From a bacterium (GTDB taxonomy: Bacteria > Bacteroidota > Ignavibacteria > Kapaibacteriales > UBA2268): 64,000 nucleotides of DNA. The notes beneath the pieces are model-generated. The model ran no database searches, was not told where the DNA came from, and saw only the letters and a list, made by a program, of their open reading frames with translations. Made by a program: the position numbers and the translations under genes. The stretch spans positions 27,636 through 91,635 of the forward strand of contig JBAXXL010000007.1 of assembly GCA_037127915.1 (NCBI GenBank), written 5' to 3'. Below are positions 1-64,000 of the stretch, one piece after another (position 1 is the stretch's first letter; every line of letters begins with the position of its first letter).

Positions 1-2097
1 TAATGTAGGATTAAATACCAAATCGGTTTGGATTGATGTTACTCCTGACAAATCTAAATTATTGCCGTTCTTCAATTTAACAGGAATGTTAATTGTGTCG
101 CCGGCATAAGCACTTAAAGTATCTGTCGTAATTAATGCGGATGCATAAGAAGGAACACCCGTTACTATAGTTTCGTAAGTAATACTACAAGGTTCAACCA
201 AAAATTGCAATGTATTGGAATGAGTTATATTATCAGTTGGTGCATAGTGTAAAGTTATATTTTTAATTTCATTAGGCGGTATTGTTAAAGGAAAAGGATT
301 GCCGACAATTGAAAACGGAGCAGTTATTATAGGAGGATTTTGAATTGTCACTGTCCTATTGCTCTTATTCTCGATTGCTAAAATTCCGTCTTTATTTTGT
401 CCAACTAAGCTGGCTATTGTAATTTCAGGTGCATCAAGTATAGGTGTCTGAACAATACCTGATATCGCAAAGGACTTAGTATATCCACATATTGAATCGG
501 TTACAGTTATATTGCCGGTGAACGGACCAAGCGCGACTAGAGAATTGATTGAAAATGATATATTAGCGGCTTCACTTGGATTAAGTACAAATTTATCTGT
601 TGATAGAGTTACGCTTGACGAAGGAGATAATTTGCCATAGAATTTCAATTTACCTATATTTTCAATTTTAAGTATCGAATCTATGGTCGAATTTGGACAG
701 ACATAACCTACATCGATGTTTTCAACACTCAATTCCTGATCGACTATTTCGCCAATTATCTGCACTACCTGAATATAGCCGCAAACAGAATCAACTATAC
801 TAATATTTTCAGTGAAAGGTCCCGGTGCCGCTCCACCTTTGTACGATATATTTATATCTTCTTTATTTCCAATACCCAACGAAACATTGTCTTTATTATA
901 AACCAAATTTGGGTTTACTGTTAATGAAGCACCCGATTTCAATGTACCTGAATTAATTATAGTTATAACTGTATCTTTAACCTCGTTAGCACAAAGGTAA
1001 CCAAGGTTATAAGTATAGTGTTCAGGAGTAATCGAAACAGTATCTTTTTTAGCTGAAATAGGAATTTTCAAAACTGAATCAGGATCGGCATTGCTTATTA
1101 CTTCCAAATCAATAGATTTAGTTCCAACAGAAGTTGGTTTGAATTGAAGCGATATTTCTTTAACGCTATCCTTCTCTATTGTAATTGGATAAGTTTCATT
1201 TACAACAAATTGGTTCGCATCAACGCCGATTTTATTTATTTCTGAGATCACCAAAGGCAATCCACCTCTATTTGTGATTTTCACTTTAGTTTCAACAATT
1301 GATACGCAGGCTATATCGGGAAATGGATCAGTATCAGATAAAATTTTTGGTTTCAATTCAATACCTTCGCCATATAGCTGTACAACCGCGGGACTTCCTA
1401 ATCCATTATAATGGAACTCTAATAGCCCGCTGGTTCTGCCGGGTGACGATGGCGCAAAGCGCAAATCCATTTTACAAACTGCACCGGCATTAAGCGTAAA
1501 ATTGCCCCCACCTGCAAGGGTAGTAAAATCAACATCATTCGGCTTGTTGTGGTTTGTGCCTGTTATAACAAGCGGAGATGTTCCGATATTTTTGATAGTT
1601 ACCGCTTGAAGTGTATCGTGTTTACTTCCAACATTAATCACGCCAAAGTCTATTAAATCGTTAATCACTTGTAGTTGCGGTTGTACACCAACACCCGTAA
1701 TTTTCTGAATCAATGTATCGGATTGGGTAATAATAACCACTTCGGCTGTATGGAGACCAATTCTTGACGGTACAAAGTGAAATTCTCCAGCGTGAAACTC
1801 ACCCACCAGAACAGTATATACCGGCATTCCTGAAACAAGTCCGAAAGCCGATGCATCCGCACCACGAAAATAAATTGAATCCACGCGGCACTTCCAAGCA
1901 CCGGTATTTCGAACGAATGTGGTTATTAACGAATCTCTTCCTTCACCCAAAAGACATTGCTTCATATCAATATCCTGGCTTGCCGCTGTAGGCATAACGA
2001 TTGTCCAGACAGCATCGGATTTGTCGGATTGGGTTTGTGCATTAGTTGTGCTGATTATCGCAACTAAAAGCAGAGCAATTACTAATAAAGTTTTCAT
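1..2097 (-). CDS. Partial (C-terminal part lies off-window) large secreted protein, paralogous to the C-terminal half of the 1476-aa array protein: signal peptide MKTLLVIALLLVAIISTTNA followed by Ig-like/ASH-type repeat domains
   Basis: Translated by hand from the reverse strand: ATG at 2095-2097 gives MKTLLVIALLLVAIISTTNAQTQSDKSDAVWTIVMPTAASQDIDMKQCLLGEGRDSLIT..., clearly homologous to residues about 880-1080 of the 17708..22138 product (VNDINMKTCLVRSIKDSIVTDFIKNVGNLPFTVDSIYFRGTD...). The ORF runs to the window edge with no stop, which is why it is absent from the ORF track. Confidence 0.6.
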   Translation of the reverse strand, partial: MKTLLVIALLLVAIISTTNAQTQSDKSDAVWTIVMPTAASQDIDMKQCLLGEGRDSLITTFVRNTGAWKCRVDSIYFRGADASAFGLVSGMPVYTVLVGEFHAGEFHFVPSRIGLHTAEVVIITQSDTLIQKITGVGVQPQLQVINDLIDFGVINVGSKHDTLQAVTIKNIGTSPLVITGTNHNKPNDVDFTTLAGGGNFTLNAGAVCKMDLRFAPSSPGRTSGLLEFHYNGLGSPAVVQLYGEGIELKPKILSDTDPFPDIACVSIVETKVKITNRGGLPLVISEINKIGVDANQFVVNETYPITIEKDSVKEISLQFKPTSVGTKSIDLEVISNADPDSVLKIPISAKKDTVSITPEHYTYNLGYLCANEVKDTVITIINSGTLKSGASLTVNPNLVYNKDNVSLGIGNKEDINISYKGGAAPGPFTENISIVDSVCGYIQVVQIIGEIVDQELSVENIDVGYVCPNSTIDSILKIENIGKLKFYGKLSPSSSVTLSTDKFVLNPSEAANISFSINSLVALGPFTGNITVTDSICGYTKSFAISGIVQTPILDAPEITIASLVGQNKDGILAIENKSNRTVTIQNPPIITAPFSIVGNPFPLTIPPNEIKNITLHYAPTDNITHSNTLQFLVEPCSITYETIVTGVPSYASALITTDTLSAYAGDTINIPVKLKNGNNLDLSGVTSIQTDLVFNPTL

Positions 2098-2136
2098 AAC
2101 ACCATCTCTATATTTAATTTTCTTTTTTTCTTCTTT

Positions 2137-2169
2137 ACTCATCCGCTGACTGCCAGTCATCGGATGAGT
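2137..2169. promoter_or_regulatory. Long palindromic element ACTCATCCGCTGACTGCCAGTCATCGGATGAGT in the 5-prime region of the partial first paralog
   Basis: 16-bp arms with one mismatch. Related elements at 11048..11062, 17667..17699, 22223..22255 and, as a terminator stem, 29169..29195. Confidence 0.5.
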
Positions 2170-2213
2170 TAATTTATATTTATTATTATTTAATTTCATT
2201 TTTAAAACCTCAT

Positions 2214-4241
2214 TTAATCCCTAAGACAACGGACAGAGAACCCATTCTCCTTAATACCGTAGTACCTTACAAGAGCGGAAAGATTATAATTCAGACTCCT
2301 GCCCCAAGCAGTCGTAGTAACGCTCTCAGTAGAGCTCCACCAGTAACCGAAGCCTCCAACATCATTGAAAATACCATTGTGATAGCGATAGCCGCCCGGG
2401 AGAGCTGAAAAGCCACTTTCATTTGTAGCTCCTGTATTAGGATTAGACCATAGACCATCACCAAATTCAATTGTGCCTGTTGCTTTTAATTTTCCTCCGG
2501 CAATATTGTCCCCACCTAAACAGTCGGATAATACTGCCCATTCCGCATAGCTTGGCATATGCCAACCTGCAGGAGCTAAGCCACGCGGGTCATTTACTGC
2601 GTACCAATTGTAAAGTTTGCCGTAAGTAGCACCCATTTCTGGGTCATTATTATAAAAGCACCACGCTCCAGTGGTCAATTTTGACCATTTTAAAGAATCT
2701 CTAACCTCAGGAATTGGAGTTCCATCGCGGTATGTATCAACATCCAAATTACACCCCATCCATATTTGGTTTCCAATTTTAACATCTGGACAAGTCTCAT
2801 AATAAACAGTTTTAGTTGTTACTCTTGCAAAGCATTGATTACTCGGAGTATTCGGAACACGCCATTGATAAGCTAATCCTGTTGCGTTTTGAGTAATTAG
2901 AATCCAATTCGCTCCATTGTCTGTGCTATATTCTATTTTAACTTTTTCTTCAGGTATTACGCCTTCCCAAGTGATTATTGTATCGTTACCTACAGCTAAT
3001 ATTTCACTACCATTCGGTTCGATTAGTTTTAAAGTCTGAATTTTTGCTTTTTTTCCCGAGAAACCACCACTCGCATAATAATATACAGGACATTTATCAT
3101 TCTCTAAAGTGAATTTTGTAAAAGAATACCCGCTATCCGCCGGCAAGTAACTTACAGTTAAGTTTATGCTCTGACCTGAAGTAAGTATAAAATTTGTTGG
3201 TGAAATAGAATACGCAGCATTGGTAGATGTAATATTTGTAACATTGAAATCTGCATTTCTGGCTGTTACGATAACTGTTGTATCTTTATTTATTCCGGGA
3301 TTGGCATTTAAAAATTTAACTGATTTGGGTGAAAATTCTAATTTTGCTATTGAATTATCAGGTTGTTGATAGCTTGTATTTGAGATTAAATTTAATGATG
3401 TTATCTTTACTTCGACATTTGTTATACCAGCTTTGCAGGTAATCCCGCTTTGCCATTCGATTTGGCAGGGAACGCCACCTTGGGCCATCTGCAATAAATT
3501 CAAATAGGTTAACCGCGCTTCATCAATTGATGTTACATTCTCGAAATATTGTCCGCCTGTTTGTAATGCTATGTCTTTTAAACTTTGCGGAGTCGGCATA
3601 TTCAATGTTACTACATAAACAGTTACATTCTGAGCAAGTGCTTCAGAAATTATTTTTGATGTTAGAGGTTCTTGATTGGGTTGCCCATCCGAGAGAAACA
3701 CAATAACTCTTTTATACTTTGCATTTTGAGTAATTAGTAATCCGCCTGCCATAGAATTCAGCATCGCCGCATCATAATCTGTGCCACCACCGGCAAAAAG
3801 AGAATTTGCTTTTTGTAACAAAAGGGTTCTATCAGTTGTAAAATCCTGAATTAGATAGTTTCGAGAATTAAATGCAGTAATGGCACATTCGCTCTTTCCC
3901 AGTGGTAAACATTCAATCCAAGCTTTTGCCGCCGATTTTGCTAAATTCAAATTACCGGCACCCATTGAACCAGAAGCATCCATAACAAGTACACTCGATA
4001 ATGCTATTGGTGGTTTAGGGCTTGGGCAACTCACATTGGTAATAGTTCTCGGCTGTCCATTTTCAGTTATATTAAAATCAGAATTTGAGAGATTGGTGAT
4101 TTGATTTCCAGCGGCATCGAAAGCATAAAGATTTGCTTTGATGGTTGGAAATGCCGAAGCGTCAACATTAAAAACAGATAAACTCTGGCTATATGCTGTA
4201 TAGCAGAGGAAAAATATAATTATGTAGATGATTCTTTTCAT
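2214..4241 (-). CDS. Array paralog 1 (VWA subtype A): signal peptide, N-terminal module, VWA domain (DASGSM MIDAS), Ig-like domains, PNGGE/ITWEG beta-sandwich, C-terminal FISUMP domain (TIGR02145-like)
   Basis: 675-aa ORF. N-terminus MKRIIYIIIFFLCYTAYSQ is a signal peptide. VLVMDASGSM...VIVFLSDGQPN is a VWA/MIDAS signature. The C-terminus IWMGCNLDVD...KLYNWYAVND..GLAP.GWH.PS..EW..L...GG....GKLK.TG....W..PNTGATNESGFSALPGGYR...YWWSS...GFSVRCLRD matches the Fibrobacter succinogenes major paralogous domain pattern. Confidence 0.85.
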   Translation of the reverse strand: MKRIIYIIIFFLCYTAYSQSLSVFNVDASAFPTIKANLYAFDAAGNQITNLSNSDFNITENGQPRTITNVSCPSPKPPIALSSVLVMDASGSMGAGNLNLAKSAAKAWIECLPLGKSECAITAFNSRNYLIQDFTTDRTLLLQKANSLFAGGGTDYDAAMLNSMAGGLLITQNAKYKRVIVFLSDGQPNQEPLTSKIISEALAQNVTVYVVTLNMPTPQSLKDIALQTGGQYFENVTSIDEARLTYLNLLQMAQGGVPCQIEWQSGITCKAGITNVEVKITSLNLISNTSYQQPDNSIAKLEFSPKSVKFLNANPGINKDTTVIVTARNADFNVTNITSTNAAYSISPTNFILTSGQSINLTVSYLPADSGYSFTKFTLENDKCPVYYYASGGFSGKKAKIQTLKLIEPNGSEILAVGNDTIITWEGVIPEEKVKIEYSTDNGANWILITQNATGLAYQWRVPNTPSNQCFARVTTKTVYYETCPDVKIGNQIWMGCNLDVDTYRDGTPIPEVRDSLKWSKLTTGAWCFYNNDPEMGATYGKLYNWYAVNDPRGLAPAGWHMPSYAEWAVLSDCLGGDNIAGGKLKATGTIEFGDGLWSNPNTGATNESGFSALPGGYRYHNGIFNDVGGFGYWWSSTESVTTTAWGRSLNYNLSALVRYYGIKENGFSVRCLRD

Positions 4242-4462
4242 AAAAACCTTTTCTTTTCTTTTAATGCTAGTGCTAAATTATCATAATTTTATATATTAAA
4301 CAAATATTTCTTTATATCTATTTCGGCTAAAGCCGATTAAAACTTTTTTATCTTTTTCCACGACTTAAAAGTCGTGGCAACTAATTTCTTTCTATCTTTT
4401 TCTTCTTCTACTACTCTCTTATCTTCTTCTATTTAAAAACTTTACAAACTTTACGAACTCAT
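4242..4462 (-). repeat. Conserved inter-paralog spacer, copy 1. Read on the minus strand it is: stop codon, (ACTTTRYRA)n short tandem repeats, TCTTC-rich microsatellite, hairpin CCACGACTTAAAAGTCGTGG (4358..4377), hairpin TCGGCTAAAGCCGA (4323..4336), AT-rich promoter region, then the start of the next paralog
   Basis: Near-identical at the nucleotide level to 6533..6741 and 8791..8986 and largely to 11000..11212. Confidence 0.8.
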
Positions 4463-6532
4463 TTAATCAGTTACACAACGAACAGAGAAACCATATTCCT
4501 TATAATATGCGCCATTGTGAAGAGCCGTAAAATTACAATCCAAGTAAAAGCCATTTGCACTATCGGTATCCTTCTCATCAGAAGTCCACCACATTCCGAG
4601 GTATCCAGCATAGTCGAAAGTTCCATTGATATAACGGAGGCTCCCCGGGATAGCGGAAAAGCCGCTTTCGTTTGTAGCGCCGGTATTAGGAAAATCCCAT
4701 AAACCATCACCTTCGGATTTGGTTCCGGTGCTTTTTAATTTACCACCTCCTTCATCACCTACACATGCATATAATTTAGACCATTCTGCAACGGAGGATA
4801 TATGCCAACCTACTGGTGCTAAACCACGCGAATCATTAACTGCATACCAATTATATAATTTGCCATAGATTTTACCCATAGCAGGATCATTCCTGTAATA
4901 GCACCACGCGCCGGTGGTTAATTTTGACCATTGTGTTGAATCTCTAACCTCAGGTATTGAATCACCGTTACGGTAATGATCAACATCCAAATTACATCCC
5001 ATCCAAATTTGGTCACATATTTGAACATCTCCAATATCGCATCCCAAATACTCATATCCAAGTTTTGTAGTTACTCTTGCCAAGCACTGATTACTTGGTG
5101 TTTTTGGGATTTTCCAATTATAACTTAATCCTGTTGCAGAGTCTGCTATTGTTAGCCAATCCGTACCGTTATTCGTTGAATATTCCAACTTTACTTTTTC
5201 TTCGGGTATTACTCCTTCCCAAGTTATTACAGTGTCGTTTCCAACTGCTAAAACTTCCCCACCGTTCGGTTGAATGAGTTGTAATGTTTGTAATTTTGGT
5301 TTTTTTCCGGGAAATCCTCCGCTAGCAAAATAATTTGCTGTGCATACATCGTTCTCAAAAACAAATTTTGTATAAGTATAACCACTATCCACTGGAATAA
5401 ATCTTATCGTTAAATTTGTGCTTTGACCTGAATTTAAAACAAAGTTATATGGAGTAATAGTAAAAGCCGGATTTGAACTTGTAACGTTATTTATATTATA
5501 ATAAGAATTGACTGCTTTTATGCTGATATTTATATCTCTTGGAACTCCCGGTAAGGCATTAAGTATTTTTACCGATGAAGGAGAAAATTCTAATTTGGCA
5601 ACTGAATTGTTTGGTGATGGGTAGTCGAATCGTGCAATCAGTTTATTTGGTATTAACTTTATATTTACATTCGTAATGCCTGATATACAAGAGGCTTTGC
5701 TTTTCCATTGGATTTGGCAGGGACCGCTACCTTGGGCTTGCGCTTGTATGCGATTCGCTAAATCCTCAGCGGCAATTTTACTTGTGATACCATCGTATAA
5801 AAAACCTCCGGTTGCATCGGCTAATAATTGTAATGATTTCTTTATTCCGTTTGGTTCAGCTTCAGGTCTTGAATAAATTACTGCGTAAAATTGAATATTA
5901 TATTTGGAACAAGTATCTTTACACGCTTGAAGTTCGTTTTCACCTAGAGCAAACCACCAAGCATCGGTATATAGAATTGCCACTCGCTTGTATTGTCCTT
6001 TTTTCGCAATATTTAACAAACCTGCTAATGGATTTAATAAGTGTTCAACAAAATCATTATCACCATTAGCTATAATTGGTAATATTTTTGATAATAACAG
6101 CACCCTATTCGTTGTGAAATCTTGGACAATCAACGCTTGGTCGTTGCAAGTTTGTAAAGCGAATTCTGAAGGCGGCATAGGAATATTTTTACAAAGTTCT
6201 CTGGAAGTCGTTTTACCAAGTTCAACAGGAATTTCACCCGATAAACCTCCCCGCATAGATCCTGACACATCAATACTCATGGCTATTGAAACCTTTAACG
6301 AAGGATTAGGCTCAGGGCAACTCGTATTAGTTACAGTTCTTGACTGCCCATTTTCAGTTATGCTAAAATCAGAATTGGAGAAGTTTATGATTTGATTCCC
6401 AGACCCATCAAAAGCAAAGAAATTTGCTTTGATGGTAGGAAATTCCGAAGCATCAACATTAAATACAGATAAACTCTGGCTATATGCTGTATAGCAGAGA
6501 AAAAATATAATTATGTAAATGATTCTTTTCAT
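4463..6532 (-). CDS. Array paralog 2 (VWA subtype B variant): same architecture, C-terminal FISUMP domain
   Basis: 689-aa ORF. The first 40 aa are nearly identical to paralogs 1 and 3 at the nucleotide level. Middle region IAMSIDVSGSM...KRVAILYTDAWW is a divergent VWA-like domain; the C-terminus ends GFSVRCVTD. Confidence 0.85.
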   Translation of the reverse strand: MKRIIYIIIFFLCYTAYSQSLSVFNVDASEFPTIKANFFAFDGSGNQIINFSNSDFSITENGQSRTVTNTSCPEPNPSLKVSIAMSIDVSGSMRGGLSGEIPVELGKTTSRELCKNIPMPPSEFALQTCNDQALIVQDFTTNRVLLLSKILPIIANGDNDFVEHLLNPLAGLLNIAKKGQYKRVAILYTDAWWFALGENELQACKDTCSKYNIQFYAVIYSRPEAEPNGIKKSLQLLADATGGFLYDGITSKIAAEDLANRIQAQAQGSGPCQIQWKSKASCISGITNVNIKLIPNKLIARFDYPSPNNSVAKLEFSPSSVKILNALPGVPRDINISIKAVNSYYNINNVTSSNPAFTITPYNFVLNSGQSTNLTIRFIPVDSGYTYTKFVFENDVCTANYFASGGFPGKKPKLQTLQLIQPNGGEVLAVGNDTVITWEGVIPEEKVKLEYSTNNGTDWLTIADSATGLSYNWKIPKTPSNQCLARVTTKLGYEYLGCDIGDVQICDQIWMGCNLDVDHYRNGDSIPEVRDSTQWSKLTTGAWCYYRNDPAMGKIYGKLYNWYAVNDSRGLAPVGWHISSVAEWSKLYACVGDEGGGKLKSTGTKSEGDGLWDFPNTGATNESGFSAIPGSLRYINGTFDYAGYLGMWWTSDEKDTDSANGFYLDCNFTALHNGAYYKEYGFSVRCVTD

Positions 6533-6741
6533 AAAACCTTTTCTTTTCTTTTAATGCTAATGCTAAATTATCATAATTTTATATATTAAACAAATATTTC
6601 TTTATATCTATTTCGGCTAAAGCCTATTAAAAACTTTTTTCTATTTTTTCCACGACTTAAAAGTCGTGGCAATTAATTTTTTCTATCTTCTTCTTCTTCT
6701 CTTTATGAACTTTAAAAACTTTATAAACTTTATAAACTAAT
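6533..6741 (-). repeat. Conserved inter-paralog spacer, copy 2 (hairpin CCACGACTTAAAAGTCGTGG at 6650..6669; the second hairpin is disrupted by a point change, AGCCTA)
   Basis: Alignment by eye with 4242..4462. Confidence 0.8.
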
Positions 6742-8790
6742 TTAATCCCTTATACAGCGAACGGCGAAGCCAATTTCTTTTCTATCAATATACTTGTTAA
6801 TATATGAGTAATAATAATCCAGTCCTCTAATCCATGCATATCCGGTATTGTACTCAGTATTGCTCCACCAGTAACCGAGATAAGCCATATTATAGAATAA
6901 CCCATTGTTTCCGCGGTAACCGCCAGGAAGAGCCGAAAATCCAAATGCATTTGTGGCGCCTTCATTAGGACTATGCCATAAACCATCTCCCGCTTCAATT
7001 GTACCGGTACTTTTCAATTTACCGCCGGCTGTAGTTGATCCTCCAAGACAATTTTCTAATTCAGTCCATTCTGCTTCGGTAGGAATATGCCAGCCATAAG
7101 GAGCCAAACCCCTTGGATCGTTCACTGCATACCAATTGTAAAGTTTTCCATAAATTGCACCCAAAGACGTGTCATTATTATAATAACACCATGCACCTGA
7201 TCTTAGATTTGCCCATATTGTTGAATCAGTAACTTCTGGGATTGGTGTGCCATCACGATATTTATCTACATCTAAATTACAACCCATCCAAATTTGGTTA
7301 CATGTTTGGACATCAGGACAGGTAAATTCATAACCTATATTGGCAGTCACTCGTGCCAAGCATTCATTGCTCGGTGTCTTGGGGACACGCCAATTATAAG
7401 CCAATCCGGTTGCATTTTTTGCTACAAGAATCCAATTCAAACCATTATCAATACTATATTCAATATTGACTTTCTCTTCGGGTAATACTCCTTCCCAAGT
7501 TATTACGGTATCGTTTCCGACAGCAAAAAATTCACCACCATTTGGTTGAATGAGTTTTAAAGTCTGTATTTTTGGTTTCTTTCCAGGGAAACCTCCGCTC
7601 GCATAAAAATTGGTTGGGCAAATATTATTTTCAAATGCAAATTTTGCATATGTATAGCCACTGTCCAAAGGGAAATAACTTACTGTCAAATCTTTGCTTT
7701 CACCTGATTTAAGGAAAAAGTTTGTTGGTGTAATAGAATACGCTGTGTTTGTGCTTATTATATTTTGTACATTGAAATCAGCATACTTTGCTGTAACTGT
7801 AATGGTTGTATCTTTTTTTATACCGGGTTTTGCATTATTAAATTTAATAGACGATGGTATTATTTCCAGCTTAGCAACCGTCGAGTTTGGTGATTGATAG
7901 CTTGTGTATGATTTTAAATTATTTGGAATTAGTTTTAATTCTATATTAATTAATTCCGACACACAAGAAACTCCGCTTGTCCATTCTATCTGACATGGTT
8001 CGCCTCCTTGGACTTGCACCTGTATGCGATAAGCAATATCTTTCGCGGCGCTTAAACTCATTATACCATCGTAAAAATATCCGCCAGTGGCTTCGGCAAG
8101 TGATTGTAACGATTTTTTTATACCGTTTGGCTCCGCTTCCTGGTTAGAATAAATAACTGCGTAGAATTGAATACTAAATTTTTTACACGTATCAATACAT
8201 GCTTGGAGTTCACTTTGGTCCATTGCCTTCCACCAAGCATCAGTATATAAAACGGCAATTCGCTTGTTTTTTCCATTTTTTGCGATATTTAGCAAACCAT
8301 TTAATGGATTTAGTAAGTGCTCAACAAAATCATTTTCGCCGGTAGCTACAATTTGCGATATTTTTGATAACAACAATTCCTTGTTTGTTGTGAAATCCTG
8401 AATTATCAATGCTTTGTCGTTACAAGTTTGCAAGGCGAATTCTGATGGCGGCATAGGAACAGTATTACAAAGATCGCCGGCTGTTATTTTTCCGAGCTCA
8501 ACGGCAGTAGTCATAGAACCAGATACATCGATACTCATCGCTATTGAAACCTTTTGCGGCGTAATAGGATTAGGACAAATCACATTTGTAACCGTTCTCA
8601 ATTGGCCATTTTCTGTTATACTAAAATCAGAATTTGTTAGGTTTGCAATAGGCTTTCCTTTGACATCCAAAGCATAAAAATTTGCTTTGATAGTCGGAAA
8701 TGCAGAAGCGTCAACATTAAACAAAGATAAACTTTGGCTATATGCTGTATAACAGAGGAAAAATATTATTATGTAGATGATTCTTTTCAT
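6742..8790 (-). CDS. Array paralog 3 (VWA subtype B variant): same architecture, C-terminal FISUMP domain
   Basis: 682-aa ORF, MKRIIYIIIFFLCYTAYSQSLSLFNVDASAFPTIKANFYALD..., IAMSIDVSGSM, ending GFAVRCIRD. Confidence 0.85.
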   Translation of the reverse strand: MKRIIYIIIFFLCYTAYSQSLSLFNVDASAFPTIKANFYALDVKGKPIANLTNSDFSITENGQLRTVTNVICPNPITPQKVSIAMSIDVSGSMTTAVELGKITAGDLCNTVPMPPSEFALQTCNDKALIIQDFTTNKELLLSKISQIVATGENDFVEHLLNPLNGLLNIAKNGKNKRIAVLYTDAWWKAMDQSELQACIDTCKKFSIQFYAVIYSNQEAEPNGIKKSLQSLAEATGGYFYDGIMSLSAAKDIAYRIQVQVQGGEPCQIEWTSGVSCVSELINIELKLIPNNLKSYTSYQSPNSTVAKLEIIPSSIKFNNAKPGIKKDTTITVTAKYADFNVQNIISTNTAYSITPTNFFLKSGESKDLTVSYFPLDSGYTYAKFAFENNICPTNFYASGGFPGKKPKIQTLKLIQPNGGEFFAVGNDTVITWEGVLPEEKVNIEYSIDNGLNWILVAKNATGLAYNWRVPKTPSNECLARVTANIGYEFTCPDVQTCNQIWMGCNLDVDKYRDGTPIPEVTDSTIWANLRSGAWCYYNNDTSLGAIYGKLYNWYAVNDPRGLAPYGWHIPTEAEWTELENCLGGSTTAGGKLKSTGTIEAGDGLWHSPNEGATNAFGFSALPGGYRGNNGLFYNMAYLGYWWSNTEYNTGYAWIRGLDYYYSYINKYIDRKEIGFAVRCIRD

Positions 8791-8986
8791 AAAAACTTTT
8801 CGTTTCTTTTAATGCTAGTACTAAATTATCATAATTTTATATATTAAACAAATATTTCTTTATATCTATTTCGGCTAAAGCCGATTAAAACTTTCTTTTC
8901 TTTATCCACGACTTAAAAGTCGTGGATATTGATTTCTTTCTATCTTCTTCTTCTCTTTAAAAACTTTATGAACTTTACAAACTGAT
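8791..8986 (-). repeat. Conserved inter-paralog spacer, copy 3 (hairpins at 8871..8884 and 8906..8925)
   Basis: Alignment by eye with 4242..4462. Confidence 0.8.
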
Positions 8987-10999
8987 TTAGTCCACAATAC
9001 AACGAACTGAAAAACCATATTCTTTAAAACCATAAACTCTATAACCATAAGCACTACTGCAGGTTAAATATCTTTGCCATCCATAAGGTTCAGAACTAGA
9101 TGTAGCTGTCCATAAATCAGCGTCATTTCTAACTCCACTAAATCGTCCGTCATTATACCGGAAGCCTCCGGGTAAAATAGATAAACCACTCGAATTTGTT
9201 GCTCCGGTATTTGGACTATTCCATAAGCTAGTACCGGTACTCTTCATTTTGGCACCTGCGACAACCAAGCCACCAAGAAAATTTTCAAGTTTACTCCATT
9301 CTTCATCGCTTGCCAGATGGTATCCATCTGGTGCCAAACCACGGGAATCGTTGAGGGCGTACCAATTATAAAGCTTACCATACACATCACCCATTGCCGG
9401 ATCGTTGTTGTAATAACACCAAGCACCCGTTTTTAGATTTTTCCATTCAGTTGGGTCTTTTACTTCGGGAATTGGATCGCCATTTCTATAAGTATCGACA
9501 TTTAAATTACAACCCATCCACGTTTGATTACCTATTGCAACATCGGGACAAGGTGGTATATAAGGCGAATTTGCGGTTATTCTGGCTAAGCATTGATTAC
9601 TTGGAGTCTTTGGTACCCGCCATAAGTAATTTAGTCCCTTCGATGATTTTGAAAGAAGTATCCAGTCCGCACCATTATTTGTACTGTATTCAAGTCTTAC
9701 ATCTTCCTCCGGCAAAACACCTTCCCAAGATATTAGAGTATCTGATCCAACAGCTAATACTTCACCACCGTTAGGTTGTAGAAGTTTTAAAGTTTGTATT
9801 TTTGGCTTTATACCAGGGAATCCACCGCTCGCATAAAAATAAGTTGGACATTGATTATTTTCAAGTGTGAATTTGCAGTAAGTATAACCGCTATCTGCCG
9901 GAACATAACTTACTATAAGATTAGTACTTTGTCCATTTTCAAGGATAAAGCTTGATGGGGCGATTGTAAATGAAGGACTTGTAGATATAATATTAGTTAT
10001 ATTAAAATCTGAATTTATGGCTTTGACAGTAATTGTCGCGTCTTTTTTTATTCCGGGAATTGCGTTTAAAAATTTTACTGAAGCAGGATTAATTTCCAGA
10101 TTAGCTATTGAATTTACTGGTGGTTGGTAATAGTTAAATGCTGTTAGATTTAATGGTATAAGCTTAAAATTCAGATTAGTCAAACCGGTTTTACAGGATA
10201 CTCCGCTCTTCCATACAATTTGACATGGACTTTCAACTTGGGCGGTCTTTAAAATAACACGGTAACATTGTTCAGCTTCTTCCTTGGTTTTTATATTTTC
10301 GAAATACATACCACCCGTTTGCGATGCAAAATCCTTCATACATTGGGGTGCCGGCATATTTAAAGTAACACAATAAATAGCAATATTGTTAGCCTTAGCC
10401 TCGCTAATTATTTCAGCTGTTTTTGGCTCGGAAGTAGGATCTCCATCAGATAGAAAAACGACAACTCTTTTATGCTTGCCTGTTTTTGCAATTAGAAGCC
10501 CACCACCGACATGGTCTATCATTGCGGCATTGTAGTTTGTACCACCAAAAGTAGTCAAATTATTAATAACAGCAATTAAATTAGGTTTATCTTTAGTAAA
10601 ATCTTGATTAATATAATTATTATCGCTGAAACTTGTTATAGCGCATTCTGAATTATTATCGGGTAGCATATTAATCCATTCAATAGCCGCAGATTTAGCC
10701 ATATCAAGACCAAATCCTTGCATTGAACCGGATATATCGATGACCAATACGCTGGATAATACTTCGGGAATTCTCGGGCTTGAACAAATCACATCTGTAA
10801 TTGTTCTTGCTTGTCCATTTTCCTTCACTTCAAAATCTGAAGGAGTGAGGTTTATAATTTGATTTCCAGTGGCATCCAAAGCATAAAAATTTGCCTTGAT
10901 GGTCGGAAATGCTGACGCATCAACATTAAACATAGATAAACTCTGGCTATATGCTGTATAACCAAATAATAAAAAGAGTATATAAATTGTTTTCTTCAT
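8987..10999 (-). CDS. Array paralog 4 (VWA subtype A): same architecture, C-terminal FISUMP domain
   Basis: 670-aa ORF, MKKTIYILFLLFGYTAYSQ signal peptide, VLVIDISGSM...VVVFLSDGDPTSEP VWA/MIDAS, ending GFSVRCIVD. Confidence 0.85.
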   Translation of the reverse strand: MKKTIYILFLLFGYTAYSQSLSMFNVDASAFPTIKANFYALDATGNQIINLTPSDFEVKENGQARTITDVICSSPRIPEVLSSVLVIDISGSMQGFGLDMAKSAAIEWINMLPDNNSECAITSFSDNNYINQDFTKDKPNLIAVINNLTTFGGTNYNAAMIDHVGGGLLIAKTGKHKRVVVFLSDGDPTSEPKTAEIISEAKANNIAIYCVTLNMPAPQCMKDFASQTGGMYFENIKTKEEAEQCYRVILKTAQVESPCQIVWKSGVSCKTGLTNLNFKLIPLNLTAFNYYQPPVNSIANLEINPASVKFLNAIPGIKKDATITVKAINSDFNITNIISTSPSFTIAPSSFILENGQSTNLIVSYVPADSGYTYCKFTLENNQCPTYFYASGGFPGIKPKIQTLKLLQPNGGEVLAVGSDTLISWEGVLPEEDVRLEYSTNNGADWILLSKSSKGLNYLWRVPKTPSNQCLARITANSPYIPPCPDVAIGNQTWMGCNLNVDTYRNGDPIPEVKDPTEWKNLKTGAWCYYNNDPAMGDVYGKLYNWYALNDSRGLAPDGYHLASDEEWSKLENFLGGLVVAGAKMKSTGTSLWNSPNTGATNSSGLSILPGGFRYNDGRFSGVRNDADLWTATSSSEPYGWQRYLTCSSAYGYRVYGFKEYGFSVRCIVD

Positions 11000-11212
11000 A
11001 AGATTTCTTTCAATTTCTTTTTAACTTATTGCTTATTTTCTTTTTTTACTCATCCGATGAGTTGATATTTCTTTGCTTATTTATTTCGGCTAAAGCCGAT
11101 TAAAACTTTCAATAATTTTCCACGACTTAAAAGTCGTGGCTACTAATAATTTTAAATTTTCTTCTTATCTTCTTATCTTCTTCTCTTTATGAACTTTCCG
11201 AACTTTATGAAC
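11000..11212 (-). repeat. Conserved inter-paralog spacer, copy 4 (hairpins at 11087..11100 and 11120..11139, plus an ACTCATCCGATGAGT palindrome at 11048..11062)
   Basis: Contains all three conserved hairpin/palindrome elements. Confidence 0.8.
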
Positions 11213-13288
11213 TTATTTCATCCTTATGCAACGTACTGAAAATCCATTCTCATAATAATGAGTACTTCTGCCAATAATAGATGCGTCAGTACCTATTCTC
11301 CTATAATATGCGGTTTTGGAACCAAAATCAGTAGATGTCCAAAAGTAGGCATCGACGCCGATGTTTAGAAAATCGCTGACGTGGTACCGGTAACCTCCGG
11401 GAACAGCAGCAAAACCGGTTTCATTTGTTGCACCGTTGTTTGGACTAAACCACAAACCATCACCCGTTTCTATAGTACCCATACTTTTCAATTTTCCTCC
11501 GGCAATATCTTTCCCGCCAATACAGTTTTCTAATTCGGTCCATTCTTCATCGCTCGGTACATACCAGCCTGCAGGAGCTAAACCCCGTGGATCGTTTACT
11601 GCATACCAATTGTATAGTTTTCCGTAAATTTCTCCATTTTTTGGATCATTATTATAATAGCACCAAGCTCCCGTTGTTAAGGCTCGCCATTCTAAAGGGT
11701 CAGAAACTTGAGGAATTGGATCGCCATTGCGGTAATGAGCAACATTAAGATTACAACCCATCCAAAATTGATTACATATTAGCACATCACTGTTATCACA
11801 ACTGATTTCAGTTGTAGCATTAGCAGTAATTCTTGCTAAGCATTGTGTACTTGGTGTTTTCGGTATCCTCCACTTATAAAAAAAATCTGTTCCTGAATCG
11901 GTGATTGTAGTCCATTTCAAACCATTATTAGTGCTATATTCAATTTTCACAGGGTCATCGGGCATAACACCTTCCCAAGTTATTAGAGAATCTGCACCTA
12001 CTGAAAACACTTCACCGCCGTTGGGTTCCATCAAATTTATAGTTTTTGTTTTGGGCTTTTTTCCCTTAAACCCTCCACTTACGTACAATTTCGATAAACA
12101 TTTATCGCTTTCGAATGTTATAACATTAAACTCATAACTGCTGTCTGCTGGAAGATAATAAATCTTTAGATTTCTCCTTTGGCCTTTAGCTAGAAAAAAA
12201 CTCTGAGGAATTACAGAAAAATCAGGATTTGAACAGGTTACGTTAGTTACTGTAAAATCGGTATTATTTGCGAATACCGAAACCGTTGAATCTACTTTGA
12301 TTCCGGGGGTTGGATTTAAAAATACAACAACCGGTGGATTAATTACTAATGCGGCACCGGACCTAATAGGTGCTTCGTATCTAGTTTGAGCTGTTAATGC
12401 ATGCTTACTATCAGTAATTTCGACATTTGTCCAATCTCCTTTACAAAATATTCCACTTTCCCACTCGATTTCACAGAATTTGCCATCTTGAATAATGGTT
12501 TGTAAACGTTTTGCTAAAGCCGTTGCGGCTCCTGCACTCGTAATACCGTCAAATAATAACCCGCCTGTTGCATCGGCTAATGTTTGCAACGATCTTTTTA
12601 TTCCATTTTTATCAGTTTCGGGACTAGAATAAACTACTGCATAAAACTTAATCTTATTAGCTACACAAATATCTTTACAGGTTTCAATCTCACTTTGAGT
12701 TAAGCCAATCCACCCGGCATCGGTGAATAGTACTACATTATGTGTGTAGATTCCTCTTTTTATGATATTTAACAATCCGGTTAAGGGGTTTAGCAGTTGT
12801 TCAACAAAATCATTTTCATTAGAAGTACTAATTGTTTCAATTGCTGAAAGATATTTTGCATTATCAGTAGTGAAATCTTGAACTATCAAAGCTTTTGAAT
12901 TACAAATTTGTAATGCAAATTCGGAAGGCGGCATGATTATGCTGTTAGCTAGTTCTTTTGCTGTGATTTTTGCTAGATCAAAAGGTATATAACCATGCTC
13001 ATCATAAGACATGGAACTTGAAACATCGATACTTATTGCGACCGATACAGCATTAAGAGTATTTTCATTCGAACAATCTACATTAGTAGGCGTCCTAGGG
13101 AATCCGTTTTCGGTTATTTTGAAATCACTAACTGAAAAATTTGTTATAGGATCGCCATTAGAATCAAAGGCAATAAAATTAGCTTTAATTGTCGGAAATG
13201 CCGAAGCATCAACATTAAATACTGATAAACTCTGGCTATATGCTGTATAACCAAATACAAAAAAAAGTATGTAAATCAATTTTCTCAT
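11213..13288 (-). CDS. Array paralog 5 (VWA subtype B variant): same architecture, C-terminal FISUMP domain. The likely true start is the internal Met (MRKLIYILFFVFGYTAYSQ) at 13288, not the 13351 start of the longest ORF
   Basis: The ORF track gives 11213..13351 (712 aa), but the first 21 residues (MFKLKKNDNLVIGKKRNWKSS) precede the conserved signal peptide shared by all paralogs. The ATG at 13286-13288 restores the family N-terminus. VAISIDVSSSM MIDAS-like; ends GFSVRCIRMK. Confidence 0.8.
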   Translation of the reverse strand: MRKLIYILFFVFGYTAYSQSLSVFNVDASAFPTIKANFIAFDSNGDPITNFSVSDFKITENGFPRTPTNVDCSNENTLNAVSVAISIDVSSSMSYDEHGYIPFDLAKITAKELANSIIMPPSEFALQICNSKALIVQDFTTDNAKYLSAIETISTSNENDFVEQLLNPLTGLLNIIKRGIYTHNVVLFTDAGWIGLTQSEIETCKDICVANKIKFYAVVYSSPETDKNGIKRSLQTLADATGGLLFDGITSAGAATALAKRLQTIIQDGKFCEIEWESGIFCKGDWTNVEITDSKHALTAQTRYEAPIRSGAALVINPPVVVFLNPTPGIKVDSTVSVFANNTDFTVTNVTCSNPDFSVIPQSFFLAKGQRRNLKIYYLPADSSYEFNVITFESDKCLSKLYVSGGFKGKKPKTKTINLMEPNGGEVFSVGADSLITWEGVMPDDPVKIEYSTNNGLKWTTITDSGTDFFYKWRIPKTPSTQCLARITANATTEISCDNSDVLICNQFWMGCNLNVAHYRNGDPIPQVSDPLEWRALTTGAWCYYNNDPKNGEIYGKLYNWYAVNDPRGLAPAGWYVPSDEEWTELENCIGGKDIAGGKLKSMGTIETGDGLWFSPNNGATNETGFAAVPGGYRYHVSDFLNIGVDAYFWTSTDFGSKTAYYRRIGTDASIIGRSTHYYENGFSVRCIRMK

Positions 13289-13422
13289 AGAACTTTTCCA
13301 ATTTCTTTTTTTTCCTATAACTAAATTATCATTTTTTTTTAGTTTAAACAAATATTATTTCTAATTTCTTTTTCTTCCTACTTTATGAACTTTACGAACC
13401 TGATAAACTTTATAAACTATGT

Positions 13423-15456
13423 TTAATCTTTTACGCATCGTACTGAAAAACCATTGTCCTTACCGCTAGACCCTTTGCCAATAACTGTGTTTGTTGACGA
13501 TAGATTCCTAAACCAAGCTCGTGTAGCATTAAAATTGGAAGAACTCCACCAATAACCAGCAATCTCAAAACGGTCGAAAACTCCATAATTAAATCTATAA
13601 CCTCCTGGCTGAGCAGAAAATCCGCTTTCATCAGTTCCTCCATCATTGGGGCTTCGCCATAAACCATCATAGTTCTCAATTGTACCTGAAATTTTTAATT
13701 TTCCGCCTGCTAAATCGGCACCTCCTAAGCATTTTTCTAATTCTGCCCATTCAGCATCCGAAGGGATATGCCAACCTTTGGGAGCTAATCCACGCGGATC
13801 ATTCACAGCATACCAATTGTATAATTTTCCATAGACCTTCCCCATCGCCGGGAAATTATTATAATAACACCAAGCACCGGTTGTAAGGTTAGCCCACACA
13901 GTTGGGTCGGTAACCTCGGGTATAGGGTCGCCATTACGGTAGGTATCCACGTCAAGATTACAACCCATCCAAACTTGATTACAAATAAGTACATTCCCAT
14001 TATCACAGCCGAATATCGAATTTGTATTTGCTGTTACTCTTGCCAAACACTTATTACTTATAGTATTGGGTACCCGCCATTTGTAGTTTAACCCGCTCGC
14101 GGTATCTGCTATGAGAATCCAATTCGCGCCATTATTAGTACTGTAATCAATACTGACTTTATCTGTTGGTAGAATACCATCCCAAGTTATCAAAGTATCG
14201 GAACCAACCGGAAATGCTTCTCCACCATTTGGTTTAATTAGCTCAATTGATTTTGATGCCGGTTTCTTTCCAGGGAAGCCACCGCTCACAAAATAATTAG
14301 TAGGGCACTTATTATTTTCAAAAGTATATTTAGCATACGAATAGCTACTGTCAGATGGTAAAAAGCTAACCGTCAAATCCAGGCTTTCTCCTGAATTAAG
14401 CTTAAATTTGGTTGGAGTTATAGTAAAATCAGGATTTGAACTTGTAATATTGGTAAGATTGAAATCTGCGTTTATGGCAGTTGCGGTTACCAATGTATCT
14501 TTCTTAATTCCCGGAATAGCTTTTGAAAATTTTACATTAGGCGGTGTGAACTCGATTCGGGCTAAACCACTATTTGGTAATATATAATTAGTTTTGGCAC
14601 TTATGTTATTTTGGACAAGATTAATTTCAACATTTCTTATTTCCGCTTTACAAGAAACTTCGCTCAACCATTCAATTTGACAGGGTTCGCCGCCTTGTGC
14701 ATTGTATAATATTTTTCGGTAATAATCTTCGGCTTCTTCCTTGTTTTTGACGTTTTCAAAATATAATCCTCCTGTTTGATTTGAAAAATCCTTCATACAT
14801 TGAGGAGCGGGCATATTTATTGAAATACAGTATATAGTGATATCATTGGCATTGGCTTCACTGATTATTTTGAAAGTTTGCGGTTCAGTACTTGGATCAC
14901 CGTCAGACAGAAATACAATAACTCGTTTGTATTTTCCAGTCTTTGCAATTAATATTCCTCCTGCTTCCGGGTCTATCAATGCCGCATTATATTTAGTTCC
15001 TTTCTTGATTGTTAAACTATTAATTCCATTAATTAACTTCGATTTTTTTGTTGTGAAATCCTGATTAAGATAATTAATCTCACTGAAACTAGTAATTGCA
15101 CATTCGGATTTACCCAATGTTATCAAATCTATCCAAGCATAAGCCGCCGCTTTGGCGATATTAAGACCATATTCTGCCATTGAACCTGATACATCCATTA
15201 CTAAAACGGATGATAATGGAATAGGCGGTGTAGGATTTGGACAATTTACACCTGTAACAATTCGCGATTGCCCATTTTCAGTTACGCTAAAATCAATTGG
15301 TAATAAGTTTGTAATTTCATTCCCTGCGGCATCAAATACAAAGAAATCAGCTTTAATTGTTGGAAATGACGAAGTATCAACATTATATACTAAAATACTC
15401 TGGCTATACGCTGTATAACCTAATAAAAATAATACTATGTAAATTGTTTTTCTCAT
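13423..15456 (-). CDS. Array paralog 6 (VWA subtype A): same architecture, C-terminal FISUMP domain
   Basis: 677 aa, MRKTIYIVLFLLGYTAYSQ, VLVMDVSGSM...VIVFLSDGDPSTEP, ends GFSVRCVKD. Confidence 0.85.
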   Translation of the reverse strand: MRKTIYIVLFLLGYTAYSQSILVYNVDTSSFPTIKADFFVFDAAGNEITNLLPIDFSVTENGQSRIVTGVNCPNPTPPIPLSSVLVMDVSGSMAEYGLNIAKAAAYAWIDLITLGKSECAITSFSEINYLNQDFTTKKSKLINGINSLTIKKGTKYNAALIDPEAGGILIAKTGKYKRVIVFLSDGDPSTEPQTFKIISEANANDITIYCISINMPAPQCMKDFSNQTGGLYFENVKNKEEAEDYYRKILYNAQGGEPCQIEWLSEVSCKAEIRNVEINLVQNNISAKTNYILPNSGLARIEFTPPNVKFSKAIPGIKKDTLVTATAINADFNLTNITSSNPDFTITPTKFKLNSGESLDLTVSFLPSDSSYSYAKYTFENNKCPTNYFVSGGFPGKKPASKSIELIKPNGGEAFPVGSDTLITWDGILPTDKVSIDYSTNNGANWILIADTASGLNYKWRVPNTISNKCLARVTANTNSIFGCDNGNVLICNQVWMGCNLDVDTYRNGDPIPEVTDPTVWANLTTGAWCYYNNFPAMGKVYGKLYNWYAVNDPRGLAPKGWHIPSDAEWAELEKCLGGADLAGGKLKISGTIENYDGLWRSPNDGGTDESGFSAQPGGYRFNYGVFDRFEIAGYWWSSSNFNATRAWFRNLSSTNTVIGKGSSGKDNGFSVRCVKD

Positions 15457-15491
15457 AAAAATCTATTCTAATTTCTTATTTCTCATTTTTT

Positions 15492-15527
15492 TTCTTCTCT
15501 TCTTCTCTTCTTCTCTTCTTCTCTTCA
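15492..15527. repeat. Microsatellite (TTCTTCTC) about 4.5 units, immediately followed by (AACTTTATGA)-type 9-10 bp tandem repeats to 15575
   Basis: Direct reading: ttcttctcttcttctcttcttctcttcttctcttc then aactttatgaactttatgaactttacaaactctataaac. Confidence 0.8.
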
Positions 15528-15578
15528 TCTTTACTAACTTTATGAACTTTATGAACTTTACAAACTCTATAAACTCAT

Positions 15579-17612
15579 TTAGTCTTTAATGCACCTGACC
15601 GAAAATCCATTTTCTTTTTTACTATAGCTCCTCGTGACGCTCGTAGTGGTATATGACATACCTCTTAACCAAGCATTTGCTTTATCATACTCCGATGAGC
15701 TCCACCAATAACCACTACTGCCAAGGTTATCGAAAGCCCCGTAAGCAAAGCGGTACCCGCCGGGTAATGCTGAAAAACCGAACTCGTCAGTAGCTTCGGT
15801 ATTTGGATTATACCATAATCCATCTCCATTTTCTATTGACCCTGTACTTTTTAGTTTCGCCCCCGCAATCGTTACACCGCCAAGACAGAATTCCAAATCT
15901 CGCCAATCCGTATCACTCGATATATGCCAACCTTGAGGAGCTAAGCCCCGTGGGTCGTGAACAGCATACCAATTGTACAACTTACCATATTTTGCTTCCA
16001 TTCCAGGGTCGTTGTTATAATAACACCAAGCACCGGTTTTCAAATTTATCCAATCAGTAGGGTCTTGTACTTCAGGAATTGGATCGCCATTGCGATAGTG
16101 ATCCACATTAAGATTGCACCCCATCCAAATCTGCGAACATATTCGTATTTCGCTATTTTGGCAATCGTAAATTGAAGAAGTCTTGGCTGTTACCCTAGCC
16201 AAACATTTATTACTCGGAGTTTTAGGTACCCGCCATTTATGAATTAACCCCTTTGCAGTATCCGATATTTGTAACCAATTTAAACCATTATTAGTGCTAT
16301 ATTCTAATTGCACTTCCTCATCCGACATTATTCCTTCCCAAGTTATCACAGTATCGCTTCCTACCGCGAATACTTCACCGCCATTGGGGCTTATTAGTTT
16401 TAACGTTTGTGTTTTTGGTTTCTTACCCGGAAAACCACCACTTGCATAATACTTTGTCGGGCATATATCATTCTCGAAAGTGAATTTTGTATAAGTATAA
16501 CCACTATCTACGGGTAGATAACTTATAGTTAACACTTTGCTTTGACCTGCATTTAAAATAAAACTTGTTGGATTCATTGTAAAAGCCGGATTGGAACTGA
16601 TAACATCAGTTATATTAAAATCAGCATTTACTGCTTTGATGGTTATGGATGAGTCTTTAGGAATTCCGGGTATAGTTTTTAATAACTTGATCGACATTGG
16701 GTCAAATTCTAATTGCGCAATCGCACTATTTGGTGATTGGTAGCTGGCGTTTGCAGTTGTATTATTTGCTATCAGTTTTAATGCTACATCCGTTATACCG
16801 GATTCACAGGAAATTCCGCTTTCCCAACCAATTTGGCAAGGATCTCCACCTTGTGCAGTAATTAATATTTCTCTATAACACCCTTCGGCTTCTTCATTTG
16901 TTCTAATATTCTCAAAAAACAATCCTCCCGTTTTATTAGAAAATTCCTTCATACATTGAGGAGCCGACATTCTGATTGCAATACAGTATATTGTTATATC
17001 ATTGGCAATTGCAGTACTAATAATCTTTGCTGTATCAGGCTCAAAATTGGGTTCCCCGTCTGAAAGCAAAAGGATGACCCTTTTGTATTTACCCCTATTG
17101 GCAACCAAAATACCGCCTGACATAGCATCTAACATTGCGGCATTATAGTTTGTTCCCTGCATGCAGGTTAAACTATTAATCCCATTCTTCAACTTTGATT
17201 TATCAACTGTGAAATCCTGATTGAGATAATTCGCATCACTGAAACTTGTTATAGCACATTCAGAATTCCCGGCTGGAAGCATATCAACCCAAACATTAGC
17301 CGCCGCTTTGGCAATGTCAAGACCTTTGCCGCTCATAGAACCCGATACATCCATAACTAAAACAGAGGATATTATAATCGGTGGTTTTATCTCAGGACAG
17401 CTCACAAAAGTTATTTTTCTAGGCTGTCCGTTTTCAGTTAATTCAAAATCATTTGGTAATAAGTTTGTCAATTGACTACCCTTTAGATCGAAGGCAAAAA
17501 AGTTCGCCTTGACATTCGGGAATCCCCCAGCATCGACATTGGAAATAGATAAGCTCTGGCTATATGCGGTATAGCTTAATAAAAAGAATACTATGTAAAT
17601 TATTTTTCTCAT
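15579..17612 (-). CDS. Array paralog 7 (VWA subtype A): same architecture, C-terminal FISUMP domain
   Basis: 677 aa, MRKIIYIVFFLLSYTAYSQ, VLVMDVSGSM...VILLLSDGEPNFEP, ends GFSVRCIKD. Confidence 0.85.
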   Translation of the reverse strand: MRKIIYIVFFLLSYTAYSQSLSISNVDAGGFPNVKANFFAFDLKGSQLTNLLPNDFELTENGQPRKITFVSCPEIKPPIIISSVLVMDVSGSMSGKGLDIAKAAANVWVDMLPAGNSECAITSFSDANYLNQDFTVDKSKLKNGINSLTCMQGTNYNAAMLDAMSGGILVANRGKYKRVILLLSDGEPNFEPDTAKIISTAIANDITIYCIAIRMSAPQCMKEFSNKTGGLFFENIRTNEEAEGCYREILITAQGGDPCQIGWESGISCESGITDVALKLIANNTTANASYQSPNSAIAQLEFDPMSIKLLKTIPGIPKDSSITIKAVNADFNITDVISSNPAFTMNPTSFILNAGQSKVLTISYLPVDSGYTYTKFTFENDICPTKYYASGGFPGKKPKTQTLKLISPNGGEVFAVGSDTVITWEGIMSDEEVQLEYSTNNGLNWLQISDTAKGLIHKWRVPKTPSNKCLARVTAKTSSIYDCQNSEIRICSQIWMGCNLNVDHYRNGDPIPEVQDPTDWINLKTGAWCYYNNDPGMEAKYGKLYNWYAVHDPRGLAPQGWHISSDTDWRDLEFCLGGVTIAGAKLKSTGSIENGDGLWYNPNTEATDEFGFSALPGGYRFAYGAFDNLGSSGYWWSSSEYDKANAWLRGMSYTTTSVTRSYSKKENGFSVRCIKD

Positions 17613-17666
17613 AAGATTTTTCTTAATGCACTTTTCTAATTTCTTTTAAATTTTATACTATGTTTT

Positions 17667-17699
17667 ACTCATCGGATGACTCGAAGTCATCGGATGAGT
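17667..17699. promoter_or_regulatory. Palindromic element ACTCATCGGATGACT-cga-AGTCATCGGATGAGT upstream of paralog 7
   Basis: 15-bp arms, one mismatch; 55-87 nt upstream of the 17612 start codon. Confidence 0.5.
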
Positions 17700-17707
17700 T
17701 TAAAGAT

Positions 17708-20700
17708 CTACATCTTCACAAACTTCGCTATTTTAAGCCCTACTTTTACAAAATAAATACCTTTTGGCAAATTGGAGATGTTGAATCGTAGTAGCACGGC
17801 GTGCCGTGCCGAAGCCGTTAACACTTTTTCACCAAGTGTGTTGTAGATTTGAATTTCTGAACCTTCCGAAGGTTCGAAACCTTCGGAAGGTTTCAAAGTT
17901 ATTGTTATAAAATCACCTGCTGGGTTAGGAATAATATCAATAAATTCCGAATCATCATTCACACTCGATTCACCCGTTCTAAATGTCCAAATTTCGCTCC
18001 AGTAAGCTGAATCAATAGATTCTTCATTCCAAATTCGTACACGCCAATAGTAAAGCATCTGTGATTCTAAATTCGGTACAAAATGTTCAGTTGTAATGAT
18101 TGAATCCCGTGAAAAAACTAAATTCGTAAAATTATAGTTTTTTGAAATTTGCAATTGATAGTACTCGGAACCTATTACATCAGACCATTTGAAATTGACT
18201 TCCTCCCCCAAACCGGTTTGAGTGTTTTCAGGGTAGATTAGAGACAATTTTGACATTCCCGTTTTAAATTGCCAAATATTTGACCAATAGCCCAATGTGT
18301 CGCCCGATTCATTTCTCATTCTCCAAAAGTATTTGGTGAAATACTTCAAATCCACAACATTCATATGACTCTGATGTGTAAATATATTATCAGCTATAGT
18401 TTTAAAGTCTTTATCTTCTGAAATTTGCAATCTATAATACTTCTGATATATTCCTTCTTCCCATTCGAATTTGATAACTTGATGTAAATTAGAGGATTGA
18501 TTCACAGGTGCAATCAATTTTATACTATCCATTAATGTTGTAAATTTCCAAACCGGCGACCAATTGCTCTCCTCAGAACCAATAATAGCCTTTACACGCC
18601 AAAAATATGTTTGCAAAAAGTCTAAACGAGTGAACTTATAGTTGGTTAGTTTTGTTGTTGTATCAATTGCAATATCAGAGAAAATTTCATCCTTAGAAAC
18701 TTGTAAATTATATGATTCGTATGCTGAATTATTCTTCCAAATCAATTTGCAATCGATTGGAACATTAATTGTATCGTTAGCAGGCGAGACCAAATCTTGT
18801 GAATTACCCACTACTCCTTCGCCATAAAGCTGAACCTCAGCAGGACTGCCAACTCCATCGTAATAAAATGCAAGTATTCCGCTGGTGCGGCCAATATCGC
18901 TTGGTTTGAAGCGTAAATCAATCTTTTTAGTTTCATTAGGTTTTAAAGTGAAATTATCAATAGTTGCGATAGTTTTGAAATCCGTTAAATTTGGTCCATT
19001 GATTTGGGTATTTGTAATTGCTATAGGTTTCGGGCTTATGTTTTTTATTGTTAACACCTGAATTGAGTCTCTTTGATCACCTACATTCACTTTCCCAAAA
19101 TCCACTATCTCACTTTCGATTTTTAGTTGTTGTTCAATTCCTTCACCCCTAATATTTCGAACTAAAGTATCCGCCTGTGTTATTATGACCATTTCAGCAT
19201 TATATAAGCCTGCATGTTTCGGACTGAATCTGATTTCTTCCGGATGCCATAAATTTGGAAAAACTGTGTATTTTGGTAATTCAGAGACCAGCGAAAATGC
19301 ATTAGTGTCAGTACCACGGAAATAAATAGAATCTACAGTGAATGGAAGATTTCCCACATTTTTGATAAAATCAGTAACTATCGAGTCTTTTATACTTCTA
19401 ACAAGACATGTTTTCATATTTATATCATTGACTTTAATTAAAGGCTCTACTATTGAAAAGACAGCATCTGATTGGTCGGATTGAAGAATTACCTTTTGAA
19501 AATTTAACTTGGCAACCCAAAAATCTTCGTTGGAATCATGATAATCAAAACCAGCGATAATAAGTCCTCCATCAACAGTCGTTTGAAAACTATAGCCTAA
19601 ACTTACATCTCCCATTTGTAAAATTCTTTGAGAAATTATTTTACCTACCGAATTTAACTTAACTAACCAAGTACCTATACGATTATTGGGATTTTTTACA
19701 TCTCCATCATTTGAATATGTAATAATTGCTATAACATACCCTTCGTCATTAGTCCGACAAATCGAACCATAATGTTCAAAGTTACTCCCTCCAATTGCTT
19801 TTTCCCATTCTAACTTACCATTAGTTTTTAATTTTAAAATCCAACAGTCAGAAAAGGGTGTTGAAGGTTGGTTATGTGATCCGGTAACATCACCATCATT
19901 AGACCATGTTTCCCCAGCTACAATGTACCCACCATCTTTTGTTTGTTTAATTGAATATGGATAATCATTTTTAGACCCTCCCCACGTATATTGCCATTCA
20001 ATTAATCCCATTGAGTCAAGTTTACAAACCCAATAATCAGGTTTATGATTGTAAGCTAGGCTTTCACCCACCACGATGTAGCCATTATCATCAGTTATCT
20101 GAACATCGGCAGTGTAGTTTATAGTACCTTTGCTAGACGTTTTTTGCCATTCAATTTCTCCTATAGAATTTAATTTCAATAACCACACAAAACTATCAGT
20201 TGAACTCATATTAACAGCAACAATATAACCTCCATCACGGGTTTGTTTAATTGCACGGGCTTCAGCAGAATAACCCTCACTATAAGTTTTTTGCCACTCC
20301 ACATCACCATTTGTTTTAAACTTTACTATCCAAATATTTGAACCTCCGGTATATCCAATAACATCACCATCCGGTGATTGGGTTGATCCTGCTACAATAT
20401 AACCACCATCCATAGTTTGCTGAACGGAAAAAGCTTCGTCATCTTCACTCCCACCCAAGGACTTCTGCCACATTATCATGCCTAATGAATCCACTTTTAC
20501 TAACCACCAATCAAATTTACCTTTATTTTCTGTTAGGTCTCCATCTTTGGACAAAGAAACACCGGCAACTATATAACCACCATCATTTGTTTGCTGAATG
20601 GAATTTGCAACGTCAGAATCGCTCCCTCCATAAGATTTTTGCCATTCAGTAATTATTTCATCACTAACGTATCCATGACTTATTCTGATTATACAGCGGT

Positions 20701-22138
20701 TGCTTAATGACTTTGGAATGTTTTTCCAAATATATTTCAAACCCGTAGCTTTGTCAGTAATTACTTTCCAAGATACTCCATTATCTATACTGTATTTCAG
20801 TGTGACTAAATCTGAAGGCATAACTCCTTCCCAAGTAATCAGTGTATCCAAACCAGTTACAAAAACTTCACCTCCATTTGGGTGAGTTAGTCTTAGTGTT
20901 TGTTGTATCATAGGCTTATCTGGAAAACCACCAATGGCACTGAAACTCGCTGAACAATTTTCTGTTAATATTTCAAATCCTCCATAGCTTAGATTTGAAT
21001 CAGTTGGAGTAAATCGTATAGGTATTTTAAATGTTGCATTTTTTGGAATGGTTAAAGGAAAAGATACATTTTTTATTCGGTAAGCATTCGAACCATATTT
21101 TAAATTAATAGCTGTGATTTTAAAATCACTTCCGATTGCTTTTATGTTTATAGTTGTATCAATTGATTTTCCCGGAACCACCTGCCCGAATAAAATAGAC
21201 AATGGAGTAACTTCAAGTTTTTGAATGGCTGTCGCCGGCGTAGGGTACATATTCGCTACTTTTAGTCCATTCCAAGTTAACTCAACATTAACATCTGCGG
21301 TATCACAATTTGCTTCACTTTTCCAGGTAATTGAACAAAGTTCGGCACCTTGGGCTAATTTTAAAATTAAGTGATATATTTCGGTGGCTTTGCTTTCAGT
21401 AGTAATATTTTCATACCACTGACCACCGGTTTGAGTTGATATATCCTGCAACTCTTTTGGACATTTCATATCCACTGAAACGACAAATATTTTGCATTTT
21501 TGCAATTTTGCTTCCGCAACTATTTTGCTTACATCTGTTTTTGAGCTAGATAGTCCATCAATCATCAATACAATTACTTTTTGATATTTTCCTGTTTTGG
21601 TTGCGCGCAAACCACCGCAGATCGAGTCAATTAATGCTTTGTTAAAATCGGTACCATCGCCGTAAGATAAATTGTTGACTGCGGTCAGCAATTTATTTTT
21701 ATCGGGTGTGAAATCCTGATTAAAATAGTTAAAGTGGTTGAAAGTTGTCAGAGCGCATTGGCTATTGTTCGCTGGAATAGCATTAACCCAGGCTTGTGCG
21801 GCGGCTTTTGCTATGTCTAAATGTATTCCGTTCATTGAATTTGAAATATCCATAACCAGAACACTCGAAAGCACGAGTGGTTTTATTGGAGTTGAGCACG
21901 TAACATTGAGTACTGTCCTTGTTAATCCATTTTCTTTTATCGACAACTCACCTTTATCAGGACTTTGCTGGTTCCATGAGGCGTCGAAAGCAAAAAAGTT
22001 TGCCTTGACATTTGGGAATCCCGAAGCATCAACATTAGAAATAAATAAGTTCTGACTATTTGCAGAATAAGTAATCAAGAATATAATAAAACAAAGTAAT
22101 CGTTTTTTCATAAAGCACCTACTCAATAAAATGAACAT
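17708..22138 (-). CDS. Giant (1476 aa) array member. Same N-terminal module, VWA and Ig-like domains as the paralogs, then a multi-blade beta-propeller (SBBP-like DGGYIVAG repeats), further Ig-like domains, three fn3-like repeats and a T9SS C-terminal sorting domain; no FISUMP domain
   Basis: N-terminus NLFISNVDASGFPNVKANFFAFDASWNQ...VLVMDISNSM...VIVLMIDGLSS matches the paralog N-module plus VWA. At least seven repeats of the type SYGGSDSDVANSIQQTNDGGYIVAGVS...DWWLVKVDSLGMIMWQK are beta-propeller blades. Three repeats resemble WKNNSAYESYNLQVSKDE...YFWRVKA (fn3-like). C-terminus NPAGDFITITL...IQIYNTLGEKV...LPKGIYFVKVG is a typical T9SS CTD. An alternative start at the internal MKKRLLCF (22111) is possible. 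Confidence 0.85.
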   Translation of the reverse strand: MFILLSRCFMKKRLLCFIIFLITYSANSQNLFISNVDASGFPNVKANFFAFDASWNQQSPDKGELSIKENGLTRTVLNVTCSTPIKPLVLSSVLVMDISNSMNGIHLDIAKAAAQAWVNAIPANNSQCALTTFNHFNYFNQDFTPDKNKLLTAVNNLSYGDGTDFNKALIDSICGGLRATKTGKYQKVIVLMIDGLSSSKTDVSKIVAEAKLQKCKIFVVSVDMKCPKELQDISTQTGGQWYENITTESKATEIYHLILKLAQGAELCSITWKSEANCDTADVNVELTWNGLKVANMYPTPATAIQKLEVTPLSILFGQVVPGKSIDTTINIKAIGSDFKITAINLKYGSNAYRIKNVSFPLTIPKNATFKIPIRFTPTDSNLSYGGFEILTENCSASFSAIGGFPDKPMIQQTLRLTHPNGGEVFVTGLDTLITWEGVMPSDLVTLKYSIDNGVSWKVITDKATGLKYIWKNIPKSLSNRCIIRISHGYVSDEIITEWQKSYGGSDSDVANSIQQTNDGGYIVAGVSLSKDGDLTENKGKFDWWLVKVDSLGMIMWQKSLGGSEDDEAFSVQQTMDGGYIVAGSTQSPDGDVIGYTGGSNIWIVKFKTNGDVEWQKTYSEGYSAEARAIKQTRDGGYIVAVNMSSTDSFVWLLKLNSIGEIEWQKTSSKGTINYTADVQITDDNGYIVVGESLAYNHKPDYWVCKLDSMGLIEWQYTWGGSKNDYPYSIKQTKDGGYIVAGETWSNDGDVTGSHNQPSTPFSDCWILKLKTNGKLEWEKAIGGSNFEHYGSICRTNDEGYVIAIITYSNDGDVKNPNNRIGTWLVKLNSVGKIISQRILQMGDVSLGYSFQTTVDGGLIIAGFDYHDSNEDFWVAKLNFQKVILQSDQSDAVFSIVEPLIKVNDINMKTCLVRSIKDSIVTDFIKNVGNLPFTVDSIYFRGTDTNAFSLVSELPKYTVFPNLWHPEEIRFSPKHAGLYNAEMVIITQADTLVRNIRGEGIEQQLKIESEIVDFGKVNVGDQRDSIQVLTIKNISPKPIAITNTQINGPNLTDFKTIATIDNFTLKPNETKKIDLRFKPSDIGRTSGILAFYYDGVGSPAEVQLYGEGVVGNSQDLVSPANDTINVPIDCKLIWKNNSAYESYNLQVSKDEIFSDIAIDTTTKLTNYKFTRLDFLQTYFWRVKAIIGSEESNWSPVWKFTTLMDSIKLIAPVNQSSNLHQVIKFEWEEGIYQKYYRLQISEDKDFKTIADNIFTHQSHMNVVDLKYFTKYFWRMRNESGDTLGYWSNIWQFKTGMSKLSLIYPENTQTGLGEEVNFKWSDVIGSEYYQLQISKNYNFTNLVFSRDSIITTEHFVPNLESQMLYYWRVRIWNEESIDSAYWSEIWTFRTGESSVNDDSEFIDIIPNPAGDFITITLKPSEGFEPSEGSEIQIYNTLGEKVLTASARHAVLLRFNISNLPKGIYFVKVGLKIAKFVKM

Positions 22139-22222
22139 TTGCTAATTTTTTATAATTCAGTCGTAAAAATATGATTTTTTTTTTTATCGAACAAATTTTT
22201 TTTAGAAATATATGATATTTTT

Positions 22223-22255
22223 ACTTATCCGATGCCTACGAGTCATAGAACGAGT
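22223..22255. promoter_or_regulatory. Degenerate copy of the ACTCATC...GATGAGT element upstream of the 1476-aa gene
   Basis: Aligns at about 24 of 33 positions with 17667..17699. Confidence 0.35.
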
Positions 22256-22326
22256 TGTTTGTTTAGTATTTTTTTCTTAATTTTACATTTCATATTAGGT
22301 ATTAATAACAAACAATAAGTGAAAAA

Positions 22327-23253
22327 ATGAAAAAGTTCGCATTAGTATTAATTCTCACAGCAGTAAGTAGTTTTTCGCTGTTCTCTCAAACAGTTGACAA
22401 TATTGTTGAAAACAACTTGCAATTGCTAGGTCAGGGCAAAGGTAATCAAGTAAAAACAGAACTGATTGATTTAATGGCAAAATATCCTAATGAACCAGGT
22501 ATCCGCTATTTGCTTGCAACCGTATCGAAGGATCATAGCGCGGCTCTAAGTATTTACAACGATATTATTAAGCACAATAGCGAGAGCCAATGGGCTGATG
22601 ATTGCTATTGGCGCCTTATACAGTATTACGCCATAACCGGTGAGGTCACAAAAGCTGAAGATTATTTACAAGCGATGAGAAAAGATTATCCAAACTCAAG
22701 TTTGCTTATGCCGGCTTGCGATGTAATAACAACCGTTTATTCAAAATTGCCAAAAGACGAACAAATAAAGACTTATACATTTACAGCAGTTCCCGAAACT
22801 GATAAGCCCGTTTCGACTCCTGAAAAAATAAATACAGAGTCCATCGCGGTTCAAGAGCAAGCTGTAGAAAAGAAACCCAAAATTGAAGATAAAGTTGTAC
22901 AGAAAGAAATCATTAAACCTCAAGTAATTAAAGCTGATACTACAAAAACGACCATTCAACAAACCAAAGTTGTGGCAAAACAAGACATAGAAGCCGAAGA
23001 CCCGCCGATTAACACAAGTAATGAAAAATTTGCTTTACAAGTAGGTGTTTATAGGGAATTAGTTCGTGCAGAAGCTGAGCAAAAATTCTATATTGATAAA
23101 AGAATACGCTCGGCAATAGCAAAAAAAGTAATCAATGGCGAAACAATGTATTCCGTTGTTGTAGGCGAATATTCTTCTGCGGAGCGCGCTGAAAAAGCTA
23201 AACGAATTGTTGAAAAAGAGTGCAACTGCAAACCAATTATAGTTAACAAATAA
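22327..23253 (+). CDS. Secreted TPR-like protein with C-terminal SPOR (peptidoglycan-binding) domain
   Basis: Signal peptide MKKFALVLILTAVSSFSLFSQ. C-terminal FALQVGVYRELVRAEAEQKF...YSVVVGEYSSAERAEKAKRIV resembles a SPOR domain. Its stop overlaps the tatC start (TAATG), indicating translational coupling. Confidence 0.6.
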   Translation: MKKFALVLILTAVSSFSLFSQTVDNIVENNLQLLGQGKGNQVKTELIDLMAKYPNEPGIRYLLATVSKDHSAALSIYNDIIKHNSESQWADDCYWRLIQYYAITGEVTKAEDYLQAMRKDYPNSSLLMPACDVITTVYSKLPKDEQIKTYTFTAVPETDKPVSTPEKINTESIAVQEQAVEKKPKIEDKVVQKEIIKPQVIKADTTKTTIQQTKVVAKQDIEAEDPPINTSNEKFALQVGVYRELVRAEAEQKFYIDKRIRSAIAKKVINGETMYSVVVGEYSSAERAEKAKRIVEKECNCKPIIVNK

Positions 23254-23978
23254 TGTCTGAAACAGAAGATGAAATACCGCTGATTTCGCATATTAAAGAA
23301 TTGCGATCTAGACTTCTATATTCTCTTATAGCTTTAATTATTAGTTCTGTAATAGCAGGTATATTCAATAAATTTATAATTGAACAACTTGTGCTTTTAC
23401 CAGCTGAAAAAAGCGGTCTAATTTTACAAAATTTACGTGTTTTCGGACAGCCAATTTTATATTTTAAAATTATTTTCGTAGCCGGTTTGATACTTTCATC
23501 GCCGGTTATTTTATATCAAATTTGGCTTTTTGTAAAACCGGCACTTCATAAACACGAAATCCAGTGGTCTCGTTCAATCGCGATATTCACAACAATTTGT
23601 TTTTTATCAGGTGTGGTCTTTTCGTACTTAGTACTTATGCCTACGATGCTTGATTTTGCTTCAAGTTTCGGCACTAAGCTTATTAACAATCAGATAGATG
23701 TGAACTATTATTTGAGCTTTTTAATAATGCTTTTATTATCAATGGGCATATTATTTGAACTGCCAATTTTAACATTTATTTTATCCCGTGCCGGGATAAT
23801 CACTCATAAAACGATGCTGAAATACTGGCGTCATTCATTAATTGTCATATTAATTGTAGCCGCGGTTTTAACACCTACCCCCGACCCTATTAGTCAATCG
23901 ATATTTGCCGCTCCTTTGTGTGTCTTGTATATAATCAGCATTTTTGTGGCTAAATCAGCAGAAAAAAAGAAATCTTAA
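23253..23978 (+). CDS. tatC: Twin-arginine translocase subunit TatC
   Basis: N-terminal ISHIKELRSRLLYSLIALII matches the TatC hallmark (LxxHLxELRxRL); multiple TM segments; 241 aa. Confidence 0.85.
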   Translation: MSETEDEIPLISHIKELRSRLLYSLIALIISSVIAGIFNKFIIEQLVLLPAEKSGLILQNLRVFGQPILYFKIIFVAGLILSSPVILYQIWLFVKPALHKHEIQWSRSIAIFTTICFLSGVVFSYLVLMPTMLDFASSFGTKLINNQIDVNYYLSFLIMLLLSMGILFELPILTFILSRAGIITHKTMLKYWRHSLIVILIVAAVLTPTPDPISQSIFAAPLCVLYIISIFVAKSAEKKKS

Positions 23979-23980
23979 GA

Positions 23981-24820
23981 TTAATTTTCTGAGGCTTTCT
24001 TACGAGCAATAGCGAATACTTCTACACCTGTGATCCAGCTGTAATAATATGCAAGTTTCCTTCTTAAAGATATAGTTTGATTAAAATACTTTCTATAAAC
24101 ACTATTGGATAGGCGCTTAGCTTGATTGGTTTTACAATTCTGAGGTCTTCTACTTTTAACTAAAATAATTTCAAACCCATTATGCTCTAATAAATACGAT
24201 AGTGAATTTATAGTATAATGAAAATAATGGTTTTGAGGTTGAAACCAAATCCATCTGCTTTTTAAAATCCTACTCCAGAATGAACCAATATCGGGTACCC
24301 TAATTGAAATAATGGCTTCCTCATTCATGTATTCTTTAATACTTTGTAAAAACTCAACTGGTTCAACAAGATGTTCTAATGAATGATTCATTGTGACGAT
24401 GTCCACTTTTGAATTAAGTAATCGCAAATTATCATATATGGTTAAACCGTTCATTCTACAGTATTCCGTAGAGCTTTCTGATAATTCTATTCCAACAACA
24501 TTATAGCCAAACCGGCGTGCCTCTTCAATTAAAAATCCTTTATCACACCCAAAATCCAGAAAATTAGCGGGTGCAGGTTTATATTTGCTTATGGTTGATA
24601 GTAAAAACATCTGTTCAGGTAATGCAGATAATCTTCTTATATCAACATCAAGTTTATCACCTTCTTTGATAACATAGTTATTTCTGTAATATTCATCTAA
24701 GTTGTTAATATCTTTATTGTTTGCGCAATATATAATCCCGCATTGAGGGCATTTAATTAAGCTTTCATTTTTAATTTTTAAATCATTGGTTTCTTCACAA
24801 CCACAAATTATACATTTCAT
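23981..24820 (-). CDS. Class I SAM-dependent methyltransferase with N-terminal CxxC...CPQCG zinc-ribbon
   Basis: MKCIICGCEET...CPQCGIIYC zinc ribbon; FLDFGCDKGFLIEEARRFGYNVVGIELSE is methyltransferase motif I. Confidence 0.6.
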   Translation of the reverse strand: MKCIICGCEETNDLKIKNESLIKCPQCGIIYCANNKDINNLDEYYRNNYVIKEGDKLDVDIRRLSALPEQMFLLSTISKYKPAPANFLDFGCDKGFLIEEARRFGYNVVGIELSESSTEYCRMNGLTIYDNLRLLNSKVDIVTMNHSLEHLVEPVEFLQSIKEYMNEEAIISIRVPDIGSFWSRILKSRWIWFQPQNHYFHYTINSLSYLLEHNGFEIILVKSRRPQNCKTNQAKRLSNSVYRKYFNQTISLRRKLAYYYSWITGVEVFAIARKKASEN

Positions 24821-24825
24821 ATTTA

Positions 24826-26286
24826 TTATTCTTTATCATTATTATTAATATTATTAGCTAGTCCTTTAAGGAAATACTCTATTAAAGGACGCTTAGAAAA
24901 ACTTAGAATATAGATAGGAGCATTGTTTTGAATTAATATCCTATGTTCAACAGCTAAAATAAAACCAAATGGAATCCAAAACCAATCACTAATCAATGGA
25001 TAACCGGTTATAAAGTTAATTTCAAACATTTCCAACATCCAGAAGAAAATAATTCCGGCAAATCTTTTCATATCAGGTGATAAATTCATATTATCAATAT
25101 TTTTAATATATTGAAAACCTTTGTAAAACAAAAGCCCAAACATACCTGTAAAAACAAGTGCTGAAAAAATTCCGGTCTCGGAAAGTAATCCCACTAAAGC
25201 AGTGTCAGGGAAAAGTATTTTATATGCTAAGTTGCTTGTGTTATCGAATTGTTGCCCATAAAATGAAGTGCCGCCAAATCCGATACCAAATAAAGGAGAA
25301 ATTGTCCAAATCTTAATTGATACAATTTGACTACCCATTCGGCCAAAGAAAGATTCACCCTGCATCCCTGTACTCATGCCTCCATAACCAAACAGAAATG
25401 ATATTCTATTCCAAAACAAACCTGCTACACTAACTCCTAAATATGCATTGACGATAGTATCAACAATAAATAAAACAACTATGGAACCAATTAATATTGG
25501 CAAAATATATTTTTTGACACGATTAAAGTTAAATATAAGTAACGCAACCAAAATCATTCCAATACCTAAAGCTCCTGTCAAAGAAAATGTCAAAAAAGCG
25601 GCGATAATTGAAAACCCAAAAACAGCTATATTTAAAGCCTTTTTTTTGAAAAACATACCCGTTTTTTGAATAAATGGTACAATGTTTAATAATATTACTA
25701 ATACATTCAATGCGGCTAATGAAGATGGCTCAGGGAAATATGAGGTGGCTCTATAGAAATTCTCATATTGCAAACTTAATTGGGAAAAATCTTCGATAGA
25801 TTCGTGCATTCCTCTGGCAACATAACCTACATTAGTGAATTTTATCCAAGCTAATGGTAAATCGAATCCTCTTGCAAAAATTTGGTACACAGCAAAAATA
25901 TTGGTAATAAGAGAAATTATGAGAAATATCTGGATACACCGCGTTAGAACCTTTTCATCAGGAGGGTCCAAGAAAAAATAAAGCCCAATAAACGACAAAT
26001 AATAAAAATGCGATGAAGTTTTAAAGAACTGGATTATGTGCTCAGTATTTCCTTTGCTTAAAGGATAAATAAGCGACAAAGGAATAATTAATAATAGAAT
26101 TGCTAATAGAATAAATACGCTAGATTTCGGAATAGGATATTTTTTCCCATCAAAAAAAGCTTGTTTAACAAATCTGATGATTAAAAAAGCAATCATTAAA
26201 TCGACAGGTTTGAATCCAAACCCAGCAAAATCAAACAATTGCCATCCGCCGAGGAAATATGATATGAATAATAAATAGTATAGCAA
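24826..26286 (-). CDS. Polytopic membrane protein, O-antigen ligase/polymerase-like (assignment tentative)
   Basis: 486 aa, more than 10 predicted TM helices with a large loop. Gene context with methyltransferase and GT39 glycosyltransferase suggests an envelope glycan function. Confidence 0.45.
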   Translation of the reverse strand: MLYYLLFISYFLGGWQLFDFAGFGFKPVDLMIAFLIIRFVKQAFFDGKKYPIPKSSVFILLAILLLIIPLSLIYPLSKGNTEHIIQFFKTSSHFYYLSFIGLYFFLDPPDEKVLTRCIQIFLIISLITNIFAVYQIFARGFDLPLAWIKFTNVGYVARGMHESIEDFSQLSLQYENFYRATSYFPEPSSLAALNVLVILLNIVPFIQKTGMFFKKKALNIAVFGFSIIAAFLTFSLTGALGIGMILVALLIFNFNRVKKYILPILIGSIVVLFIVDTIVNAYLGVSVAGLFWNRISFLFGYGGMSTGMQGESFFGRMGSQIVSIKIWTISPLFGIGFGGTSFYGQQFDNTSNLAYKILFPDTALVGLLSETGIFSALVFTGMFGLLFYKGFQYIKNIDNMNLSPDMKRFAGIIFFWMLEMFEINFITGYPLISDWFWIPFGFILAVEHRILIQNNAPIYILSFSKRPLIEYFLKGLANNINNNDKE

Positions 26287-26415
26287 ATTTATAAAGTTTT
26301 AATATTTTAACAAGAATTATTTACGAATTTAAAAAAAATATCCTGAAATTAATTGAAGACTCGTTTTTTTTTTATAATTTTGATTTTTTTTAAACGATAT
26401 TTTACGGAATAAACA

Positions 26416-27324
26416 ATGAAAGTCTTAATCACCGATGGAATCGCTAAAGAAGGCGCACAAATATTAATTAACGCCGGATTGGAAGTAATTCAAGAAAAAG
26501 TACCTCAAGAACTTTTACCTGAAATAATAAAAGATTATGATGCAATTATGGTTCGCTCTGCAACAAAAGTTCCAAAAGAAGTAATTGATGCAGGTGTCAA
26601 ATTGAAAGCTATTGCGCGCGGAGGTGTCGGATTAGATAATATAGATGTAGCATACGCCAAAGAAAAAGGGATCGCAGTCTTGAATACTCCTGGAGCTTCT
26701 TCGATTTCAGTTGCAGAATTAGCTATTGCTCACATGATAAGTGTTGGACGTTTTTTGCATCGTTCAAATGTTGAAATGCCTCAGGGTAAATGGCCCAAAA
26801 AAGAGTATAGTGCTGGCCGTGAAGTTACCGGAAAAACTTTAGGCTTGTTCGGTATAGGCAATATTGGAAGAGAAACTGCAAAACGAGCTATTGGATTAGG
26901 TATGAAAGTAATTGCTACCGATCCTTACATTACTTCAGTAGATTTGGATGTAGAACTCGTTTCTAAAGATGAATTATTAAAACGTGCTGATATTATCTCA
27001 ATGCACATCCCTTTTATCAAAGCAGAAGGTCCGGCAATAACCAAAACCGAATTTGACAAAATGAAAGATGGCGTTATAGTAATCAATTGTGCCCGTGGCG
27101 GCGTTATTAAAGAATCAGACTTATTGGATGCTCTTAACAGTGGAAAAGTCGCTCTAGCAGGGATTGACGTATGGGAACAGGAACCTTGCGGTGAAGAACA
27201 ACGTGCTTTAATCGAGCATCCGAATGTTTCTGCTACGCCTCATATTGGTGCTTCAACAAATGAAGCTCAAGACCGCGTTAGTATCGAAATCGCTGAACGC
27301 GTAGTTGCCGCTTTGTTATCATAA
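26416..27324 (+). CDS. serA: D-isomer-specific 2-hydroxyacid dehydrogenase, probable short-form D-3-phosphoglycerate dehydrogenase
   Basis: GLFGIGNIGRETAKRAIGLGMKVIATDPY is a NAD-binding Rossmann motif. RGGVGLDNID and HIPF..AEG motifs are typical of the PGDH/2-HADH family. 302 aa. Confidence 0.75.
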   Translation: MKVLITDGIAKEGAQILINAGLEVIQEKVPQELLPEIIKDYDAIMVRSATKVPKEVIDAGVKLKAIARGGVGLDNIDVAYAKEKGIAVLNTPGASSISVAELAIAHMISVGRFLHRSNVEMPQGKWPKKEYSAGREVTGKTLGLFGIGNIGRETAKRAIGLGMKVIATDPYITSVDLDVELVSKDELLKRADIISMHIPFIKAEGPAITKTEFDKMKDGVIVINCARGGVIKESDLLDALNSGKVALAGIDVWEQEPCGEEQRALIEHPNVSATPHIGASTNEAQDRVSIEIAERVVAALLS

Positions 27325-27360
27325 ATACATTTAGAATAATCTTCATTTGAAGCTTTAATC

Positions 27361-27398
27361 AGAGACTGTTTACAAAAAAAAACAGTCTCTTTTTCTTT
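27361..27398 (+). terminator. Intrinsic terminator after serA-like gene
   Basis: AGAGACTGTTT-acaaaaaaa-AACAGTCTCT perfect 11-bp stem followed by TTTTCTTT. Confidence 0.7.
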
Positions 27399-27462
27399 GG
27401 GAAATACTAATAAATCCTTAGTGAAATCGAATTATTATATATATTTTTTGTAATTTTAAATA

Positions 27463-29121
27463 TTGTTACGTAATAACGGGAAAATTAATATGAACGAAAA
27501 AGCACACTATATCTTAAAAAAAGATATTTTCAAGAGCCCAATTTTCTGGGTGGGATTAGCTGTATTATTGTTAATTCCTACATTATTTTTTCCAATCAGC
27601 GCGGATCTTTCCATTTACCTTATGGGTGGAGAAGCGGTTTTGCATGGTAAGAAATTATATACTGATTTTATTGATATCAAACCGCCGATTTTCTATTATA
27701 CTTTTGCTATGATTGTCAAGTTTTTCGGCAGAAGTGAAATGGGAATTAGAGTTTTTGACATAATACTTCAATCCATTACTGCGTTCTTGATTTTCAGAAC
27801 TATTGATATTAATACAAAAAATAGATTTTTTGCAGGTTGTGCGGCCATTCTATACTCCGTAATTTACACTACAATGGGGTATTCACAAACATTACAAGGC
27901 GAAGCTCTTATAACCCCAATGATAATGGCGGTTTTATATTTCCAAATCTCAACAAAGCAGAGTATTCTTCGTTATATTGCTTCCGGTATTATGATTGGAT
28001 TCGCAATCGGCATAAAATATCCATTAGGAATAATATTACTATTTGTTATATTTGACGATTTACTAAGCCGCAAAATGAGTTTTAAAAAGATTTTATTCAA
28101 GGACTTTGTTATATCGGCAACAGCGTTGGTGGTTTTTGTATTATCCTTAGCCACTCTGTTGGATAAAGATGTATTTAAGGGGTTTATGTTGATTACCGAT
28201 TTAGTGGCGAAGTATTCTTCGAGGCCTGCTTTGGACAGTCAATATTTAGTATTTTCTTTGAATAAGATTGCTGAGTTCTTAGGCGATAATATTTCACTTT
28301 TAATTACGGGCAGTGTCTTAGTTACCATATTCCTGTTAATAACACGCAAAATCGAAGACGAGAAAACTTATCAGCTTTTATCAAAGACACTTTTATTTGC
28401 ATTATTCTTCACGCTTTCAATTTTTGTAGAACGGAAATTTCACGAATATTATTTCGTTCGGATGTTGCCATTGTGGGTAATATTAGCTTCTTTTTCTATA
28501 ACATATCTCTTTAAACAACTGCGGTTAAATTATTCTAAATACGATAACATATCTAAATTTACCGTTATTGTGATCTTGGCATTAAGTTTTTATTTTAGTC
28601 CGGCTTTGAGGTATGTATTCAGAGCAAAAAACGCAGTTTCTTATGTTGTTAATAGGGAAAAATATAATTTAGAAAATGAAAAGTTTTCGTTAGCATCGTA
28701 CAGAGTTCAATGGTTGGATGTATCAAACTATTTAAACAAACAATTACATAATTACGATTACCAACCGTTTTTGCTTAATATACAAACAGGTTCGGGACCA
28801 ATCAATTACTTTACCCCAAAATTCAAGCATTCAGCTTTTCAGCAATCGCAATTCTATTTTTCAGTTGAAGCTCCAAAGTATTGGCAGGATATGTTTTTTA
28901 AGGAATTGAAACAAGCTGACTTCTTGTGTATAGAGACGGATGACACTCATTCCACAATTACAGGCCATTCTTTTTCATCAAGCTCTTATGTATTTGAACA
29001 AAAAGGGAACAGTTTTGCTGATGAAATTAAAGACTATATAAACGAAAATTTTAGTGTTGTTCACCAAGCGGCGAATTTTAATGTATATGAAAGGGTAACA
29101 AAAGCAACTATCTTGAATTGA
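27463..29121 (+). CDS. Glycosyltransferase family 39 (ArnT/PMT-like) integral membrane protein
   Basis: 552 aa, N-terminal multi-TM region with a conserved FxD motif region typical of GT39/GT83 lipid-linked sugar transferases; large C-terminal soluble domain. The true start may be the internal MNEKAHY at 27490. Confidence 0.55.
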   Translation: MLRNNGKINMNEKAHYILKKDIFKSPIFWVGLAVLLLIPTLFFPISADLSIYLMGGEAVLHGKKLYTDFIDIKPPIFYYTFAMIVKFFGRSEMGIRVFDIILQSITAFLIFRTIDINTKNRFFAGCAAILYSVIYTTMGYSQTLQGEALITPMIMAVLYFQISTKQSILRYIASGIMIGFAIGIKYPLGIILLFVIFDDLLSRKMSFKKILFKDFVISATALVVFVLSLATLLDKDVFKGFMLITDLVAKYSSRPALDSQYLVFSLNKIAEFLGDNISLLITGSVLVTIFLLITRKIEDEKTYQLLSKTLLFALFFTLSIFVERKFHEYYFVRMLPLWVILASFSITYLFKQLRLNYSKYDNISKFTVIVILALSFYFSPALRYVFRAKNAVSYVVNREKYNLENEKFSLASYRVQWLDVSNYLNKQLHNYDYQPFLLNIQTGSGPINYFTPKFKHSAFQQSQFYFSVEAPKYWQDMFFKELKQADFLCIETDDTHSTITGHSFSSSSYVFEQKGNSFADEIKDYINENFSVVHQAANFNVYERVTKATILN

Positions 29122-29162
29122 AGTACTATCAATTAATGATAAAACAAAGCCTTCTATTAATA

Positions 29163-29201
29163 GAAAAAACTCATCCGCGTTATCAGTGGATGAGTTTTTT
29201 T
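29163..29201. terminator. Bidirectional intrinsic terminator between convergent genes
   Basis: AAAAAA-ACTCATCC-gcgttatcagt-GGATGAGT-TTTTTTT: 8-bp stem flanked by an A-run and a T-run, so it functions on both strands. Confidence 0.75.
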
Positions 29202-29228
29202 GCTATCAGACAACTAATATTGTTTGAA

Positions 29229-31616
29229 TTATTTTACAATCACAAATTGTTTTGCTTCGTAGCAACCATCAAACTTCAAATAATATACGCCGGATCCTAG
29301 TTTGCTTATATCAATCTTAATATTGTTATTAGACAAATAAGTATCGAAATTTGTCTTTTGAACTAATATTCCTAATGAAGAATAAATTTCAATTGTTTTA
29401 TTCGCTATAAAACCTGAATTTGAAGGATTCAGATTGACGTCAATAAAATCGGACGCAGGATTTGGTGAAACTGTTATATTATCTAATAATATAAAATCTT
29501 TGCACGATTGACCGCTCACATCTTCATCATCAATTTTGCCATCAATTCCCTTTATCTCACCTTCAACCAAACTAATTTCACCGTCTATATACTCATAGTT
29601 CGAGAAGGAGTTTTTATTCGATATAACAAAATACCACTCTTGACTATCTTCAGGAATAGCGAATAATATATCAGCTTTGTTTACTTTGGTATAAGGAAAG
29701 TAGGCACTAAAGGCAATGCTACCTTTAAACTTATTATAATTGATTTGATCAACCAAGAATATATCTACTGACCCCGACGCTGAATCAGCCCATTTTTTAA
29801 ATCTACTTTTTTGGCTGTCGTATCTTGATTCATTACTGATTATTTCATCGGATTGAAATTTAACTTGAAGACCATAATTCGATGTTTCGGGTGCTTGCAA
29901 TTTCTGATAATTTGCTGAAGGGATTTTGTAAGTTTCAATAGGAACTACACCTGTATATTCCGCATTCCCTTGTGATAAATCGGTGTTAATACGGAAAACA
30001 TTAGTTTCGCCCGGGGCATAACCAAGCGTTTTATTATAAACTTGAACATAATAATACTTAGCATCGCCTGCCTTGAATTCAACAATTCCATTTTTGCCAG
30101 TATAGAACGTACCGCTATAAGCCACATTGTTATCACCCGGGTGTCCGGGAGAAGCGTATATCATGACTTGCAAATCTGGAATGGGAATATTAGTTGCTTT
30201 ATCAACTATCGTAAGTTTTACATTACAAGTATATGTATAAGGTTCAGTATTATTGAATTGCCAGCCGTCTGCCCTCCAGCCCTGTATGATTGACATTAAC
30301 CAATAATCCGGTGCTAAAGTTTCATATAATTTCGGGTCGAATGAAGTCCATCCCCAACCGGATTGTACTAATCCGCCGCGGAAAAATTCGTAATGCTGCC
30401 AACCTCCATCCCAAAATCCACCCCACACGTGATCTTCACGCATCGTTCCTTGATAGCAAGCAGGAATTAGCGCAGTTCTGGCGGCGGCTGTGATTAAATA
30501 AGAATCTTCTCCGCAATTACCGCGGTGTTGATACAAGATTTGACATGGATGTATAGCTCTTGCCTTACCGGCTTCCGCATCAATTGGAATAGCTCTCGAT
30601 GCCCAATTACAAAGCATATCTAACGCTCCATCAGTATTAGCAATTTCTCTGCCGAACAATTTTGCGGATTTATCGCCATCCCACAGATATTCTGAGTTGA
30701 CCATCATATCCTTGAATACAAGTATGGTTTTAATTTCACCTACTTGAGTTTTAATATTAACATTTGTATAATCGTGCGTTGGATCGGGATTATTCCAAAT
30801 ATAATCGCGCCAGAAATACCCATAGGTTCTTTGTTGGGTACTATTCACATCATCATCCGACCATAGTCCCTCTTGATATAATTTCGGCATTACCAAATAC
30901 CAATAGTATATATCGCGGGGAATTTCTTTCCAAATATACCCTGTGCCTTTTTTTATTTTATATTCTGTGGTTGTGTAGTCGCTATACTCTTTAAGTCGGA
31001 CGTACTTCAGTTGAGGAGCAATTTCATATATCATTTCGGCATTTTGCTTTAAAAGATTAATACTCTTTAAAAACCTTGAATTAGTCAACGATTGAATTGA
31101 AAGATTGGCTATTTGAAAAGCTATCTCATCTTTAAGTTTGGTTTCGGCTCCCAGAATTAAATCTGCAAAATCATCAGCTTTTGAACCTAGTAATTCTAAA
31201 TTTATAGCTAAATCTTTTCTTAACCACTCCGGAGTTTCGGTTAAGGCTTGTTTACATTTTCCCGTTGCTTCATAGGAAGGTAAAACTTTTTCTATAGATT
31301 TTGTATCTGTATTTATTTTGTAAACGGTATATTTTCCATCATAGATGGTATGGCTTGTATTGACTTTTTGAACTTCAGTAGTTTGACCGGAATAAATTTG
31401 TTCTATTAAATTCTTTTGACTAAAAACAGGAACATTATTCATTGATTGTAATGAATTTGTTTCAACTTTATACAATTGAATATCTTGAATTGGCTTGTAT
31501 TGGTTTTCCACAATTATTCCCTGAGCTGAATTTGGAAGAATACATATCGGCTCTTGAGCCCCAGTAATACTTCTTGATAATATGATAAATAAAATTATAT
31601 AAATAATTTTTTTCAT
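29229..31616 (-). CDS. Secreted transglutaminase-like cysteine-protease-fold protein with carboxypeptidase-regulatory-like beta-sandwich and T9SS C-terminal sorting domain
   Basis: HRGNCGEDSYLITAAARTALIPA...REDHVWGGFWDGGWQHYE carries the Cys/His/Asp arrangement of the transglutaminase-like core. C-terminal SPNPASDFIDVNL...IEIYSSLGILV...GSGVYYLKF is a T9SS CTD. Confidence 0.6.
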   Translation of the reverse strand: MKKIIYIILFIILSRSITGAQEPICILPNSAQGIIVENQYKPIQDIQLYKVETNSLQSMNNVPVFSQKNLIEQIYSGQTTEVQKVNTSHTIYDGKYTVYKINTDTKSIEKVLPSYEATGKCKQALTETPEWLRKDLAINLELLGSKADDFADLILGAETKLKDEIAFQIANLSIQSLTNSRFLKSINLLKQNAEMIYEIAPQLKYVRLKEYSDYTTTEYKIKKGTGYIWKEIPRDIYYWYLVMPKLYQEGLWSDDDVNSTQQRTYGYFWRDYIWNNPDPTHDYTNVNIKTQVGEIKTILVFKDMMVNSEYLWDGDKSAKLFGREIANTDGALDMLCNWASRAIPIDAEAGKARAIHPCQILYQHRGNCGEDSYLITAAARTALIPACYQGTMREDHVWGGFWDGGWQHYEFFRGGLVQSGWGWTSFDPKLYETLAPDYWLMSIIQGWRADGWQFNNTEPYTYTCNVKLTIVDKATNIPIPDLQVMIYASPGHPGDNNVAYSGTFYTGKNGIVEFKAGDAKYYYVQVYNKTLGYAPGETNVFRINTDLSQGNAEYTGVVPIETYKIPSANYQKLQAPETSNYGLQVKFQSDEIISNESRYDSQKSRFKKWADSASGSVDIFLVDQINYNKFKGSIAFSAYFPYTKVNKADILFAIPEDSQEWYFVISNKNSFSNYEYIDGEISLVEGEIKGIDGKIDDEDVSGQSCKDFILLDNITVSPNPASDFIDVNLNPSNSGFIANKTIEIYSSLGILVQKTNFDTYLSNNNIKIDISKLGSGVYYLKFDGCYEAKQFVIVK

Positions 31617-31682
31617 TATTGTTTCCTAAAATGATTATTAAAATTTCTTCTAAATTATAAAAATAAATATGATCGATATGGA

Positions 31683-33296
31683 TTACAATTTTACTATTTT
31701 AGCAGTATAAGTATTAGTTTTACTGATAATTACAACAAAATATATTCCTTTATTTAAGGCACTTAAATCAATTTCGGTTTGTGTGCTAGTAATTTCGGCT
31801 TTGTAAATTTCTTCGCCGAGGAAATCGATAATAACAAGTTGAGATTTCCCTAATTCTACACTCCTAACATTTATTTTTTCTGAAAACGGGTTAGGATAAA
31901 CACTTATCGAAAGCTCTTCCCTATCATTTAAAACTGATGTAACACCTACTTTGGGGCTAGGCATTGTGTCCAATTGTAATTTCCAACCCTTATTGACTCC
32001 GCTTCCTGAATATGCTCCACGATAAACCCAAGTACACGAATCACCATTAAAATCCTTATTCCACCAATTGAGAGTTTGAAAAATATCACTTGAAGACTGT
32101 GTTCCAATAAGTTGCCCAGCTTTGGGGTATAAATTAAGAGTATTTATGTCTTCTGTAGGAGAGTTCACATAAATTGATGCATTGCCATAAGTATCAGTTA
32201 TATTATCATCCATATTATCGAAATTTGTTATTGGTGATGCGGCAAAAACTGCGTTCGCGTTGCAGTATTGTAGATATTTAGTATTAGCATTATAGAGCCT
32301 TATTCCACCTGATGAATTGTTTACCCATAGTGTATTATGAAAAATCTTTATGTTTTGAGGTTGAACACCATTTTGCGAAGAAATATACACAGCGCGAAAG
32401 CCTTCAGAATCGAAGCGGTTAACAAATATATTATTGTATAAACAGATATTACCGGTACCTTGGAACAGAGCTTCATTCGGATTTTGCCAAAAGAAATTAC
32501 CATAAATCTCATAATAATCATTAGCACCCCAACCCTTTAGCGGGAAACCTCCAACTAACAAATTAGGTCTTGCCATACTTCCCGATGAACCATTTGATTC
32601 TTTCGAAAAAACATTATGACGGATTATCGTTTTGCCATTTACGGCGGTTCCTTCACAATCATCTCTAACGCTATCCAATTGATGTTTAATTTCAATATTA
32701 TATCCGATAGTGTTTGCAATATAATTGTTTTCAATTATACCATTAACAAAAGGTTTACCCCCGTCTGAATTTCCGAGATACATTCCGGTTCCGGCACCAA
32801 TAATCTTGTTTTTTCGGATAATCCAGTTCCAAGCAGGGCATTTAGTGCTGATGCCGACAATCTGCTGATTATTGCCGTAATTTATGATATTCATATACTC
32901 TAAAGTAATATGATGAGCCCAATTACCAGCGGTTCCTTCTGCTTTAACAGCATCAACTGAAATATCTTTCCCGTCGAGTTGAAGATTTTTGATTACTAAG
33001 AATGAGGATTTGGTTATGCTTATAGTGTTACTACCCGATTGAGCTTCGAAAACAGTGGTATATAAATCACTATTACCTATTATTACAATCGGTTGCGTTT
33101 CCGTTCCGTTCCTATCGACCACCTTTAAATTGCCTGTATATGTCCCGGCTGTGAGATATAGTGTATCACCGGCTACCAACGAACTCAAAAATGATTTGTA
33201 GTTTTCGGGATTTGCAGTTATTAAATTCGCTATAGTATTTTCAGGAAATGAAAAAACTAAACAAATCAGTAGAGAATAAAAGTAGAATTTTTTCAT
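31683..33296 (-). CDS. Right-handed parallel beta-helix repeat protein (pectate-lyase-like fold) with T9SS C-terminal sorting domain
   Basis: Repeated NxI/GxxN beta-helix rungs (NNYIANTIGYNIEI, NGIIENNYI). C-terminal VYPNPFSEKINV...IIDFLGEEIY...KGIYFVVI is a T9SS CTD. Confidence 0.6.
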   Translation of the reverse strand: MKKFYFYSLLICLVFSFPENTIANLITANPENYKSFLSSLVAGDTLYLTAGTYTGNLKVVDRNGTETQPIVIIGNSDLYTTVFEAQSGSNTISITKSSFLVIKNLQLDGKDISVDAVKAEGTAGNWAHHITLEYMNIINYGNNQQIVGISTKCPAWNWIIRKNKIIGAGTGMYLGNSDGGKPFVNGIIENNYIANTIGYNIEIKHQLDSVRDDCEGTAVNGKTIIRHNVFSKESNGSSGSMARPNLLVGGFPLKGWGANDYYEIYGNFFWQNPNEALFQGTGNICLYNNIFVNRFDSEGFRAVYISSQNGVQPQNIKIFHNTLWVNNSSGGIRLYNANTKYLQYCNANAVFAASPITNFDNMDDNITDTYGNASIYVNSPTEDINTLNLYPKAGQLIGTQSSSDIFQTLNWWNKDFNGDSCTWVYRGAYSGSGVNKGWKLQLDTMPSPKVGVTSVLNDREELSISVYPNPFSEKINVRSVELGKSQLVIIDFLGEEIYKAEITSTQTEIDLSALNKGIYFVVIISKTNTYTAKIVKL

Positions 33297-33413
33297 GGAT
33301 AATTTCGCAATTGAATAATAAAATATCTGCTAATTTATAAAATTCTTTTGATATATTTTGTATTTAAAAAGAATTTATTTATTTTTGGTATAATATTTTT
33401 TATGGAGTTTAAA

Positions 33414-34496
33414 ATGAAATTTACTATTGTTTCTATAATCTTGCTATTTTCCCTAATAAATCTATATTCCAATGACGATCCATATATCGAATCAACTGGT
33501 GGGATATTATATCCTATGAAACAAACTAGAATATCTATTAAAAAAGAATTATTATCATTTTATTGCAATGAAGACACTACTTATGGAGATATGGGCGGTT
33601 ATGCAAATGTCAAAGTAAACTTCGATTTTTTTAATCCTGATGACACAACAATTAAAACATTAGTTGGGTTCGCAGCAAGAGGTGAAGATGTTAAGAATTT
33701 TATAATAAAATTTGAAGGCAAAAAGTTAACCTATAAAAAAATGTCAACGGATAATATTGATAGTGCACTTACTATCTTCGATCCATTATCATCAAAAAAT
33801 TTGTATATTATTTACTTATTCGAAGTGCCATTCAAGCCGGGTTTAAATAAAATCGAACATTCCTATGATTTTTTGGCAGTTAATCAATTTGGAGATTATG
33901 AATATGTTCTCACAACTGGTGCGAAATGGGCAGGTGAAAAAATCGGCCAACTCACAATTGATCTAACAATGAATAATTCTAAATTCTTAGAAATATGCTC
34001 TGACTCTTTAATAACATCTGAATTTAAAACTGAAGTAATTGGTAAAGGAAAATTCTTTTTCGATAGAGGCTTTTTATGTTCATATATTTTAGACGGAAAA
34101 TTACGACTAACCACCGTAAATTATAGACCTAAAAAAGATTTAATGTTTAATAATAAAATCATACCTATTATGCAATACTTCAATGATACAGAATTGAATG
34201 AATTTGATTTTGAAATCTTTAATGCGCTAAACAGAAGAAACTTAGAATGCTTTACTCAAACTATAACCTTAAATGACTTAAATTTAATTGAAAATGGTAT
34301 TTACGCTGAATATGGTTATGACATAACGGATGCCAAAATTAAATCAATTTTTTCAAAAGTACCCTGGTATTCTCCAAATCTTAAATTAAAACTTAAGGAC
34401 ATTAAACTTAATAGCAAAGATAAGGTATTTTTAAAACAAGTTTTAGTAAAAAAGAAACAGTTGCTACTTAATGATAATAAAAAGTATTCGAAATAG
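33414..34496 (+). CDS. Secreted YARHG-domain protein
   Basis: LNLIENGIYAEYGYDITDAKIKSIFSKVPWYSPN matches the YARHG domain pattern (variant YAEYG). A GGAG RBS lies 7 nt upstream of the ATG at 33414; the longer ORF from 33348 lacks an RBS and would bury the signal peptide. Confidence 0.6.
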   Translation: MKFTIVSIILLFSLINLYSNDDPYIESTGGILYPMKQTRISIKKELLSFYCNEDTTYGDMGGYANVKVNFDFFNPDDTTIKTLVGFAARGEDVKNFIIKFEGKKLTYKKMSTDNIDSALTIFDPLSSKNLYIIYLFEVPFKPGLNKIEHSYDFLAVNQFGDYEYVLTTGAKWAGEKIGQLTIDLTMNNSKFLEICSDSLITSEFKTEVIGKGKFFFDRGFLCSYILDGKLRLTTVNYRPKKDLMFNNKIIPIMQYFNDTELNEFDFEIFNALNRRNLECFTQTITLNDLNLIENGIYAEYGYDITDAKIKSIFSKVPWYSPNLKLKLKDIKLNSKDKVFLKQVLVKKKQLLLNDNKKYSK

Positions 34497-34509
34497 GACT
34501 AATTCTTCC

Positions 34510-35040
34510 CTATTTCCCGCTTTTCAATTCTTTCCGCCACACAGATAGGCTTATTACAGTATCATTTACTACATCATAGAATTTGATTTCGTTGTTTTTT
34601 GGATATACATAAAAGTTGAAGTGTGTTACATAGTTCGTACCGTTATCTTCACCAGCTTTCACCCAATAATACTCTTCGTTAGATTCTTTTGGAGTATCAT
34701 AAATCCAAACCATTAAATGACGTTTTCCTTTGGTCTGCTTTTCTATGTATTTTCCTCTTTCCTTAACTTCTGGAAGTGCCAAAATCATATCACAAATCTT
34801 CTGTTCATTTTTATCGCGAATTAAGGGCTTGTCAAGATTATCGAGATTTACCGGATCGGTCTCAATCGAATCCCAAAGTCCGGTTGTATCAACTTTCTTT
34901 TGCTTGACTACTTTCGGATTAACCGTTTCTTTAACATCTTTATATGCTTTTTCGAAATCTATTTTTTTATTCCAAAAATCTGAATCGCAAGCAGTTAATA
35001 TTACAATTAGACTCAAATAAACGAGTATATTCTTTTTCAT
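34510..35040 (-). CDS. Lipoprotein of unknown function
   Basis: MKKNILVYLSLIVILTAC lipobox (LTAC); 176 aa. Confidence 0.55.
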   Translation of the reverse strand: MKKNILVYLSLIVILTACDSDFWNKKIDFEKAYKDVKETVNPKVVKQKKVDTTGLWDSIETDPVNLDNLDKPLIRDKNEQKICDMILALPEVKERGKYIEKQTKGKRHLMVWIYDTPKESNEEYYWVKAGEDNGTNYVTHFNFYVYPKNNEIKFYDVVNDTVISLSVWRKELKSGK

Positions 35041-35198
35041 TGTTAATTATTCCTTTATTCTAAATTTTTCAATATTCATTTCCTAATAGCTTTAAATCGG
35101 CTTTTTTTCGAATGCTGTAATCATACAAATTTTCAAAACAGATTATTTAAAATCAAAACTAACATTTTTTTAATAAATATTAGGTAAAACATTTTTTT

Positions 35199-35216
35199 AA
35201 TTAGAATATTCTAATT
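35199..35216. promoter_or_regulatory. Perfect 18-bp palindrome AATTAGAATATTCTAATT, candidate MarR operator upstream of the marR-like gene
   Basis: Self-complementary sequence 12 nt upstream of the 35228 start. A second copy of the core TTAGAATATTCTAA lies upstream of the ATPase gene. Confidence 0.6.
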
Positions 35217-35227
35217 AATTTTGCCTT

Positions 35228-35644
35228 ATGAATGAATTACAAAATATAATTGCTTTATTATCAAGAGAGATTGTAGAGTTAGAAGAATCCGCAAAGGAAC
35301 AATTTAGTTTCAACGAACTAACTTTGACCCAAATGCATTATCTCGAAACAATTAATCAACAACAAAATCCAAATCTGACTGAGTTGGCATTGGAAATGGG
35401 CTTAACGAAACCTTCAGTCACAGTCGCAATCGATAAATTAATTGAGAAAGAATATGTTTATAAAGTAAAATCAGATGAAGATAGAAGAAGTATGCATTTA
35501 CATCTAACGGAGAAAGGTAAGTTGTTAAATCAGATGCATGATTACGCTCATAAACTATTGGCTGAAAGAATGATTAGTGTCTTCGATGATGATGAATTAA
35601 CAGTTCTGAAACAACTTTTGAAAAAATATCTAAACAGAAAATAA
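35228..35644 (+). CDS. MarR family transcriptional regulator
   Basis: LTLTQMHYLETINQQQNPNLTELALEMGLTKPSVTVAIDKLIEKEYV is a winged-helix MarR signature; 138 aa. Confidence 0.8.
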   Translation: MNELQNIIALLSREIVELEESAKEQFSFNELTLTQMHYLETINQQQNPNLTELALEMGLTKPSVTVAIDKLIEKEYVYKVKSDEDRRSMHLHLTEKGKLLNQMHDYAHKLLAERMISVFDDDELTVLKQLLKKYLNRK

Positions 35645-35659
35645 TTATTTTTGATAATA

Positions 35660-35675
35660 GTTAGAATATTCTAAC
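35660..35675. promoter_or_regulatory. Perfect 16-bp palindrome GTTAGAATATTCTAAC, second candidate MarR operator, upstream of the P-type ATPase
   Basis: Same TTAGAATATTCTAA core as 35199..35216, 31 nt upstream of the ATPase ATG. Confidence 0.6.
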
Positions 35676-35705
35676 ATTATTAATTAACTACAAATTTATA
35701 AAATT

Positions 35706-38261
35706 ATGAATGTAACTTTCGAATCAGAAAAATTTAAAGGCCTCTCCGAAAAAGAGGCAAATGCAAAATTAGCATCAGAAGGCTATAATGAGTTAAACTC
35801 ATCGAAGCCGAAAAATATCTTTTCAATTATGATTGGTGTTATCAAAGAGCCAATGTTTATGCTTTTGGTTGCTTGCGGAACATTATACCTAATTCTGGGT
35901 GATGTACAGGAAGGTATTATGCTGTTAGGTTTTGTTTTTGTAATTATGGGTATTGAGTTTTTCCAAGAAAGAAAAACAGAAAAAGCTCTTGATGCTTTAA
36001 AGGATTTAGCCAGCCCCAGAGCTCTGGTTATACGCGATGGAGTAGAGAAACGCATTGCAGGTCGGGAAGTAGTAACCGAAGATATAGTTGTTTTACAAGA
36101 AGGAGACCGAGTACCGGCAGACGGTACCGTACTTTATTCCATTAATTTAAAAGCCGATGAATCACTTTTAACCGGTGAGTCGGTGCCGGTAGATAAAATT
36201 GAATGGGATGGTGTAAAGGAAGATACTGTACCGGGTGGAGATGATTTACCTTTTGTTTACTCTGGATCGATGATTGTTCAAGGTACCGGTATTTATAAAG
36301 TAAGTAGAACAGGAATGAATACTGAGATTGGAAAAATCGGTAAAGCAATAGAAAACGTCAAAGAAGAACCTACAAAATTAAACAAAGAGATGGGTAAACT
36401 AATTAAGAGAATTGCAATTATCGGAGCTATTTTATGTATTCTGGTAGTTGTAGTATTCACGCTAACACGCGGTAGTTTATTGAATGGTTTTTTAGCTGGT
36501 ATAACACTAGCTATGGCTATGTTGCCTGAGGAATTTCCGGTTGTATTGACCATCTTTTTAGCAATAGGTGCTTGGAGAATGTCAAAAAAGAATGTCCTAA
36601 CACGAAAACCTTCCGCTATTGAAACTTTAGGCTCTGCTACTGTACTTTGTACTGATAAAACAGGAACACTAACTCAAAACAAAATGACCATCACTAAACT
36701 ATATAATAGTAATGACATACTAAGTGTTGAAAAAGAATTGCACGATGACTATCACGAAATTATAGAATACGGTATTTTATCGAGCCAAGCCTCTCCATTC
36801 GATCCGATGGAGAAAGCAATTACCAATTTAGGTGACCAATATTTAAAGAATACTGAACACATTCACGAAGATTGGACAATGATAAGAGAGTATTCCCTTT
36901 CCCGTGAGCTCTTAGCTATGTCGCGAGTTTTTAGAAATACTGTTACCCAGGAATTAACTATTGCTTCGAAAGGAGCCCCTGAAGCAATTTTTGATCTATG
37001 CCATCTTGATTCAGAAACTATTAAGAAACACGAAAAAGCTGTTGAAGAAATGGCAGGATCCGGCCTTAGAGTTATCGGTGTTGCAAAAGCATTGATCAAT
37101 TCCAGCGACTTACCCGATATACAACATGATTTTGATTTTGAGTTTATTGGATTAATCGGGCTTACCGACCCAATACGTGAAACAGTCCCAATGGCGGTTA
37201 AAGAGTGCTATGACGCTGGAATACGAGTAATTATGATTACAGGCGATTATCCAATCACGGCTAAAAATATTGCAAAAGAAATTGGATTGACGGATTACGA
37301 TAATTGTATTACCGGCGCTGAACTGACACTTATGAGTGAAGATGAATTAGCCGAAAGAATCAAAAATGTCAATGTGTTTGCTCGGGTTATACCTGAACAA
37401 AAATTGAAAATAGTAAATGCTTTAAAGAAAAATGGCGAAATCGTGGCAATGACCGGTGATGGAGTTAATGATGCACCCGCTCTAAAAGCCGCGAATATTG
37501 GTATCGCAATGGGTGAAAAAGGAACTGATGTTGCGCGCGAAGCTTCGTCGCTTGTTCTAATGGATGATAATTTTTCTTCAATTGTCGGTGCGGTAAGAAT
37601 GGGACGTAGAATATTTGACAACCTTCAAAAAGCTTTGACTTATATCTTTGCTATACATGTTCCTATTGCCGGACTATCATTAATCCCGATTTTCTTTGCA
37701 AAATTGCCGCTACTACTTTGGCCGGTGCATATTGTGTTTCTTGAGCTAATTATAGACCCGGCTTGTTCCATAATTTTCGAAGCTGAAAAAGAAGAGAAAA
37801 ATGTAATGAATAGACCTCCAAAGGATATAAATGAACCATTTTTTGGAGCCAAAAAAATATTTATGAGCTGTTTGCAAGGTGTTGGTATAATGGTATTAGT
37901 ATTTTTGGTTTATTTTTATGGATATTCCAATGGTATGTTGACTGAAAAAATCAGGGCTTTATCTTTTGTTACTTTAATTGCAGGTAATATTGCAGTTATA
38001 TTATCTAATCGCTCTTGGTCTAAAACCATTTTCCAAATAATTGTATCTCCAAATAAAACTGTAAAATGGGTCGTTGGTGGTGCAATAATCTTCTTACTAA
38101 TTATTCTCAATGTTCCTTTTTTACTAAATTTATTCCAGTTTTCCAGTATTTCCTTTTTCGAAGGTCTAATTTGTGCCGTGATCGGTTTTGCTAGCATTGC
38201 TTGGTTTGAGATTTATAAATATTTTAAAATTAAAAGAAATATTAATAGTAGTATAATCTAA
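35706..38261 (+). CDS. Cation-transporting P-type ATPase (P2-type, Ca2+/Mg2+-like)
   Basis: CTDKTGTLTQN phosphorylation motif, MITGDYPITA, TGDGVNDAPALK hinge motif, 10 predicted TM helices, 851 aa. Confidence 0.85.
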   Translation: MNVTFESEKFKGLSEKEANAKLASEGYNELNSSKPKNIFSIMIGVIKEPMFMLLVACGTLYLILGDVQEGIMLLGFVFVIMGIEFFQERKTEKALDALKDLASPRALVIRDGVEKRIAGREVVTEDIVVLQEGDRVPADGTVLYSINLKADESLLTGESVPVDKIEWDGVKEDTVPGGDDLPFVYSGSMIVQGTGIYKVSRTGMNTEIGKIGKAIENVKEEPTKLNKEMGKLIKRIAIIGAILCILVVVVFTLTRGSLLNGFLAGITLAMAMLPEEFPVVLTIFLAIGAWRMSKKNVLTRKPSAIETLGSATVLCTDKTGTLTQNKMTITKLYNSNDILSVEKELHDDYHEIIEYGILSSQASPFDPMEKAITNLGDQYLKNTEHIHEDWTMIREYSLSRELLAMSRVFRNTVTQELTIASKGAPEAIFDLCHLDSETIKKHEKAVEEMAGSGLRVIGVAKALINSSDLPDIQHDFDFEFIGLIGLTDPIRETVPMAVKECYDAGIRVIMITGDYPITAKNIAKEIGLTDYDNCITGAELTLMSEDELAERIKNVNVFARVIPEQKLKIVNALKKNGEIVAMTGDGVNDAPALKAANIGIAMGEKGTDVAREASSLVLMDDNFSSIVGAVRMGRRIFDNLQKALTYIFAIHVPIAGLSLIPIFFAKLPLLLWPVHIVFLELIIDPACSIIFEAEKEEKNVMNRPPKDINEPFFGAKKIFMSCLQGVGIMVLVFLVYFYGYSNGMLTEKIRALSFVTLIAGNIAVILSNRSWSKTIFQIIVSPNKTVKWVVGGAIIFLLIILNVPFLLNLFQFSSISFFEGLICAVIGFASIAWFEIYKYFKIKRNINSSII

Positions 38262-38360
38262 AACAAATAGTAAACTGATTAAATTGGTCGTATTTTTTTC
38301 TAATTAAAAAAATATTTGTAATTTGGTATTGTAAATATATACTATAATTAAAAAGGAAGT

Positions 38361-38735
38361 ATGCTTTTAAATCAAAAGTCCATATTAGTCGCCGAAGATG
38401 AGGATATAAACTTCCTTTATATTAAGGAAGTTTTAAAAACACTTAATGTTAATGTACTACATGCCAGAAATGGTGTCGAAGCTGTTAGCTATTGCAAAAA
38501 TGATAATACTATTGTACTCGTATTGATGGATATTAAAATGCCAATAATGAATGGTTACGAGGCAACAAAAGAAATACGTAGGTTTAAGCCATATTTGGCA
38601 ATTATAGCACAAACAGCTTTCGCGCTTTTAGAAGATAGAAGGCGTACATTGGAATGCGGTTGTAATGACTATATATCAAAGCCTTTCTCTAGAGAAGCTT
38701 TAATCAATTTGATAAAAAAATATTTAAATGGTTGA
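38361..38735 (+). CDS. Stand-alone response regulator receiver (CheY-like) protein
   Basis: ILVAEDEDINFLY...VLMDIKMPIMNGYEATKEIR carries the receiver-domain Asp pocket and phospho-acceptor D; no output domain. Confidence 0.75.
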   Translation: MLLNQKSILVAEDEDINFLYIKEVLKTLNVNVLHARNGVEAVSYCKNDNTIVLVLMDIKMPIMNGYEATKEIRRFKPYLAIIAQTAFALLEDRRRTLECGCNDYISKPFSREALINLIKKYLNG

Positions 38736-38774
38736 TTTTTTTCAGTTTTTTATTTTTAAAAGGATCAATGAAAT

Positions 38775-39491
38775 ATGAGTCAAGAAATTTACCACACACC
38801 AAAAATCAACATTACACCTGAAAACAGTTTTCGCGGTGACGAAATTCGACCAGCGATTTATGATTTAATTAAGAAAGATAAACCGGAGATTACAAAAAAC
38901 TCCATTATCTCCATTGAGGAGCTTAATAAGTACAGGATGCTACATCTGTCTATGATAGTTCAGCAAGAAAAAGGCGACGCTGACAAATTGGATAAAGAGG
39001 TTGTAGAATCAATTGCTAACAACAAGATATTATCAGAAAATATTGAGGATACAGTTGATGATAATTTAACCACTGGACAAAAAGTTGCAGATGAAGTAGC
39101 TAGATTCGGTGGTAGTTGGAAATTCATAATTCTTTTCTTTTCTTTTATTATGGTTTGGATGATTATAAACTTATGGTTTATAATGAGTAAACCATTTGAT
39201 CCTTATCCATTTATACTTTTGAATTTAGTATTATCTTGTTTAGCGGCTATCCAAGCTCCGATTATAATGATGAGCCAGAATCGCCAAGAGGAAAAGGACC
39301 GAATCAGAAACGAACATGATTATAAAGTCAATCTTAAAGCTGAATTGGAAATAAAAATTCTTAATGAAAAAATTGACCACATGATAGTCAATCATAACCG
39401 ACGTTTATTTGAGACACAAGAGATTCTAACTGAAATATTAGATGATATGATGAATGATGTACATAGCTTGATGAAAAATAAGAATGATTAA
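38775..39491 (+). CDS. DUF1003 family membrane protein
   Basis: ARFGGSWKFIILFF...FDPYPFILLNLVLSCLAAIQAPIIMMSQNRQEEKDRIRNEHDYKVNLKAELE matches the DUF1003 pattern. Confidence 0.6.
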   Translation: MSQEIYHTPKINITPENSFRGDEIRPAIYDLIKKDKPEITKNSIISIEELNKYRMLHLSMIVQQEKGDADKLDKEVVESIANNKILSENIEDTVDDNLTTGQKVADEVARFGGSWKFIILFFSFIMVWMIINLWFIMSKPFDPYPFILLNLVLSCLAAIQAPIIMMSQNRQEEKDRIRNEHDYKVNLKAELEIKILNEKIDHMIVNHNRRLFETQEILTEILDDMMNDVHSLMKNKND

Positions 39492-39810
39492 TATGAGTTG
39501 GGTATATTTATTTTTAGCTGGAATATTAGAAGTAGCTTGGGCTGTGGGAATGGTTTATACATCAGGCTGGACTAAATTGACTCCAAGTATATTAACACTA
39601 TTAGCAATGGCTTTAGGCATTTATCTATTATCAATCTCAATAAAAACTATTCCATTGGGAACTGCTTACGCTGTATGGACAGGAATTGGAACAGTTGGAA
39701 CTGTTATTTACGGGATATTGTTTTTTAAGGAGCCGGTGGATATTATTCGCGTAGTGTGTATTTTATTGATAATAATTGGAATAGTTGGGTTGAAGCTATT
39801 CTCTAAATAA
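39484..39810 (+). CDS. sugE: SMR-family small multidrug/guanidinium exporter (SugE/Gdx-like)
   Basis: WVYLFLAGILEVAWAVGMVYTSGWTKL...GTAYAVWTGIGTVGTVIYGILFFKEP, 4 TM, about 105 aa; conserved Glu in TM1. Alternative start 39493 (MSWVY). Confidence 0.75.
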   Translation: MINMSWVYLFLAGILEVAWAVGMVYTSGWTKLTPSILTLLAMALGIYLLSISIKTIPLGTAYAVWTGIGTVGTVIYGILFFKEPVDIIRVVCILLIIIGIVGLKLFSK

Positions 39811-39856
39811 AAAATTAAAGTTATAATTATAATAACAAAAGATTTCGAGGTATACA

Positions 39857-40507
39857 ATGGCAGAATTTGAAAATTATGTTCAAGATGAACAAGATCCAAA
39901 AGTAGTTGAAAAGGTTTTCGGTAAACTAACTGCTTTATTAACTTCCGGTGAAACTATCCAATATATAGCTGTTCAAAAAAAGCCGGTCGCAAACATTACA
40001 CCTGATAGTATTGTATTGACAAATAAACGAATCATCATTTGCAAACCCAAAAACCTGGGTTTAACAATGGAATTTATAGAATATTTTTGGAAAGATGTAA
40101 AGAATTGCCAAATGAAAGAAGAACTTTTTGGTGCCAGCTTCACTATAATCCTATTAAATAATGAGCTTTATCCAATTGACTTTATCCCAAAAATTCAAGC
40201 TCGCCGATTATATAAAATAGCGCAAGAACAAGAAGAACTTCACCGCGAATTAATAAGAGAACGTGATCTTGAAGAAAAAAGAGCGTCAGCTGGAAGCGTA
40301 TATATGACTCCTGCCCCACCGATTCAAGAAAACATTACTCCAATTTCCAAACAGGTACAAGAACTTGAAGCAGAACAGCCGAATATTGAACCAAAGCCGG
40401 ATGAGATTATGAATTCACTTCAAAAATTAAAGACTCTTTTTGAAGCCGGGTTACTAACTCAAGAAGAATTCGAAAATAAAAAAGCCGATATACTATCCAG
40501 ATTTTAG
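39857..40507 (+). CDS. Bacterial PH (bPH_2/YdbT-like) domain protein with C-terminal SHOCT domain
   Basis: GETIQYIAVQKKP...DSIVLTNKRIIICKPKNLGL matches the bPH pattern. C-terminal LQKLKTLFEAGLLTQEEFENKKADILSR matches SHOCT. Confidence 0.6.
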   Translation: MAEFENYVQDEQDPKVVEKVFGKLTALLTSGETIQYIAVQKKPVANITPDSIVLTNKRIIICKPKNLGLTMEFIEYFWKDVKNCQMKEELFGASFTIILLNNELYPIDFIPKIQARRLYKIAQEQEELHRELIRERDLEEKRASAGSVYMTPAPPIQENITPISKQVQELEAEQPNIEPKPDEIMNSLQKLKTLFEAGLLTQEEFENKKADILSRF

Positions 40508-40895
40508 TTTTAATTTCTAAAATATGAGTTATTTTTTGGAATTTCACGGACACAACGTTTCTAATTAAATTCGAATAGCATTATTTTATTGATATGTTGC
40601 TATTTAAACAGATATTGTTTATCACGGTATATCGGATTTTGTCTATAATAATTCCACTATAAGCCTTTATATGATATATTTACGCAATTATCTTAACAAA
40701 AATCTGTAATCAGAGGATTCGTTCAAAGTTCTGTTTTACCTATAATGTTTTCATTATTAGAGACTTCTCTATGAAATATTTTCGATTTTTGCGTGATTTC
40801 AAGGCATTTTTTTACTATGAATGTTTGTTTTTGTTAAATAATATGTAATTTTGAAGATATTGAATCTACAAATAAGAAAATAAAGATATTTATAA

Positions 40896-41990
40896 ATGAT
40901 AAATAAAAGCGTACAATCAGAGGTATTAAAAACCATACCCTCTTTGAAAATCGGCAACTTAGTAATCAACCCACCAATAGTTCAAGGTGGAATGGGTGTA
41001 CGAGTTTCAGGCCCCAATTTAGCCGCCGCCGTTGCTAATGAAGGTGCTGTCGGGACGATAGCAAGTGTCGGCCTTTCTGACTACATAAACAATCCAAATG
41101 CGGCATTTGACGGTCAAACGACCGAGGCGTTGCGAGAAGCAATTCGCCTTGCTAAATCAAAATCTAACGGTGTTATTGCTGTCAATATTCTAGTCGTCTT
41201 ATCTAATTATGAAGATTTAGTTAAGGTCTGTGTCGAAGAAAATGTCGATATAATTGTCTGCGGTTCAGGCTTACCCTTAGATTTACCTAAGTTTACCCAA
41301 GGAACCGACATAAAAATCATACCAATAGTTTCCTCTACCCGAGCGTTTAACATTATTTATCAGAAATGGAAAAAGAATTATAATAAAATCCCGGATGCTG
41401 TTATTGTCGAAGGTGTCGAAGCCGGCGGACACATTGGATTTTCTTATGATGACATAGTTAACCATACAGCTCCCAAACTTGAATCAATAATCGAAGAAAT
41501 GGTTGTATTGATGAAAACTATTAGCGAGGATATTCCAATCATTGCGGCAGGTGGAATTTTTGATGGTAATGACATAGCAAGATTTCTTAAATTAGGTGCC
41601 TCGGGTGTCCAAATGGCTACCCGCTTCGTCTGTACAGACGAATGTGATGTAGATATCAAATTCAAGGAAGCTTATATTACTGCCCAAAAAGACGATTTAG
41701 AAATTATTAAAAGCCCTGTTGGTTTACCTGGTCGAGTTATAAAAAATAATTTTGTTACTCGAATATTAAATGGTGAAACTTCTCCTTTTAATTGCCCTTA
41801 CAGATGTCTTCGTACCTGCAATCCTAAACAAGCACCATATTGTATTGCTCGTGTTCTAAGTAGCTCTGCTCAAGGCATTTTCGAAAATGCTTTCGCATTT
41901 GCCGGTTCTAATGCCTTCAGATGTACTGAAATTGTTTCTGTGAAATCTTTAATTGCTACTTTGAAACGAGAATTATTAGCCGCATATTAG
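40896..41990 (+). CDS. Nitronate monooxygenase family flavoprotein, FabK-like enoyl-ACP reductase II candidate
   Basis: PIVQGGMGVRVSGPNLAAAVANEGAVGTIAS and EGVEAGGHIG motifs of the NMO/FabK TIM-barrel family; adjacent to a KAS III-like gene. Confidence 0.7.
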   Translation: MINKSVQSEVLKTIPSLKIGNLVINPPIVQGGMGVRVSGPNLAAAVANEGAVGTIASVGLSDYINNPNAAFDGQTTEALREAIRLAKSKSNGVIAVNILVVLSNYEDLVKVCVEENVDIIVCGSGLPLDLPKFTQGTDIKIIPIVSSTRAFNIIYQKWKKNYNKIPDAVIVEGVEAGGHIGFSYDDIVNHTAPKLESIIEEMVVLMKTISEDIPIIAAGGIFDGNDIARFLKLGASGVQMATRFVCTDECDVDIKFKEAYITAQKDDLEIIKSPVGLPGRVIKNNFVTRILNGETSPFNCPYRCLRTCNPKQAPYCIARVLSSSAQGIFENAFAFAGSNAFRCTEIVSVKSLIATLKRELLAAY

Positions 41991-42164
41991 AATTCTTAGA
42001 ATTATTAACCCACTATACTTAATGCAAATTAAGATAGAATTATTGACAATTATTATTACTTTATTTTATCATCAATTTTTTATTCATAATTTCATTTTTT
42101 TTTCTAATTGAATATTATTAGATTAATAATTTGAATTTATTTTAATACATGAACAGGTAACATT

Positions 42165-43247
42165 ATGAATGAATTAGTTAATACTATTATAATCGGAACC
42201 GGTAAATTTATTCCGAAAAACATAATCAAAAACATTGATTTTCTTCAAAACGAATTTTATAATGCTAATGGCGAAAAAAACGCCCGCTCGAATGAAGAAA
42301 TCATTCAAAAATTCCAAGAAATAACCGAAATAGAAGAAAGACGTTATGCCGACGATGATCATGTTACATCGGATTTAGCTTATTTTGCCGCTAAAGATGC
42401 TTTAGATTCTTCAAATATAGATATGGAAAGTCTTGATTATATTATTGTTGCTCACAATTTTGGCGACGTAAAAAAAGACAATCCCCGAACAGATATAGTA
42501 CCAACCTTAGCTTCCAGAGTTAAAGCCAAATTAGGAATTATTAACCCTTTAACAATAGCTTATGATATTCCTTTCGGATGTCCGGGCTGGTTACAAGGTG
42601 TAATCCAAGCAAACTATTACATCAAATCAGGTGATGCTAAACGTATTATGATTATTGGTTCAGAAGCATTATCAAGAATTTCTGATCCTCATGATATTGA
42701 CAGCATGATTTATTCCGATGGTGCGGGTGCTGTAATCCTTGAGCAAAAAATCAGTGAAACGGAAACCGGTATTTTAGCGCATCTTACTCGCTCCGATACA
42801 ATTAAGCACGCATCATTATTAACAATGGACTTATCATATAATCCTGATTACGGAAAAGAGACTTTGTTTTTAAAGATGAATGGCCGCAAACTTTATGAAT
42901 ATGCTTTAACAACAGTTCCGGGTGCAATTAAAGCGTGTATTGATAAAGCTGGATTAGAATTAAAAGACATTAAAAAATTGCTCATTCACCAAGCAAATGC
43001 AAAAATGGACGAAGCAATTTTACAAAGATTATTAAAACTTTATAATACAAAAGAAGTGCCGCCATACATAATGCCTATGACAATTGCAAAACTTGGCAAT
43101 AACTCTGTTGCAACATTACCAATATTATTAGATTTACTTTTAAAAGGTGAATTACCTGACCATTCATTGCAATCAGGTGATATAGTTGTGTTTGCTTCAG
43201 TTGGTGCAGGTATGAATGTTAACGCATTTGTTTATAAATTTCCATAG
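42165..43247 (+). CDS. 3-oxoacyl-ACP synthase III (KAS III, FabH-like) family protein
   Basis: Cys in FGCPGWLQG, His in IHQANAKM, Asn in LGNNSVATLP give the Cys-His-Asn triad of the KAS III family. The N-terminal region carries an insertion relative to canonical FabH. Confidence 0.7.
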   Translation: MNELVNTIIIGTGKFIPKNIIKNIDFLQNEFYNANGEKNARSNEEIIQKFQEITEIEERRYADDDHVTSDLAYFAAKDALDSSNIDMESLDYIIVAHNFGDVKKDNPRTDIVPTLASRVKAKLGIINPLTIAYDIPFGCPGWLQGVIQANYYIKSGDAKRIMIIGSEALSRISDPHDIDSMIYSDGAGAVILEQKISETETGILAHLTRSDTIKHASLLTMDLSYNPDYGKETLFLKMNGRKLYEYALTTVPGAIKACIDKAGLELKDIKKLLIHQANAKMDEAILQRLLKLYNTKEVPPYIMPMTIAKLGNNSVATLPILLDLLLKGELPDHSLQSGDIVVFASVGAGMNVNAFVYKFP

Positions 43248-43269
43248 TTAAACAGCTTGGAGAATATTA

Positions 43270-44460
43270 ATGAAATTCATTAGTAGAATCTCGAGAACAG
43301 TTTGGGTTCTATCGCTTGTAAGTTTATTTACAGATATTTCAAGCGAAATGCTCTATCCGATTATGCCGATATATTTAAAAAGTATCGGCTTTTCTATTTT
43401 ACTAATCGGCATTTTAGAAGGTTGCGCAGAAGCTACTGCCGGTTTGAGCAAAGGCTATTTCGGCAAATTGTCGGATATAAAAAACAAACGCCTTCCTTTC
43501 GTTCAATTAGGTTATCTTTTAAGCGCAGTTTCTAAACCTATGATTGCCCTCTTTACAAACGCGTGGTGGGTTTTCTCAGCACGAACCTTGGATAGGTTAG
43601 GCAAAGGTATAAGAACCGGTGCGAGAGACGCTCTGCTATCAGATGAAGCTACTCCCGAAACCAAAGGAACGGTTTTTGGTTTCCACAGGGCAATGGACAC
43701 TGTTGGAGCGGCTATCGGACCAATTGTAGCTCTGACTTTCCTCTATTTCTTCCCCGGGAAATATAGAATCCTGTTTTTTATAGCTTTTCTACCCGGATTG
43801 ATAGGAGTTTTCACAACCCTATTGATAAAAGAAAAGAAATCTCAACCAGTGCCAAGCAAAACGAAGAACACTTTCTTTAGTTTTTTGAAATACCTACCTC
43901 AGAGCCATAAAGAATACAAAATATTACTAATAGGATTGCTCGCGTTTACGTTGTTTAATAGTTCCGATGTATTCTTATTGCTGATGCTTAAGCATCAAGG
44001 TATGAGCGATATAGGATTAATTGGAGTCTATATCTTTTATAACCTTATCTATGCTCTATTCTCCTATCCGGTTGGAATAATAGCCGATAAAATTGGTTTC
44101 AAAAGAATTTTTGTAATTGGATTGATTATATTTAGCGGTGTATATCTGGGAATGGCTTTTAATACAGCCACTTTTGGTTTTTATGCACTATTCTTTTTCT
44201 ATGGAATTTATGCCGCTTGTACAGAAGGAGTTTCAAAAGCTTGGATAAGCAATATTTCCGATAGAAAAGATACTGCCACGGCTATTGGGACTTATGAAGC
44301 ATTTAAAAGTATCGCTACACTGATTGCAAGCTCTGTCGCAGGATTAATTTGGCAATTTAGGGGAGCATCGACTACCTTTATTGTAACAGCTATTGCAGTA
44401 ATATGCGTATCTTTATACTTTATAATAATATCAGGACGTAAGGTAGAAATACCAAAATAA
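43270..44460 (+). CDS. MFS transporter
   Basis: 12 predicted TM helices; the GKLSDIKNKRLPF and DRLGKGIRTGARDALLSD loop motifs are typical of MFS. Confidence 0.75.
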   Translation: MKFISRISRTVWVLSLVSLFTDISSEMLYPIMPIYLKSIGFSILLIGILEGCAEATAGLSKGYFGKLSDIKNKRLPFVQLGYLLSAVSKPMIALFTNAWWVFSARTLDRLGKGIRTGARDALLSDEATPETKGTVFGFHRAMDTVGAAIGPIVALTFLYFFPGKYRILFFIAFLPGLIGVFTTLLIKEKKSQPVPSKTKNTFFSFLKYLPQSHKEYKILLIGLLAFTLFNSSDVFLLLMLKHQGMSDIGLIGVYIFYNLIYALFSYPVGIIADKIGFKRIFVIGLIIFSGVYLGMAFNTATFGFYALFFFYGIYAACTEGVSKAWISNISDRKDTATAIGTYEAFKSIATLIASSVAGLIWQFRGASTTFIVTAIAVICVSLYFIIISGRKVEIPK

Positions 44461-44616
44461 AAAAACAGCTCCAGGGTCAAACAAACAATCGACTGACAAA
44501 TTAATTCTAGTGTGCAAAAACTAAAATGATTGTATGTAACTTGGAGCAGTAATTCTAAATTATTTAATTATAAGGGTGTATATGTAACACCCTTATAAAG
44601 TGTAAAAAAAGGTATA

Positions 44617-46242
44617 TTATCTTGTAATTACTATTTTTGTGGAGGTGGTATAATCATCAACTTTTGTTTTAATTATATAAACACCACTTTCTAAATTAGA
44701 TCCTTCAATTGTGAATGACTTCTCACCTATCGCTAAAATTCCATCATAAATTACTTTCACTATTCTACCGTTAATGTCGCATAATTCAATTTGGATATGT
44801 TTTGTTTCAAGCATGTTAATTACGCATTTGGTAGAACTATTAAACGGATTGGGGTTAACATTAATAGAGAAAATCGAATTATCATCACCAACCGCACCCT
44901 GTCCACTGGCTTTGCCTGTAATAGCAACATCTTTTTGCGGTGTACCTTCATCGTTAGAATAAATCCTCAATGTAGCTGTATAATCTCCAATTTCTAACGG
45001 ATTAAATGTTACATCAATTTGAATAGAATCTTTACCGTCAATATATACAGGACCCGAAAAAGTATTGATTGAAAAGGCTTCTTTATTATTATTCAATAGT
45101 TGAACATTATTAATCTTCAATTCTCCATCACCACTATTTTTAATAGAAAACTTCTTGGTTTTGGAAGAACCCTCTTCTAATAAACCCATATCAAAGCTAG
45201 ATGCACAGCTGATTTGCGGTTTGGAGGAAATCCCCTTACCCGATAAATTTAATGTATAATCTGTATTTGTTTCATCGTTGGATGTAATTACTAATTGAGA
45301 ATTATATTGCTTGCTTTCTTTCGGTGTAAATTTGACAACAACAGTTTCTGTTCTGCCGGCACCGATTTTTAATGGGAATCCCGGATTCATAAACACAAAA
45401 GCCTTGTCAGGATTATTATTTATAACCATTTTACTTATTGACAATACAGCATCACCTGCGTTTTTAATCTTCAATTCGAATTCTTTTGTGGAATCTATTT
45501 CGGCTTCACCAAACTTTATATCTGTATCAATTATATTTATTAGCGGTTTAGGCGTATTACTTGAATCTGCAATACAACGAATACATACACCGATAGATTT
45601 TGGTATGTTCATTAAAACAAATGTCGAAGCACCGATTTCAATTACCGGAGCATTTTCGGCATCGGCTTGTTCTGAAGTGTAGTAATAAGTTCTTGTATCG
45701 GCGGCGGTTGCACTTACTCTAAAACTTCCGGTGAAAGTACATCTGTAGCCTGTTAATAGGGCATTAAAACCGGACGAACCTCCGGTGAGCATAGCAGTTG
45801 CTAGTGTTGGTTGATCTTTAGCTCCAATAGTGGCAAACAGAGTATTCCACTCCGCGTTTGAAGGAATATGCCAACCGTTTGGACAAATTCCACGAGTTGG
45901 AAGTTGAGGTTGTTGGCCTGTATAATTTTGCAGTGCCTCTTTCCATTCGTAAAATCCGCCTCTTTTCATTTGACCATTAGTTCCATCACATCCTTGAGTA
46001 CCGTTATCCCAACAATAACGTTCAATTTTTCCATTATCACTCATTTGATAACCAGCCTGTGTGGACATAATCAGTTCACCCACATTTAAATTTTCGGTCA
46101 TCCACACTTGTGAACCGATTTGTGCCGTTCTATATACTTTGCTATCACGTGGATCGGTGAAGTCTTCGCCTGGAACCCAAGCATACGTAGCAACAGACCA
46201 AAAGCCAATTATTACAGCTATAATTGTAAATAATCTTTTCAT
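44617..46242 (-). CDS. Secreted protein with N-terminal FISUMP domain, Ig-like (ASH-type) domains and T9SS C-terminal sorting domain
   Basis: VWMTENLNV...GFYEWKEA...GWHIPSNAEWNTL...GFNALLTGYR...IRCIAD is a FISUMP-type domain placed at the N-terminus. C-terminal FSINVNPNPFNSSTKCVI...IELCDINGRIV...ESGVYIIKT is a T9SS CTD. Confidence 0.7.
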   Translation of the reverse strand: MKRLFTIIAVIIGFWSVATYAWVPGEDFTDPRDSKVYRTAQIGSQVWMTENLNVGELIMSTQAGYQMSDNGKIERYCWDNGTQGCDGTNGQMKRGGFYEWKEALQNYTGQQPQLPTRGICPNGWHIPSNAEWNTLFATIGAKDQPTLATAMLTGGSSGFNALLTGYRCTFTGSFRVSATAADTRTYYYTSEQADAENAPVIEIGASTFVLMNIPKSIGVCIRCIADSSNTPKPLINIIDTDIKFGEAEIDSTKEFELKIKNAGDAVLSISKMVINNNPDKAFVFMNPGFPLKIGAGRTETVVVKFTPKESKQYNSQLVITSNDETNTDYTLNLSGKGISSKPQISCASSFDMGLLEEGSSKTKKFSIKNSGDGELKINNVQLLNNNKEAFSINTFSGPVYIDGKDSIQIDVTFNPLEIGDYTATLRIYSNDEGTPQKDVAITGKASGQGAVGDDNSIFSINVNPNPFNSSTKCVINMLETKHIQIELCDINGRIVKVIYDGILAIGEKSFTIEGSNLESGVYIIKTKVDDYTTSTKIVITR

Positions 46243-46294
46243 AATAAATCTTCCCTTTTATTAAAAAAATGAAATTAATTTTCTAAATTTATTA

Positions 46295-46315
46295 AATGTA
46301 AAATTAAAAAAAATT
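46295..46315 (-). promoter_or_regulatory. Shared 21-nt AT-rich motif AATGTAAAATTAAAAAAAATT (plus strand) upstream of T9SS cargo gene 44617..46242
   Basis: A near-identical copy lies at 49955..49976 upstream of gene 47792..49924. Confidence 0.4.
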
Positions 46316-46330
46316 CTGATATGTTGTACT

Positions 46331-47734
46331 CTATCTTTTAATATTTATTTTTTTAAAGTAACTTTTACCGTTATTGGTTAGTTCTATGAGATAACAACCA
46401 GATGGAATGTTACTAATATCAACTTCGAGAGAAATTCTTCCTATTGGGGAAATTTTATCTGTAATTTGTTTTACAATTTTTCCATCTAAATTGATTATTT
46501 GAATTTTGATATTAGTTGATGTGGTTACTTTGTAATCAATCCTTAATACGTTTTCCGCAGGATTTGGATAAACATTAAAATTATCTATTAATTGTTCTGC
46601 ATCATCGATACTTGAATAACTGCTATCCGCTTCGGCAAAAAATTCAATATACTCTTTGTTGCTGTTATTAAAATAATTACTAAAGAGCATTTTCGCGTAA
46701 CCTTGCCCCTTTTTACCCGTTCTGAAAGCTAATTTAAAAACCTTGGTCTCAAGCGGTTTCAAATACATTACAACACTATCCATATCAATCGGAAAACCGC
46801 CATCGGCTGAAAAGTTTACCATCCAATCCATCGGTATGTTTTGGTCTGCAACTTTAATATCTATAAACATTTCTTTGTCCGATGTATTTGTAATTTCGGC
46901 TGATAACTCTAAGCTATTTCCAGGAATTCCTTTAACTTTATTCTGTGAAATATTCGTGATAAAAACAGTGTTCTTATAGAATTCTGTAGTTTTTGATAAT
47001 AATGCTCTTATATCGCGTAGCATATAATATCCCTTGTTGTTCATCCACGAATTGAACCAGGAATTTCTACCGACAACTACACCGTCCGGAGTGATCAAGT
47101 ATGCAATTACCGCACCCGGTCCAAAATGAGTCCAATATTCATTACAAGGTCCATCAATCAAAATTTCAGATTTGATATTTAAGCTTTCTGATGTTAGTCT
47201 TACCATATCCTTGCGTTCGAGATAGGTCTTTGGTTGACGGAAATATATACCTTCGGCTTCATTTTGTGGAGTTATCCAAACTTCTCCGGGAGAATTCGTA
47301 TAGGGACTAACATCAACAACGGGATGTGCTTCAACACAATAAACAATAAATGTAGAAAGTCTATCATAGAAATCGTCATAAATAGCGTTAAGATTCTTAT
47401 ATCTTAATCGAAATACAGGACAAGTATAGCTACCAGTTACGATTAAAATAGGCTTTCCTTTGGAAAGCTCGTTTTTAATATTAAACTCTTTATCATCAAG
47501 AGTATAAAGTGTAAAATCCGGAATAGTATCACCAATTTGATAACCGTAGGATTTAAAAGAATTATCCGGAGCAAAGGGAATTTCGCATATTAAATCTGTA
47601 TCCTGCGGCTTTACACTTTGCCCAATAAATGGCTTTAATTTTATATCTTGCCCGGATAAATCATCGAACAAAATACAAACAAATAGCATAAGACAAAGAA
47701 ACTTCTTTAACTCAATTATCGTCATTCTTAACAT
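46331..47734 (-). CDS. Secreted thioredoxin-fold protein, iodothyronine-deiodinase-like (Cys variant), with T9SS C-terminal sorting domain
   Basis: IPDFTLYTLDDKEFNIKNELSKGKPILIVTGSYTCPVFR resembles the deiodinase active-site region (FGSxT-U/C-PxF) with Cys in place of Sec. C-terminal FNVYPNPAENVLRIDY...IQIINLDGKIV...SGCYLIELT is a T9SS CTD. Confidence 0.5.
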   Translation of the reverse strand: MLRMTIIELKKFLCLMLFVCILFDDLSGQDIKLKPFIGQSVKPQDTDLICEIPFAPDNSFKSYGYQIGDTIPDFTLYTLDDKEFNIKNELSKGKPILIVTGSYTCPVFRLRYKNLNAIYDDFYDRLSTFIVYCVEAHPVVDVSPYTNSPGEVWITPQNEAEGIYFRQPKTYLERKDMVRLTSESLNIKSEILIDGPCNEYWTHFGPGAVIAYLITPDGVVVGRNSWFNSWMNNKGYYMLRDIRALLSKTTEFYKNTVFITNISQNKVKGIPGNSLELSAEITNTSDKEMFIDIKVADQNIPMDWMVNFSADGGFPIDMDSVVMYLKPLETKVFKLAFRTGKKGQGYAKMLFSNYFNNSNKEYIEFFAEADSSYSSIDDAEQLIDNFNVYPNPAENVLRIDYKVTTSTNIKIQIINLDGKIVKQITDKISPIGRISLEVDISNIPSGCYLIELTNNGKSYFKKINIKR

Positions 47735-47791
47735 AATTTAACTCTCAAAATTTCACATTAGAAAGTATAAAATCACTTAGTTTGCAGAATG

Positions 47792-49924
47792 TTACCTTAC
47801 TACAATTTTATCCGTCAAACTGCCATCCGCAGAATGAACTCTTACAAAATAAACGCCCGCGGCGACTCTTGAATTTTCGGAATTAGTTAAGTTCCATATA
47901 AATTCCTGCTGACCTGCTGAAACACTTCCATTGAATAAAGTTTTTACTCTAATACCGCTTTGATTAAATACTTCGACATTGATTGTGGAAGCGCTTAATA
48001 AATTCAACGATATTGTGCTTTCAGTTTCTGCCGGATTAGGATATGAATTAATAGAGAACAATGCGTCATCGCTAACAGAAGAAGAATACATAATATCAAC
48101 CTTTGCCGCTTTACCATGTGCGTAATATGTACCGGTATTTGAAGTTAACAATTCGGCAGTTCGTACTTGGAAATAAATCCTGCCTTCTTTGGCAACATCA
48201 ACTATCATTTCATTTGTTGTAAGGGGTTGTGTATTTACTTTAGTCCAAGAATCTTCAGTTCCGTACCGCATATAGACGTTATAGTGATATACATTTTCGG
48301 TTAGCGCGGCATCCCATTTTAATTGCACAGAGTTTTTGCTATTTTGAACAGCTGATAGATTTTGTATTGAACAGGTTAGGTAACTATCCATTCTTAAAGT
48401 CGGATCACCTAATAAGCACATTTGCCTTCCGGCCAACCCGTTATCCTCAGTTCCCCAACTGCCATTATTTGGATTATTAAATAAATTAGCATAATAAATT
48501 CGTCCTTCATCTGAGTCATTATTTTGGCTTGTTGTTACACTTTTTCCAATAGGTTTACCCATACCCATTTCGTGAAAATACCAATGTGGTCTTCCGTCCC
48601 AACAGCTAGTTAGTGCTGAAGAATCAGAACATAAAGCGGCGCGTAATATATTATTCGAATTATCCCAATCACCGAAATATGACCCAAACATAAATGTAAA
48701 AATTGCATTGATGTTTTTTCCAACAAAATCAGTTGTAACACCAACACCATTACAACTTTGATATGATCCGCCACCCGTACCATAAGCCATTAAGTATTTT
48801 CCTTCGACAAGAGTCTGAATATACTGGTATTCATCAATTCCCGTAACATTTTCGTTCCCGCATAATGATGCAATATTTCGCCAACCCGAAGAAGCAAAAC
48901 CTTCAAGCATAGTTTTAAAGTTATCCATTACTATCCCGCGCTTAGGAAAATCCTTTTTGCCGCCTATTCTATATGAATGATCTTTGTTCAAATATGCTCT
49001 TAATAATTCTATTTCAGGATTTTCCCAACCTGATTTATGAAAAGCCTGCATATTGTATAAATCAACTCTTCCCACACCCAGTTCGGTATTAAAGGAACCA
49101 AGAGCATCTAAATCAAATTTACCATCGTTGGGAACATTACGATTTTCAGGTCTGTCTGCAGAAGAAGTTTTAACGTTGAAATCAGTCCAACCCGTATTAT
49201 CCATTTCACCATAATACATATCAGCAGGCCAAGCACCAACATGTTCTGGATGTCCATCAGTATTAGATATTCCTGAATAAGGTACCGGCACTCTGCCAAA
49301 TAAAAATACTGTCGTTATTTTTTTATCTTTAGCCCATTCGTCTGCAATGACTTTTTTTACTTTTTTCACTTTGGCGCCGTTGAATTGTTCGGCTCTTGTT
49401 ACTAAGCGCAAAACTACAGCCCAGCCTTCGTTTTCCATATCGCTTATTAAACGGCTTACTTGAGCGTAAAGCGGTTCATAGACTGTTGAATCTACCAAAA
49501 GCAGTACTTTCCCCATTTCATATTCCCGTGCTTCTATGCCGCCTTCTACATAACCGAAACCATAATAATTTTTGGGGTTATTATTTCCATAATTATAGAT
49601 TGCTTTGCCTAAAGCCGCGATTTTGTACGTATAACGCTCACCTATGACAACGCTTTTATCGATGTAGCTGTAAATACCTGAATCAACATTAGCGATGGCG
49701 GTAGTTGGGAAAGCAATATCGGTAGCTTTCTTTCTATAAATCTCGTATTTTATTTGTGAATCGTTTGGTGCCCAGCTCAGCATTAATTGTGGTTCTGTCC
49801 CACCTGTCGCTTGAGCATTAATCATCACAGCATGGTCTTGGTTTTTTAAATCCCTATAAGCGGATAAATCCATATAAGCAATTGATAATACAAAGAGAAT
49901 GATAATAAGTAATCTTGTTCTCAT
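47792..49924 (-). CDS. Large secreted fn3-containing protein with T9SS C-terminal sorting domain; possibly a C25/caspase-fold cysteine peptidase-like protein (tentative)
   Basis: Signal peptide, fn3-like modules (QLMLSWAPNDSQIKYEIYRK; VQLKWDAALTENVYHYNVYMRYG). TDGHPEHVGAW could carry a catalytic His but no convincing Cys motif was found. C-terminal FSINSYPNPAETESTISL...VEVFNQSGIRV...AGVYFVRV is a T9SS CTD. Confidence 0.5.
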   Translation of the reverse strand: MRTRLLIIILFVLSIAYMDLSAYRDLKNQDHAVMINAQATGGTEPQLMLSWAPNDSQIKYEIYRKKATDIAFPTTAIANVDSGIYSYIDKSVVIGERYTYKIAALGKAIYNYGNNNPKNYYGFGYVEGGIEAREYEMGKVLLLVDSTVYEPLYAQVSRLISDMENEGWAVVLRLVTRAEQFNGAKVKKVKKVIADEWAKDKKITTVFLFGRVPVPYSGISNTDGHPEHVGAWPADMYYGEMDNTGWTDFNVKTSSADRPENRNVPNDGKFDLDALGSFNTELGVGRVDLYNMQAFHKSGWENPEIELLRAYLNKDHSYRIGGKKDFPKRGIVMDNFKTMLEGFASSGWRNIASLCGNENVTGIDEYQYIQTLVEGKYLMAYGTGGGSYQSCNGVGVTTDFVGKNINAIFTFMFGSYFGDWDNSNNILRAALCSDSSALTSCWDGRPHWYFHEMGMGKPIGKSVTTSQNNDSDEGRIYYANLFNNPNNGSWGTEDNGLAGRQMCLLGDPTLRMDSYLTCSIQNLSAVQNSKNSVQLKWDAALTENVYHYNVYMRYGTEDSWTKVNTQPLTTNEMIVDVAKEGRIYFQVRTAELLTSNTGTYYAHGKAAKVDIMYSSSVSDDALFSINSYPNPAETESTISLNLLSASTINVEVFNQSGIRVKTLFNGSVSAGQQEFIWNLTNSENSRVAAGVYFVRVHSADGSLTDKIVVR

Positions 49925-49954
49925 GAAACTCTCCTAAAAATATTAAATAAATAT

Positions 49955-49976
49955 AATGTAAAATTAAAAAAAAATT
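49955..49976 (-). promoter_or_regulatory. Second copy of the shared AT-rich motif (AATGTAAAATTAAAAAAAAATT) upstream of gene 47792..49924
   Basis: Matches 46295..46315 except for one extra A. Confidence 0.4.
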
Positions 49977-50018
49977 GTAATTTTATTAGTATTTATTTTC
50001 AAAATTTCAAAAAATAAT

Positions 50019-52805
50019 ATGAATTTCTTTGAGAAACATAGTTGGTTGTTTCGGATTTTACTGCTATCTTTAGCTATAATATTCATTTACATAATACTAC
50101 TTCAATTAACGGGCAGGCAAACTGATCAAAATTCGTTTACCGGCTTGAAAAATTTTCTATATGTAAACAAAAACTTAGTGGTTTACAACGATAATGGCAA
50201 AGTGGATACTTTGAATAGTTTCGATTGTATTATGGAAATTGATTCCAAAGCAGTAGTTTCTCCAGAAATATTCAAAAGCATTGCCGACGATAGTAAAAAG
50301 TTCCACCAAATTAAAGTTTTACATTTACCCGATTCTGCGCTTTCTATTAAAAAGATACAAAAAGACAATCTTGTTCAAGAAAATTTTATGTTCTTTAGTT
50401 CCGGAATTTATATTTTCTCTGTTCAAAAGAATGGAACCTCCTACAAGGCAGGGGTTCGTAAAGGCGATTTACTGTTAAGGATTAATAACTATAAAACCAG
50501 CGACCCTGTTCAAGCTGACAATATTATTCGTAATAATACACCGGAAAAACTAATAAAATATGACATCATAAGAAATGGAACAATTAAGTCATATTATGTA
50601 GAATTAGCGAAAATAACCCTTAAAGTATATTTCGTAATCTTTATTATTACAGGATTTATTTTCTTAATAACTTCGCTATTTATTGGTTTAAACCGACCTA
50701 AATTAAAATCCGCCCGATTAACGTCGTTGGCTTTGGCAATGTTCGGATTTGTTTTGGTAGTATCATTTGGTTCATTATCTTCCCCAAGCAGTACTGCCGC
50801 GGTTATAACATTCTTATTTATGGGAATATTAGCATATTTTTGGATGCCTGTATCTATCCACAGTTTGTTTTACTTTCCAACAGAATATATTACTATACCA
50901 AATAAAAAATGGCTTATCAGATTTCCGTATTTTTTGATAATTCTGTGTATTGTTTCGCGTTTCCTTCTTACTGTATTTGGTAGTGAATTTGATAAAACCT
51001 TCACTATATTCAATTATTTACTTGTATTTTATTTAATCTATTTGTTGTTTTACATATACAAGATAACACCCCCTAACTTACGCCACATACTAAAAGCTCC
51101 TTATATAGGTTGGTTACTTTTTTGTATCTCTTATATTATAATCGGTATTGTTGGTACCTTTGTAATCAAATCACCGGCAATAGCTGAAAAATACTTGTAT
51201 TTAAATTATATTTTGTTAAGTTCGGTATTTATACCATTGGCATATATTTATTCAATAAGTAAAAATAGTCTGTTTAAACTTCGTATGAAAATGCGTAGAA
51301 ATATTAAATATCTTCTGATTTCATTTATTTACAAGTTGATATTATTTGTCGGATTAGCGTATGTGATTCATTTAGCACTGCATATAAATGTGATTTTCCC
51401 AAGTATTCGATTTACATACACAACCATTGAATATTTAGAAAAACCTTTAAGACCGGCACTACAAGTATATTATTCGAAATTATTAGCAATTCTATTTTCA
51501 TTGGTAGGTATATATTTTTACAGAAAATTCGTAAAACTTGGTCAGAAAATATTAGATGATATTTTTTACCGTGTTCATGTGGATTTCCGCCAATTATCTG
51601 CTCAAATGCATCAATTACAGCAAAATGATATTGAAGCAAACAAATTGGCCGATAATTTTATTAAAACTCTTAGCCATGGAATGAAATTGAAGCATGGCGG
51701 AATTTTATTTATCGGTGATAATAACGAAATTGTTGTTCAGAAATACTACGGTTTCAAATCCAATACCGAGCTTCGCGAGTTTATATCTTTAATCTCAAAA
51801 GATTTAATATGTGAAACAATGAAACATAAAGATCCATTTTCTACTTCTTTATTGAACGACAATATCAAATCCGTTTTTGATGAATATCAAATAGAATATA
51901 TTGTTCCTGCTATATCGAAAGATAAATATCATGGGATTATTTTAATAGGTGAAAAACTTTCCGAAAGCACTTTCAACACCGAAGAATTAAGCTTTATGAA
52001 AGATATAGCCGACCACGCATCTGTCGTAATAGAAAATGCTCTACTTTATCAGAAATCATTAAAACAAGAACGTTTGAACCATGAATTGGAATTAGCTAGA
52101 CAAATTCAATATAACTCTTTACCTCAATCGAATCCTAAAATTGATTGTTTCGACATATATGGCTTATCCGCTCCGGCTTATGAAGTTGGCGGTGATTTTT
52201 ATGATTATTTCCATGAAGGTAACTACTTGGACGTAATTATTGGCGACGTTGCCGGCAAAGGTACATCTGCGGCGATGTATATGTCAAATGCCATCGGTAT
52301 TATAAGAACTTTACAAAAATTCTCTTTAAACCCTAAGCAAATTCTTATAAATTTGAATGAGCTAATGAGTAATAATCTCAGCAAAAATTCTTTTATTACT
52401 GCGCTTTGCGGTAGATTTGATATTGCTAAAAAGACACTTACCATATCTAGAGCAGGACATATCCCATTGTATCATTATAATTCATTAACAAATTCAGTTG
52501 AAAAATTAATTCCTAAGGGAATTGCAATAGGGGTAGTTGACACACCATCATTCACTCATATAACGGAAGAAATGCTGTTGCCATATAATACCGGTGACAT
52601 TTTCTTGTTTGTTACAGACGGAATAATTGAAGCTAGAGGTTATGAAAATGAAGAACTTGGCGAAAGTTTAATTTATAAACATATAAAGAATCAAAAACTT
52701 ACCGCTAATCAGTTAATCCAAAACATTATCATTGATATTAATAACATTGCTTCTGAAAATCCTCAATTTGATGATATAACTGCAGTTGCGATAAAAATAA
52801 TATAG
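50019..52805 (+). CDS. Membrane-bound PP2C-family (SpoIIE/RsbU-like) protein phosphatase with N-terminal PDZ domain, multi-TM sensor region and GAF-like domain
   Basis: GVRKGDLLLRINNYK...KYDIIRNG is a PDZ-like domain. About 8 TM helices follow. C-terminal GGDFYDYFH...VIIGDVAGKGTSAAMYMS...RAGHIPLY...FVTDGIIEAR are SpoIIE/PP2C motifs. Confidence 0.75.
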   Translation: MNFFEKHSWLFRILLLSLAIIFIYIILLQLTGRQTDQNSFTGLKNFLYVNKNLVVYNDNGKVDTLNSFDCIMEIDSKAVVSPEIFKSIADDSKKFHQIKVLHLPDSALSIKKIQKDNLVQENFMFFSSGIYIFSVQKNGTSYKAGVRKGDLLLRINNYKTSDPVQADNIIRNNTPEKLIKYDIIRNGTIKSYYVELAKITLKVYFVIFIITGFIFLITSLFIGLNRPKLKSARLTSLALAMFGFVLVVSFGSLSSPSSTAAVITFLFMGILAYFWMPVSIHSLFYFPTEYITIPNKKWLIRFPYFLIILCIVSRFLLTVFGSEFDKTFTIFNYLLVFYLIYLLFYIYKITPPNLRHILKAPYIGWLLFCISYIIIGIVGTFVIKSPAIAEKYLYLNYILLSSVFIPLAYIYSISKNSLFKLRMKMRRNIKYLLISFIYKLILFVGLAYVIHLALHINVIFPSIRFTYTTIEYLEKPLRPALQVYYSKLLAILFSLVGIYFYRKFVKLGQKILDDIFYRVHVDFRQLSAQMHQLQQNDIEANKLADNFIKTLSHGMKLKHGGILFIGDNNEIVVQKYYGFKSNTELREFISLISKDLICETMKHKDPFSTSLLNDNIKSVFDEYQIEYIVPAISKDKYHGIILIGEKLSESTFNTEELSFMKDIADHASVVIENALLYQKSLKQERLNHELELARQIQYNSLPQSNPKIDCFDIYGLSAPAYEVGGDFYDYFHEGNYLDVIIGDVAGKGTSAAMYMSNAIGIIRTLQKFSLNPKQILINLNELMSNNLSKNSFITALCGRFDIAKKTLTISRAGHIPLYHYNSLTNSVEKLIPKGIAIGVVDTPSFTHITEEMLLPYNTGDIFLFVTDGIIEARGYENEELGESLIYKHIKNQKLTANQLIQNIIIDINNIASENPQFDDITAVAIKII

Positions 52806-52812
52806 AAGTTAA

Positions 52813-53913
52813 ATGCAAAATAAATCTAAACCTGAATGGATACCCGATAACGCGGGTAATGAATATACTACGAGTATAATGCCCGGTATTAAAGATATAA
52901 AGCACAAATCTAAACCCGGTAAAACTGCAAAACATTTAACAGTTGATGATTATACTAACGGAATTTTGGCTGGTAATATTACAATTTTGTCAAAAGCAAT
53001 TACTTTAATCGAAAGTAACGCCCAAAGACACTATCATTTAGCCCAGGATGTTTTAAAAAATGTATTACCCTATTCCGGAAATTCGATAAGAATTGGTGTA
53101 ACAGGTTCTCCGGGTGCGGGAAAAAGTACGCTTATAGAATCCCTCGGTTTAAAACTTATTAAAAATGGCCTAAAAGTTGCCGTCTTGGCAATTGACCCGA
53201 GCAGTACCGTCACACATGGGTCTATTTTGGGTGATAAAACGCGCATGGAGAGTTTGTCGCAGGAAACACGAGCATTTATCAGACCTTCTCCTTCAAGTGG
53301 AACCTTGGGCGGTGTAACGCGAAAAACTAGAGAAACAATGCTCCTCTGTGAAGCTGCGGGATACGATGTGATTTTAATCGAAACCGTCGGTGTTGGTCAG
53401 AGCGAAACAACAGTCCGTTCTATGGTAGATTTCTTTATGCTTCTTTTACTTCCGGAAGCGGGCGATGAATTGCAGGGTATCAAAAAAGGTGTTGTTGAAT
53501 TGGCTGATTTATTAGTCGTTAATAAAGCTGAAGCACAAAATAAAATGCGCGCTGAATTAACACAACGGGCTTATTCAAATGCATTATCACTTCTACAACC
53601 CGCAACCAAAGGTTGGTCTCCAAAAGTGCTAACTTGTTCAGCTGTTGAGGAAACCGGAATATGGGAAATCTGGTCCGCGGTGAATGAATTCCGCTTGATA
53701 ACAGAAGATTCAGGAATTTTTAGAGAACGTAGGCAAAAGCAATTATTGGATTGGGTGGATACTATGCTCAACGATGGATTACAAAGAATGTTCTTCGATA
53801 ATCCATTGATTAAAAGTAAATATAAAATATGTCAAGAAGCCGTATTGAAAGGTACTATGACTCCATCGCAATCTGTATTTGATTTATTGGAAATTTTTAG
53901 AAAGACAAAATGA
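52813..53913 (+). CDS. meaB: Methylmalonyl-CoA mutase-associated GTPase MeaB (ArgK family)
   Basis: GVTGSPGAGKSTLIE P-loop, AIDPSS, IRPSPSSGTLGG, ETVGVGQSE motifs. Confidence 0.8.
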   Translation: MQNKSKPEWIPDNAGNEYTTSIMPGIKDIKHKSKPGKTAKHLTVDDYTNGILAGNITILSKAITLIESNAQRHYHLAQDVLKNVLPYSGNSIRIGVTGSPGAGKSTLIESLGLKLIKNGLKVAVLAIDPSSTVTHGSILGDKTRMESLSQETRAFIRPSPSSGTLGGVTRKTRETMLLCEAAGYDVILIETVGVGQSETTVRSMVDFFMLLLLPEAGDELQGIKKGVVELADLLVVNKAEAQNKMRAELTQRAYSNALSLLQPATKGWSPKVLTCSAVEETGIWEIWSAVNEFRLITEDSGIFRERRQKQLLDWVDTMLNDGLQRMFFDNPLIKSKYKICQEAVLKGTMTPSQSVFDLLEIFRKTK

Positions 53914-54512
53914 AATTAGTATTAGCATCGAACAATAAGCATAAAGCCGAAGAATATTCCGCTATGTTTAAAGCTGACAATGGAATCGATATTACGGTTC
54001 TATTGCCTAAAGATTTACTCCATGAAGAGATAGAAATCGAAGAGACAGGATTAACATTTGAAGAAAATGCATCAATAAAAGCTAGGCATATTTTTGAATT
54101 GGCTAAATTACCTTGCTTTTCAGATGATTCAGGTCTCGAAGTGAAGGCTTTAGGTAATAAGCCCGGTTTGAATTCCGCTCGTTATAGCGGTTCACATGGT
54201 GATGATAAAGCTAATCGTAAAAAAGTAATATCGGAGTTAATTGATTTAAATACAGATGATTGGTCAGCTCGTTTCCGTTGTGTGATTTGTTTTTATGATG
54301 GTCTAAATGAGTACTTTTTTGAAGGTATCTGTACCGGAAAATTAATTAGCGAAGAAAAAGGTACTAGCGGATTCGGTTATGACCCTATTTTTATTCCCGA
54401 TGGATATAATATCACTTTTGCTGAAATGCCAAGCAAGCAAAAAAACAGCATTAGCCATAGAGCAAATGCAGTTGATAAATTCCAACAATTTTTGAAAGAA
54501 TATAATGGATGA
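53910..54512 (+). CDS. rdgB: Non-canonical purine NTP pyrophosphatase (RdgB/Ham1 family)
   Basis: MKLVLASNNKHKAEEY..., FSDDSGLEV, GFGYDPIF, SHR motifs. Its start overlaps the meaB stop (ATGA). Confidence 0.8.
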   Translation: MKLVLASNNKHKAEEYSAMFKADNGIDITVLLPKDLLHEEIEIEETGLTFEENASIKARHIFELAKLPCFSDDSGLEVKALGNKPGLNSARYSGSHGDDKANRKKVISELIDLNTDDWSARFRCVICFYDGLNEYFFEGICTGKLISEEKGTSGFGYDPIFIPDGYNITFAEMPSKQKNSISHRANAVDKFQQFLKEYNG

Positions 54513-54521
54513 ACTTATAAA

Positions 54522-55202
54522 ATGCCAAGAATAACTCAAAATCGAATCTTGCGCAATTGGTTATTTATAATGCCCACTAAGCTGAAAAGATTAAAGAAAA
54601 CTTATGGAAATAGAGAATTTTATTTATTAGACGTAGGTGCAGGAAATCATTCGGCTACACAATTAAAAAAATATTTTCCTAATTGTAAATACTATGGTAT
54701 TGATATTTCTAAAGATTATAATAACGACGCTGAAGATTTCAATTTGATGGAGAACTTTTGGGAAAAAGACCTTACAAAACTGGATTTTTCAGATATTCCT
54801 GATGGGTTTTTTGATGCGCTCTTAATGACGCATATTATTGAGCATTTATATAATGGTGAATTAGTCGTGGATGCTTTGTTAAATAAAGTAAAAACAAATG
54901 GTTTTATTTATTTGGAATACCCTTCTCAAAAAAGTACTCGATTACCCAGTAAAAAGGGAACATTGAATTTTTACGATGACGATACTCACGTAAGGTTATA
55001 TAATATCAATGTGCTAATAGATATTATTAAAAGCAATGGTTTTACTGTATTGAAATTTGGTGCTAGGAAGGATTTTGCAAATATAATGACAATGCCGATA
55101 AGAATCATAATTAGTAAAATCAAGCATGGATACGTACCCGGCGGAGTCTTTTGGGATTTATTAGGTTTTGCAGAATTTATTTGGGCAAAAAAAAAGGTTT
55201 AA
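54522..55202 (+). CDS. Class I SAM-dependent methyltransferase
   Basis: LLDVGAGNHSATQ motif I and MTHIIEHL motif; 226 aa. Confidence 0.6.
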   Translation: MPRITQNRILRNWLFIMPTKLKRLKKTYGNREFYLLDVGAGNHSATQLKKYFPNCKYYGIDISKDYNNDAEDFNLMENFWEKDLTKLDFSDIPDGFFDALLMTHIIEHLYNGELVVDALLNKVKTNGFIYLEYPSQKSTRLPSKKGTLNFYDDDTHVRLYNINVLIDIIKSNGFTVLKFGARKDFANIMTMPIRIIISKIKHGYVPGGVFWDLLGFAEFIWAKKKV

Positions 55203-55223
55203 AATATATTTAAGGTTTTTGGT

Positions 55224-55625
55224 ATGAAAAAAATAAGAGTAGCAACGATTATTATACTATTTTTCAATGCTGTTTCAGGACTTGTTGGCGGGTTAGGTTT
55301 AATACTTGACCCTAGTGGAAAAATAATGCAAATGCCGATAGAATGGTTAGCTCCTACCCCATTTACAAATTTCTTGATTCCAGGCATTATCCTATTTTTG
55401 TTTATTGGCTTATTCAGTTTATTAGTTGCTATATTGACCATAATAAAATCAAAATACTATCAATATTTAATTATTTTTGAAGGGATTATTTTATTTATCT
55501 GGTTGTCAGTAGAAATAATAATGCTGAAACTATTCTTTGCACCGCTCCATTTACCGTACTATTTGGTCGCATTTGCCTTATTGAATCTAGGATATTTATT
55601 AAATAAAAAGAGACTCGCCAATTAA
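55224..55625 (+). CDS. Small integral membrane protein of unknown function
   Basis: 133 aa, 4 predicted TM segments. Confidence 0.4.
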   Translation: MKKIRVATIIILFFNAVSGLVGGLGLILDPSGKIMQMPIEWLAPTPFTNFLIPGIILFLFIGLFSLLVAILTIIKSKYYQYLIIFEGIILFIWLSVEIIMLKLFFAPLHLPYYLVAFALLNLGYLLNKKRLAN

Positions 55626-55636
55626 ACGAGTCTCTT
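55601..55636. terminator. Intrinsic terminator hairpin between convergent genes (AGAGACTCG-ccaattaaa-CGAGTCTCT), effective mainly for the minus-strand gene 55686..56147
   Basis: 9-bp perfect stem. On the minus strand it is followed by TTTTTATTT; on the plus strand it is preceded by AAATAAAA. Confidence 0.6.
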
Positions 55637-55685
55637 ATAAATCTTCATTAACAATTAATAATTAACCATTAATAATTATTGTTGG

Positions 55686-56147
55686 TTACTTTTTCTTGAA
55701 GGCAGAAAATACACTTGCAAATCCTTCGAAAAAATTCCCAATTCTTACAAATGGGCTAGTAACTTTATTAGCAACATCTCTCATTGTATCCTGCACATTG
55801 TGAAATGCATTTGAGCAACGCTCGGCATTTTCTTTAAACTTTGAAGCCATATTTTTGATTTCATAAGTTGCATAACGTAGATTTGTCATAGAATCTACAG
55901 CGATGTCCTTTAAATCGGCAATACCGGCCGCAATACTATTAATTCGTTTTGAAAAGATGTTGATTTCGTCAATCACTTCGCTAGTTTTTTCACGCATAAT
56001 GCGCATATCTTTAGATAATTTATCTATACTCAAACTCACATCGGATAAAAACTTTTTTATCGAAGTTGTTAAAATTATTAGATAAACAGCTAATGCTATA
56101 AACATTATTAACGCTATTATAACTAAGATTTCATGTAGTAATTCCAT
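55686..56147 (-). CDS. DUF948-like membrane-anchored coiled-coil stress protein
   Basis: N-terminal TM helix, then a long helical region (LSDVSLSIDKLSKDMRIMREKTSEVIDEINIFSKRINSIAAGIADLKD). Confidence 0.45.
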   Translation of the reverse strand: MELLHEILVIIALIMFIALAVYLIILTTSIKKFLSDVSLSIDKLSKDMRIMREKTSEVIDEINIFSKRINSIAAGIADLKDIAVDSMTNLRYATYEIKNMASKFKENAERCSNAFHNVQDTMRDVANKVTSPFVRIGNFFEGFASVFSAFKKK

Positions 56148-56202
56148 TTAAGCTCCCGTGGCAATAATATATTTATTGTAGTTAGTTAGCAACTTAATAA
56201 GC

Positions 56203-56514
56203 TTATTTCTTCTTCAATTCTGCTTCGACTTCTTCTTCAAATTGTCCTTCATTCTTTTTGAATGAGTCAATAATTGATTTTGTTTTTGTACTAACAGTAT
56301 CAACTACTTTAGCCGCTGTAGCTTCTACTTTTTTCTCGACATCGGCAACGTAATCAGTTGCTTTGCCATAAACTTCGCCACTTTTTGTGCTAATATCTTT
56401 TCTTAATTCAGCACCGGATTTTGGTGCCAATAATAAAGCTGTGATTGCTCCGGCAACTCCGCCGATAAATGTTCCCAAAGCTAATCCTTTCAAATAATCT
56501 TTTTGTTCAGCCAT
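56203..56514 (-). CDS. YtxH-domain protein
   Basis: GLALGTFIGGVAGAITALLLAPKSGAELRKDI matches the YtxH Gly-zipper plus APKSG motif. Confidence 0.6.
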   Translation of the reverse strand: MAEQKDYLKGLALGTFIGGVAGAITALLLAPKSGAELRKDISTKSGEVYGKATDYVADVEKKVEATAAKVVDTVSTKTKSIIDSFKKNEGQFEEEVEAELKKK

Positions 56515-56594
56515 CTCAATATTCCTTTTTAGTTAAACTAATTAGTTATTTATTTTTAATGCATTCGCATATAAAATTCTTTTACATATTCATT

Positions 56595-57044
56595 CTAAAG
56601 TTCTCGAACATCTAAAATCATTTCGCATATTTCTCGAACGGCACCTTCGCCGCCTTTGGAATTACAAACATAATCTACAACCTTTTTCAAAGGCTCAATC
56701 GCATTTGCAGGAACCGCACTAAAACCGGCAAGCTTCAAAGCTTCCAAATCATTAACATCATCGCCTATATAGGCTATTTCATCAGTCGAAATATTCATTT
56801 TCTGTGATATTTCTTTAAGTGCTACATCTTTTTCCCAACAGCCAATATAAATATGTTGTACATTAAGTACTTCTGCTCTTTTTTTAGCTATTTTCGAATC
56901 CTTACTTGTTATAAATGCCGTTTGTATTCCGTATTTGTGTAGTAAAGTAATACCCATTCCGTCATAAGCTGAGAACTTTTTTAGGGCTTCACCCTCGGCG
57001 GAGTAGTACATACTGCCATCGGTAAGTGTTCCGTCAACGTCCAT
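56595..57044 (-). CDS. kdsC: 3-deoxy-D-manno-octulosonate 8-phosphate phosphatase (HAD family)
   Basis: MDVDGTLTDG HAD motif I, GDDVNDLEALKLAGFSAVPANA motif III, 149 aa. The N-terminus appears short relative to typical KdsC, and upstream in-frame sequence (NIKDKLKRIKLFA) looks KdsC-like but lacks a canonical start codon before the next stop. Confidence 0.7.
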   Translation of the reverse strand: MDVDGTLTDGSMYYSAEGEALKKFSAYDGMGITLLHKYGIQTAFITSKDSKIAKKRAEVLNVQHIYIGCWEKDVALKEISQKMNISTDEIAYIGDDVNDLEALKLAGFSAVPANAIEPLKKVVDYVCNSKGGEGAVREICEMILDVREL

Positions 57045-57153
57045 TGCAAAAAGCTTTATTCTTTTTAGCTTATCTTTGATATTTTCTACCCTATAATTTT
57101 GTAATTTTGTAGTTATAATTAGAAGTTTATTTATACAAAATATTGCATTCGAT

Positions 57154-57990
57154 ATGATTAATTACGTAAAAATAGCATTAAATGTTGCAGAAGAAGATTA
57201 CGAAAAAGCCTACTATGTCCTAACTGATTATGATTTCTGCGGAATTGAAGAAGGTTTCGATTTATTATCTATAACATTTACAGAAGAGTATTTTACTGAA
57301 GAATTGAAAACACAATTATTAGATGAATTGAGTAAGTTGATTGAAGATTTCACGGTTAAAGAAATAGAAATAATTGAAGATAAAAACTGGAACGAAGAAT
57401 GGGAAAAGAATCTTGTTCCATTTAAGGTAAATGAGCGTATCGCCATTACCCCTTCCGCACGGGCAGACGAAATTGACGCTCCGATAAAGCTCCTCATAAA
57501 TCCTAAAATGTCATTCGGTACCGGAGAGCACGCGACAACCCGATTAGTTGCCACATTGATGGACGGGCTGGTCCAAAAAGACAGCTTTTGGATTGATGCA
57601 GGAACAGGAACGGGCGTTTTGGGTATTTTAGCAGTGAAACTTGGCGCTAAATCCTGCTATGCTTTCGATAATGACCCTTGGTCGGTGGATAATTCAATTG
57701 AAAATGCTGAAATGAACGGCGTAGCTGATAAAATGGATATAGAAATCGGCAATATTGACACAATGGAGCTACCACCTGCCGATGGTATCGCCGCTAATCT
57801 ATTCTATCACTTAGTTAAAGCCGCTCTGCCTAAATTCCGCAAGGCGTTGGAAATCTCCAAAGGCGATTTATTAATCTCCGGCATTATGGTTCACGACGCA
57901 AAATCAATCATCGAAACAGCCGAAGGTTTGGGCTTCAAAATTCAAAATTCCATTACAGAAAATGAATGGATTGCTTTTCACTTCAGATAA
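57154..57990 (+). CDS. prmA: Ribosomal protein L11 methyltransferase
   Basis: INPKMSFGTGEHATTRL and DAGTGTGVLGILA motifs; 278 aa. Confidence 0.8.
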   Translation: MINYVKIALNVAEEDYEKAYYVLTDYDFCGIEEGFDLLSITFTEEYFTEELKTQLLDELSKLIEDFTVKEIEIIEDKNWNEEWEKNLVPFKVNERIAITPSARADEIDAPIKLLINPKMSFGTGEHATTRLVATLMDGLVQKDSFWIDAGTGTGVLGILAVKLGAKSCYAFDNDPWSVDNSIENAEMNGVADKMDIEIGNIDTMELPPADGIAANLFYHLVKAALPKFRKALEISKGDLLISGIMVHDAKSIIETAEGLGFKIQNSITENEWIAFHFR

Positions 57991-58020
57991 TGATTAATTA
58001 TAAATTATTAATTATTAATG

Positions 58021-58420
58021 GGATGAAGACGGATGTCATTACCGCGGAAGCGGTAATCCATCTTCTTGAATAGCCACGACCTCCGGTAGAGACGCGATTT
58101 ATCGCGTCTAATGTGCCGAAATTGGAGACGCGATAAATCGCTTCTCTACAATCCAACGCACTTTTTTTCCCGTAATTCGTTATTGATAACGCGCCCGGCC
58201 AAGGCAAAAAAATGACCTCCGGCGGGGAGGTCAGAATTTTCTATTACCATCATCCTGTAAATCCTCTAATCCTGTATATCCAGATTCAGACAAGAAGGCG
58301 GACAGGTCACGACCTATCCCTACGGTTAAAAATTCTCTGCGTCTTCGCGTCTTTGCGGTGAATTCTTCTTCCGTGCTACGTCTTGTTCTCCTATACCCCA
58401 AAACCCTACACCCCAAACCC
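58021..58420. ncRNA. GC-rich, hairpin-dense intergenic block; candidate structured RNA or regulatory region, class undetermined
   Basis: Roughly 50 percent GC against a background near 33 percent. It contains ATTACCGC-GGAA-GCGGTAAT (8-bp stem, GNRA-type loop), AGACGCGAT-TT-ATCGCGTCT, the related GAGACGCGATAAATCGCTTCTC, and GACCTCC-GGCGG-GGAGGTC. It lies between the ends of convergent genes and no ORF of significance covers it. Confidence 0.3.
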
Positions 58421-58421
58421 T

Positions 58422-58447
58422 AAAAAAAAGGGGCTTAATTGCCCCTA
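58422..58447 (-). terminator. Intrinsic terminator of the ptsN-like gene
   Basis: On the minus strand GGGGCAATTAAGCCCC is followed by TTTTTTTT. Confidence 0.75.
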
Positions 58448-58897
58448 TGCATCATATTCTTTAATCAAATTGTATGCGGTAGTTTCGTCTTTTGCCGCTA
58501 TCAGTTTTTCTTTGAACTCAGCATTATTCATCAGGTGCGATATCCGGCTGAGTAGCTTTAAGTGCATACCGACATTGTTTTCCCTACCCAGTATCAAAGA
58601 CACCAAGTTCACGGGTACATTGTCCAAGGATTGAGAGTCAATTGGTTCAGCCAACACACCAACTGCAATTATTGTGTCCTCAACTGCGCCTGTTTTTGCG
58701 TGCGGCAGAGCAACACCAAAGCCAATACCGGTACTCATTATCTCCTCGCGATGAATAATTTCTTTGAGTGCCCGGTCTTTATCTTTTAATTTATCTGAAT
58801 TATTAGCAAGATCAACCATTACATTCAATAAGTCATCCTTATCTTTTGCAATAAGACCGACTTTGATTGAATTTATGTTGATGATTTCTTGTAACAT
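58445..58897 (-). CDS. ptsN: PTS EIIA-type (fructose/nitrogen family) regulatory protein, PtsN-like
   Basis: GIGFGVALPHAK with the phosphorylatable His; 150 aa. Confidence 0.7.
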   Translation of the reverse strand: MLQEIININSIKVGLIAKDKDDLLNVMVDLANNSDKLKDKDRALKEIIHREEIMSTGIGFGVALPHAKTGAVEDTIIAVGVLAEPIDSQSLDNVPVNLVSLILGRENNVGMHLKLLSRISHLMNNAEFKEKLIAAKDETTAYNLIKEYDA

Positions 58898-58922
58898 ACT
58901 AATTTCCTATTTTTTAAAAATT

Positions 58923-61427
58923 CTAATTTTCTAATTTCCATTTGTGAATCAGTTCTGCGTACTTTTTCGCTAACGATTCAACCGATTCAGCTGAAAAACT
59001 TTCAGCAAATATACTGAATATCCCCTTTTCTTGGTCTGGTAATATCAATACATTTTCCGATTCACTTTCAAATATCTTAATTCCGTCAATAAGTTCGCGC
59101 TTCATATCATTACTGTAATCCATTGCTTTACGCATTACCGCACCTTTTTTATACCACGGAACGCTTACATAAATCAATTTGTTATGCGTCTGCGGTAAAC
59201 TATCATCGATTTGCGAGATTGTTAATCCCGAAGTAGCTAACATTTCTAAGATTTTGCCTATCGAGAACATAGCATCCGATGCGAATAAAAAGTCAGTAAA
59301 CACGTATCCGCCATAAATACCGCCAACAAACAAATAGTTGTCATCCAACGTGATATCCATCATAGCGGAATGGTTGTTTTTAACACGAGTAACCTCGACA
59401 TTATAATCTTTTGCTATTATATCAATAGTGTTAGGCGCGGCAACCGATACCGCAATCTTATACGGCTCTCTATGACGATTGGTTTCCAAAAATAATTTAG
59501 TAATAATGGAGAGCATTCTATTTTGTGAATACCATCTCCCCCGCTCATCAATAATGGAAATTTTTTCCGCACCGCGAAGTATCGAAAATCCAAGTTCATA
59601 TCCAAGCGATGTCATAATTTTGCCACTTGGGTCTTCGTCCAAATTGCCTTCTGTAGGATCGGGATGAAATTTATATGCGTCGATGTAATTATTCAATGAC
59701 AATGCATTTACATTTAGTTCACCCAAAACGCTTGGGAAAATTGTCGAAGCCATTCCATAGGAGTAATCTATCAATAATTTAAAATTTCCAGAGCGAACGC
59801 GCTCAATATCCAAAGCTTCAAGATATCTATTTCTATATACTTCAATTGACCGGTCAGAATAAACGAGGCTTCCAATTTCGTTAAAGTTAACTCTCTTTAT
59901 ATCTTCACCAAAGAAGTAACGCTCAATTTTTTTTGTCGTCGATATAGGAATATCCCTGCCATCTTTAGAAAATATTATAATATCTGTACAATTTGGTAAA
60001 CGCAGTGATGGTCGTACGTGAATTCCGCCTTCGAATTTTCCTCTTTGTAATTCCTGACGTGTTTGTGGAATCGGAATTTCCTGAATATCGGAAACATTAA
60101 CTCCTACTGAGGCTAACCCGCAAGTAATAGCGCGTTTTATAATCCTTGAAACAAGGTCAGGAGCACGACTGGCGCAGATAGTAGTATTTTTACCGAAAGT
60201 CAATCCTAAAGCTGAGCCTAACTTAGCCGCAAATTCAGGATTAATTTCTATATTAGATATACCTGTGATACGGGCACCCGAGAATAGCTCGCGTTGCCAT
60301 TTATCTTCTTGCACTAGTGAAGTTGACAGAGTGGCACCATCTTCTATCCGTTTATTAGGCCAAAGTTTTATATTCGAATTAATAACAGCGTTTTTTCCTA
60401 CTTTGCAATTCTCTGCTATAAATACATTATCAGAAACAAATACTTCTGAACCGATTATGCAGTTGGAGCAGATTACATCGGAGTTCAATTCAGCAAAATC
60501 ATCAATTTGGACATTGTCCCAAAGTGTTGTTCTATTGAGTTTAACACCATTGCCAATAATAACTTTATCACCGATTATACAATTGGTAATTACTGCGCCC
60601 TCGCCTATCTTTGTGTTTTTACCAATATGATTATTTTCATTAAAAATTGCGGATGCGGCTATTTCGGAAGTCCTTCCCATAACAGAAAGTTCGTTGCAAT
60701 CAGGATGGTGTAGAGTACATTTGCCATTCAAGGCATCTAATTGGCTTTGCTGATATTCGTTCAAATTACCGATATCACGCCAATAACCATCGGCTATATA
60801 ACCGTATAATGGCAAGCCTTTTCTTAACATATCCGGAAATAAATCCTGACTGAAATCATATTCCTTTTGGTAAGGAATCAAATCCATTATTTCCGGTTCA
60901 AATATATAAATTCCGGTATTAATCGTATCGCTGAAAACTTGTCCCCAAGATGGCTTCTCTAAAAAGCGAGAAATTTTCCCTTCGGGTTCGGTCATTACAA
61001 TACCGTATTGAAGCGGTGTTTCAACGCGCGTTAAAAGTATGGTTGCCATAGCGCCTTTTTCTATATGGAATGCCAAGGCTTTTTCAATATCAAAATCAGT
61101 GAGAACGTCGCCGCTGATAACAATAAATCTTTCCTTCAAACCTTCAGCGGCATTACGAACAGCACCTGCTGTACCGTAATCTTCTTCTGCAATGACATAT
61201 TTCATATCTATGCCATGCTCGACACCCTTGCCAAAATGATTTATTATAGTATCAGGTTGAAAATAAAGCAGTGATGTAACATCAACTATATTATGGTGTT
61301 TTAACAAGTAAACTATATGCTCCATCATTGGAGCGTTCATAATGGGAACCATTGGTTTGGGAATACTCATTGTAAGTGGCCTTAAGCGTGTACCGAAACC
61401 GCCTGCCATAATAACTGCTTTTTTCAT
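58923..61427 (-). CDS. Bifunctional sugar-1-phosphate nucleotidyltransferase (GDP-mannose pyrophosphorylase-like, with left-handed beta-helix) and phosphohexomutase-like domain
   Basis: MKKAVIMAGGFGTRLRPLT nucleotidyltransferase motif, hexapeptide-repeat region, and a C-terminal alpha-D-phosphohexomutase-like region (GGIHVRPS resembles the active-site loop); 834 aa. Confidence 0.65.
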   Translation of the reverse strand: MKKAVIMAGGFGTRLRPLTMSIPKPMVPIMNAPMMEHIVYLLKHHNIVDVTSLLYFQPDTIINHFGKGVEHGIDMKYVIAEEDYGTAGAVRNAAEGLKERFIVISGDVLTDFDIEKALAFHIEKGAMATILLTRVETPLQYGIVMTEPEGKISRFLEKPSWGQVFSDTINTGIYIFEPEIMDLIPYQKEYDFSQDLFPDMLRKGLPLYGYIADGYWRDIGNLNEYQQSQLDALNGKCTLHHPDCNELSVMGRTSEIAASAIFNENNHIGKNTKIGEGAVITNCIIGDKVIIGNGVKLNRTTLWDNVQIDDFAELNSDVICSNCIIGSEVFVSDNVFIAENCKVGKNAVINSNIKLWPNKRIEDGATLSTSLVQEDKWQRELFSGARITGISNIEINPEFAAKLGSALGLTFGKNTTICASRAPDLVSRIIKRAITCGLASVGVNVSDIQEIPIPQTRQELQRGKFEGGIHVRPSLRLPNCTDIIIFSKDGRDIPISTTKKIERYFFGEDIKRVNFNEIGSLVYSDRSIEVYRNRYLEALDIERVRSGNFKLLIDYSYGMASTIFPSVLGELNVNALSLNNYIDAYKFHPDPTEGNLDEDPSGKIMTSLGYELGFSILRGAEKISIIDERGRWYSQNRMLSIITKLFLETNRHREPYKIAVSVAAPNTIDIIAKDYNVEVTRVKNNHSAMMDITLDDNYLFVGGIYGGYVFTDFLFASDAMFSIGKILEMLATSGLTISQIDDSLPQTHNKLIYVSVPWYKKGAVMRKAMDYSNDMKRELIDGIKIFESESENVLILPDQEKGIFSIFAESFSAESVESLAKKYAELIHKWKLEN

Positions 61428-61448
61428 ACTATTCTCTATATTAGTAGT

Positions 61449-62762
61449 TTATATTTTTTTCGATATATAATAGTAATGACTTCCGAAGCGTTCGAAAGCC
61501 GCTTTTTCTAGCTCTTCCCTATAAGACGGATGAGCAATATCAATTAGTGCTTTAGCTCGTTTTTGTAATGATTTACCATATAAGTATGCTATTCCGTATT
61601 CGGTTACAATATAATGAACCTCAGGGCGGGTAGTAACAACACCTGCGCCGACAGTCAAGGTTGGCACAATCTTGCTGATACCTTTTAACGTCGAAGACGG
61701 CATTGCGATTATTGGTTTCCCACCAATACTTTTCGCGGCACCGCTGATAAAATCAACCTGTCCACCAACACCGGAATAATGTAATGTACCTATTGAATCG
61801 GCACAAACCTGTCCGGTCAAATCAATTTGTAATGCTGAATTTATTGCTGTTACTTTCGGGTTTTTGGCAATGTTGATAATTGAATTAGTATAATCTACAG
61901 CCATCATCGCTACCATAGGGTTATCATCAACAAAATCGTAAAGTGCTTGAGAACCCATAAGAAATGATGCAACTATTCTGCGTTTGTCAATCATTTTCTC
62001 TTCACCGGTGATAATTCCTTTTTCTACTAACGGAATCAATCCATCAGAAAACATTTCTGTATGAACACCTAAACGTTTGTGATTGCCTAATTCGGCTAAT
62101 ACAGCATTTGGTATCGCCCCTATTCCCATTTGTAAAGTTGCGCCATCTTCAACTAATGATGCTACCTGGTGCCCGATTTTTGTGTCTATTTCAGTGATAC
62201 AAGGTGTGTGTGCTTCGTAAAGCGGTTCGTCGTGTTCGACAAAAATATCGAAATAATCGAGTGGCATCATAGCGTCGCCCCAAGCTTTAGGAACATATTT
62301 ATTAATTACTGCTATTACAATTTTGGCTTTTTCTATTGCGGCACGTGTAGCTTCTACAGAGGTTCCTAACGATACCCATCCGTGTTGGTTCGGTTTCGAA
62401 ATCTGAACCAAAGCTACGTCAACCGGACAAATATCTTGATATATTAAAGTTGCTGTTTCAGATAAAAACACAGGAATATAATCAGCGCGGCCTGCTTGAG
62501 TTGCCTTTCTTACATTGCCGCCTACAAAAAATGATTCCAAATTAAAAATATTCTCGAATTCCGGTTCTACATACTGTGCATAGCCTTCTGTGTGCAGATG
62601 CTGGATTGTAACATCTTCAATTTCTCCCCGTCTCGCGCGTTCACACATTGCATTTACTAAAATTTGTGGGAAACACGCTACAGCGTGGATATGAACTCGA
62701 TCACCGCTTTTTATAGCTTTAACTGCTTCTTCTGCTGAAACCGGTTTATACGTTTTTTTCAT
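61449..62762 (-). CDS. Acetyl-CoA hydrolase/transferase family protein (4-hydroxybutyrate/succinyl-CoA:acetate CoA-transferase-like)
   Basis: 437 aa with AcetylCoA hydrolase/transferase N- and C-terminal signatures (GDRVHIHAVACFPQILVNAM; GIGAIPNAVLAEL; the EXG Glu region). Confidence 0.7.
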   Translation of the reverse strand: MKKTYKPVSAEEAVKAIKSGDRVHIHAVACFPQILVNAMCERARRGEIEDVTIQHLHTEGYAQYVEPEFENIFNLESFFVGGNVRKATQAGRADYIPVFLSETATLIYQDICPVDVALVQISKPNQHGWVSLGTSVEATRAAIEKAKIVIAVINKYVPKAWGDAMMPLDYFDIFVEHDEPLYEAHTPCITEIDTKIGHQVASLVEDGATLQMGIGAIPNAVLAELGNHKRLGVHTEMFSDGLIPLVEKGIITGEEKMIDKRRIVASFLMGSQALYDFVDDNPMVAMMAVDYTNSIINIAKNPKVTAINSALQIDLTGQVCADSIGTLHYSGVGGQVDFISGAAKSIGGKPIIAMPSSTLKGISKIVPTLTVGAGVVTTRPEVHYIVTEYGIAYLYGKSLQKRAKALIDIAHPSYREELEKAAFERFGSHYYYISKKI

Positions 62763-62823
62763 TATTCATTCTTATATTTGTTTATATACAAATTACAAAA
62801 TTAAAGTTTTTAAATTAAATACT

Positions 62824-64000
62824 ATGAAAAATCGTAAAAATATCACAATAGAATTGGAAATTGAGTCCAATGGATTCGAAGGTTCTTCTGTTGCACGCAA
62901 AGATGGATTGGTCTATTTCGTTAAAGGAGCCATTGCCGGAGATAAGGTTAACGCATTGGTTATTAAGAAGAAAAAGAAATACTGTATGGCGAACATGCTT
63001 GAGCTTCTCGAACCATCACCGGAAAGAATCGAACCCAAATGTAAATACTTCGGAACCTGCGGTGGATGCTCGTGGCAAATGCTGAGTTATCCGAACCAAT
63101 TAAAGTGGAAACGCCAGCACGTAATTGATTCGTTTGAGCATATCGCGAAAATTTCACCAAAAATAATTGAAGAGACAATTCCGTCGGTTCGTGAATTCCA
63201 TTATCGCAACAAAATGGAGTATTCATTTAGCGCAAGTAGGTGGTTATTTGATAGCGAGATAAAGTCTATCTCCCCTATCGAAAACAAAAATTTTGCTCTC
63301 GGTTTGCACGTACCCGGACGTTATGACAAAGTAATTGACCTCGATTATTGCTTAATTGATGAAGAAATAAATGACGAGATTGTAAATAAAATTCGTCAGA
63401 AAGCGGTCGAATTAAAAATTACCGCATATAATACTTTCACAAAAAAAGGCTTTTTGAAAAATCTTGCTCTGCGGAATTCTGTTAAGAATAATGAAATTAT
63501 GGTAATTTTAATTACCGACGATATTAAAGAAGAGAATGAGCAAACTTTTATTGATTGGTATAAAACCGAATTTGGTGAATTTTTCCCAACTATTAGCAAT
63601 ATCGTTCACGCTATAAATAATAAAGTTACTCCAGTAGCTATCGGTAGTATTGTTTTCACCAAGGGACGCGGATTTATAACTGAAGATATTTTGGGAATTT
63701 CTTATCAAATCTCCCCATTCTCCTTTTTCCAGACAAATTCATATCAATTGGATAGATTCATTGGAAAAATTATTGAAATAGCCGATATTAAACCTACCGA
63801 CATAGTTTGGGATTTATACTGCGGGACCGGCTCAATCACTCTCCCTGCGGCTAAACAAGCTAAGCATATATATGGATTGGAGCTTTCGGAAACAGCAATT
63901 GGCGATGCGCGTAAGAACGCTGAATTGAATAATCTTACGAATGTGGAATTCTTCTGCGAAGACTTGCATAGAGACCACATACCGGCTTTGCTGAATTCAT
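62824..64000 (+). CDS. rlmD: 23S rRNA (uracil-5-)-methyltransferase RlmD/RumA, partial (continues past window end)
   Basis: Hand translation from the ATG at 62824: MKNRKNITIELEIESNGFEGSSVARKDGLVYFVKGAIAGDKV (TRAM), CKYFGTCGGCSWQ (Fe-S cluster cysteines), DLYCGTGSITLPAA (SAM motif I). No stop before the window end, so it is absent from the ORF track. Confidence 0.75.
   Translation, partial: MKNRKNITIELEIESNGFEGSSVARKDGLVYFVKGAIAGDKVNALVIKKKKKYCMANMLELLEPSPERIEPKCKYFGTCGGCSWQMLSYPNQLKWKRQHVIDSFEHIAKISPKIIEETIPSVREFHYRNKMEYSFSASRWLFDSEIKSISPIENKNFALGLHVPGRYDKVIDLDYCLIDEEINDEIVNKIRQKAVELKITAYNTFTKKGFLKNLALRNSVKNNEIMVILITDDIKEENEQTFIDWYKTEFGEFFPTISNIVHAINNKVTPVAIGSIVFTKGRGFITEDILGISYQISPFSFFQTNSYQLDRFIGKIIEIADIKPTDIVWDLYCGTGSITLPAAKQAKHIYGLELSETAIGDARKNAELNNLTNVEFFCEDLHRDHIPALLNS

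Follow-up and report, generated by a model that had tools for sequence, protein, structure and literature searches.

The DNA analysed here, a stretch of 64,000 nucleotides from an uncultured Ignavibacteria/Kapabacteria-like bacterium (hereafter, the window), contains eight consecutive minus-strand ORFs for large exported proteins. The initial annotation described them as eight VWA plus FISUMP paralogs, with a ninth at the edge of the window, and regarded them as a diversifiable surface or adhesin family that was not known to be a described system. This locus raises the question of what such an array is for, and whether its diversity is fixed or is still being generated.

Organization and authenticity of the array

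The exact ORF coordinates of the initial annotation (2214-4241 to 17708-22138, all on the minus strand) were confirmed. As shown in Table 1, seven adjacent 2-kb genes (G1 to G7) each encode a signal peptide, an N-module, a VWA domain, an Ig-like region, a small beta-sandwich and a FISUMP head. The front half common to all members, from the signal peptide to the sandwich, is called the chassis. The description as VWA plus FISUMP paralogs holds for these seven genes but not for the eighth, the 4.4-kb G8, in which Pfam and NCBIfam searches detected no FISUMP. The supposed ninth paralog, G0, has its own signal peptide and neither VWA nor FISUMP. The array is well beyond chance expectation. The G5 ORF reaches 13351 from a TTG, and the homologous signal peptide begins at ATG 13288 in the alignment; internal ATGs are the likely starts of both G5 (13288) and G8 (22111).

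Table 1 Features of the array, with positions in the window
Feature	Position	Strand	Description
G0	1..2097 (partial in window)	-	choice-of-anchor-D/ASH Ig repeats and T9SS C-terminal sorting domain
G1	2214..4241	-	chassis with VWA type A and FISUMP head; mosaic
G2	4463..6532	-	chassis with divergent VWA type B (MIDAS Thr to Asn) and FISUMP head
G3	6742..8790	-	chassis with VWA type B and FISUMP head
G4	8987..10999	-	chassis with VWA type A and FISUMP head
G5	ORF 11213-13351; likely gene 11213..13288	-	chassis with VWA type B and FISUMP head
G6	13423..15456	-	chassis with VWA type A and FISUMP head
G7	15579..17612	-	chassis with VWA type A and FISUMP head; modelled exemplar
G8	ORF 17708-22138; likely gene 17708..22111	-	chassis, beta-propeller, Ig, FN3-like modules and T9SS sorting domain
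VWA domain, G7	16848..17378	-	MIDAS D88, S90, S92, T154, D185; Pfam VWA E 7.6e-12
Hypervariable VR-equivalent, G7	15582..15773	-	last 64 codons of FISUMP head
VR-equivalent, G1	2217-2408	-	last ~192 nt
VR-equivalent, G2	4466-4657	-	last ~192 nt
VR-equivalent, G3	6745-6936	-	last ~192 nt
VR-equivalent, G4	8990-9181	-	last ~192 nt
VR-equivalent, G5	11216-11410	-	last ~192 nt
VR-equivalent, G6	13426-13617	-	last ~192 nt
Example intergenic unit, G2 to G1	4242..4462	-	repeats, palindrome, hairpin, promoter-like motif

The units of 2.2 kb are repetitive, and some independent assemblies stop at the array boundaries (L002 and L009 are short contigs, and the end of L008 follows G1), as if the array were an artefact of collapsed or duplicated repeats. 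However, the paralogs share only 46-65% protein and about 65-80% DNA identity, the array junctions are reproduced at 99.99-100% by three independent assemblies (ENA ERZ4201038, ENA ERZ4223250 and Logan SRR12676970), and several other genomes carry homologous arrays. Thus, the artefact reading is already refuted and retains practically no probability.

The homologous arrays are present in related Ignavibacteria/Kapabacteria-type MAGs. More than 200 full-length homologs were found, some with automatic database names such as "FISUMP domain-containing protein" or "VWFA-related protein". A chassis query at E<=1e-30 matched about 1,400 50%-identity cluster representatives, although this count includes giant proteins matched only via tandem copies of the sandwich module. 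We found no description of a VWA-FISUMP fusion or array in the literature searched, as the initial annotation had supposed, but the family is not rare: the array is a variant of known protein kinds, present in hundreds of database proteins. G6 is 73% identical to its orthologue P0006 and G7 is 71% identical to its own, P0002, as compared with 63% between G6 and G7. P0006 and P0002 belong to one other genome, on a single 44,753-nt JGI contig, with P0002 in locus L090. Because G6 and G7 are closer to external orthologues than to each other, the paralogs have been long maintained. Locus L090 contains three chassis-FISUMP genes, as compared with seven and G8 here, and the flanks are the same; thus, a single conserved locus varies in copy number.

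Chassis domains and export

In G7, the signal peptide comprises residues 1-18, the N-module 20-78, the VWA domain 79-255, the Ig-like region 256-392, the sandwich 400-478 and FISUMP 489-677. The AF2 models had pLDDT values of 86.8 (G7) and 92.8. The N-module, the Ig-like region and the PNGGE beta-sandwich, all annotated initially, are visible in the paralog alignment and the AF2 model. All Ig/ASH matches in G1-G7 were under the Pfam cutoffs.

An N-terminal VWA domain is present in all seven 2-kb products, but the full MIDAS set is not. Pfam VWA cutoffs were passed by G1, G4, G6, G7 and G8 only, and the same five have the full D-x-S-x-S...T...D motif. G2, G3 and G5 possess a divergent subtype, which is under the cutoff and has Asn in place of the MIDAS Thr. 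Among 93 homologs, 75 have the complete MIDAS (D-S-S-T-D). The N-module and VWA of all seven genes align with TIGR03436 "acidobact_VWFA" (model positions 10-274), which also describes a multi-paralog family; G1 is above the cutoff (83.1 vs 81.25 bits) and G2-G8 are below it. Because the N-module aligns inside this model, the "55-aa N-terminal module" of the initial annotation belongs to an already modelled unit. The model is silent on the Ig, sandwich and FISUMP extensions.

Foldseek matched the G7 VWA to BatB, Mfa5, ArnB and integrin I-domains, and these, including the pilus-tip VWA of Mfa5, are among its closest solved relatives. Mfa5 is among the best PDB sequence matches (E 3e-9; Foldseek E 7e-10). 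In P. gingivalis Mfa5 and the RrgA/SpaC-type tip adhesins, as in the array, a MIDAS-type VWA is followed by Ig-like stalk domains. In contrast to these adhesins, the array proteins pair a VWA at the extreme N-terminus with a lectin-fold head. Mfa5 is a T9SS-dependent VWA protein (PMC7835359); T9SS dependence is predicted for G8 as well, whereas G1-G7 have no T9SS domain.

G1-G7 have a signal-peptidase-I signal peptide. Residue +1 after cleavage is Gln in 92 of 93 homologs, which agrees with the Bacteroidetes Q-rule for SPase I substrates (PMC5837995) and was counted as support for export, as were the numerous conserved cysteines among homologs. Because no lipobox, T9SS sorting domain or known outer-membrane export signal was found in G1-G7, these proteins would by default be periplasmic. 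The surface location in the initial annotation is putative for G1-G7.

FISUMP heads and their variable segments

The C-terminal 190 aa of all seven 2-kb products matched Fib_succ_major (PF09603, E 1e-39 to 1e-46) and TIGR02145 (87-101 bits; cutoff 41.65), in agreement with the initial annotation. The head adopts a C-type-lectin/FGE fold and is structurally most similar to TvpA, a DGR variable protein; further matches are adhesin tips, namely the Lcl C-terminal domain, Bd2740, InvE, intimin, invasin and the BACOVA_04982 fimbrial protein. FISUMP proteins of Fibrobacter and Bacteroidota are, like those of the array, extracytoplasmic, Cys-rich and multi-paralog. A binding role has been proposed for the family, putatively in attachment to cellulose or as an analogue of cohesin (PMC4704652), and its members are described as often having a lipoprotein signal (PMC5758913). 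In contrast, the array heads are mounted on a 470-aa VWA chassis with an SPase I signal peptide, and they form one tandem locus. Elsewhere, the same chassis carries FGE-sulfatase-like, WD40 or other propeller, or L-type lectin heads. Thus, FISUMP is one of several heads.

The greatest divergence among G1-G7 is in the last ~55 residues of the head. Across 93 homologs, entropy was 2.6 bits at G7 residues 616-668 and 1.2 in the FISUMP core. Fib_succ_major/DUF1566 is DGR target class "d" (PMC5758913), and the Bacteroidota homologs L038 and L051 are true DGR targets with FISUMP-bAvd-TR-RT cassettes, in which 100% (L038) and 86% (L051) of TR/VR mismatches are at TR adenines. In both, the VR occupies the final 192 nt of the FISUMP gene, a stretch that coincides with the hypervariable segment of the array. 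Within G1-G7, entropy was 1.74 at DGR-targeted columns and 0.64 at other VR-window columns (p = 8e-7). The 23 AAY-equivalent columns contain K/E/Q/M/W at 4/161 residues (background 16.9%; p = 1.5e-8), C/T-ending codons in 54/70 cases for multi-codon amino acids (36.6 expected; p = 1.5e-5) and AGY codons at 14/18 Ser. In contrast, 138 control columns of equal variability did not have this footprint (21.7% K/E/Q/M/W, 47% C/T-ending, 33% Ser AGY). The same footprint is present in 93 FISUMP-only Bacteroidota genes and is therefore family-wide, with nothing specific to this array. It could arise in part from selection for binding loops rich in Tyr, Asn, Ser, Gly and Asp.

G8, G0 and type IX secretion

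G8 shares the N-module, VWA, Ig and sandwich of G1-G7. A CylK-like beta-propeller follows at about aa 490-880, and the protein continues through two choice-of-anchor-D Ig domains and three FN3-like modules to a T9SS sorting domain. Most long chassis proteins elsewhere are of this architecture class. Full-length G0 (897 aa; L007 12082-14775) also contains a sub-threshold cohesin-like segment; it is 50% identical to the Ig part of G8 over 237 aa and 75% identical to its orthologue at the syntenic locus L090. A G0-like Ig+CTD module is the adjoining downstream gene in the window, L090, L003, L011, L012 (twice) and L015, and is fused in frame to the chassis in G8 and L014; the L013 chassis gene has no G0-like neighbour. 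G0 is a conserved downstream partner of the array and not a paralog. The Pfam lists of P0031, P0041, P0099 and P0105 include FISUMP, Ig families and Por_Secre_tail, which suggests the same fusion. G8 and G0 resemble T9SS cargo with choice-of-anchor-D Ig repeats in that both score above cutoff for NF012200 and PF18962/TIGR04183. G1-G7 differ in this respect, and a relation to T9SS is suggested for them by gene neighbourhood and fusions only. Several further T9SS cargo genes of this Ig-repeat kind are present in the window.

Intergenic units

In the G2-G1 unit, AGTTYRTAA 9-nt repeats immediately follow the stop codon, and then come a GAA-rich tract, the palindrome CCACGACTTTTAAGTCGTGG (4358-4377), a second small hairpin and a Bacteroidetes-type promoter-like motif, TTTG-N20-TAATTTAG, ~38 nt upstream of the ATG. 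Comparable units are at 6533-6741 and 8791-8986, and in part at 11000-11212 and 13289-13422. G1 is a mosaic: by sliding identity, its 5' end is 91-96% identical to G2/G3 DNA and its VWA region 34-54%. Its promoter and 5' end are G2/G3-like, but its VWA is type A.

Discussion

We propose, with confidence slightly better than even, that the locus is a fixed repertoire of Sec-exported extracytoplasmic binding proteins, which probably work with T9SS cargo. The chassis would be exported by its SPase I signal peptide, exposing Gln on cleavage, and carries exchangeable heads. The FISUMP head of G1-G7, with its C-type-lectin/FGE fold, would be a ligand-binding module. Without a CTD, these proteins would probably act, and may be displayed at the surface, through a partner that is T9SS cargo, either G0 or a G8-like protein. 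G8 itself joins the same chassis to a propeller and to an anchor for type IX secretion. Among fused relatives that are anchored through T9SS, the VWA forms the distal end and the head sits in the middle of the chain, so either module might be the primary adhesive element. The missing MIDAS Thr in 3/7 VWA domains was counted against the binding model.

Alternatively, the proteins might be periplasmic or enzymatic, with FGE/EgtB/PvdO-like catalytic heads or with VWA domains serving as envelope assembly or chaperone factors. We consider this unlikely: the best structural match, TvpA, is a non-enzymatic DGR variable protein and further matches are adhesin tips, an enzyme active site is not expected to be the hypervariable part of the domain, PF03781 annotation is typical for DGR variable proteins as well (PMC5758913), and the T9SS sorting domains of fused relatives imply an extracellular location. 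Distinctly unlikely, in our judgement, is antigenic or phase variation, with one copy expressed at once and surface variation against phages or predators as the main purpose. Surface-type paralogs in tandem, the different copy numbers of related genomes, the recombinant G1 and the near identity of G1, G2 and G3 in their promoters, signal peptides and 5' segments (89-96% over the best-conserved 200 alignment columns) would suit this idea. However, inverted repeats are expected for an invertible promoter, and none >=25 nt is present in the window; nor was a recombinase found among the window ORFs scanned with Pfam. Every copy is a complete gene that includes a start and a signal peptide, and hence there is no silent cassette; separate promoter-like motifs are present for at least four copies. 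Moreover, single paralogs are kept as orthologues across genomes, which argues for non-redundant functions.

That G1-G7 are hypermutated at present by an active DGR elsewhere in the genome is very unlikely, although bona fide DGR targets among FISUMP homologs have their VR at the same place and the AAY-type footprint is found at equivalent columns. No RT, Avd or TR was detected in the window, in ~7.8 kb more contig past its G0 end (L007), or in the 10-kb flanks of other chassis arrays. The differences between the seven segments include synonymous and non-adenine positions, which rules out one common TR. Independent samples do not vary (0 mismatches in 12.2 kb against L008; 1 in 20.7 kb, L003 vs L004). 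Thus, of the term "diversifiable", the diversity is real and is at positions that DGRs mutagenise in homologs, but the window contains no invertible promoter, silent cassette or DGR.

The fixed-repertoire reading accommodates these observations as follows. The variable last ~55 residues would be the surface that DGRs rewrite in homologous FISUMP proteins, and the scaffold's variable codons still show the AAY-derived footprint, so that DGRs may have had a historical role. DGR variable proteins (TvpA, Mtd, TaqVP; class "d" targets, e.g. Legionella LdtA) have the same C-type-lectin fold, and their diversity is generated within one gene; the array, in contrast, keeps its diversity as seven fixed genes. 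Each paralog most likely binds a different ligand, glycan or protein, and the array may be a germ-line-fixed panel of specificities that arose by duplication and recombination between copies.

Domain content of the tandem genes

The initial annotation described eight consecutive minus-strand genes and a partial ninth, all regarded as VWA, Ig-like and FISUMP paralogs. The ORF listing gave identical coordinates for the eight genes (Table). Alignment of the seven 2-kb genes (G1 to G7) reproduced the proposed order of signal peptide, N-terminal module, VWA domain, Ig-like region, PNGGE beta-sandwich and FISUMP domain. Hereafter, the part up to the sandwich is called the chassis and the C-terminal module the head. 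At the C-termini of G1 to G7, PF09603 (Fib_succ_major; Pfam) scored 136-160 bits (E 1e-39 to 1e-46; curated cutoff 33.9 bits) and TIGR02145 (NCBIfam) scored 87-101 bits (cutoff 41.65 bits). The paralog claim therefore holds for G1 to G7. The 4.4-kb neighbor, G8, shares only the front half: neither G8 nor G0, the gene at the window start, was matched by TIGR02145 or PF09603. Beyond its chassis, G8 possesses a beta-propeller (CylK propeller match, E 2.5e-9), choice-of-anchor-D Ig domains, FN3-like modules and a T9SS sorting domain (Pfam and NCBIfam).

The partial ninth gene proved not to be a paralog. G0 encodes an Ig-repeat T9SS cargo protein of 897 aa with its own signal peptide, which is 50% identical to the Ig part of G8; the complete gene is found in L007, which continues the contig beyond the G0 end of the window. 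A sub-threshold cohesin-domain match (PF00963; aa 679-725, E 2.7e-4, 21.6 bits vs cutoff 24.1) sits directly before the T9SS sorting domain of G0. Two deposited gene calls depart from the starts that homology supports. That of G4 (648 aa) misses the signal peptide, and that of G5 (712 aa) begins at a TTG 21 codons upstream of the conserved signal peptide.

Coordinates of genes, cassettes, arrays and repeats (window positions unless a locus is named)
Feature	Position	Strand	Remarks
G0	1-2097		open frame leaving window; ORF listing
G0 complete gene	L007 12082-14775		897 aa
G1	2214-4241	minus	ORF listing
G2	4463-6532	minus	ORF listing
G3	6742-8790	minus	ORF listing
G4	8987-10999	minus	ORF listing
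G5	11213-13351	minus	ORF listing
G6	13423-15456	minus	ORF listing
G7	15579-17612	minus	ORF listing
G8	17708-22138	minus	ORF listing
AGTTYRTAA arrays	4450-4467, 6711-6746, 8974-8991, 11195-11221, 13391-13426, 15548-15574	gene strand	
Perfect 20-nt palindrome CCACGACTTAAAAGTCGTGG	4358-4377, 6650-6669, 8906-8925, 11120-11139		four array spacers
Predicted T9SS cargo genes	29229-33296, 46331-49924	minus	four genes, Por_Secre_tail
FISUMP protein with T9SS sorting domain	44617-46242	minus	541 aa
L038 DGR cassette	69-3134		FISUMP target, bAvd, TR, RT
L051 DGR cassette	9812-11824		FISUMP target, bAvd, TR, RT
L003/L004			tandem array, at least 11 genes, mixed heads
L005			tandem array, five chassis-FISUMP genes
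L090			tandem array, three chassis-FISUMP genes

The VWA domain and its predicted MIDAS

A VWA domain with a MIDAS had been claimed for all members. In the alignment, the predicted MIDAS set DxSxS...T...D is complete in G1, G4, G6 and G7 (type A) and in G8, which agrees with the claim at the level of sequence; in G2, G3 and G5 (type B) the Thr is replaced by Asn. The profile searches divided the genes in the same way. PF00092 matched G1, G4, G6, G7 and G8 with 35-54 bits (cutoff 23.8). In G2, G3 and G5 no VWA model exceeded its cutoff (PF13519, 21-26 bits; cutoff 27), yet the domain aligned over its whole length. Thus, the HMM check that the initial annotation had proposed recovered FISUMP in all seven genes and VWA above cutoff in G1, G4, G6 and G7. 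As judged from sequence, the VWA domain of G2, G3 and G5 is a divergent subtype with Asn at the MIDAS Thr position. Across the family, this position is Thr in 75 and Asn in 16 of 93 homologs. TIGR03436 (acidobact_VWFA) scored above its cutoff of 81.25 bits for G1 (83.1 bits) and below it for G4, G6 and G7 (72-75), G3 (58), G2 and G5 (39) and G8 (33).

The AF2 model of G7 (pLDDT 86.8) has confident domains joined by flexible linkers. Foldseek with the whole model retrieved VWA proteins only, namely BatB, the Mfa5 tip protein, ArnB and integrin I-domains. A family-profile search of PDB matched the Mfa5 VWA (E 3e-9) and gave no match for the FISUMP part. The likeness of G1 to G8 to an Mfa5-like type V pilus tip is confined to the VWA domain. 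An Mfa5-like tip is a VWA protein that carries a T9SS sorting domain and whose gene belongs to an mfa/fim-type operon. In contrast, G1 to G7 lack this sorting domain. No fimbrillin family was found in Pfam scans and stored annotations, which cover most of the window apart from several short ORFs.

Authenticity of the array and layout of its spacers

Protein identity between the array copies is 46-65%, and DNA identity is about 65-80%. Contigs of three other assemblies, ENA ERZ4201038 (12.2 kb, G6 to G1), ENA ERZ4223250 and Logan SRR12676970, match the window at 99.99-100% over the gene junctions. The window itself belongs to contig CAZYBI010000007.1 of the MAG GCA_964645665.1. Because the copies diverge and three independent assemblies concur, an assembly artefact is ruled out and the tandem genes are genuine, as first described.

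The intergenic spacers (95-221 nt) have a recurrent layout. Immediately 3′ of the stop codons of G2 to G7, three to five 9-nt units AGTTYRTAA (gene strand) stand in tandem. On the minus strand of the whole window, 14 of 17 occurrences of this unit fall in array spacers; about 6 are expected by shuffling on both strands. The units are followed by a GAA-rich tract and then, in four spacers, by a perfect palindrome, CCACGACTTTTAAGTCGTGG. Because the array palindromes have no U-tail on the gene strand, they are not canonical intrinsic terminators; this statement concerns the one palindrome family that was checked. Upstream of G0, G4, G7 and G8 there is another family of hairpins, ACTCATCCGATGA...TCATCGGATGAGT.

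By manual motif search, we found a promoter-like Bacteroidetes-type motif, TTTG-N20-TAATTTAG, about 38 nt before the ATG of G1, G2, G3 and G5. A sigma-70 scan, the consensus of which differs from that used by Bacteroidota, gave 75 sites vs 76.7 expected. The promoter, signal-peptide and 5′ sequences of G1, G2 and G3 are 89-96% identical. Because G1 combines a type A VWA domain with the 5′ end of G2 and G3, which are type B, G1 is a recombinant.

Relatives, synteny and copy number

A database search with G7 returned more than 200 matches, mostly full-length, from MAGs and metagenomes named as Ignavibacteria, Kapabacteria, Bacteroidota or FCB group. Among species-representative genomes, Kapaibacterium/Ignavibacteria-like MAGs were the only ones with the complete architecture; the FISUMP domain alone occurs throughout Bacteroidota. 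Further heads found on the chassis are FGE-sulfatase-like domains, WD40 propellers and L-type lectin, usually accompanied by choice-of-anchor-D Ig domains plus a T9SS sorting domain. When the chassis alone was searched against 1.84 billion cluster representatives, 1,402 proteins were matched at E<=1e-30, a count that takes in giant proteins in which the sandwich module, repeated in tandem 20-50 times, accounts for the whole match. Of the 150 best matches, those with a complete chassis are mostly 1,200-1,650 aa in length, like G8. The PNGGE sandwich (G7 aa 400-478) recurs in about 25-50 tandem copies in giant proteins of 2,800-6,500 aa (P0121-P0135), and is therefore a common stalk repeat in putative surface proteins of very large size.

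Homologous arrays, for which a search of related genomes had been suggested, are present at L003/L004, L005 and L090. L090 is syntenic with the window: it shares the 2-Hacid_dh, Wzy-like, methyltransferase, TatC and SPOR flanks and a downstream G0 orthologue. Because L090 has three genes where the window has G8 and seven, copy number shifts at a fixed locus. P0002 and P0006, two proteins encoded on one 44,753-nt JGI contig, have 71% identity to G7 and 73% identity to G6, respectively, whereas G6 and G7 are 63% identical to each other. Thus, paralogs are nearer to external orthologues than to array neighbors, and therefore the duplications are old and the copies have been maintained.

Variability of the head and a DGR-type codon footprint

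Column entropy across 93 homologs reaches its minimum, about 1.2 bits, in the sandwich and in the FISUMP core. Within folded domains, the maximum of 2.6 bits falls on the final ~55 residues of the head; the only segment with higher entropy is the 10-residue linker before the head (2.8 bits). Fib_succ_major/DUF1566 is target class 'd' of diversity-generating retroelements (DGRs) (PMC5758913), and G1 to G7 have the fold of DGR targets, a C-type-lectin-fold domain with the variable region (VR) at its C-terminal end. An adenine-specific repeat scan of all fetched loci detected two DGRs adjoining FISUMP genes, in L038 (Chitinophagales) and L051 (Chitinophagaceae). In both, the VR occupies the 3′-terminal 192 nt of the FISUMP ORF. 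In L038, 27 of 27 mismatches between the template repeat (TR) and the VR are at TR adenines. The reverse transcriptase (RT) of L051 is fragmented and adjoins a transposase-like ORF.

In an alignment of L038 and L051 to G1 to G7, the DGR-targeted columns are the variable ones, with an entropy of 1.74 vs 0.64 at the other columns of the aligned segment (p = 8e-7). G1 to G7 have a DGR-type spectrum at the 23 columns that are AAY in the L038 and L051 templates: 97.5% of the residues there are reachable from AAY by adenine changes. K, E, Q, M or W occurs at 4 of 161 positions (background, 16.9%), amino acids with several codons use pyrimidine-ending ones in 54 of 70 cases vs 36.6 expected, and Ser is encoded by AGY in 14 of 18. 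This footprint is absent from 138 equally variable control columns elsewhere in the proteins (21.7%, 47% and 33%). The same codon footprint was observed in 93 FISUMP-only genes and 9 other chassis genes. Therefore, it is a family property and not array-specific.

This diversity at DGR-targeted columns agrees with the initial view of a diversifiable family and might be explained by active DGR targeting of the array. However, BLAST of each 3′ end, an adenine-specific TR/VR scan (window and 90 loci) and Pfam scans of most ORFs of at least 120 aa detected no DGR in the window. No RVT_1 or bAvd (the accessory gene) was found in 20 ORFs across 27-63 kb or in the recorded Pfam annotations for 22.3-27.3 kb, a search that covered the ORFs there apart from several under 280 aa. 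A self-BLAST scan found no cognate TR in the window or the chassis loci; it recovered two true DGRs, L038 and L051, in unrelated FISUMP loci as positive controls, and therefore the scan works. Moreover, synonymous and non-adenine differences separate the seven variable segments, so that they have no common template. Sequences from different samples match, without hypervariation. Active DGR targeting is therefore the less likely explanation, and only the diversity itself remains of the earlier view. Phase variation is likewise disfavored: a search of 1-23000 for inverted-repeat pairs of 25 nt or more gave 0, on which basis invertible promoters are rejected, and no recombinase is present among the Pfam-scanned ORFs of the window. 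In a test for silent cassettes, all array copies were complete, each with a start codon and signal peptide. We also regard an enzymatic or periplasmic role of the array as less likely than the binding role discussed below.

One same-array comparison may be added. The same five-gene array in two assemblies (L005 and L006) is identical over 16.5 kb and then has 115 mismatches at 16539-17556, in the VWA half of the last gene at the contig end. The pattern looks like a paralog switch, whether by recombination or through an assembly chimera, and not like VR variation.

Export signals and the adjacent T9SS cargo gene

Lipoprotein signal peptides are frequent in the FISUMP family (PMC5758913) and not obligatory. 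Only 19 of 93 homologs have a Cys at the lipobox-like position; Gln19 follows an AxS-type predicted cleavage site in 92 of 93. A +1 Gln is the Bacteroidetes Q-rule signature of SPase I substrates (PMC5837995). These features point to a predicted export signal of signal peptidase I type, not of lipoprotein type, in G1 to G7. Several Cys positions are kept in at least 88 of 93 homologs.

Neither a T9SS sorting domain (PF18962/TIGR04183) nor a lipobox was found in G1 to G7. G8 has this sorting domain (CTD; 40.5 and 34.8 bits), as does G0 (41.5 bits). In the window, L090, L003, L011, L012 (two cases) and L015, the gene that directly follows the chassis genes on the downstream side encodes a G0-like Ig+CTD module. 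In G8 and L014 the module forms an in-frame fusion and, according to Pfam domain lists, apparently also in P0031, P0041, P0099 and P0105. L013 alone has neither neighbor nor fusion. This fusion or adjacency is the sole pointer to the route by which the short G1 to G7 proteins might reach the surface.

Elsewhere in the window, a FISUMP protein has an N-terminal FISUMP domain, two choice-of-anchor-D Ig domains and a T9SS sorting domain (Table). Therefore, the head is also displayed directly as T9SS cargo in this genome. The window is rich in T9SS substrates: four more cargo genes are predicted (Table), among them one with a transglutaminase-like core and one with an FlgD-Ig domain.

Discussion

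The best-supported reading is that the array is a fixed repertoire of extracytoplasmic binding proteins. The conserved MIDAS-VWA chassis would bear a lectin-fold head, the specificity loops of which would differ from paralog to paralog. On this reading, the array has grown by duplication and recombination and would be functionally tied to T9SS cargo. A more speculative extension, which we consider rather improbable at present, is a "fossilised DGR library": adenine mutagenesis of AAY codons would have diversified the heads, and useful variants would then have been fixed and multiplied as genes on the VWA chassis. To reach the cell surface, the CTD-less products would ride on or dock to the neighboring Ig-repeat T9SS cargo protein, and this arrangement would be a split form of the proteins that are fused in other genomes. 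If so, a heritable paralog repertoire would have arisen from somatic-style hypervariation.

FISUMP is a very large family: according to a phylogenomic survey, most Fibrobacteres have 17-119 copies per genome (PMC4704652). In the searched literature we found no demonstrated FISUMP function and no description of VWA-FISUMP fusions or arrays, in agreement with the proposal that the tandem array is an undescribed system. The constituent domains are all known and the family is common in metagenomes; it is undescribed in that literature and is not a new kind of system.

The locus frames FISUMP as a C-type-lectin-fold head, the specificity-determining loops of which are those rewritten by DGRs. Here, a conserved MIDAS-VWA chassis bears the head, and the combination has been multiplied into a fixed panel. 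This reading predicts distinct ligands for each paralog, a common partner for the chassis and a link to the T9SS cargo protein. The binding sites of one scaffold would be diversified in two ways, by retroelement mutagenesis and by duplication of genes. In uncultured Ignavibacteria/Kapabacteria, the locus points to a major class of envelope proteins that probably help the cells to attach to particles, polymers or other cells.

Follow-up and report, generated by a model that had tools for sequence, protein, structure and literature searches.

The tandem gene array analyzed here raises the question of how neighboring paralogs came to combine related backbones with two deeply diverged versions of one domain, VWA, and whether exchange between them is still under way. 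The array lies in the window (the whole 64-kb stretch of DNA that was analyzed) of an uncultured Kapaibacteria/Ignavibacteria-type bacterium of the FCB group, represented by a MAG, and comprises eight paralogs, all on the minus strand, spanning 2214–22111. The first-pass annotation had described a mosaic array at 2214–13288 and attributed it to ongoing gene conversion or recent duplication. The array is real, but that span holds p1–p5 only; overall, the observation was confirmed in part and the interpretation was supported in part, the features being real but partly overstated. The genes are as follows:

2214–4241, minus strand: p1, 675 aa, A-type VWA (ORF; Pfam VWA 53.9 bits, Fib_succ_major 159.7 bits)
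4463–6532, minus strand: p2, 689 aa, architecture of p1 but B-type VWA (VWA_2 21 bits, under the cut-off)
6742–8790, minus strand: p3, 682 aa, B-type VWA
8987–10999, minus strand: p4, 670 aa, A-type VWA
11213–13288, minus strand: p5, 691 aa counted from ATG, B-type VWA, more divergent than the other B copies
13423–15456, minus strand: p6, 677 aa, A-type VWA, nearest relative P0036
15579–17612, minus strand: p7, 677 aa, A-type VWA, nearest relative P0024
17708–22111, minus strand: p8, 1467 aa, A-type VWA, nearest relative P0100

The p5 ORF runs further upstream, to a TTG at 13351, and its start codon is likely the ATG at 13288 because a promoter-like element (13321–13356) falls within the extension. 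In p1–p7, the signal peptide is followed by a small beta domain at the N-terminus (N-domain), then by VWA, an Ig-like domain and an Asp-box beta domain, and FISUMP, a C-type-lectin-like domain, closes the protein. In p8, the shared N-module leads into a long T9SS-sorted tail that stands in place of FISUMP: a repeat region comes first, then Ig domains of the choice-of-anchor-D type and fn3-like domains, and the protein ends in a T9SS sorting domain. An AlphaFold2 model of p2 (pLDDT 87) placed the VWA fold at residues 81–266, and Foldseek matched the model to integrin beta-I, ANTXR2, Mfa5 and BatB. The array products are predicted to be secreted, adhesin-like modular proteins with a putative ligand-binding or adhesive role.

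The division into class A (p1, p4, p6, p7, p8) and class B (p2, p3, p5) had been assigned exactly by the first-pass annotation, and class-specific VWA HMMs agreed with it (~260–340 bits for the own class versus 60–100 bits for the other). The MIDAS of type A is canonical, DxSxS...T...D, and that of type B has Asn in place of Thr (DxSxS...N...D). Both types were present in every array examined; in other genomes they occur in differing orders and with varied C-terminal modules (FISUMP, FGE-sulfatase, WD40). The interleaving of the two types, which had been offered as a sign of shuffling, carries no weight, as the order AAABABBA is indistinguishable from random (5 runs in eight genes versus 4.75 expected, P(≥5 runs) = 0.57). 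The two classes differ within a sharply bounded island in each gene:

3492–4001, minus strand: VWA island of p1, residues 81–250
5744–6292, 8020–8550 and 10250–10759, minus strand: VWA islands of p2, p3 and p4
12500–13048, 14707–15216, 16863–17372 and 21362–21871, minus strand: VWA islands of p5, p6, p7 and p8

Comparison of 122 homologs placed the boundaries of A/B differentiation at p1 residues 81 and 250, exactly the VWA domain. Nucleotide identity between A and B was mostly 35–50% within the island (range 33–53%) versus 55–80% in the flanks. At the protein level, VWA domains of one type shared an identity of 0.55 and those of different types 0.28, and the nearest neighbor was always of the same type. 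Flank identities within and between types were alike, at 0.55/0.53 (N), 0.48/0.46 (Ig) and 0.59/0.58 (mid). The set was gathered with p2 as query, and its A-type members may over-represent p2-like flanks, a bias that would lower the apparent A/B difference there. Flank nearest neighbors shared the VWA type in 61–67% of cases versus 53% expected at random, and only 42–53% of B-type proteins had a B-type nearest neighbor there. The FISUMP domain had no A/B differentiation. A PHI test on the VWA island alone gave no recombination signal (p = 0.86).

Neighbor-joining trees with bootstrap, built for 16 genes from three arrays (the window, p; genome J; genome K), conflicted with each other from segment to segment at 84–100% bootstrap. 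The VWA tree had a B-type clade (100%), the Ig tree united p1 (A) with J2 and J3 (both B; 84%) and K1 (B) with K4 and K6 (both A; 88%), and the tree of the C-terminal half of FISUMP joined p5 with J3 (100%). The backbone of p1 (N, Ig, mid) is nearest to the B-type proteins P0003/P0005 (74–81%), and p1 is ~80% identical to J2/J3 over 590–714 nt, versus 35–55% in VWA. A GENECONV-like permutation test found globally significant mosaic fragments (over 120 pairs) in p1–J3 (codons 267–518, 80% versus 66% overall), p2–J2 (codons 186–262, 89% versus 72%), J2–J3 (codons 75–465), and K1–K6 and K1–K4, both of which are B/A pairs inside one genome. The only such fragment within the window was p1–p2, codons 8–74 (p = 0.016). 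PHI on whole genes gave z = -23, a signal that comes mostly from the VWA block. With that block removed, the seven window paralogs by themselves had a PHI p of 0.13 when codon positions 1+2 were used and 0.01 when all positions were, and the flanks of the 16 genes gave z = -4.8 (p = 0.001). Taken alone, the window has a weak recombination signal except at the edges of the VWA domain and in the 5′ block.

This 5′ block takes in the entire upstream spacer of p1, p2 and p3 and continues to about nt 115 of each coding sequence, with candidate regulatory elements in the spacers:

4127–4462, minus strand: homogenized 5′ block of p1
6418–6741 and 8676–8986, minus strand: equivalent blocks of p2 and p3
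4358–4377, 6650–6669, 8906–8925 and 11120–11139, minus strand: perfect hairpin CCACGAC-TTTTAA-GTCGTGG
4273–4308, 6563–6598, 8821–8856 and 13321–13356, minus strand: promoter-like element AATATTTGTTTAATA...ATAATTTAG

The spacers are 92–93% identical across 194–207 aligned nt (90–92% in a multiple alignment), as had been claimed (about 90% or more), but the same figure for the first 200 nt of coding sequence was too high: identity there is 81–87.5%, and 88–94% over the first 100 nt. In 30-nt bins, identity was 79–100% from -210 to +90 (96–100% around -120 to -90), fell to 57–77% in the +120 bin, the tract ending near +115, and was about 60% by +210. The longest exact matches among the three genes (62–74 nt) all lie in this block. 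A recurring antisense pseudo-ORF, PFSV(I/M)LKSE, was found as reported, at 4057, 6348 and 8606. The first 105 nt group by genome whatever the VWA type, with 89–94% identity among p1, p2 and p3 and 87–92% among K1, K2, K3, K4 and K6, versus 70–82% between genomes. Synonymous differences (pS) in codons 1–35 of p1–p3 were 0.24–0.48 versus 0.6–0.7 for the remaining gene, and such pairs within a genome had 0.09–0.48 in codons 1–36 (0.18–0.32 in genome K) versus about 0.6–0.7 downstream. This clustering by genome points to gene conversion at the 5′ end. Spacer conservation also extends across genomes (84–88% with genome J, 80–85% with K6), and thus part of the spacers' similarity reflects purifying selection on regulatory elements rather than conversion. 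The hairpin occurs at its four sites in array spacers only (0.01 expected by chance) and is present too in spacers of two other genomes. The promoter-like element, recognizable in p1, p2, p3 and p5 and with conserved counterparts in the array spacers of J and K, resembles the known Bacteroidota-type TTTG / TAnnTTTG consensus and is a putative promoter.

The eight genes are ancient copies. Apart from codons 1–35 of p1/p2/p3 and p5/p6, pS was saturated (~0.55–0.85) in all segments and pairs, which places the timing of events beyond resolution, and p6, p7 and p8 have nearer relatives in other genomes than within the window (VWA identities p7–P0024 85%, p6–P0036 81%, p8–P0100 81%). Both results refute the recent duplication that had been proposed. 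Segmental conversion or cassette shuffling, in contrast, is supported as an account of how the family evolved: VWA type is uncoupled from flank phylogeny, mosaics are significant and 5′ ends are homogenized per genome.

We consider it likely that this is an old tandem family in which recombination between paralogs has mixed backbones around two VWA types, with a newer homogenization of 5′ ends. In this reading, A and B are two VWA versions of ancient divergence, present together in each array examined. Homologous recombination of tandem paralogs, in the form of non-reciprocal conversion and of crossovers within the conserved flanks, would have repeatedly mixed A and B backbones or swapped entire VWA modules. 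The VWA core is probably too diverged to recombine (about 40–47% nucleotide identity) and A and B are probably kept apart by selection, so that the contrast between them would stay within one island with sharp edges. In a separate and later process, the spacer with its putative promoter and ~115 nt of coding sequence was probably homogenized in p1, p2 and p3, as was a comparable tract among paralogs in other genomes. At the level of the family, our comparisons support recombination among copies on an evolutionary time scale.

A history without recombination, in which one ancient A/B duplication was followed by fast VWA divergence through a functional shift, slow flanks lost their signal, and purifying selection on promoter, 5′ UTR and signal peptide kept spacers and 5′ ends alike, appears unlikely. 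It would fit the conservation, across three genomes, of the promoter-like box and two hairpins in the spacers, the dominance of the VWA block in the whole-gene PHI signal and the non-significant flank PHI within the window at codon positions 1+2. It is opposed by the incompatible, well-supported splits, by the kinship of p1 with J2/J3 outside VWA, by the grouping of K1 with K4 and K6 of its own genome downstream of VWA, and by the weak association of B-type flanks with one another. Nor can selection at the protein level explain 5′ ends that cluster by genome with reduced pS. At the opposite extreme, cassettes still shuffling or recently duplicated would provide ongoing antigenic or phase-like variation, as in pilE/pilS, vls and msp2. 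The tandem direct repeats of surface-type protein genes, the family-wide mosaic fragments and the long exact matches in the 5′ blocks of p1–p3, which could still support RecA-dependent exchange, speak for this idea, which we nevertheless regard as improbable. Each of the eight copies is a complete gene that has a start codon and a signal peptide of its own (four also have the promoter-like element), and the array has no truncated silent cassettes. Gene bodies are synonymously saturated and share exact matches of ≤34 nt, the 5′ tract of p1–p3 has itself already diverged by 6–12%, and the A/B order cannot be told from a random one. Among ORFs of ≥120 aa in the 64 kb, none was found to encode a recombinase, invertase or reverse transcriptase, and the locus is the same in two independent assemblies but for one indel. 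Neither "ongoing" nor the likeness to antigenic-variation families is therefore supported, and the locus gives no indication of programmed antigenic variation.

The remaining alternative concerns the last 47 codons ahead of GFSVRC, at the C-terminal end of the FISUMP domain:

2244–2384, minus strand: hypervariable 47-codon stretch of p1
4493–4633, 6772–6912 and 9017–9157, minus strand: hypervariable stretches of p2, p3 and p4
11246–11386, 13453–13593 and 15609–15749, minus strand: hypervariable stretches of p5, p6 and p7

It is highly improbable that a diversity-generating retroelement (DGR) mutagenizes this stretch and that the mosaic, variable pattern stems from retrohoming rather than recombination. 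The idea draws on the stretch being hypervariable, fixed in length and, by eye, rich in N/Y/S/T/D/G, and on FISUMP belonging to an established class of target: Fib_succ_major/DUF1566 and FGE-sulfatase are known DGR target folds with a C-terminal variable region, as in the C-type-lectin-fold proteins Treponema TvpA (FGE-sulfatase type) and Legionella LdtA (DUF1566/Fib_succ_major type) (PMC5758913). The array shares with these the C-terminal domain family (FISUMP here, FGE-sulfatase in sister paralogs elsewhere) and the position of the stretch. Unlike them, it has neither a reverse transcriptase (ORFs ≥120 aa) nor a template-repeat-like copy anywhere in the window, and its diversity sits in many diverged paralogs. 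Mean nucleotide identity among the stretches of p1–p7 is 48% (range 40–58%), with 18 of 141 columns invariant, which cannot be reconciled with one template repeat common to all, and the VWA island and 5′ tract would be left unexplained.

Recombination among old paralogs has parallels elsewhere. The Helicobacter pylori adhesin paralogs babA/babB, sabA/sabB and Hop evolve by gene conversion of 5′ and 3′ segments; as here, the ends of surface-protein genes are homogenized per genome around a distinct central ligand-binding part, with chimeras through RecA-type conversion. Our array differs in being a single tandem array in an FCB-group bacterium with no switching observed, its distinct part being VWA in two ancient types and its gene bodies being synonymously saturated. 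Dimorphic mid-regions also occur in H. pylori vacA (m1/m2) and Plasmodium msp1/msp2, which likewise have two deeply diverged, non-recombining segment versions with sharp boundaries and freely recombining flanks. Those are alleles of one locus in a population, whereas A and B are fixed side by side as paralogs in each genome and are common to genomes of a phylum-level group. Neisseria pilE/pilS, Borrelia vlsE and Anaplasma msp2 are also surface-protein multigene families with segmental mosaicism, but our array lacks an expression site with silent partial cassettes and long identical flanks, and varies between its two assemblies by one indel only.

The VWA fold and MIDAS, in a secreted or surface context, are shared with Porphyromonas gingivalis Mfa5 (pilus tip), Streptococcus sanguinis PilB, Lactobacillus SpaC and Bacteroides BatA/BatB. 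The array proteins differ in their combination of N-domain, VWA, Ig, Asp-box domain and FISUMP, in the Asn of the B-type MIDAS, and in that p1–p7 have no T9SS sorting domain or pilin features. We found no description of the fusion of VWA and FISUMP modules, or of the A/B dimorphism, in the literature searched. The C-terminal domain is well over the cut-offs of the Fibrobacter succinogenes FISUMP family (TIGR02145/PF09603), and the N-domain and VWA of p1 pass TIGR03436 (acidobact_VWFA; 83.1 bits, cut-off 81.25), whereas p2, of type B, fails (39 bits); unlike in either family, both modules are fused here, in addition to the dimorphism. The genome region surrounding the array was also observed to be rich in T9SS cargo genes.

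The array proved longer than the interval 2214-13288 given in the first-pass annotation, which covers p1-p5; the eight paralogs reach position 22111.

2214-22111, minus strand, tandem array of p1-p8, repeat period ~2.15-2.29 kb

Seven of the paralogs (p1-p7, 670-691 aa) have a signal peptide ending in YTAYS, followed by QS and a ~60-aa N-domain, and then, in order, a VWA domain, an Ig-like domain (ASH/HYDIN-like), a ~90-aa beta domain with the Asp-box motif YSTxNGxxW, and a C-type-lectin-like FISUMP (Fib_succ_major) domain. All seven scored 136-160 bits on PF09603, the FISUMP profile (cut-off 33.9), and p1 and p2 scored 87-101 bits on TIGR02145 (cut-off 41.65). The N-terminal module of p8 (1467 aa) is in common with p1-p7; beyond it lie repeats, domains of the choice-of-anchor-D and fn3-like kinds, and a T9SS sorting tail, and p8 has no FISUMP domain. 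In an AlphaFold2 model of p2 (mean pLDDT 87), the domain limits were at residues 20-71, 81-266, 272-406, 416-489, and 503-688. The combination of VWA, Ig and Asp-box domains with a C-type-lectin-like head is a previously undescribed architecture of uncultured Kapaibacteria/Ignavibacteria, and literature searches on FISUMP and on Ignavibacteria with VWA paralogs found no description of the p1-p8 family. Going by domain homology, these are probably secreted binding or adhesive proteins with a metal-dependent VWA site and a lectin-like head.

The window sequence was a 100% match to contig CAZYBI010000007.1 of MAG GCA_964645665.1, and homologs were annotated as Ignavibacteria, Kapabacteria or FCB-group bacteria. 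A scan of genome contigs returned mostly FISUMP-only Bacteroidota proteins; matches to most of the query, or to its N-terminal two-thirds, came from only about seven loci. MAGs L010, L011, L015 and L017, which hold family members or related FISUMP proteins, are titled "uncultured Hyphomicrobiales bacterium"; this label looks wrong, as other family members are named Ignavibacteria or Kapaibacteria.

Several smaller features of the proteins were noted. The motif YTAYSQS is common to the signal peptides of p1-p8 (e.g., window 4179-4241), with cleavage predicted after AYS to leave an N-terminal Gln, and a ~30-nt run encoding YTAYSQSLS is kept in most paralogs, synonymous sites included. An N-terminal Gln (the "Q-rule") has been described for signal-peptidase-I substrates of Bacteroidota. 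An upstream TTG at 13351 would lengthen the p5 ORF (window 13289-13351); the ATG at 13288 is the likely start, because the extension overlaps a promoter-like box (13321-13356) and has no homologous counterpart in the other paralogs. In p8 (window 19914-20644), an 83-nt repeat family is present in four copies (three at 174-nt spacing, the first copy 300 nt away) that encode DGGYIVAG...W(Q/E)K units, and this stretch is probably beta-propeller-like.

The division of the paralogs into two VWA subtypes, A (p1, p4, p6, p7, p8) and B (p2, p3, p5), was upheld by Pfam and by class-specific HMMs, which gave ~260-340 bits for their own type versus 60-100 bits for the other. A-type copies scored 34.7-53.9 bits on PF00092 (cut-off 23.8), and B-type copies fell below the Pfam cut-off (best VWA_2, PF13519, 21-26.4 bits versus 27). 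The B type has the VWA fold: residues 81-266 of the p2 model alternate strands and helices (pLDDT of 10-residue blocks mostly >90, with dips to 73-78), and Foldseek matched this part to the VWA domains of integrin beta-I, ANTXR2, Mfa5, BatB and Rpn10 (E ~1e-9 to 1e-7); it also matched PilB and SpaC. The types differ at the MIDAS. In type A the motif DxSxS...T...D is complete (T in 73 of 75 sequences that have a residue there, D in 74), and in type B it reads DxSxS...N...D, with Asn for Thr in 43 of 45 and D in 45/45, so that the family includes a conserved Thr-to-Asn variant. Matches to the B-type VWA in a library of 1.84 billion representative proteins (54 representative clusters, E <= 1e-30) were nearly always at ~residues 80-270, and therefore type B originated inside this architecture and did not come from an unrelated family. 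Most of the proteins with such matches were 1200-2000 aa long. Match scores graded down towards type A, and the wider family is suggested to hold further VWA classes.

The VWA dimorphism is family-wide and bounded by the limits of the domain. Among 147 homologs (E <= 1e-10, query p2), the N-terminal module preceded a FISUMP, FGE-sulfatase, WD40 or long T9SS-type C-terminus, and either VWA type was found with either lectin-type head (FISUMP, FGE-sulfatase). We compared identity by segment in 122 aligned proteins (77 A, 45 B).

Table. Identity within and between VWA types, by segment.
VWA: within type 0.55; between types 0.28; nearest neighbour of same type 100%
N (N-domain): within type 0.55; between types 0.53
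Ig (Ig-like domain): within type 0.48; between types 0.46
mid (Asp-box beta domain): within type 0.59; between types 0.58

In the N, Ig and mid flanks the nearest neighbour was of the same VWA type in 61-67% of cases versus a random expectation of 53%, and in 42-53% for B-type proteins, in a set that was gathered with a B-type query and whose A-type members are possibly skewed to p2-like flanks. The same island pattern was present in the proportions of nonsynonymous differences (pN) of the window paralogs and in three complete arrays, neither of which depends on that set. Its edges are sharp: measured in 10-residue windows, the margin by which within-type identity exceeds between-type identity steps from +0.03 to +0.37 at p1 residue 81 and drops from +0.26 to +0.02 at residue 251. 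The FISUMP domain is without A/B differentiation.

Comparison with two other arrays revealed a mosaic. Array J (L006, genes J1-J3, a JGI metagenome contig) has the gene order A-B-B and is collinear with p4-p3-p2 at ~70% nt identity. Array K (L007, genes with the prefix K) is from a second genome in the same sample, differs in genomic context, and has the order B-A-A-[TIG-FISUMP]-A-B-A-A(FGE)-...-A(WD40). Sliding-window identity, a check proposed in the first-pass annotation, showed blocks at odds with whole-gene relationships. A-type p1 was 78-84% identical to B-type J2/J3 over codons ~275-450 and 35-55% in the VWA; p2 peaked at 83-91% against J2/J3 over codons 175-250; p5 reached 79-85% with J3 solely in the last part of FISUMP; and J2 and J3 were 84-93% identical over codons 75-250, mostly 76-93% to codon 450, and 54-75% at their ends. 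Neighbour-joining trees for each segment gave incompatible splits, with bootstrap values of 100% for the B clade in the VWA, 84% for {p1, J2, J3} and 88% for {K1, K4, K6} in the Ig segment, and 100% for {p5, J3} in the C-terminal half of FISUMP. The flank phylogenies conflict with the VWA tree.

A GENECONV-like permutation found 14 globally significant fragments (p <= 0.05, corrected over 120 pairs), among them within-genome A/B pairs (K1-K6, K1-K4) and p1-p2 codons 8-74. The whole-gene PHI statistic (z = -23) was not taken as sufficient by itself, since strongly compatible sites clustered in the VWA can depress PHI even when there is no recombination, and the test was re-run on sub-regions. 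PHI was significant for the flanks in the 16-gene set (z = -4.8, p = 0.001) and gave no significant signal inside the VWA island (p = 0.86), so recombination affects the flanks and spares the VWA core. The signal was weak when only the seven genes of the window were used (p = 0.13 or 0.01, by codon positions). The segmental gene conversion first proposed from the sequence is supported as an evolutionary process by the permutation fragments, the 84-100% bootstrap conflicts and the flank PHI; mosaic fragments and segment incongruence are both marks of concerted evolution. Most of the events are old, since the proportion of synonymous differences (pS) within shared fragments is 0.28-0.61. Genes of one array (L007, ERZ4223250 NODE_215, 14597-22058) share the N-module (N-domain, VWA, Ig and mid) and differ in what follows it: FISUMP, FGE-sulfatase (731 aa) or a WD40 propeller protein (>1270 aa). 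Because one array fuses the N-module to all three, swapping of the C-terminal module accompanies the VWA dimorphism.

The 5' ends of the genes have a separate history. It had been claimed that the first ~200 nt of p1, p2 and p3 and their upstream spacers are at least about 90% identical. This holds for the spacers (92-93%) and roughly for the first 100 nt of coding sequence (88-94%), and the first 200 nt are 81-87.5% identical; the high-identity tract begins at the upstream stop codon, and identity falls off beyond ~nt +115. The antisense pseudo-ORFs reported there do recur, as the reverse translation of the conserved stretch. The first 105 nt cluster by genome, and neither by gene lineage nor by VWA type ({p1, p2, p3} 89-94%; {K1, K2, K3, K4, K6} 87-92%; between genomes 70-82%), and pS over codons 1-36 is 0.24-0.48 for p1-p3, 0.18-0.32 for K and 0.09 for J1-J3, with ~0.6-0.7 downstream. 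This within-genome likeness with lower pS shows that the 5' ends were homogenised genome by genome, and it is the signature of gene conversion (concerted evolution) at the gene starts. The p1-p3 spacers are also 84-88% identical to J spacers and 80-85% to that of K6. Because spacers are conserved between genomes as well (80-88%, more than the coding sequence at ~70%), purifying selection on regulatory elements and within-genome homogenisation both contribute to their likeness. Their layout is conserved in three genomes (the window, L006 and L007).

4242-4462, array spacer
6533-6741, array spacer
8791-8986, array spacer
11000-11212, array spacer
13289-13422, array spacer
15457-15578, array spacer

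Each layout consists of the stop codon, directly followed by tandem AAAGTTYAT 9-mers of varying copy number, GAAGAA runs, two hairpins and a box. The perfect hairpin CCACGAC/TTTTAA/GTCGTGG has four copies in the window, all inside the array; the second is CGGC/TTTA/GCCG. The box, AATATTTGTTTAATA...ATAATTTAG (also described as TTTG...TAATTTAG), resembles the known Bacteroidota TTTG / TAnnTTTG consensus and would be a candidate promoter. An Rfam scan of window 1-23000 found no RNA family in the spacers, a scan for sigma-70 promoters and intrinsic terminators gave counts at chance level, and a spacer hairpin was terminator-like on the antisense strand only.

The identity blocks and alternating subtypes had also been read as signs of recent duplication or of cassette shuffling as in antigenic-variation families. 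Codons 1-35 of p1/p2/p3 (pS 0.24-0.48) and p5/p6 (0.20) are unsaturated; for all other pairs and segments pS is saturated at ~0.55-0.85 (Nei-Gojobori). Recent duplication is excluded for the gene bodies, because of this saturation, because the longest exact matches inside them are 12-34 nt, and because closer VWA relatives lie outside the window (p7-P0024 85%, p6-P0036 81%, p8-P0100 81-86%, where P0024, P0036 and P0100 are database homologs). The genes are old tandem paralogs. Nor does the interleaving itself argue for shuffling, as the order AAABABBA has 5 runs versus 4.75 expected (exact run test, P = 0.57). A programmed antigenic-variation cassette system has a single expression locus and promoterless or truncated donors, whereas p1-p8 are eight full-length ORFs, each with an ATG and a signal peptide; a promoter-like box was recognisable in 4/8. 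Such a system would also have long near-identical tracts flanking the variable segment, and here the longest exact matches (62-74 nt) are in the spacers and not beside the VWA island. Window ORFs >=120 aa included no recombinase, invertase or reverse transcriptase, the Pfam scan covering 30/34 of those outside the array. Two assemblies of the locus (NCBI, ENA) are identical apart from one indel, p2 is identical in a third sample, and a metagenome scan with p1 returned distant relatives only (50-61% identity), plus one marginal 24% match. With neither silent or truncated copies, nor long identical tracts by the island, nor variation between assemblies, active shuffling of this kind is not supported.

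A diversity-generating retroelement (DGR) was considered for a second variable region. At the end of FISUMP, 47 codons between PGGYR and GFSVRC are hypervariable at constant length (column identity ~0.19-0.38 in 73 homologs) and rich in N/Y/S/T/D/G.

2244-2384, minus strand, hypervariable 47-codon stretch of p1
4493-4633, minus strand, hypervariable 47-codon stretch of p2
6772-6912, minus strand, hypervariable 47-codon stretch of p3
9017-9157, minus strand, hypervariable 47-codon stretch of p4
11246-11386, minus strand, hypervariable 47-codon stretch of p5
13453-13593, minus strand, hypervariable 47-codon stretch of p6
15609-15749, minus strand, hypervariable 47-codon stretch of p7

FISUMP and FGE-sulfatase are lectin folds diversified by DGRs (PMC5758913), and this stretch is at the position mutagenised in DGR targets of the fold, but the window is without a DGR. 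No RVT domain was found by Pfam in 30/34 ORFs >=120 aa outside the array within the window, and the gene 3' ends, used as BLAST queries, had no additional match in the window that could be a template repeat. The 141-nt stretches, with 40-58% nt identity and 18 invariant columns, are not identical at non-adenine template positions as DGR copies would be, and this divergence is incompatible with a common template; the DGR reading was rejected.

The array is a surface-protein multigene family shaped by gene conversion, and its maintained domain dimorphism makes it a clean natural example of how such families evolve: a domain-sized island of deep dimorphism persists while the backbones keep mixing and, independently of this, promoters and signal peptides become homogenised. 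Probably responsible are RecA-type conversion and crossing-over between direct repeats, anchored in conserved stretches; candidate anchors are the spacer/signal-peptide region, the FISUMP core, and the motifs SDFxITENGQ and PCQIEW at the borders of the VWA. With A and B only ~40-47% identical in the VWA island, heteroduplexes would end there, and selection probably maintains both MIDAS variants in each genome. A broader reading, which we consider rather unlikely, is of a recombination-built repertoire of two-headed binding proteins, in which every genome would retain both of two ancient VWA cassettes, MIDAS-Thr and MIDAS-Asn, under balancing or functional selection, and recombination would join them to interchangeable FISUMP, FGE-sulfatase or WD40 heads with hypervariable binding loops. 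On this reading the conserved spacer hairpins and 9-mers could be recombination or regulatory signals for the array. If true, diversity in ligand binding of the kind that DGRs generate in this lectin fold would here be reached without a DGR. A practical lesson for annotation and genome scanning is that blocks of identity among tandem paralogs can be present without recent duplication or an active variation system, and synonymous-site saturation together with comparison to other genomes tells such cases apart.

T9SS cargo genes with a Por_Secre_tail were abundant near the array (29229-33296 and 44617-49924, minus strand; 1-2160), and immediately downstream of p1 lies a gene (897 aa in L001) that also has a sorting tail. 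One of the cargo genes, at 44617-46242 (minus strand), encodes a further FISUMP protein, whose FISUMP domain is N-terminal and precedes two Ig domains and a sorting tail.

Follow-up and report, generated by a model that had tools for sequence, protein, structure and literature searches.

REP-type palindromes in the intergenic spacers of a VWA/FISUMP paralog array from an Ignavibacteria bacterium

Two hairpins, a large one (H1) and a small one (H2), recur between tandem paralogs in a window of 64,000 nucleotides (the whole stretch of DNA that was analysed) from an Ignavibacteria genome. They are probably the left half of a four-hairpin REP/REPIN (BIME-like) repeat of about 130 bp that was propagated with the tandem gene unit and may serve as a barrier or attenuator at RNA 3' ends. 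Many Ignavibacteria and other Bacteroidota carry this repeat in their non-coding DNA, which places the hairpins in a known class of bacterial repeat and means that they are no regulatory device peculiar to the gene array. The first-pass annotation had treated them as a conserved module of the spacers; conserved they are, but as half of a dispersed palindromic repeat of many genomes rather than as something specific to the array. With this reading the locus passes from an unexplained private module to a recognisable class, REP-type palindromes within the repeat unit of surface-protein paralogs.

The array consists of seven VWA + Fib_succ_major paralogs on the minus strand; its neighbors are T9SS cargo, TatC, SPOR and methyltransferase genes, with no integrase. 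Four of the minus-strand spacers share one order of elements: stop codon, 9-mer tandem repeat, polypurine microsatellite, H1 and H2. The features are as follows.

4242-4462, minus strand: spacer P2>P1, with 9-mers, polypurine microsatellite, H1, H2, promoter-like block and A-rich leader
6533-6741, minus strand: spacer P3>P2, layout as in P2>P1, with one stem-breaking mismatch in H2
8791-8986, minus strand: spacer P4>P3, layout as in P2>P1, with the H1 stem extended to 11 bp by two-sided changes (ATAT...ATA)
11000-11212, minus strand: spacer P5>P4, with 9-mers, microsatellite, H1 (GTAG foot), H2 and then the palindrome CTCATCCGATGAG
4432-4459, minus strand: tandem 9-mers (AGTTYRTAA)n, starting just past the stop codon and with their TAAs in frame with it
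6701-6738, 8955-8983, 11185-11214, 13380-13418 and 15536-15575, minus strand: other 9-mer arrays
4380-4431, minus strand: imperfect polypurine (GAAGA/GAAGAGAA)n microsatellite on the coding strand
6681-6700, 8937-8954, 11160-11187 and 15492-15531, minus strand: other microsatellites
4358-4377, minus strand: H1, a large REP-type hairpin, with the foot GTTG and then CCACGACT-TTTA-AGTCGTGG on the coding strand
6650-6669 (foot ATTG), 8906-8925 (foot ATAT) and 11120-11139 (foot GTAG), minus strand: further identical copies of H1
4323-4336, minus strand: H2, a small hairpin TCGGC-TTTA-GCCGA, with copies at 6613-6626 (imperfect), 8871-8884 and 11086-11099
4266-4309, minus strand: conserved promoter-like block AAATATTTGTTTAATA-N-TGATAATTTAG, downstream of H2, with a putative promoter function
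6556-6599, 8814-8857 and ~13300-13345 (upstream of P5), minus strand: other copies of the promoter-like block

The four spacers show 83% mean column identity over 269 aligned columns, and every element that the first-pass annotation had described for their common layout was present where it had been placed. None of the shared motifs is expected by chance. The paralog genes are 58-71% identical at the nucleotide level versus 78-91% for the H1-H2 segment, in which H1 is invariant. H1 and H2 lie between the stop codon and the conserved promoter-like block; in spacer P5>P4 the palindrome CTCATCCGATGAG (11049-11061) stands where that block would be. The block also precedes most paralogs of a second array (L004). 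It is labeled only promoter-like because the strict Bacteroidetes consensus TTTG-N17-21-TAnnTTTG is not enriched in the window, with 5 matches versus 4.1 expected.

H1, which reads CCACGACTTAAAAGTCGTGG on the plus strand, has exact matches at 4358, 6650, 8906 and 11120, where shuffled sequences give an expectation of 0. It had been reported as a perfect hairpin and is indeed present in all four spacers, with its geometry now corrected to a stem of 8 bp, starting with CCAC, and a loop of 4 nt (the stem is 11 bp in the third spacer). H2 (TTCGGCTAAAGCCGA) had been placed in each spacer; it is exact at 4322, 8870 and 11085 (chance expectation 0.09), whereas the copy at 6612 has one mismatch, which breaks a pair. 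Both hairpins take up the predicted fold, at z-scores between -2.6 and -5.3. Hairpins with TTTA or TAAA loops are intergenic in 8 of 8 cases in the window, versus 0.3 expected. Rfam 15, searched with window positions 2000-22400 and with eight loci carrying complete elements, yielded nothing relevant at E <= 1.

In its complete form the repeat spans about 130 bp and contains four hairpins, with a right half that mirrors the left. It begins with a foot, RTWG, followed by CCACGACT-TTTA-AGTCGTGG, about 20 nt, GGC-TTTA-GCC, and another 15-20 nt or so; the right half then runs GGC-TAAA-GCC, about 20 nt, CCACnnnn-TAAA-nnnnGTGG and the complementary foot. H2 is the counterpart of the family-wide GGC-TTTA-GCC hairpin that stands ~20 nt after H1. 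The window copies consist of the left half only (H1+H2), i.e., they are singlets, and such half-elements make up 27 of 105 across the family. Of 118 H1 copies, 101 have a foot of the form [AG]T[AT]G (ATTG 56, ATAG 34, GTTG 8, GTAG 3), and left and right feet are complementary (ATTG/CAAT or ATAG/CTAT) in 35 of 42 elements. Covariation in homologous loci, for which the first-pass annotation had proposed to look, is evident in the large stem: 91.7% of cells are paired versus 72.7% in shuffles, double-change cells number 45 versus 10.9 (0 of 500 shuffles as high), and only 29-36% of cells pair in a slid-register control.

Exact matches to the H1 20-mer were found in other GTDB genomes, in more than 116 intergenic stretches, a lower bound. 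Among the matches listed, the hosts are mostly Ignavibacteria, with Dysgonomonas, other Bacteroidales, Chitinophagaceae and Zixibacteria also present; at least 10 contigs of one MAG carry it, contig ends are frequent, and the matches are intergenic in all cases outside Micrarchaeota. At co-directional gene pairs the orientation of H1 is near random (25 vs 21), and convergent sites number 13 versus 6 divergent, a bias like that of REPs. For the window's own genome the analysis covered the 64 kb and L004, which hold four and three H1 copies, respectively, all inside the arrays. A phage source of the repeat was rejected, since neither H1 nor a long palindrome occurs in 2.9 million viral contigs. 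An exact 20-mer across Bacteroidota classes is not what is usually seen in REPINs that are inherited vertically. What is known of REP/REPIN biology comes nearly entirely from Proteobacteria, and a four-hairpin family whose 20-mer core is identical in Ignavibacteria, Bacteroidales, Chitinophagales and Zixibacteria would carry it to another phylum. There is also a practical side, in that the repeats break short-read assemblies (hence contig ends) and confuse gene-start calling in the array.

The family has much in common with the REP, BIME and REPIN sequences of E. coli and Pseudomonas. In both, a 20-nt GC-based stem-loop carries a conserved 5' tetranucleotide foot; the copies are strictly extragenic, biased to gene 3' ends and numerous in each genome; and they form inverted doublets with a short spacer, stem covariation, frequent singlets and no target-site duplication. 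The family differs in its foot, RTWG (mostly ATTG/ATAG) instead of the canonical GT[AG]G, and in the extra small GGC-TTTA-GCC hairpin in each half, which brings the total to four. It also differs in that the identical 20-mer spans Bacteroidota classes and in that no cognate RAYT was found in the window and ~1.5 Mb of fetched loci. The search for a RAYT/Y1 transposase covered the window ORFs (Pfam and motif) and those fetched loci (HUH...Y motif). Pfam likewise found no RAYT among the ORFs adjoining REP clusters in two other loci (L124 and L103), and an ORF between two H1 copies in L037 is not RAYT-like, judged by its translation only. The CGTC- and GTAG-tagged families of Di Nocera 2013 were rejected as a match, as H1 has no CGTC tag and GTAG is rare.

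REPs of the form GTAG-GACAGAC-TTTA-GTCTGTC, with inner-stem covariation and TTTA/TTCA loops, adjoin a RAYT gene in Ignavibacterium album (PMC6006769 Table S1); the RAYT is AFH48914.1, of TnpA-Y1 subclass 2.7 (Quentin et al. 2018, PMC6006769). They are like H1 in the 4-nt foot, the 7-8-bp stem (outer part fixed, inner part covarying), the TTTA/TTCA loop and the class of organisms, and unlike it in the stem (GACAGAC versus CCACGACT) and the foot. That paper describes neither a four-hairpin composite nor a wide distribution for the I. album REPs, whereas both are seen in the H1 family. The window has its own canonical GTAG...CTAC REP doublet at 58086-58149 (GTAG-AGACGCGA-TTTA-TCGCGTCT), of exactly the same type as the I. 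album REPs. MITEs and modular repeats such as Correia/NEMIS, BOX and RUP are also small, non-coding, intergenic and modular, with terminal inverted repeats. Co-transcription of such elements is possible, as is an effect on mRNA stability. In contrast, the ends of the H1 family are local hairpins with inner stems that covary independently of one another, and a MITE reading was rejected because there is no consistent target-site duplication (none in 38 of 42 full elements, in an anchored comparison). The REP-type reading predicts mRNA 3' ends at H1, association with a RAYT, and conversion tracts.

A likely history would start with one half-copy entering the spacer between genes of a tandemly duplicated VWA/FISUMP unit. 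The half-copy would then have spread, and been kept uniform, with the gene unit, in part by gene conversion and in part because the hairpins are constrained. Both the 9-mer array and the polypurine microsatellite would be separate, slippage-prone repeats. The paralogs appear to be separately promoted. By analogy with enterobacterial REPs, an RNA-level role is suggested: each paralog mRNA would carry H1 and H2 at its 3' end, before the promoter-like block of the next paralog, and the two may act as a barrier to 3'-to-5' exonucleases and/or as a partial, U-tract-independent attenuator. Such a barrier or attenuator is proposed to give each paralog its own stable transcript end. On the DNA level, the near-identical spacers could offer the homology needed for unequal exchange and conversion, by which the array is reshaped. 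The roles named in the first-pass annotation, mRNA stability or processing, protein binding and recombination, are the classic proposals for REPs. Across the family, orientation is indifferent to the direction of transcription, which speaks against an RNA signal; a DNA-level or selfish element fits this indifference better than a dedicated RNA signal does.

Part of the spacer conservation is accounted for by a gene-conversion tract. P1-P3 are 88-93% identical from H1 through roughly codon 40, at synonymous sites as well, and this homogenised tract shows recombination acting here. It is also in line with an unlikely explanation, namely that the half-element is an inert hitch-hiker, the dead remnant of a selfish REPIN/MITE-like repeat in the ancestral spacer, kept uniform by duplication and conversion alone and with no role for the genes. 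H1 and H2 are absent from spacers P6>P5 and P7>P6 of the window array and from a more distant array (L008), and they are therefore dispensable for an array; in addition, half-elements are frequent in the family as a state of decay, and its orientation is neutral. The spacer layout recurs both in L004 and in the syntenic orthologous array L006. In the latter, H1 is identical at 20 of 20 positions and H2 nearly so, although the orthologous proteins are only 71-73% identical (no promoter-like block follows the hairpins there). The hairpins are thus conserved in an orthologous array, whereas a lack of such conservation would, by the first-pass annotation, have refuted its reading, and conversion within a genome cannot account for conservation between species, which argues against a purely inert remnant. 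The H1-H2 linker varies among ten array copies, and such changes as occur in the stems keep or lengthen pairing. In one L004 copy the stem is kept by a G-T pair that is workable only on the coding strand.

The hairpins might instead serve as DNA sites, extruded as cruciforms or single-stranded hairpins that a RAYT-like or other host protein binds or cuts; unequal exchange and conversion would thereby be promoted, and the array would grow, shrink and diversify through them. E. coli BIMEs are bound by gyrase and IHF. The difference in paralog number at the orthologous loci (7 vs 3), a homogenised tract centered on the spacer, matched feet and inverted doublets as for the substrate of a sequence-specific DNA enzyme, and the tandem amplification of the family unit with a period of 68 in L124 are all consistent with this. 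It is nevertheless quite improbable: homologous recombination would be served by any 200-bp repeat, hairpin or none, the surroundings of the arrays showed no RAYT or recombinase gene, and the array copies are half-elements, which are thought immobile in REPIN biology.

Highly improbable is the suggestion that H1 and/or H2 halt RNA polymerase without a U-tract after each paralog, as unconventional (I-shaped) intrinsic terminators. As in Rho-independent terminators, a stable GC-rich hairpin comes soon after the stop codon and before the next promoter-like block, and two H1 copies were terminator-like in a terminator scan, though only on the antisense (plus) strand and because of the polypyrimidine tract. 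Unlike those terminators, H1 and H2 are conserved in sequence across genomes, and the element occurs in both orientations and even between operon genes (nosD-nosL in L124). Canonical terminators, a hairpin plus a T-run, are moreover in use in the lineage, as seen downstream of fusA in L004 and also in L008. On the coding strand no T-run follows H1 or H2 in the four spacers, A-rich sequence being found instead, and for lack of this U-tract canonical intrinsic terminators were rejected, as they had been in the first-pass annotation. An integron cassette array (attC) was rejected because the genes are one paralog family with no adjoining integrase, and a CRISPR reading was likewise rejected, on gene content and spacing.

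The 9-mers have a period of 9 and 3-4 copies, with 16 double-unit matches in place of the 0.02 expected. They and the microsatellite had been assigned to the first four spacers; those spacers do share both, but neither is limited to them, since 9-mers recur in the two spacers that follow (13380-13418 and 15536-15575) and a microsatellite lies at 15492-15531. The microsatellites are imperfect polypyrimidine tracts on the plus strand with periods of 3, 5 and 8, no two junctions being equal in length. The length polymorphism among strains that the first-pass annotation had led one to look for was not seen, three independent assemblies (other samples) being 100% identical. Full-text literature searches turned up no paper with the exact H1 or 9-mer sequence.

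The 9-mers form a second dispersed Bacteroidota repeat family, typically abutting stop codons; 33 of 53 arrays start <=15 nt from a co-oriented stop codon. It is rather unlikely that the (TAAAGTTYR)n arrays and the REP half-element make up a Bacteroidota-wide 3'-end module, an undescribed transcript-end or decay signal, or else that the 9-mer arrays are the ends of undescribed mobile elements inserting at stop codons. A stop-codon 9-mer minisatellite would add to the extension of REPs beyond Proteobacteria, and both repeat families bear on vertical inheritance versus movement between lineages. One or the other of these two readings draws support from the stop-codon position of the arrays and from two further cases. 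In a genome of 31% GC, 9-mer elements were found in most of the spacers read of a ribosomal-protein operon. In Butyricimonas, an element of the form array-core-inverted array, built of 9-mers, lies between cob genes.

The hairpins between the paralogs of this array are copies of a dispersed repeat. The nearest named protein homologues belong to Ignavibacteria, Kapabacteria and Bacteroidota MAGs, and one layout is shared by the four spacers lying from P5 to P1.

Minus strand: gene for a 1476-aa VWA/T9SS protein, preceding P7 to P1
Minus strand: P7 to P1, seven paralogs, each 670-690 aa long and containing VWA and Fib_succ_major (FISUMP) domains
Minus strand: a further T9SS cargo gene, after P1
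Coding (minus) strand, all four spacers, first: stop codon TAA
Coding strand, second: three to four tandem 9-mers AGTTYRTAA, their TAAs in the frame of the stop
Coding strand, third: imperfect polypurine (GAAGA)n tract
Coding strand, fourth: large hairpin H1, CCACGACT-TTTA-AGTCGTGG
Coding strand, fifth: A-rich linker with AAAGTTTTAA at its end
Coding strand, sixth: small hairpin H2, TCGGC-TTTA-GCCGA
Coding strand, seventh, in three of the four spacers: conserved promoter-like block AAATATTTGTTTAATA...TGATAATTTAG, A-rich leader and ATG

None of these motifs agrees with chance expectation, and folding computation predicts that H1 and H2 both adopt their fold. The first-pass annotation had described stop, 9-mers, microsatellite, H1 and H2 in this order at four spacers, with no U-run after either hairpin; both statements hold, the coding strand of the four spacers having no T-run 3' of H1 or H2. 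Its spacer module stands as a layout but not as something private to the array, being built from dispersed repeat families of known kind. The P6>P5 and P7>P6 spacers have 9-mers and microsatellite without hairpins. Two starts in the array are problematic: the listed P5 ORF begins at TTG 13351, and ATG 13288 (MRKLIYI...) agrees with the other paralogs; for P4, the public annotation starts at 10933 and misses 22 codons relative to the conserved ATG at 10999.

A scan for the exact H1 20-mer in one genome per GTDB species gave at least 116 stretches. Among the matches listed, most are in Ignavibacteria MAGs; others are in Dysgonomonas, other Bacteroidales, Chitinophagaceae (Parafilimonas), Kapaibacterium, Melioribacter and Zixibacteria. 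Several genomes carry H1 on 5-10 of the contigs listed, and many of the listed matches coincide with genuine contig ends, as is typical of a repeat that breaks assemblies. None of the matches listed is inside an ORF, except one in Micrarchaeota contigs, where the context is different. Orientations relative to flanking genes (++ 25, -- 21, convergent 13 and divergent 6 among the matches listed) make the element neutral in orientation yet biased towards the 3' ends of genes, as is also true of REPs, which are short dispersed bacterial palindromes. It is absent from viral contigs, and Rfam has no model for it at positions 2000-22400 or in 8 loci with full elements. In the Micrarchaeota contigs (L010, L042, L066, L084, L091, L094 and L121) the 20-mer is set in another conserved flank, AAGAATA-H1-ATGAATTGC..., and probably represents some other, unrelated conserved feature. 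At L124 (about 1760-2060; Ignavibacteria bacterium RIFOXYC2_FULL_35_21), H1 and a GGA-TTTA-TCC hairpin form a period-68 tandem array between nosD and nosL; such a unit can therefore amplify locally within an operon.

Across dispersed copies H1 is followed by a recurring series of hairpins.

About 20 nt from H1: small hairpin GGC-TTTA-GCC, the H2 of the window
After the H2-type hairpin: mirrored small hairpin GGC-TAAA-GCC
Last in the element: second large hairpin CCACnnnn-TAAA-nnnnGTGG

At its edges the element has a 5' foot (the tetranucleotide at the stem base) and the complement of that foot, as ATTG...CAAT or ATAG...CTAT. Of 118 copies, 101 have a foot of the form [AG]T[AT]G. In 35 of 42 full elements the two feet complement each other, and a target-site duplication is missing from 38 of the 42. 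All four hairpins are perfect in 25 of the 105 scorable copies, and 27 have H1 and H2 only, the state seen in the window. The stems are under selection. Covariation, which the first-pass annotation had named as a check on its hairpins, is found family-wide in the large stem. Copies were anchored on the right foot alone, which leaves the 5' arm free of selection for pairing; 91.7% of cells pair, compared with 72.7% in shuffles and 29-36% in slid registers, and double-change cells number 45 as against 10.9 in shuffles (0 of 500 as high). Small-hairpin stems interchange GGC/GCC, GAC/GTC, GGA/TCC and CCC/GGG with loops kept as TTTA/TAAA, a list that is descriptive only because its entries were chosen by pairing.

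REP elements and their inverted doublets (BIME/REPIN) are built in this way. In Ignavibacterium album, REPs reading GTAG-GACAGAC-TTTA-GTCTGTC adjoin a RAYT gene (the associated Y1 transposase; TnpA-Y1 subclass 2.7), and share inner-stem covariation and TTTA/TTCA loops with the H1 family (Quentin et al. 2018, PMC6006769). The window itself has a canonical doublet.

58086-58149: REP doublet GTAG-AGACGCGA-TTTA-TCGCGTCT, 16 nt, AGACGCGA-TAAA-TCGCTTCT-CTAC, between convergent prmA and PTS EIIA genes

Just upstream, at about 58061-58075, 'ATAGCCACGACC' resembles a truncated H1/H4-type arm. H1/H2 is filed here as a putative REP/REPIN-type family of new sequence, supported on five structural criteria; its foot is conserved but mostly ATTG or ATAG, the canonical REP foot being GT[AG]G. 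A search for the defining partner, a RAYT gene, covered the window and about 1.5 Mb of fetched loci and found none.

Simple duplication along with the genes does not account for the conserved spacers. The paralogs themselves are only 58-71% identical in nucleotides and 45-64% in protein. H1-H2 segments are 78-91% identical among array copies, and the first ~150 nt of each gene 80-90%. P1, P2 and P3 share 88-93% identity between H1 and roughly codon 40, at synonymous sites as well, and 60-70% over the remaining gene.

4241-4120, 6532-6410 and 8790-8670: high-identity first ~40 codons of P1, P2 and P3, continuous with the spacer

This block, which spans the spacer, bears the sequence signature of a gene-conversion tract. 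Conversion is not the sole explanation of the conservation: L006, the syntenic orthologous array (same TatC, SPOR and 2-Hacid_dh neighbours; proteins 71-73% identical), retains the layout, with H1 identical at 20/20, H2 nearly so and a drifting inter-hairpin linker; the hairpins thus persist in an orthologous array, as their functional reading in the first-pass annotation called for. A second array, L004, which shares sample and coverage with the window and is probably from the same organism, has three further hairpin copies, including variants still paired via G-T on the coding strand. In P4>P3, two-sided changes extend the H1 stem to 11 bp. The more distant array L008 lacks all the spacer motifs.

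A second repeated palindrome, ACTCATCCGATGACT-NNN-AGTCATCGGATGAGT followed by an A-run, substitutes for H1/H2 in other spacers and lies upstream of the promoter-like block in one divergent intergenic region.

Window 2138-2168, 17668-17698 and 11049-11061; L004, five copies; L006 5490-5702 and 12310-12336: second palindrome

It is absent from viral contigs. The public call for the downstream T9SS gene begins at 2160, within this palindrome.

REPs in E. coli operons protect upstream mRNA from 3' exonucleases, take part in Rho-linked attenuation and bind proteins. The hairpins here lie between a stop codon and the promoter-like block, and by analogy would shield the 3' end of every paralog transcript and keep that transcript insulated from the promoter that follows; near-identical spacers would provide homology for conversion and for array expansion and contraction (7 vs 3 paralogs in orthologous loci). 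The earlier guesses of mRNA processing or stability, protein binding and recombination are reasonable, yet generic. Three points speak against a dedicated role: the H1 family is indifferent to transcription direction, two spacers manage without hairpins, and the L006 hairpins have no promoter-like block downstream. Conservation and position suggest that the block is a promoter, tentatively so because the window shows no enrichment of the strict Bacteroidetes -33/-7 consensus. REP-type biology accounts for the locus.

The 9-mers are a separate matter. They are absent from 0.86 Mb of H1-bearing genome loci, and the two are therefore independent repeat families that meet by chance in this array. 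A metagenome scan for (TAAAGTTYR)2-TAAAG gave at least 120 stretches (25-56% GC), of which, as listed, just 3 adjoin FISUMP genes; proteins on some of the contigs are from Ignavibacteriota, Bacteroidales MAGs and Butyricimonas/Odoribacter. Among the matches listed, 53 arrays have an ORF upstream in the same orientation, and 33 of them start no more than 15 nt from the stop codon of that ORF (the first TAA being the stop itself in 7); in the opposite orientation 6 of 52 do so. This association is partly built in because an ORF entering a TAA-rich array tends to terminate there. In several genomes a forward and an inverted array have between them either a hairpin or a GC-rich core that is conserved. 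The arrays read as a slippage-prone, possibly mobile minisatellite. The exact element and 9-mer sequences have no match in the searchable literature, and neither the four-hairpin element with its wide, sequence-identical distribution nor Bacteroidota-wide 9-mer arrays abutting stop codons has a precedent there; both merit a dedicated survey.

A MITE-like element with inverted (AAAGTTYAT)n arrays as its ends and a conserved, structured 73-nt GC-rich core is seen at L191 (3935-4090), L230, L232 and L216; at L191, a Butyricimonas/Odoribacter contig, it lies between two cob genes, and its start coincides exactly with a stop codon in the cob operon. On the 594-kb contig FLOH01000029.1 (L200, 1690-6040; 31% GC), a ribosomal-protein operon (S9, L13, L17, RpoA, S4, S11, S13, IF1) has, in most of its spacers that were read, a small hairpin between a forward and an inverted 9-mer array. 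At many loci from L126 to L245 a second, different short tandem repeat directly follows the 9-mers, e.g., (TAGTGAT)n, (TTATTCAG)n, (AATGAGTA)n or (CATTG..)n, which parallels the pairing of 9-mers and (GAAGA)n in the window.
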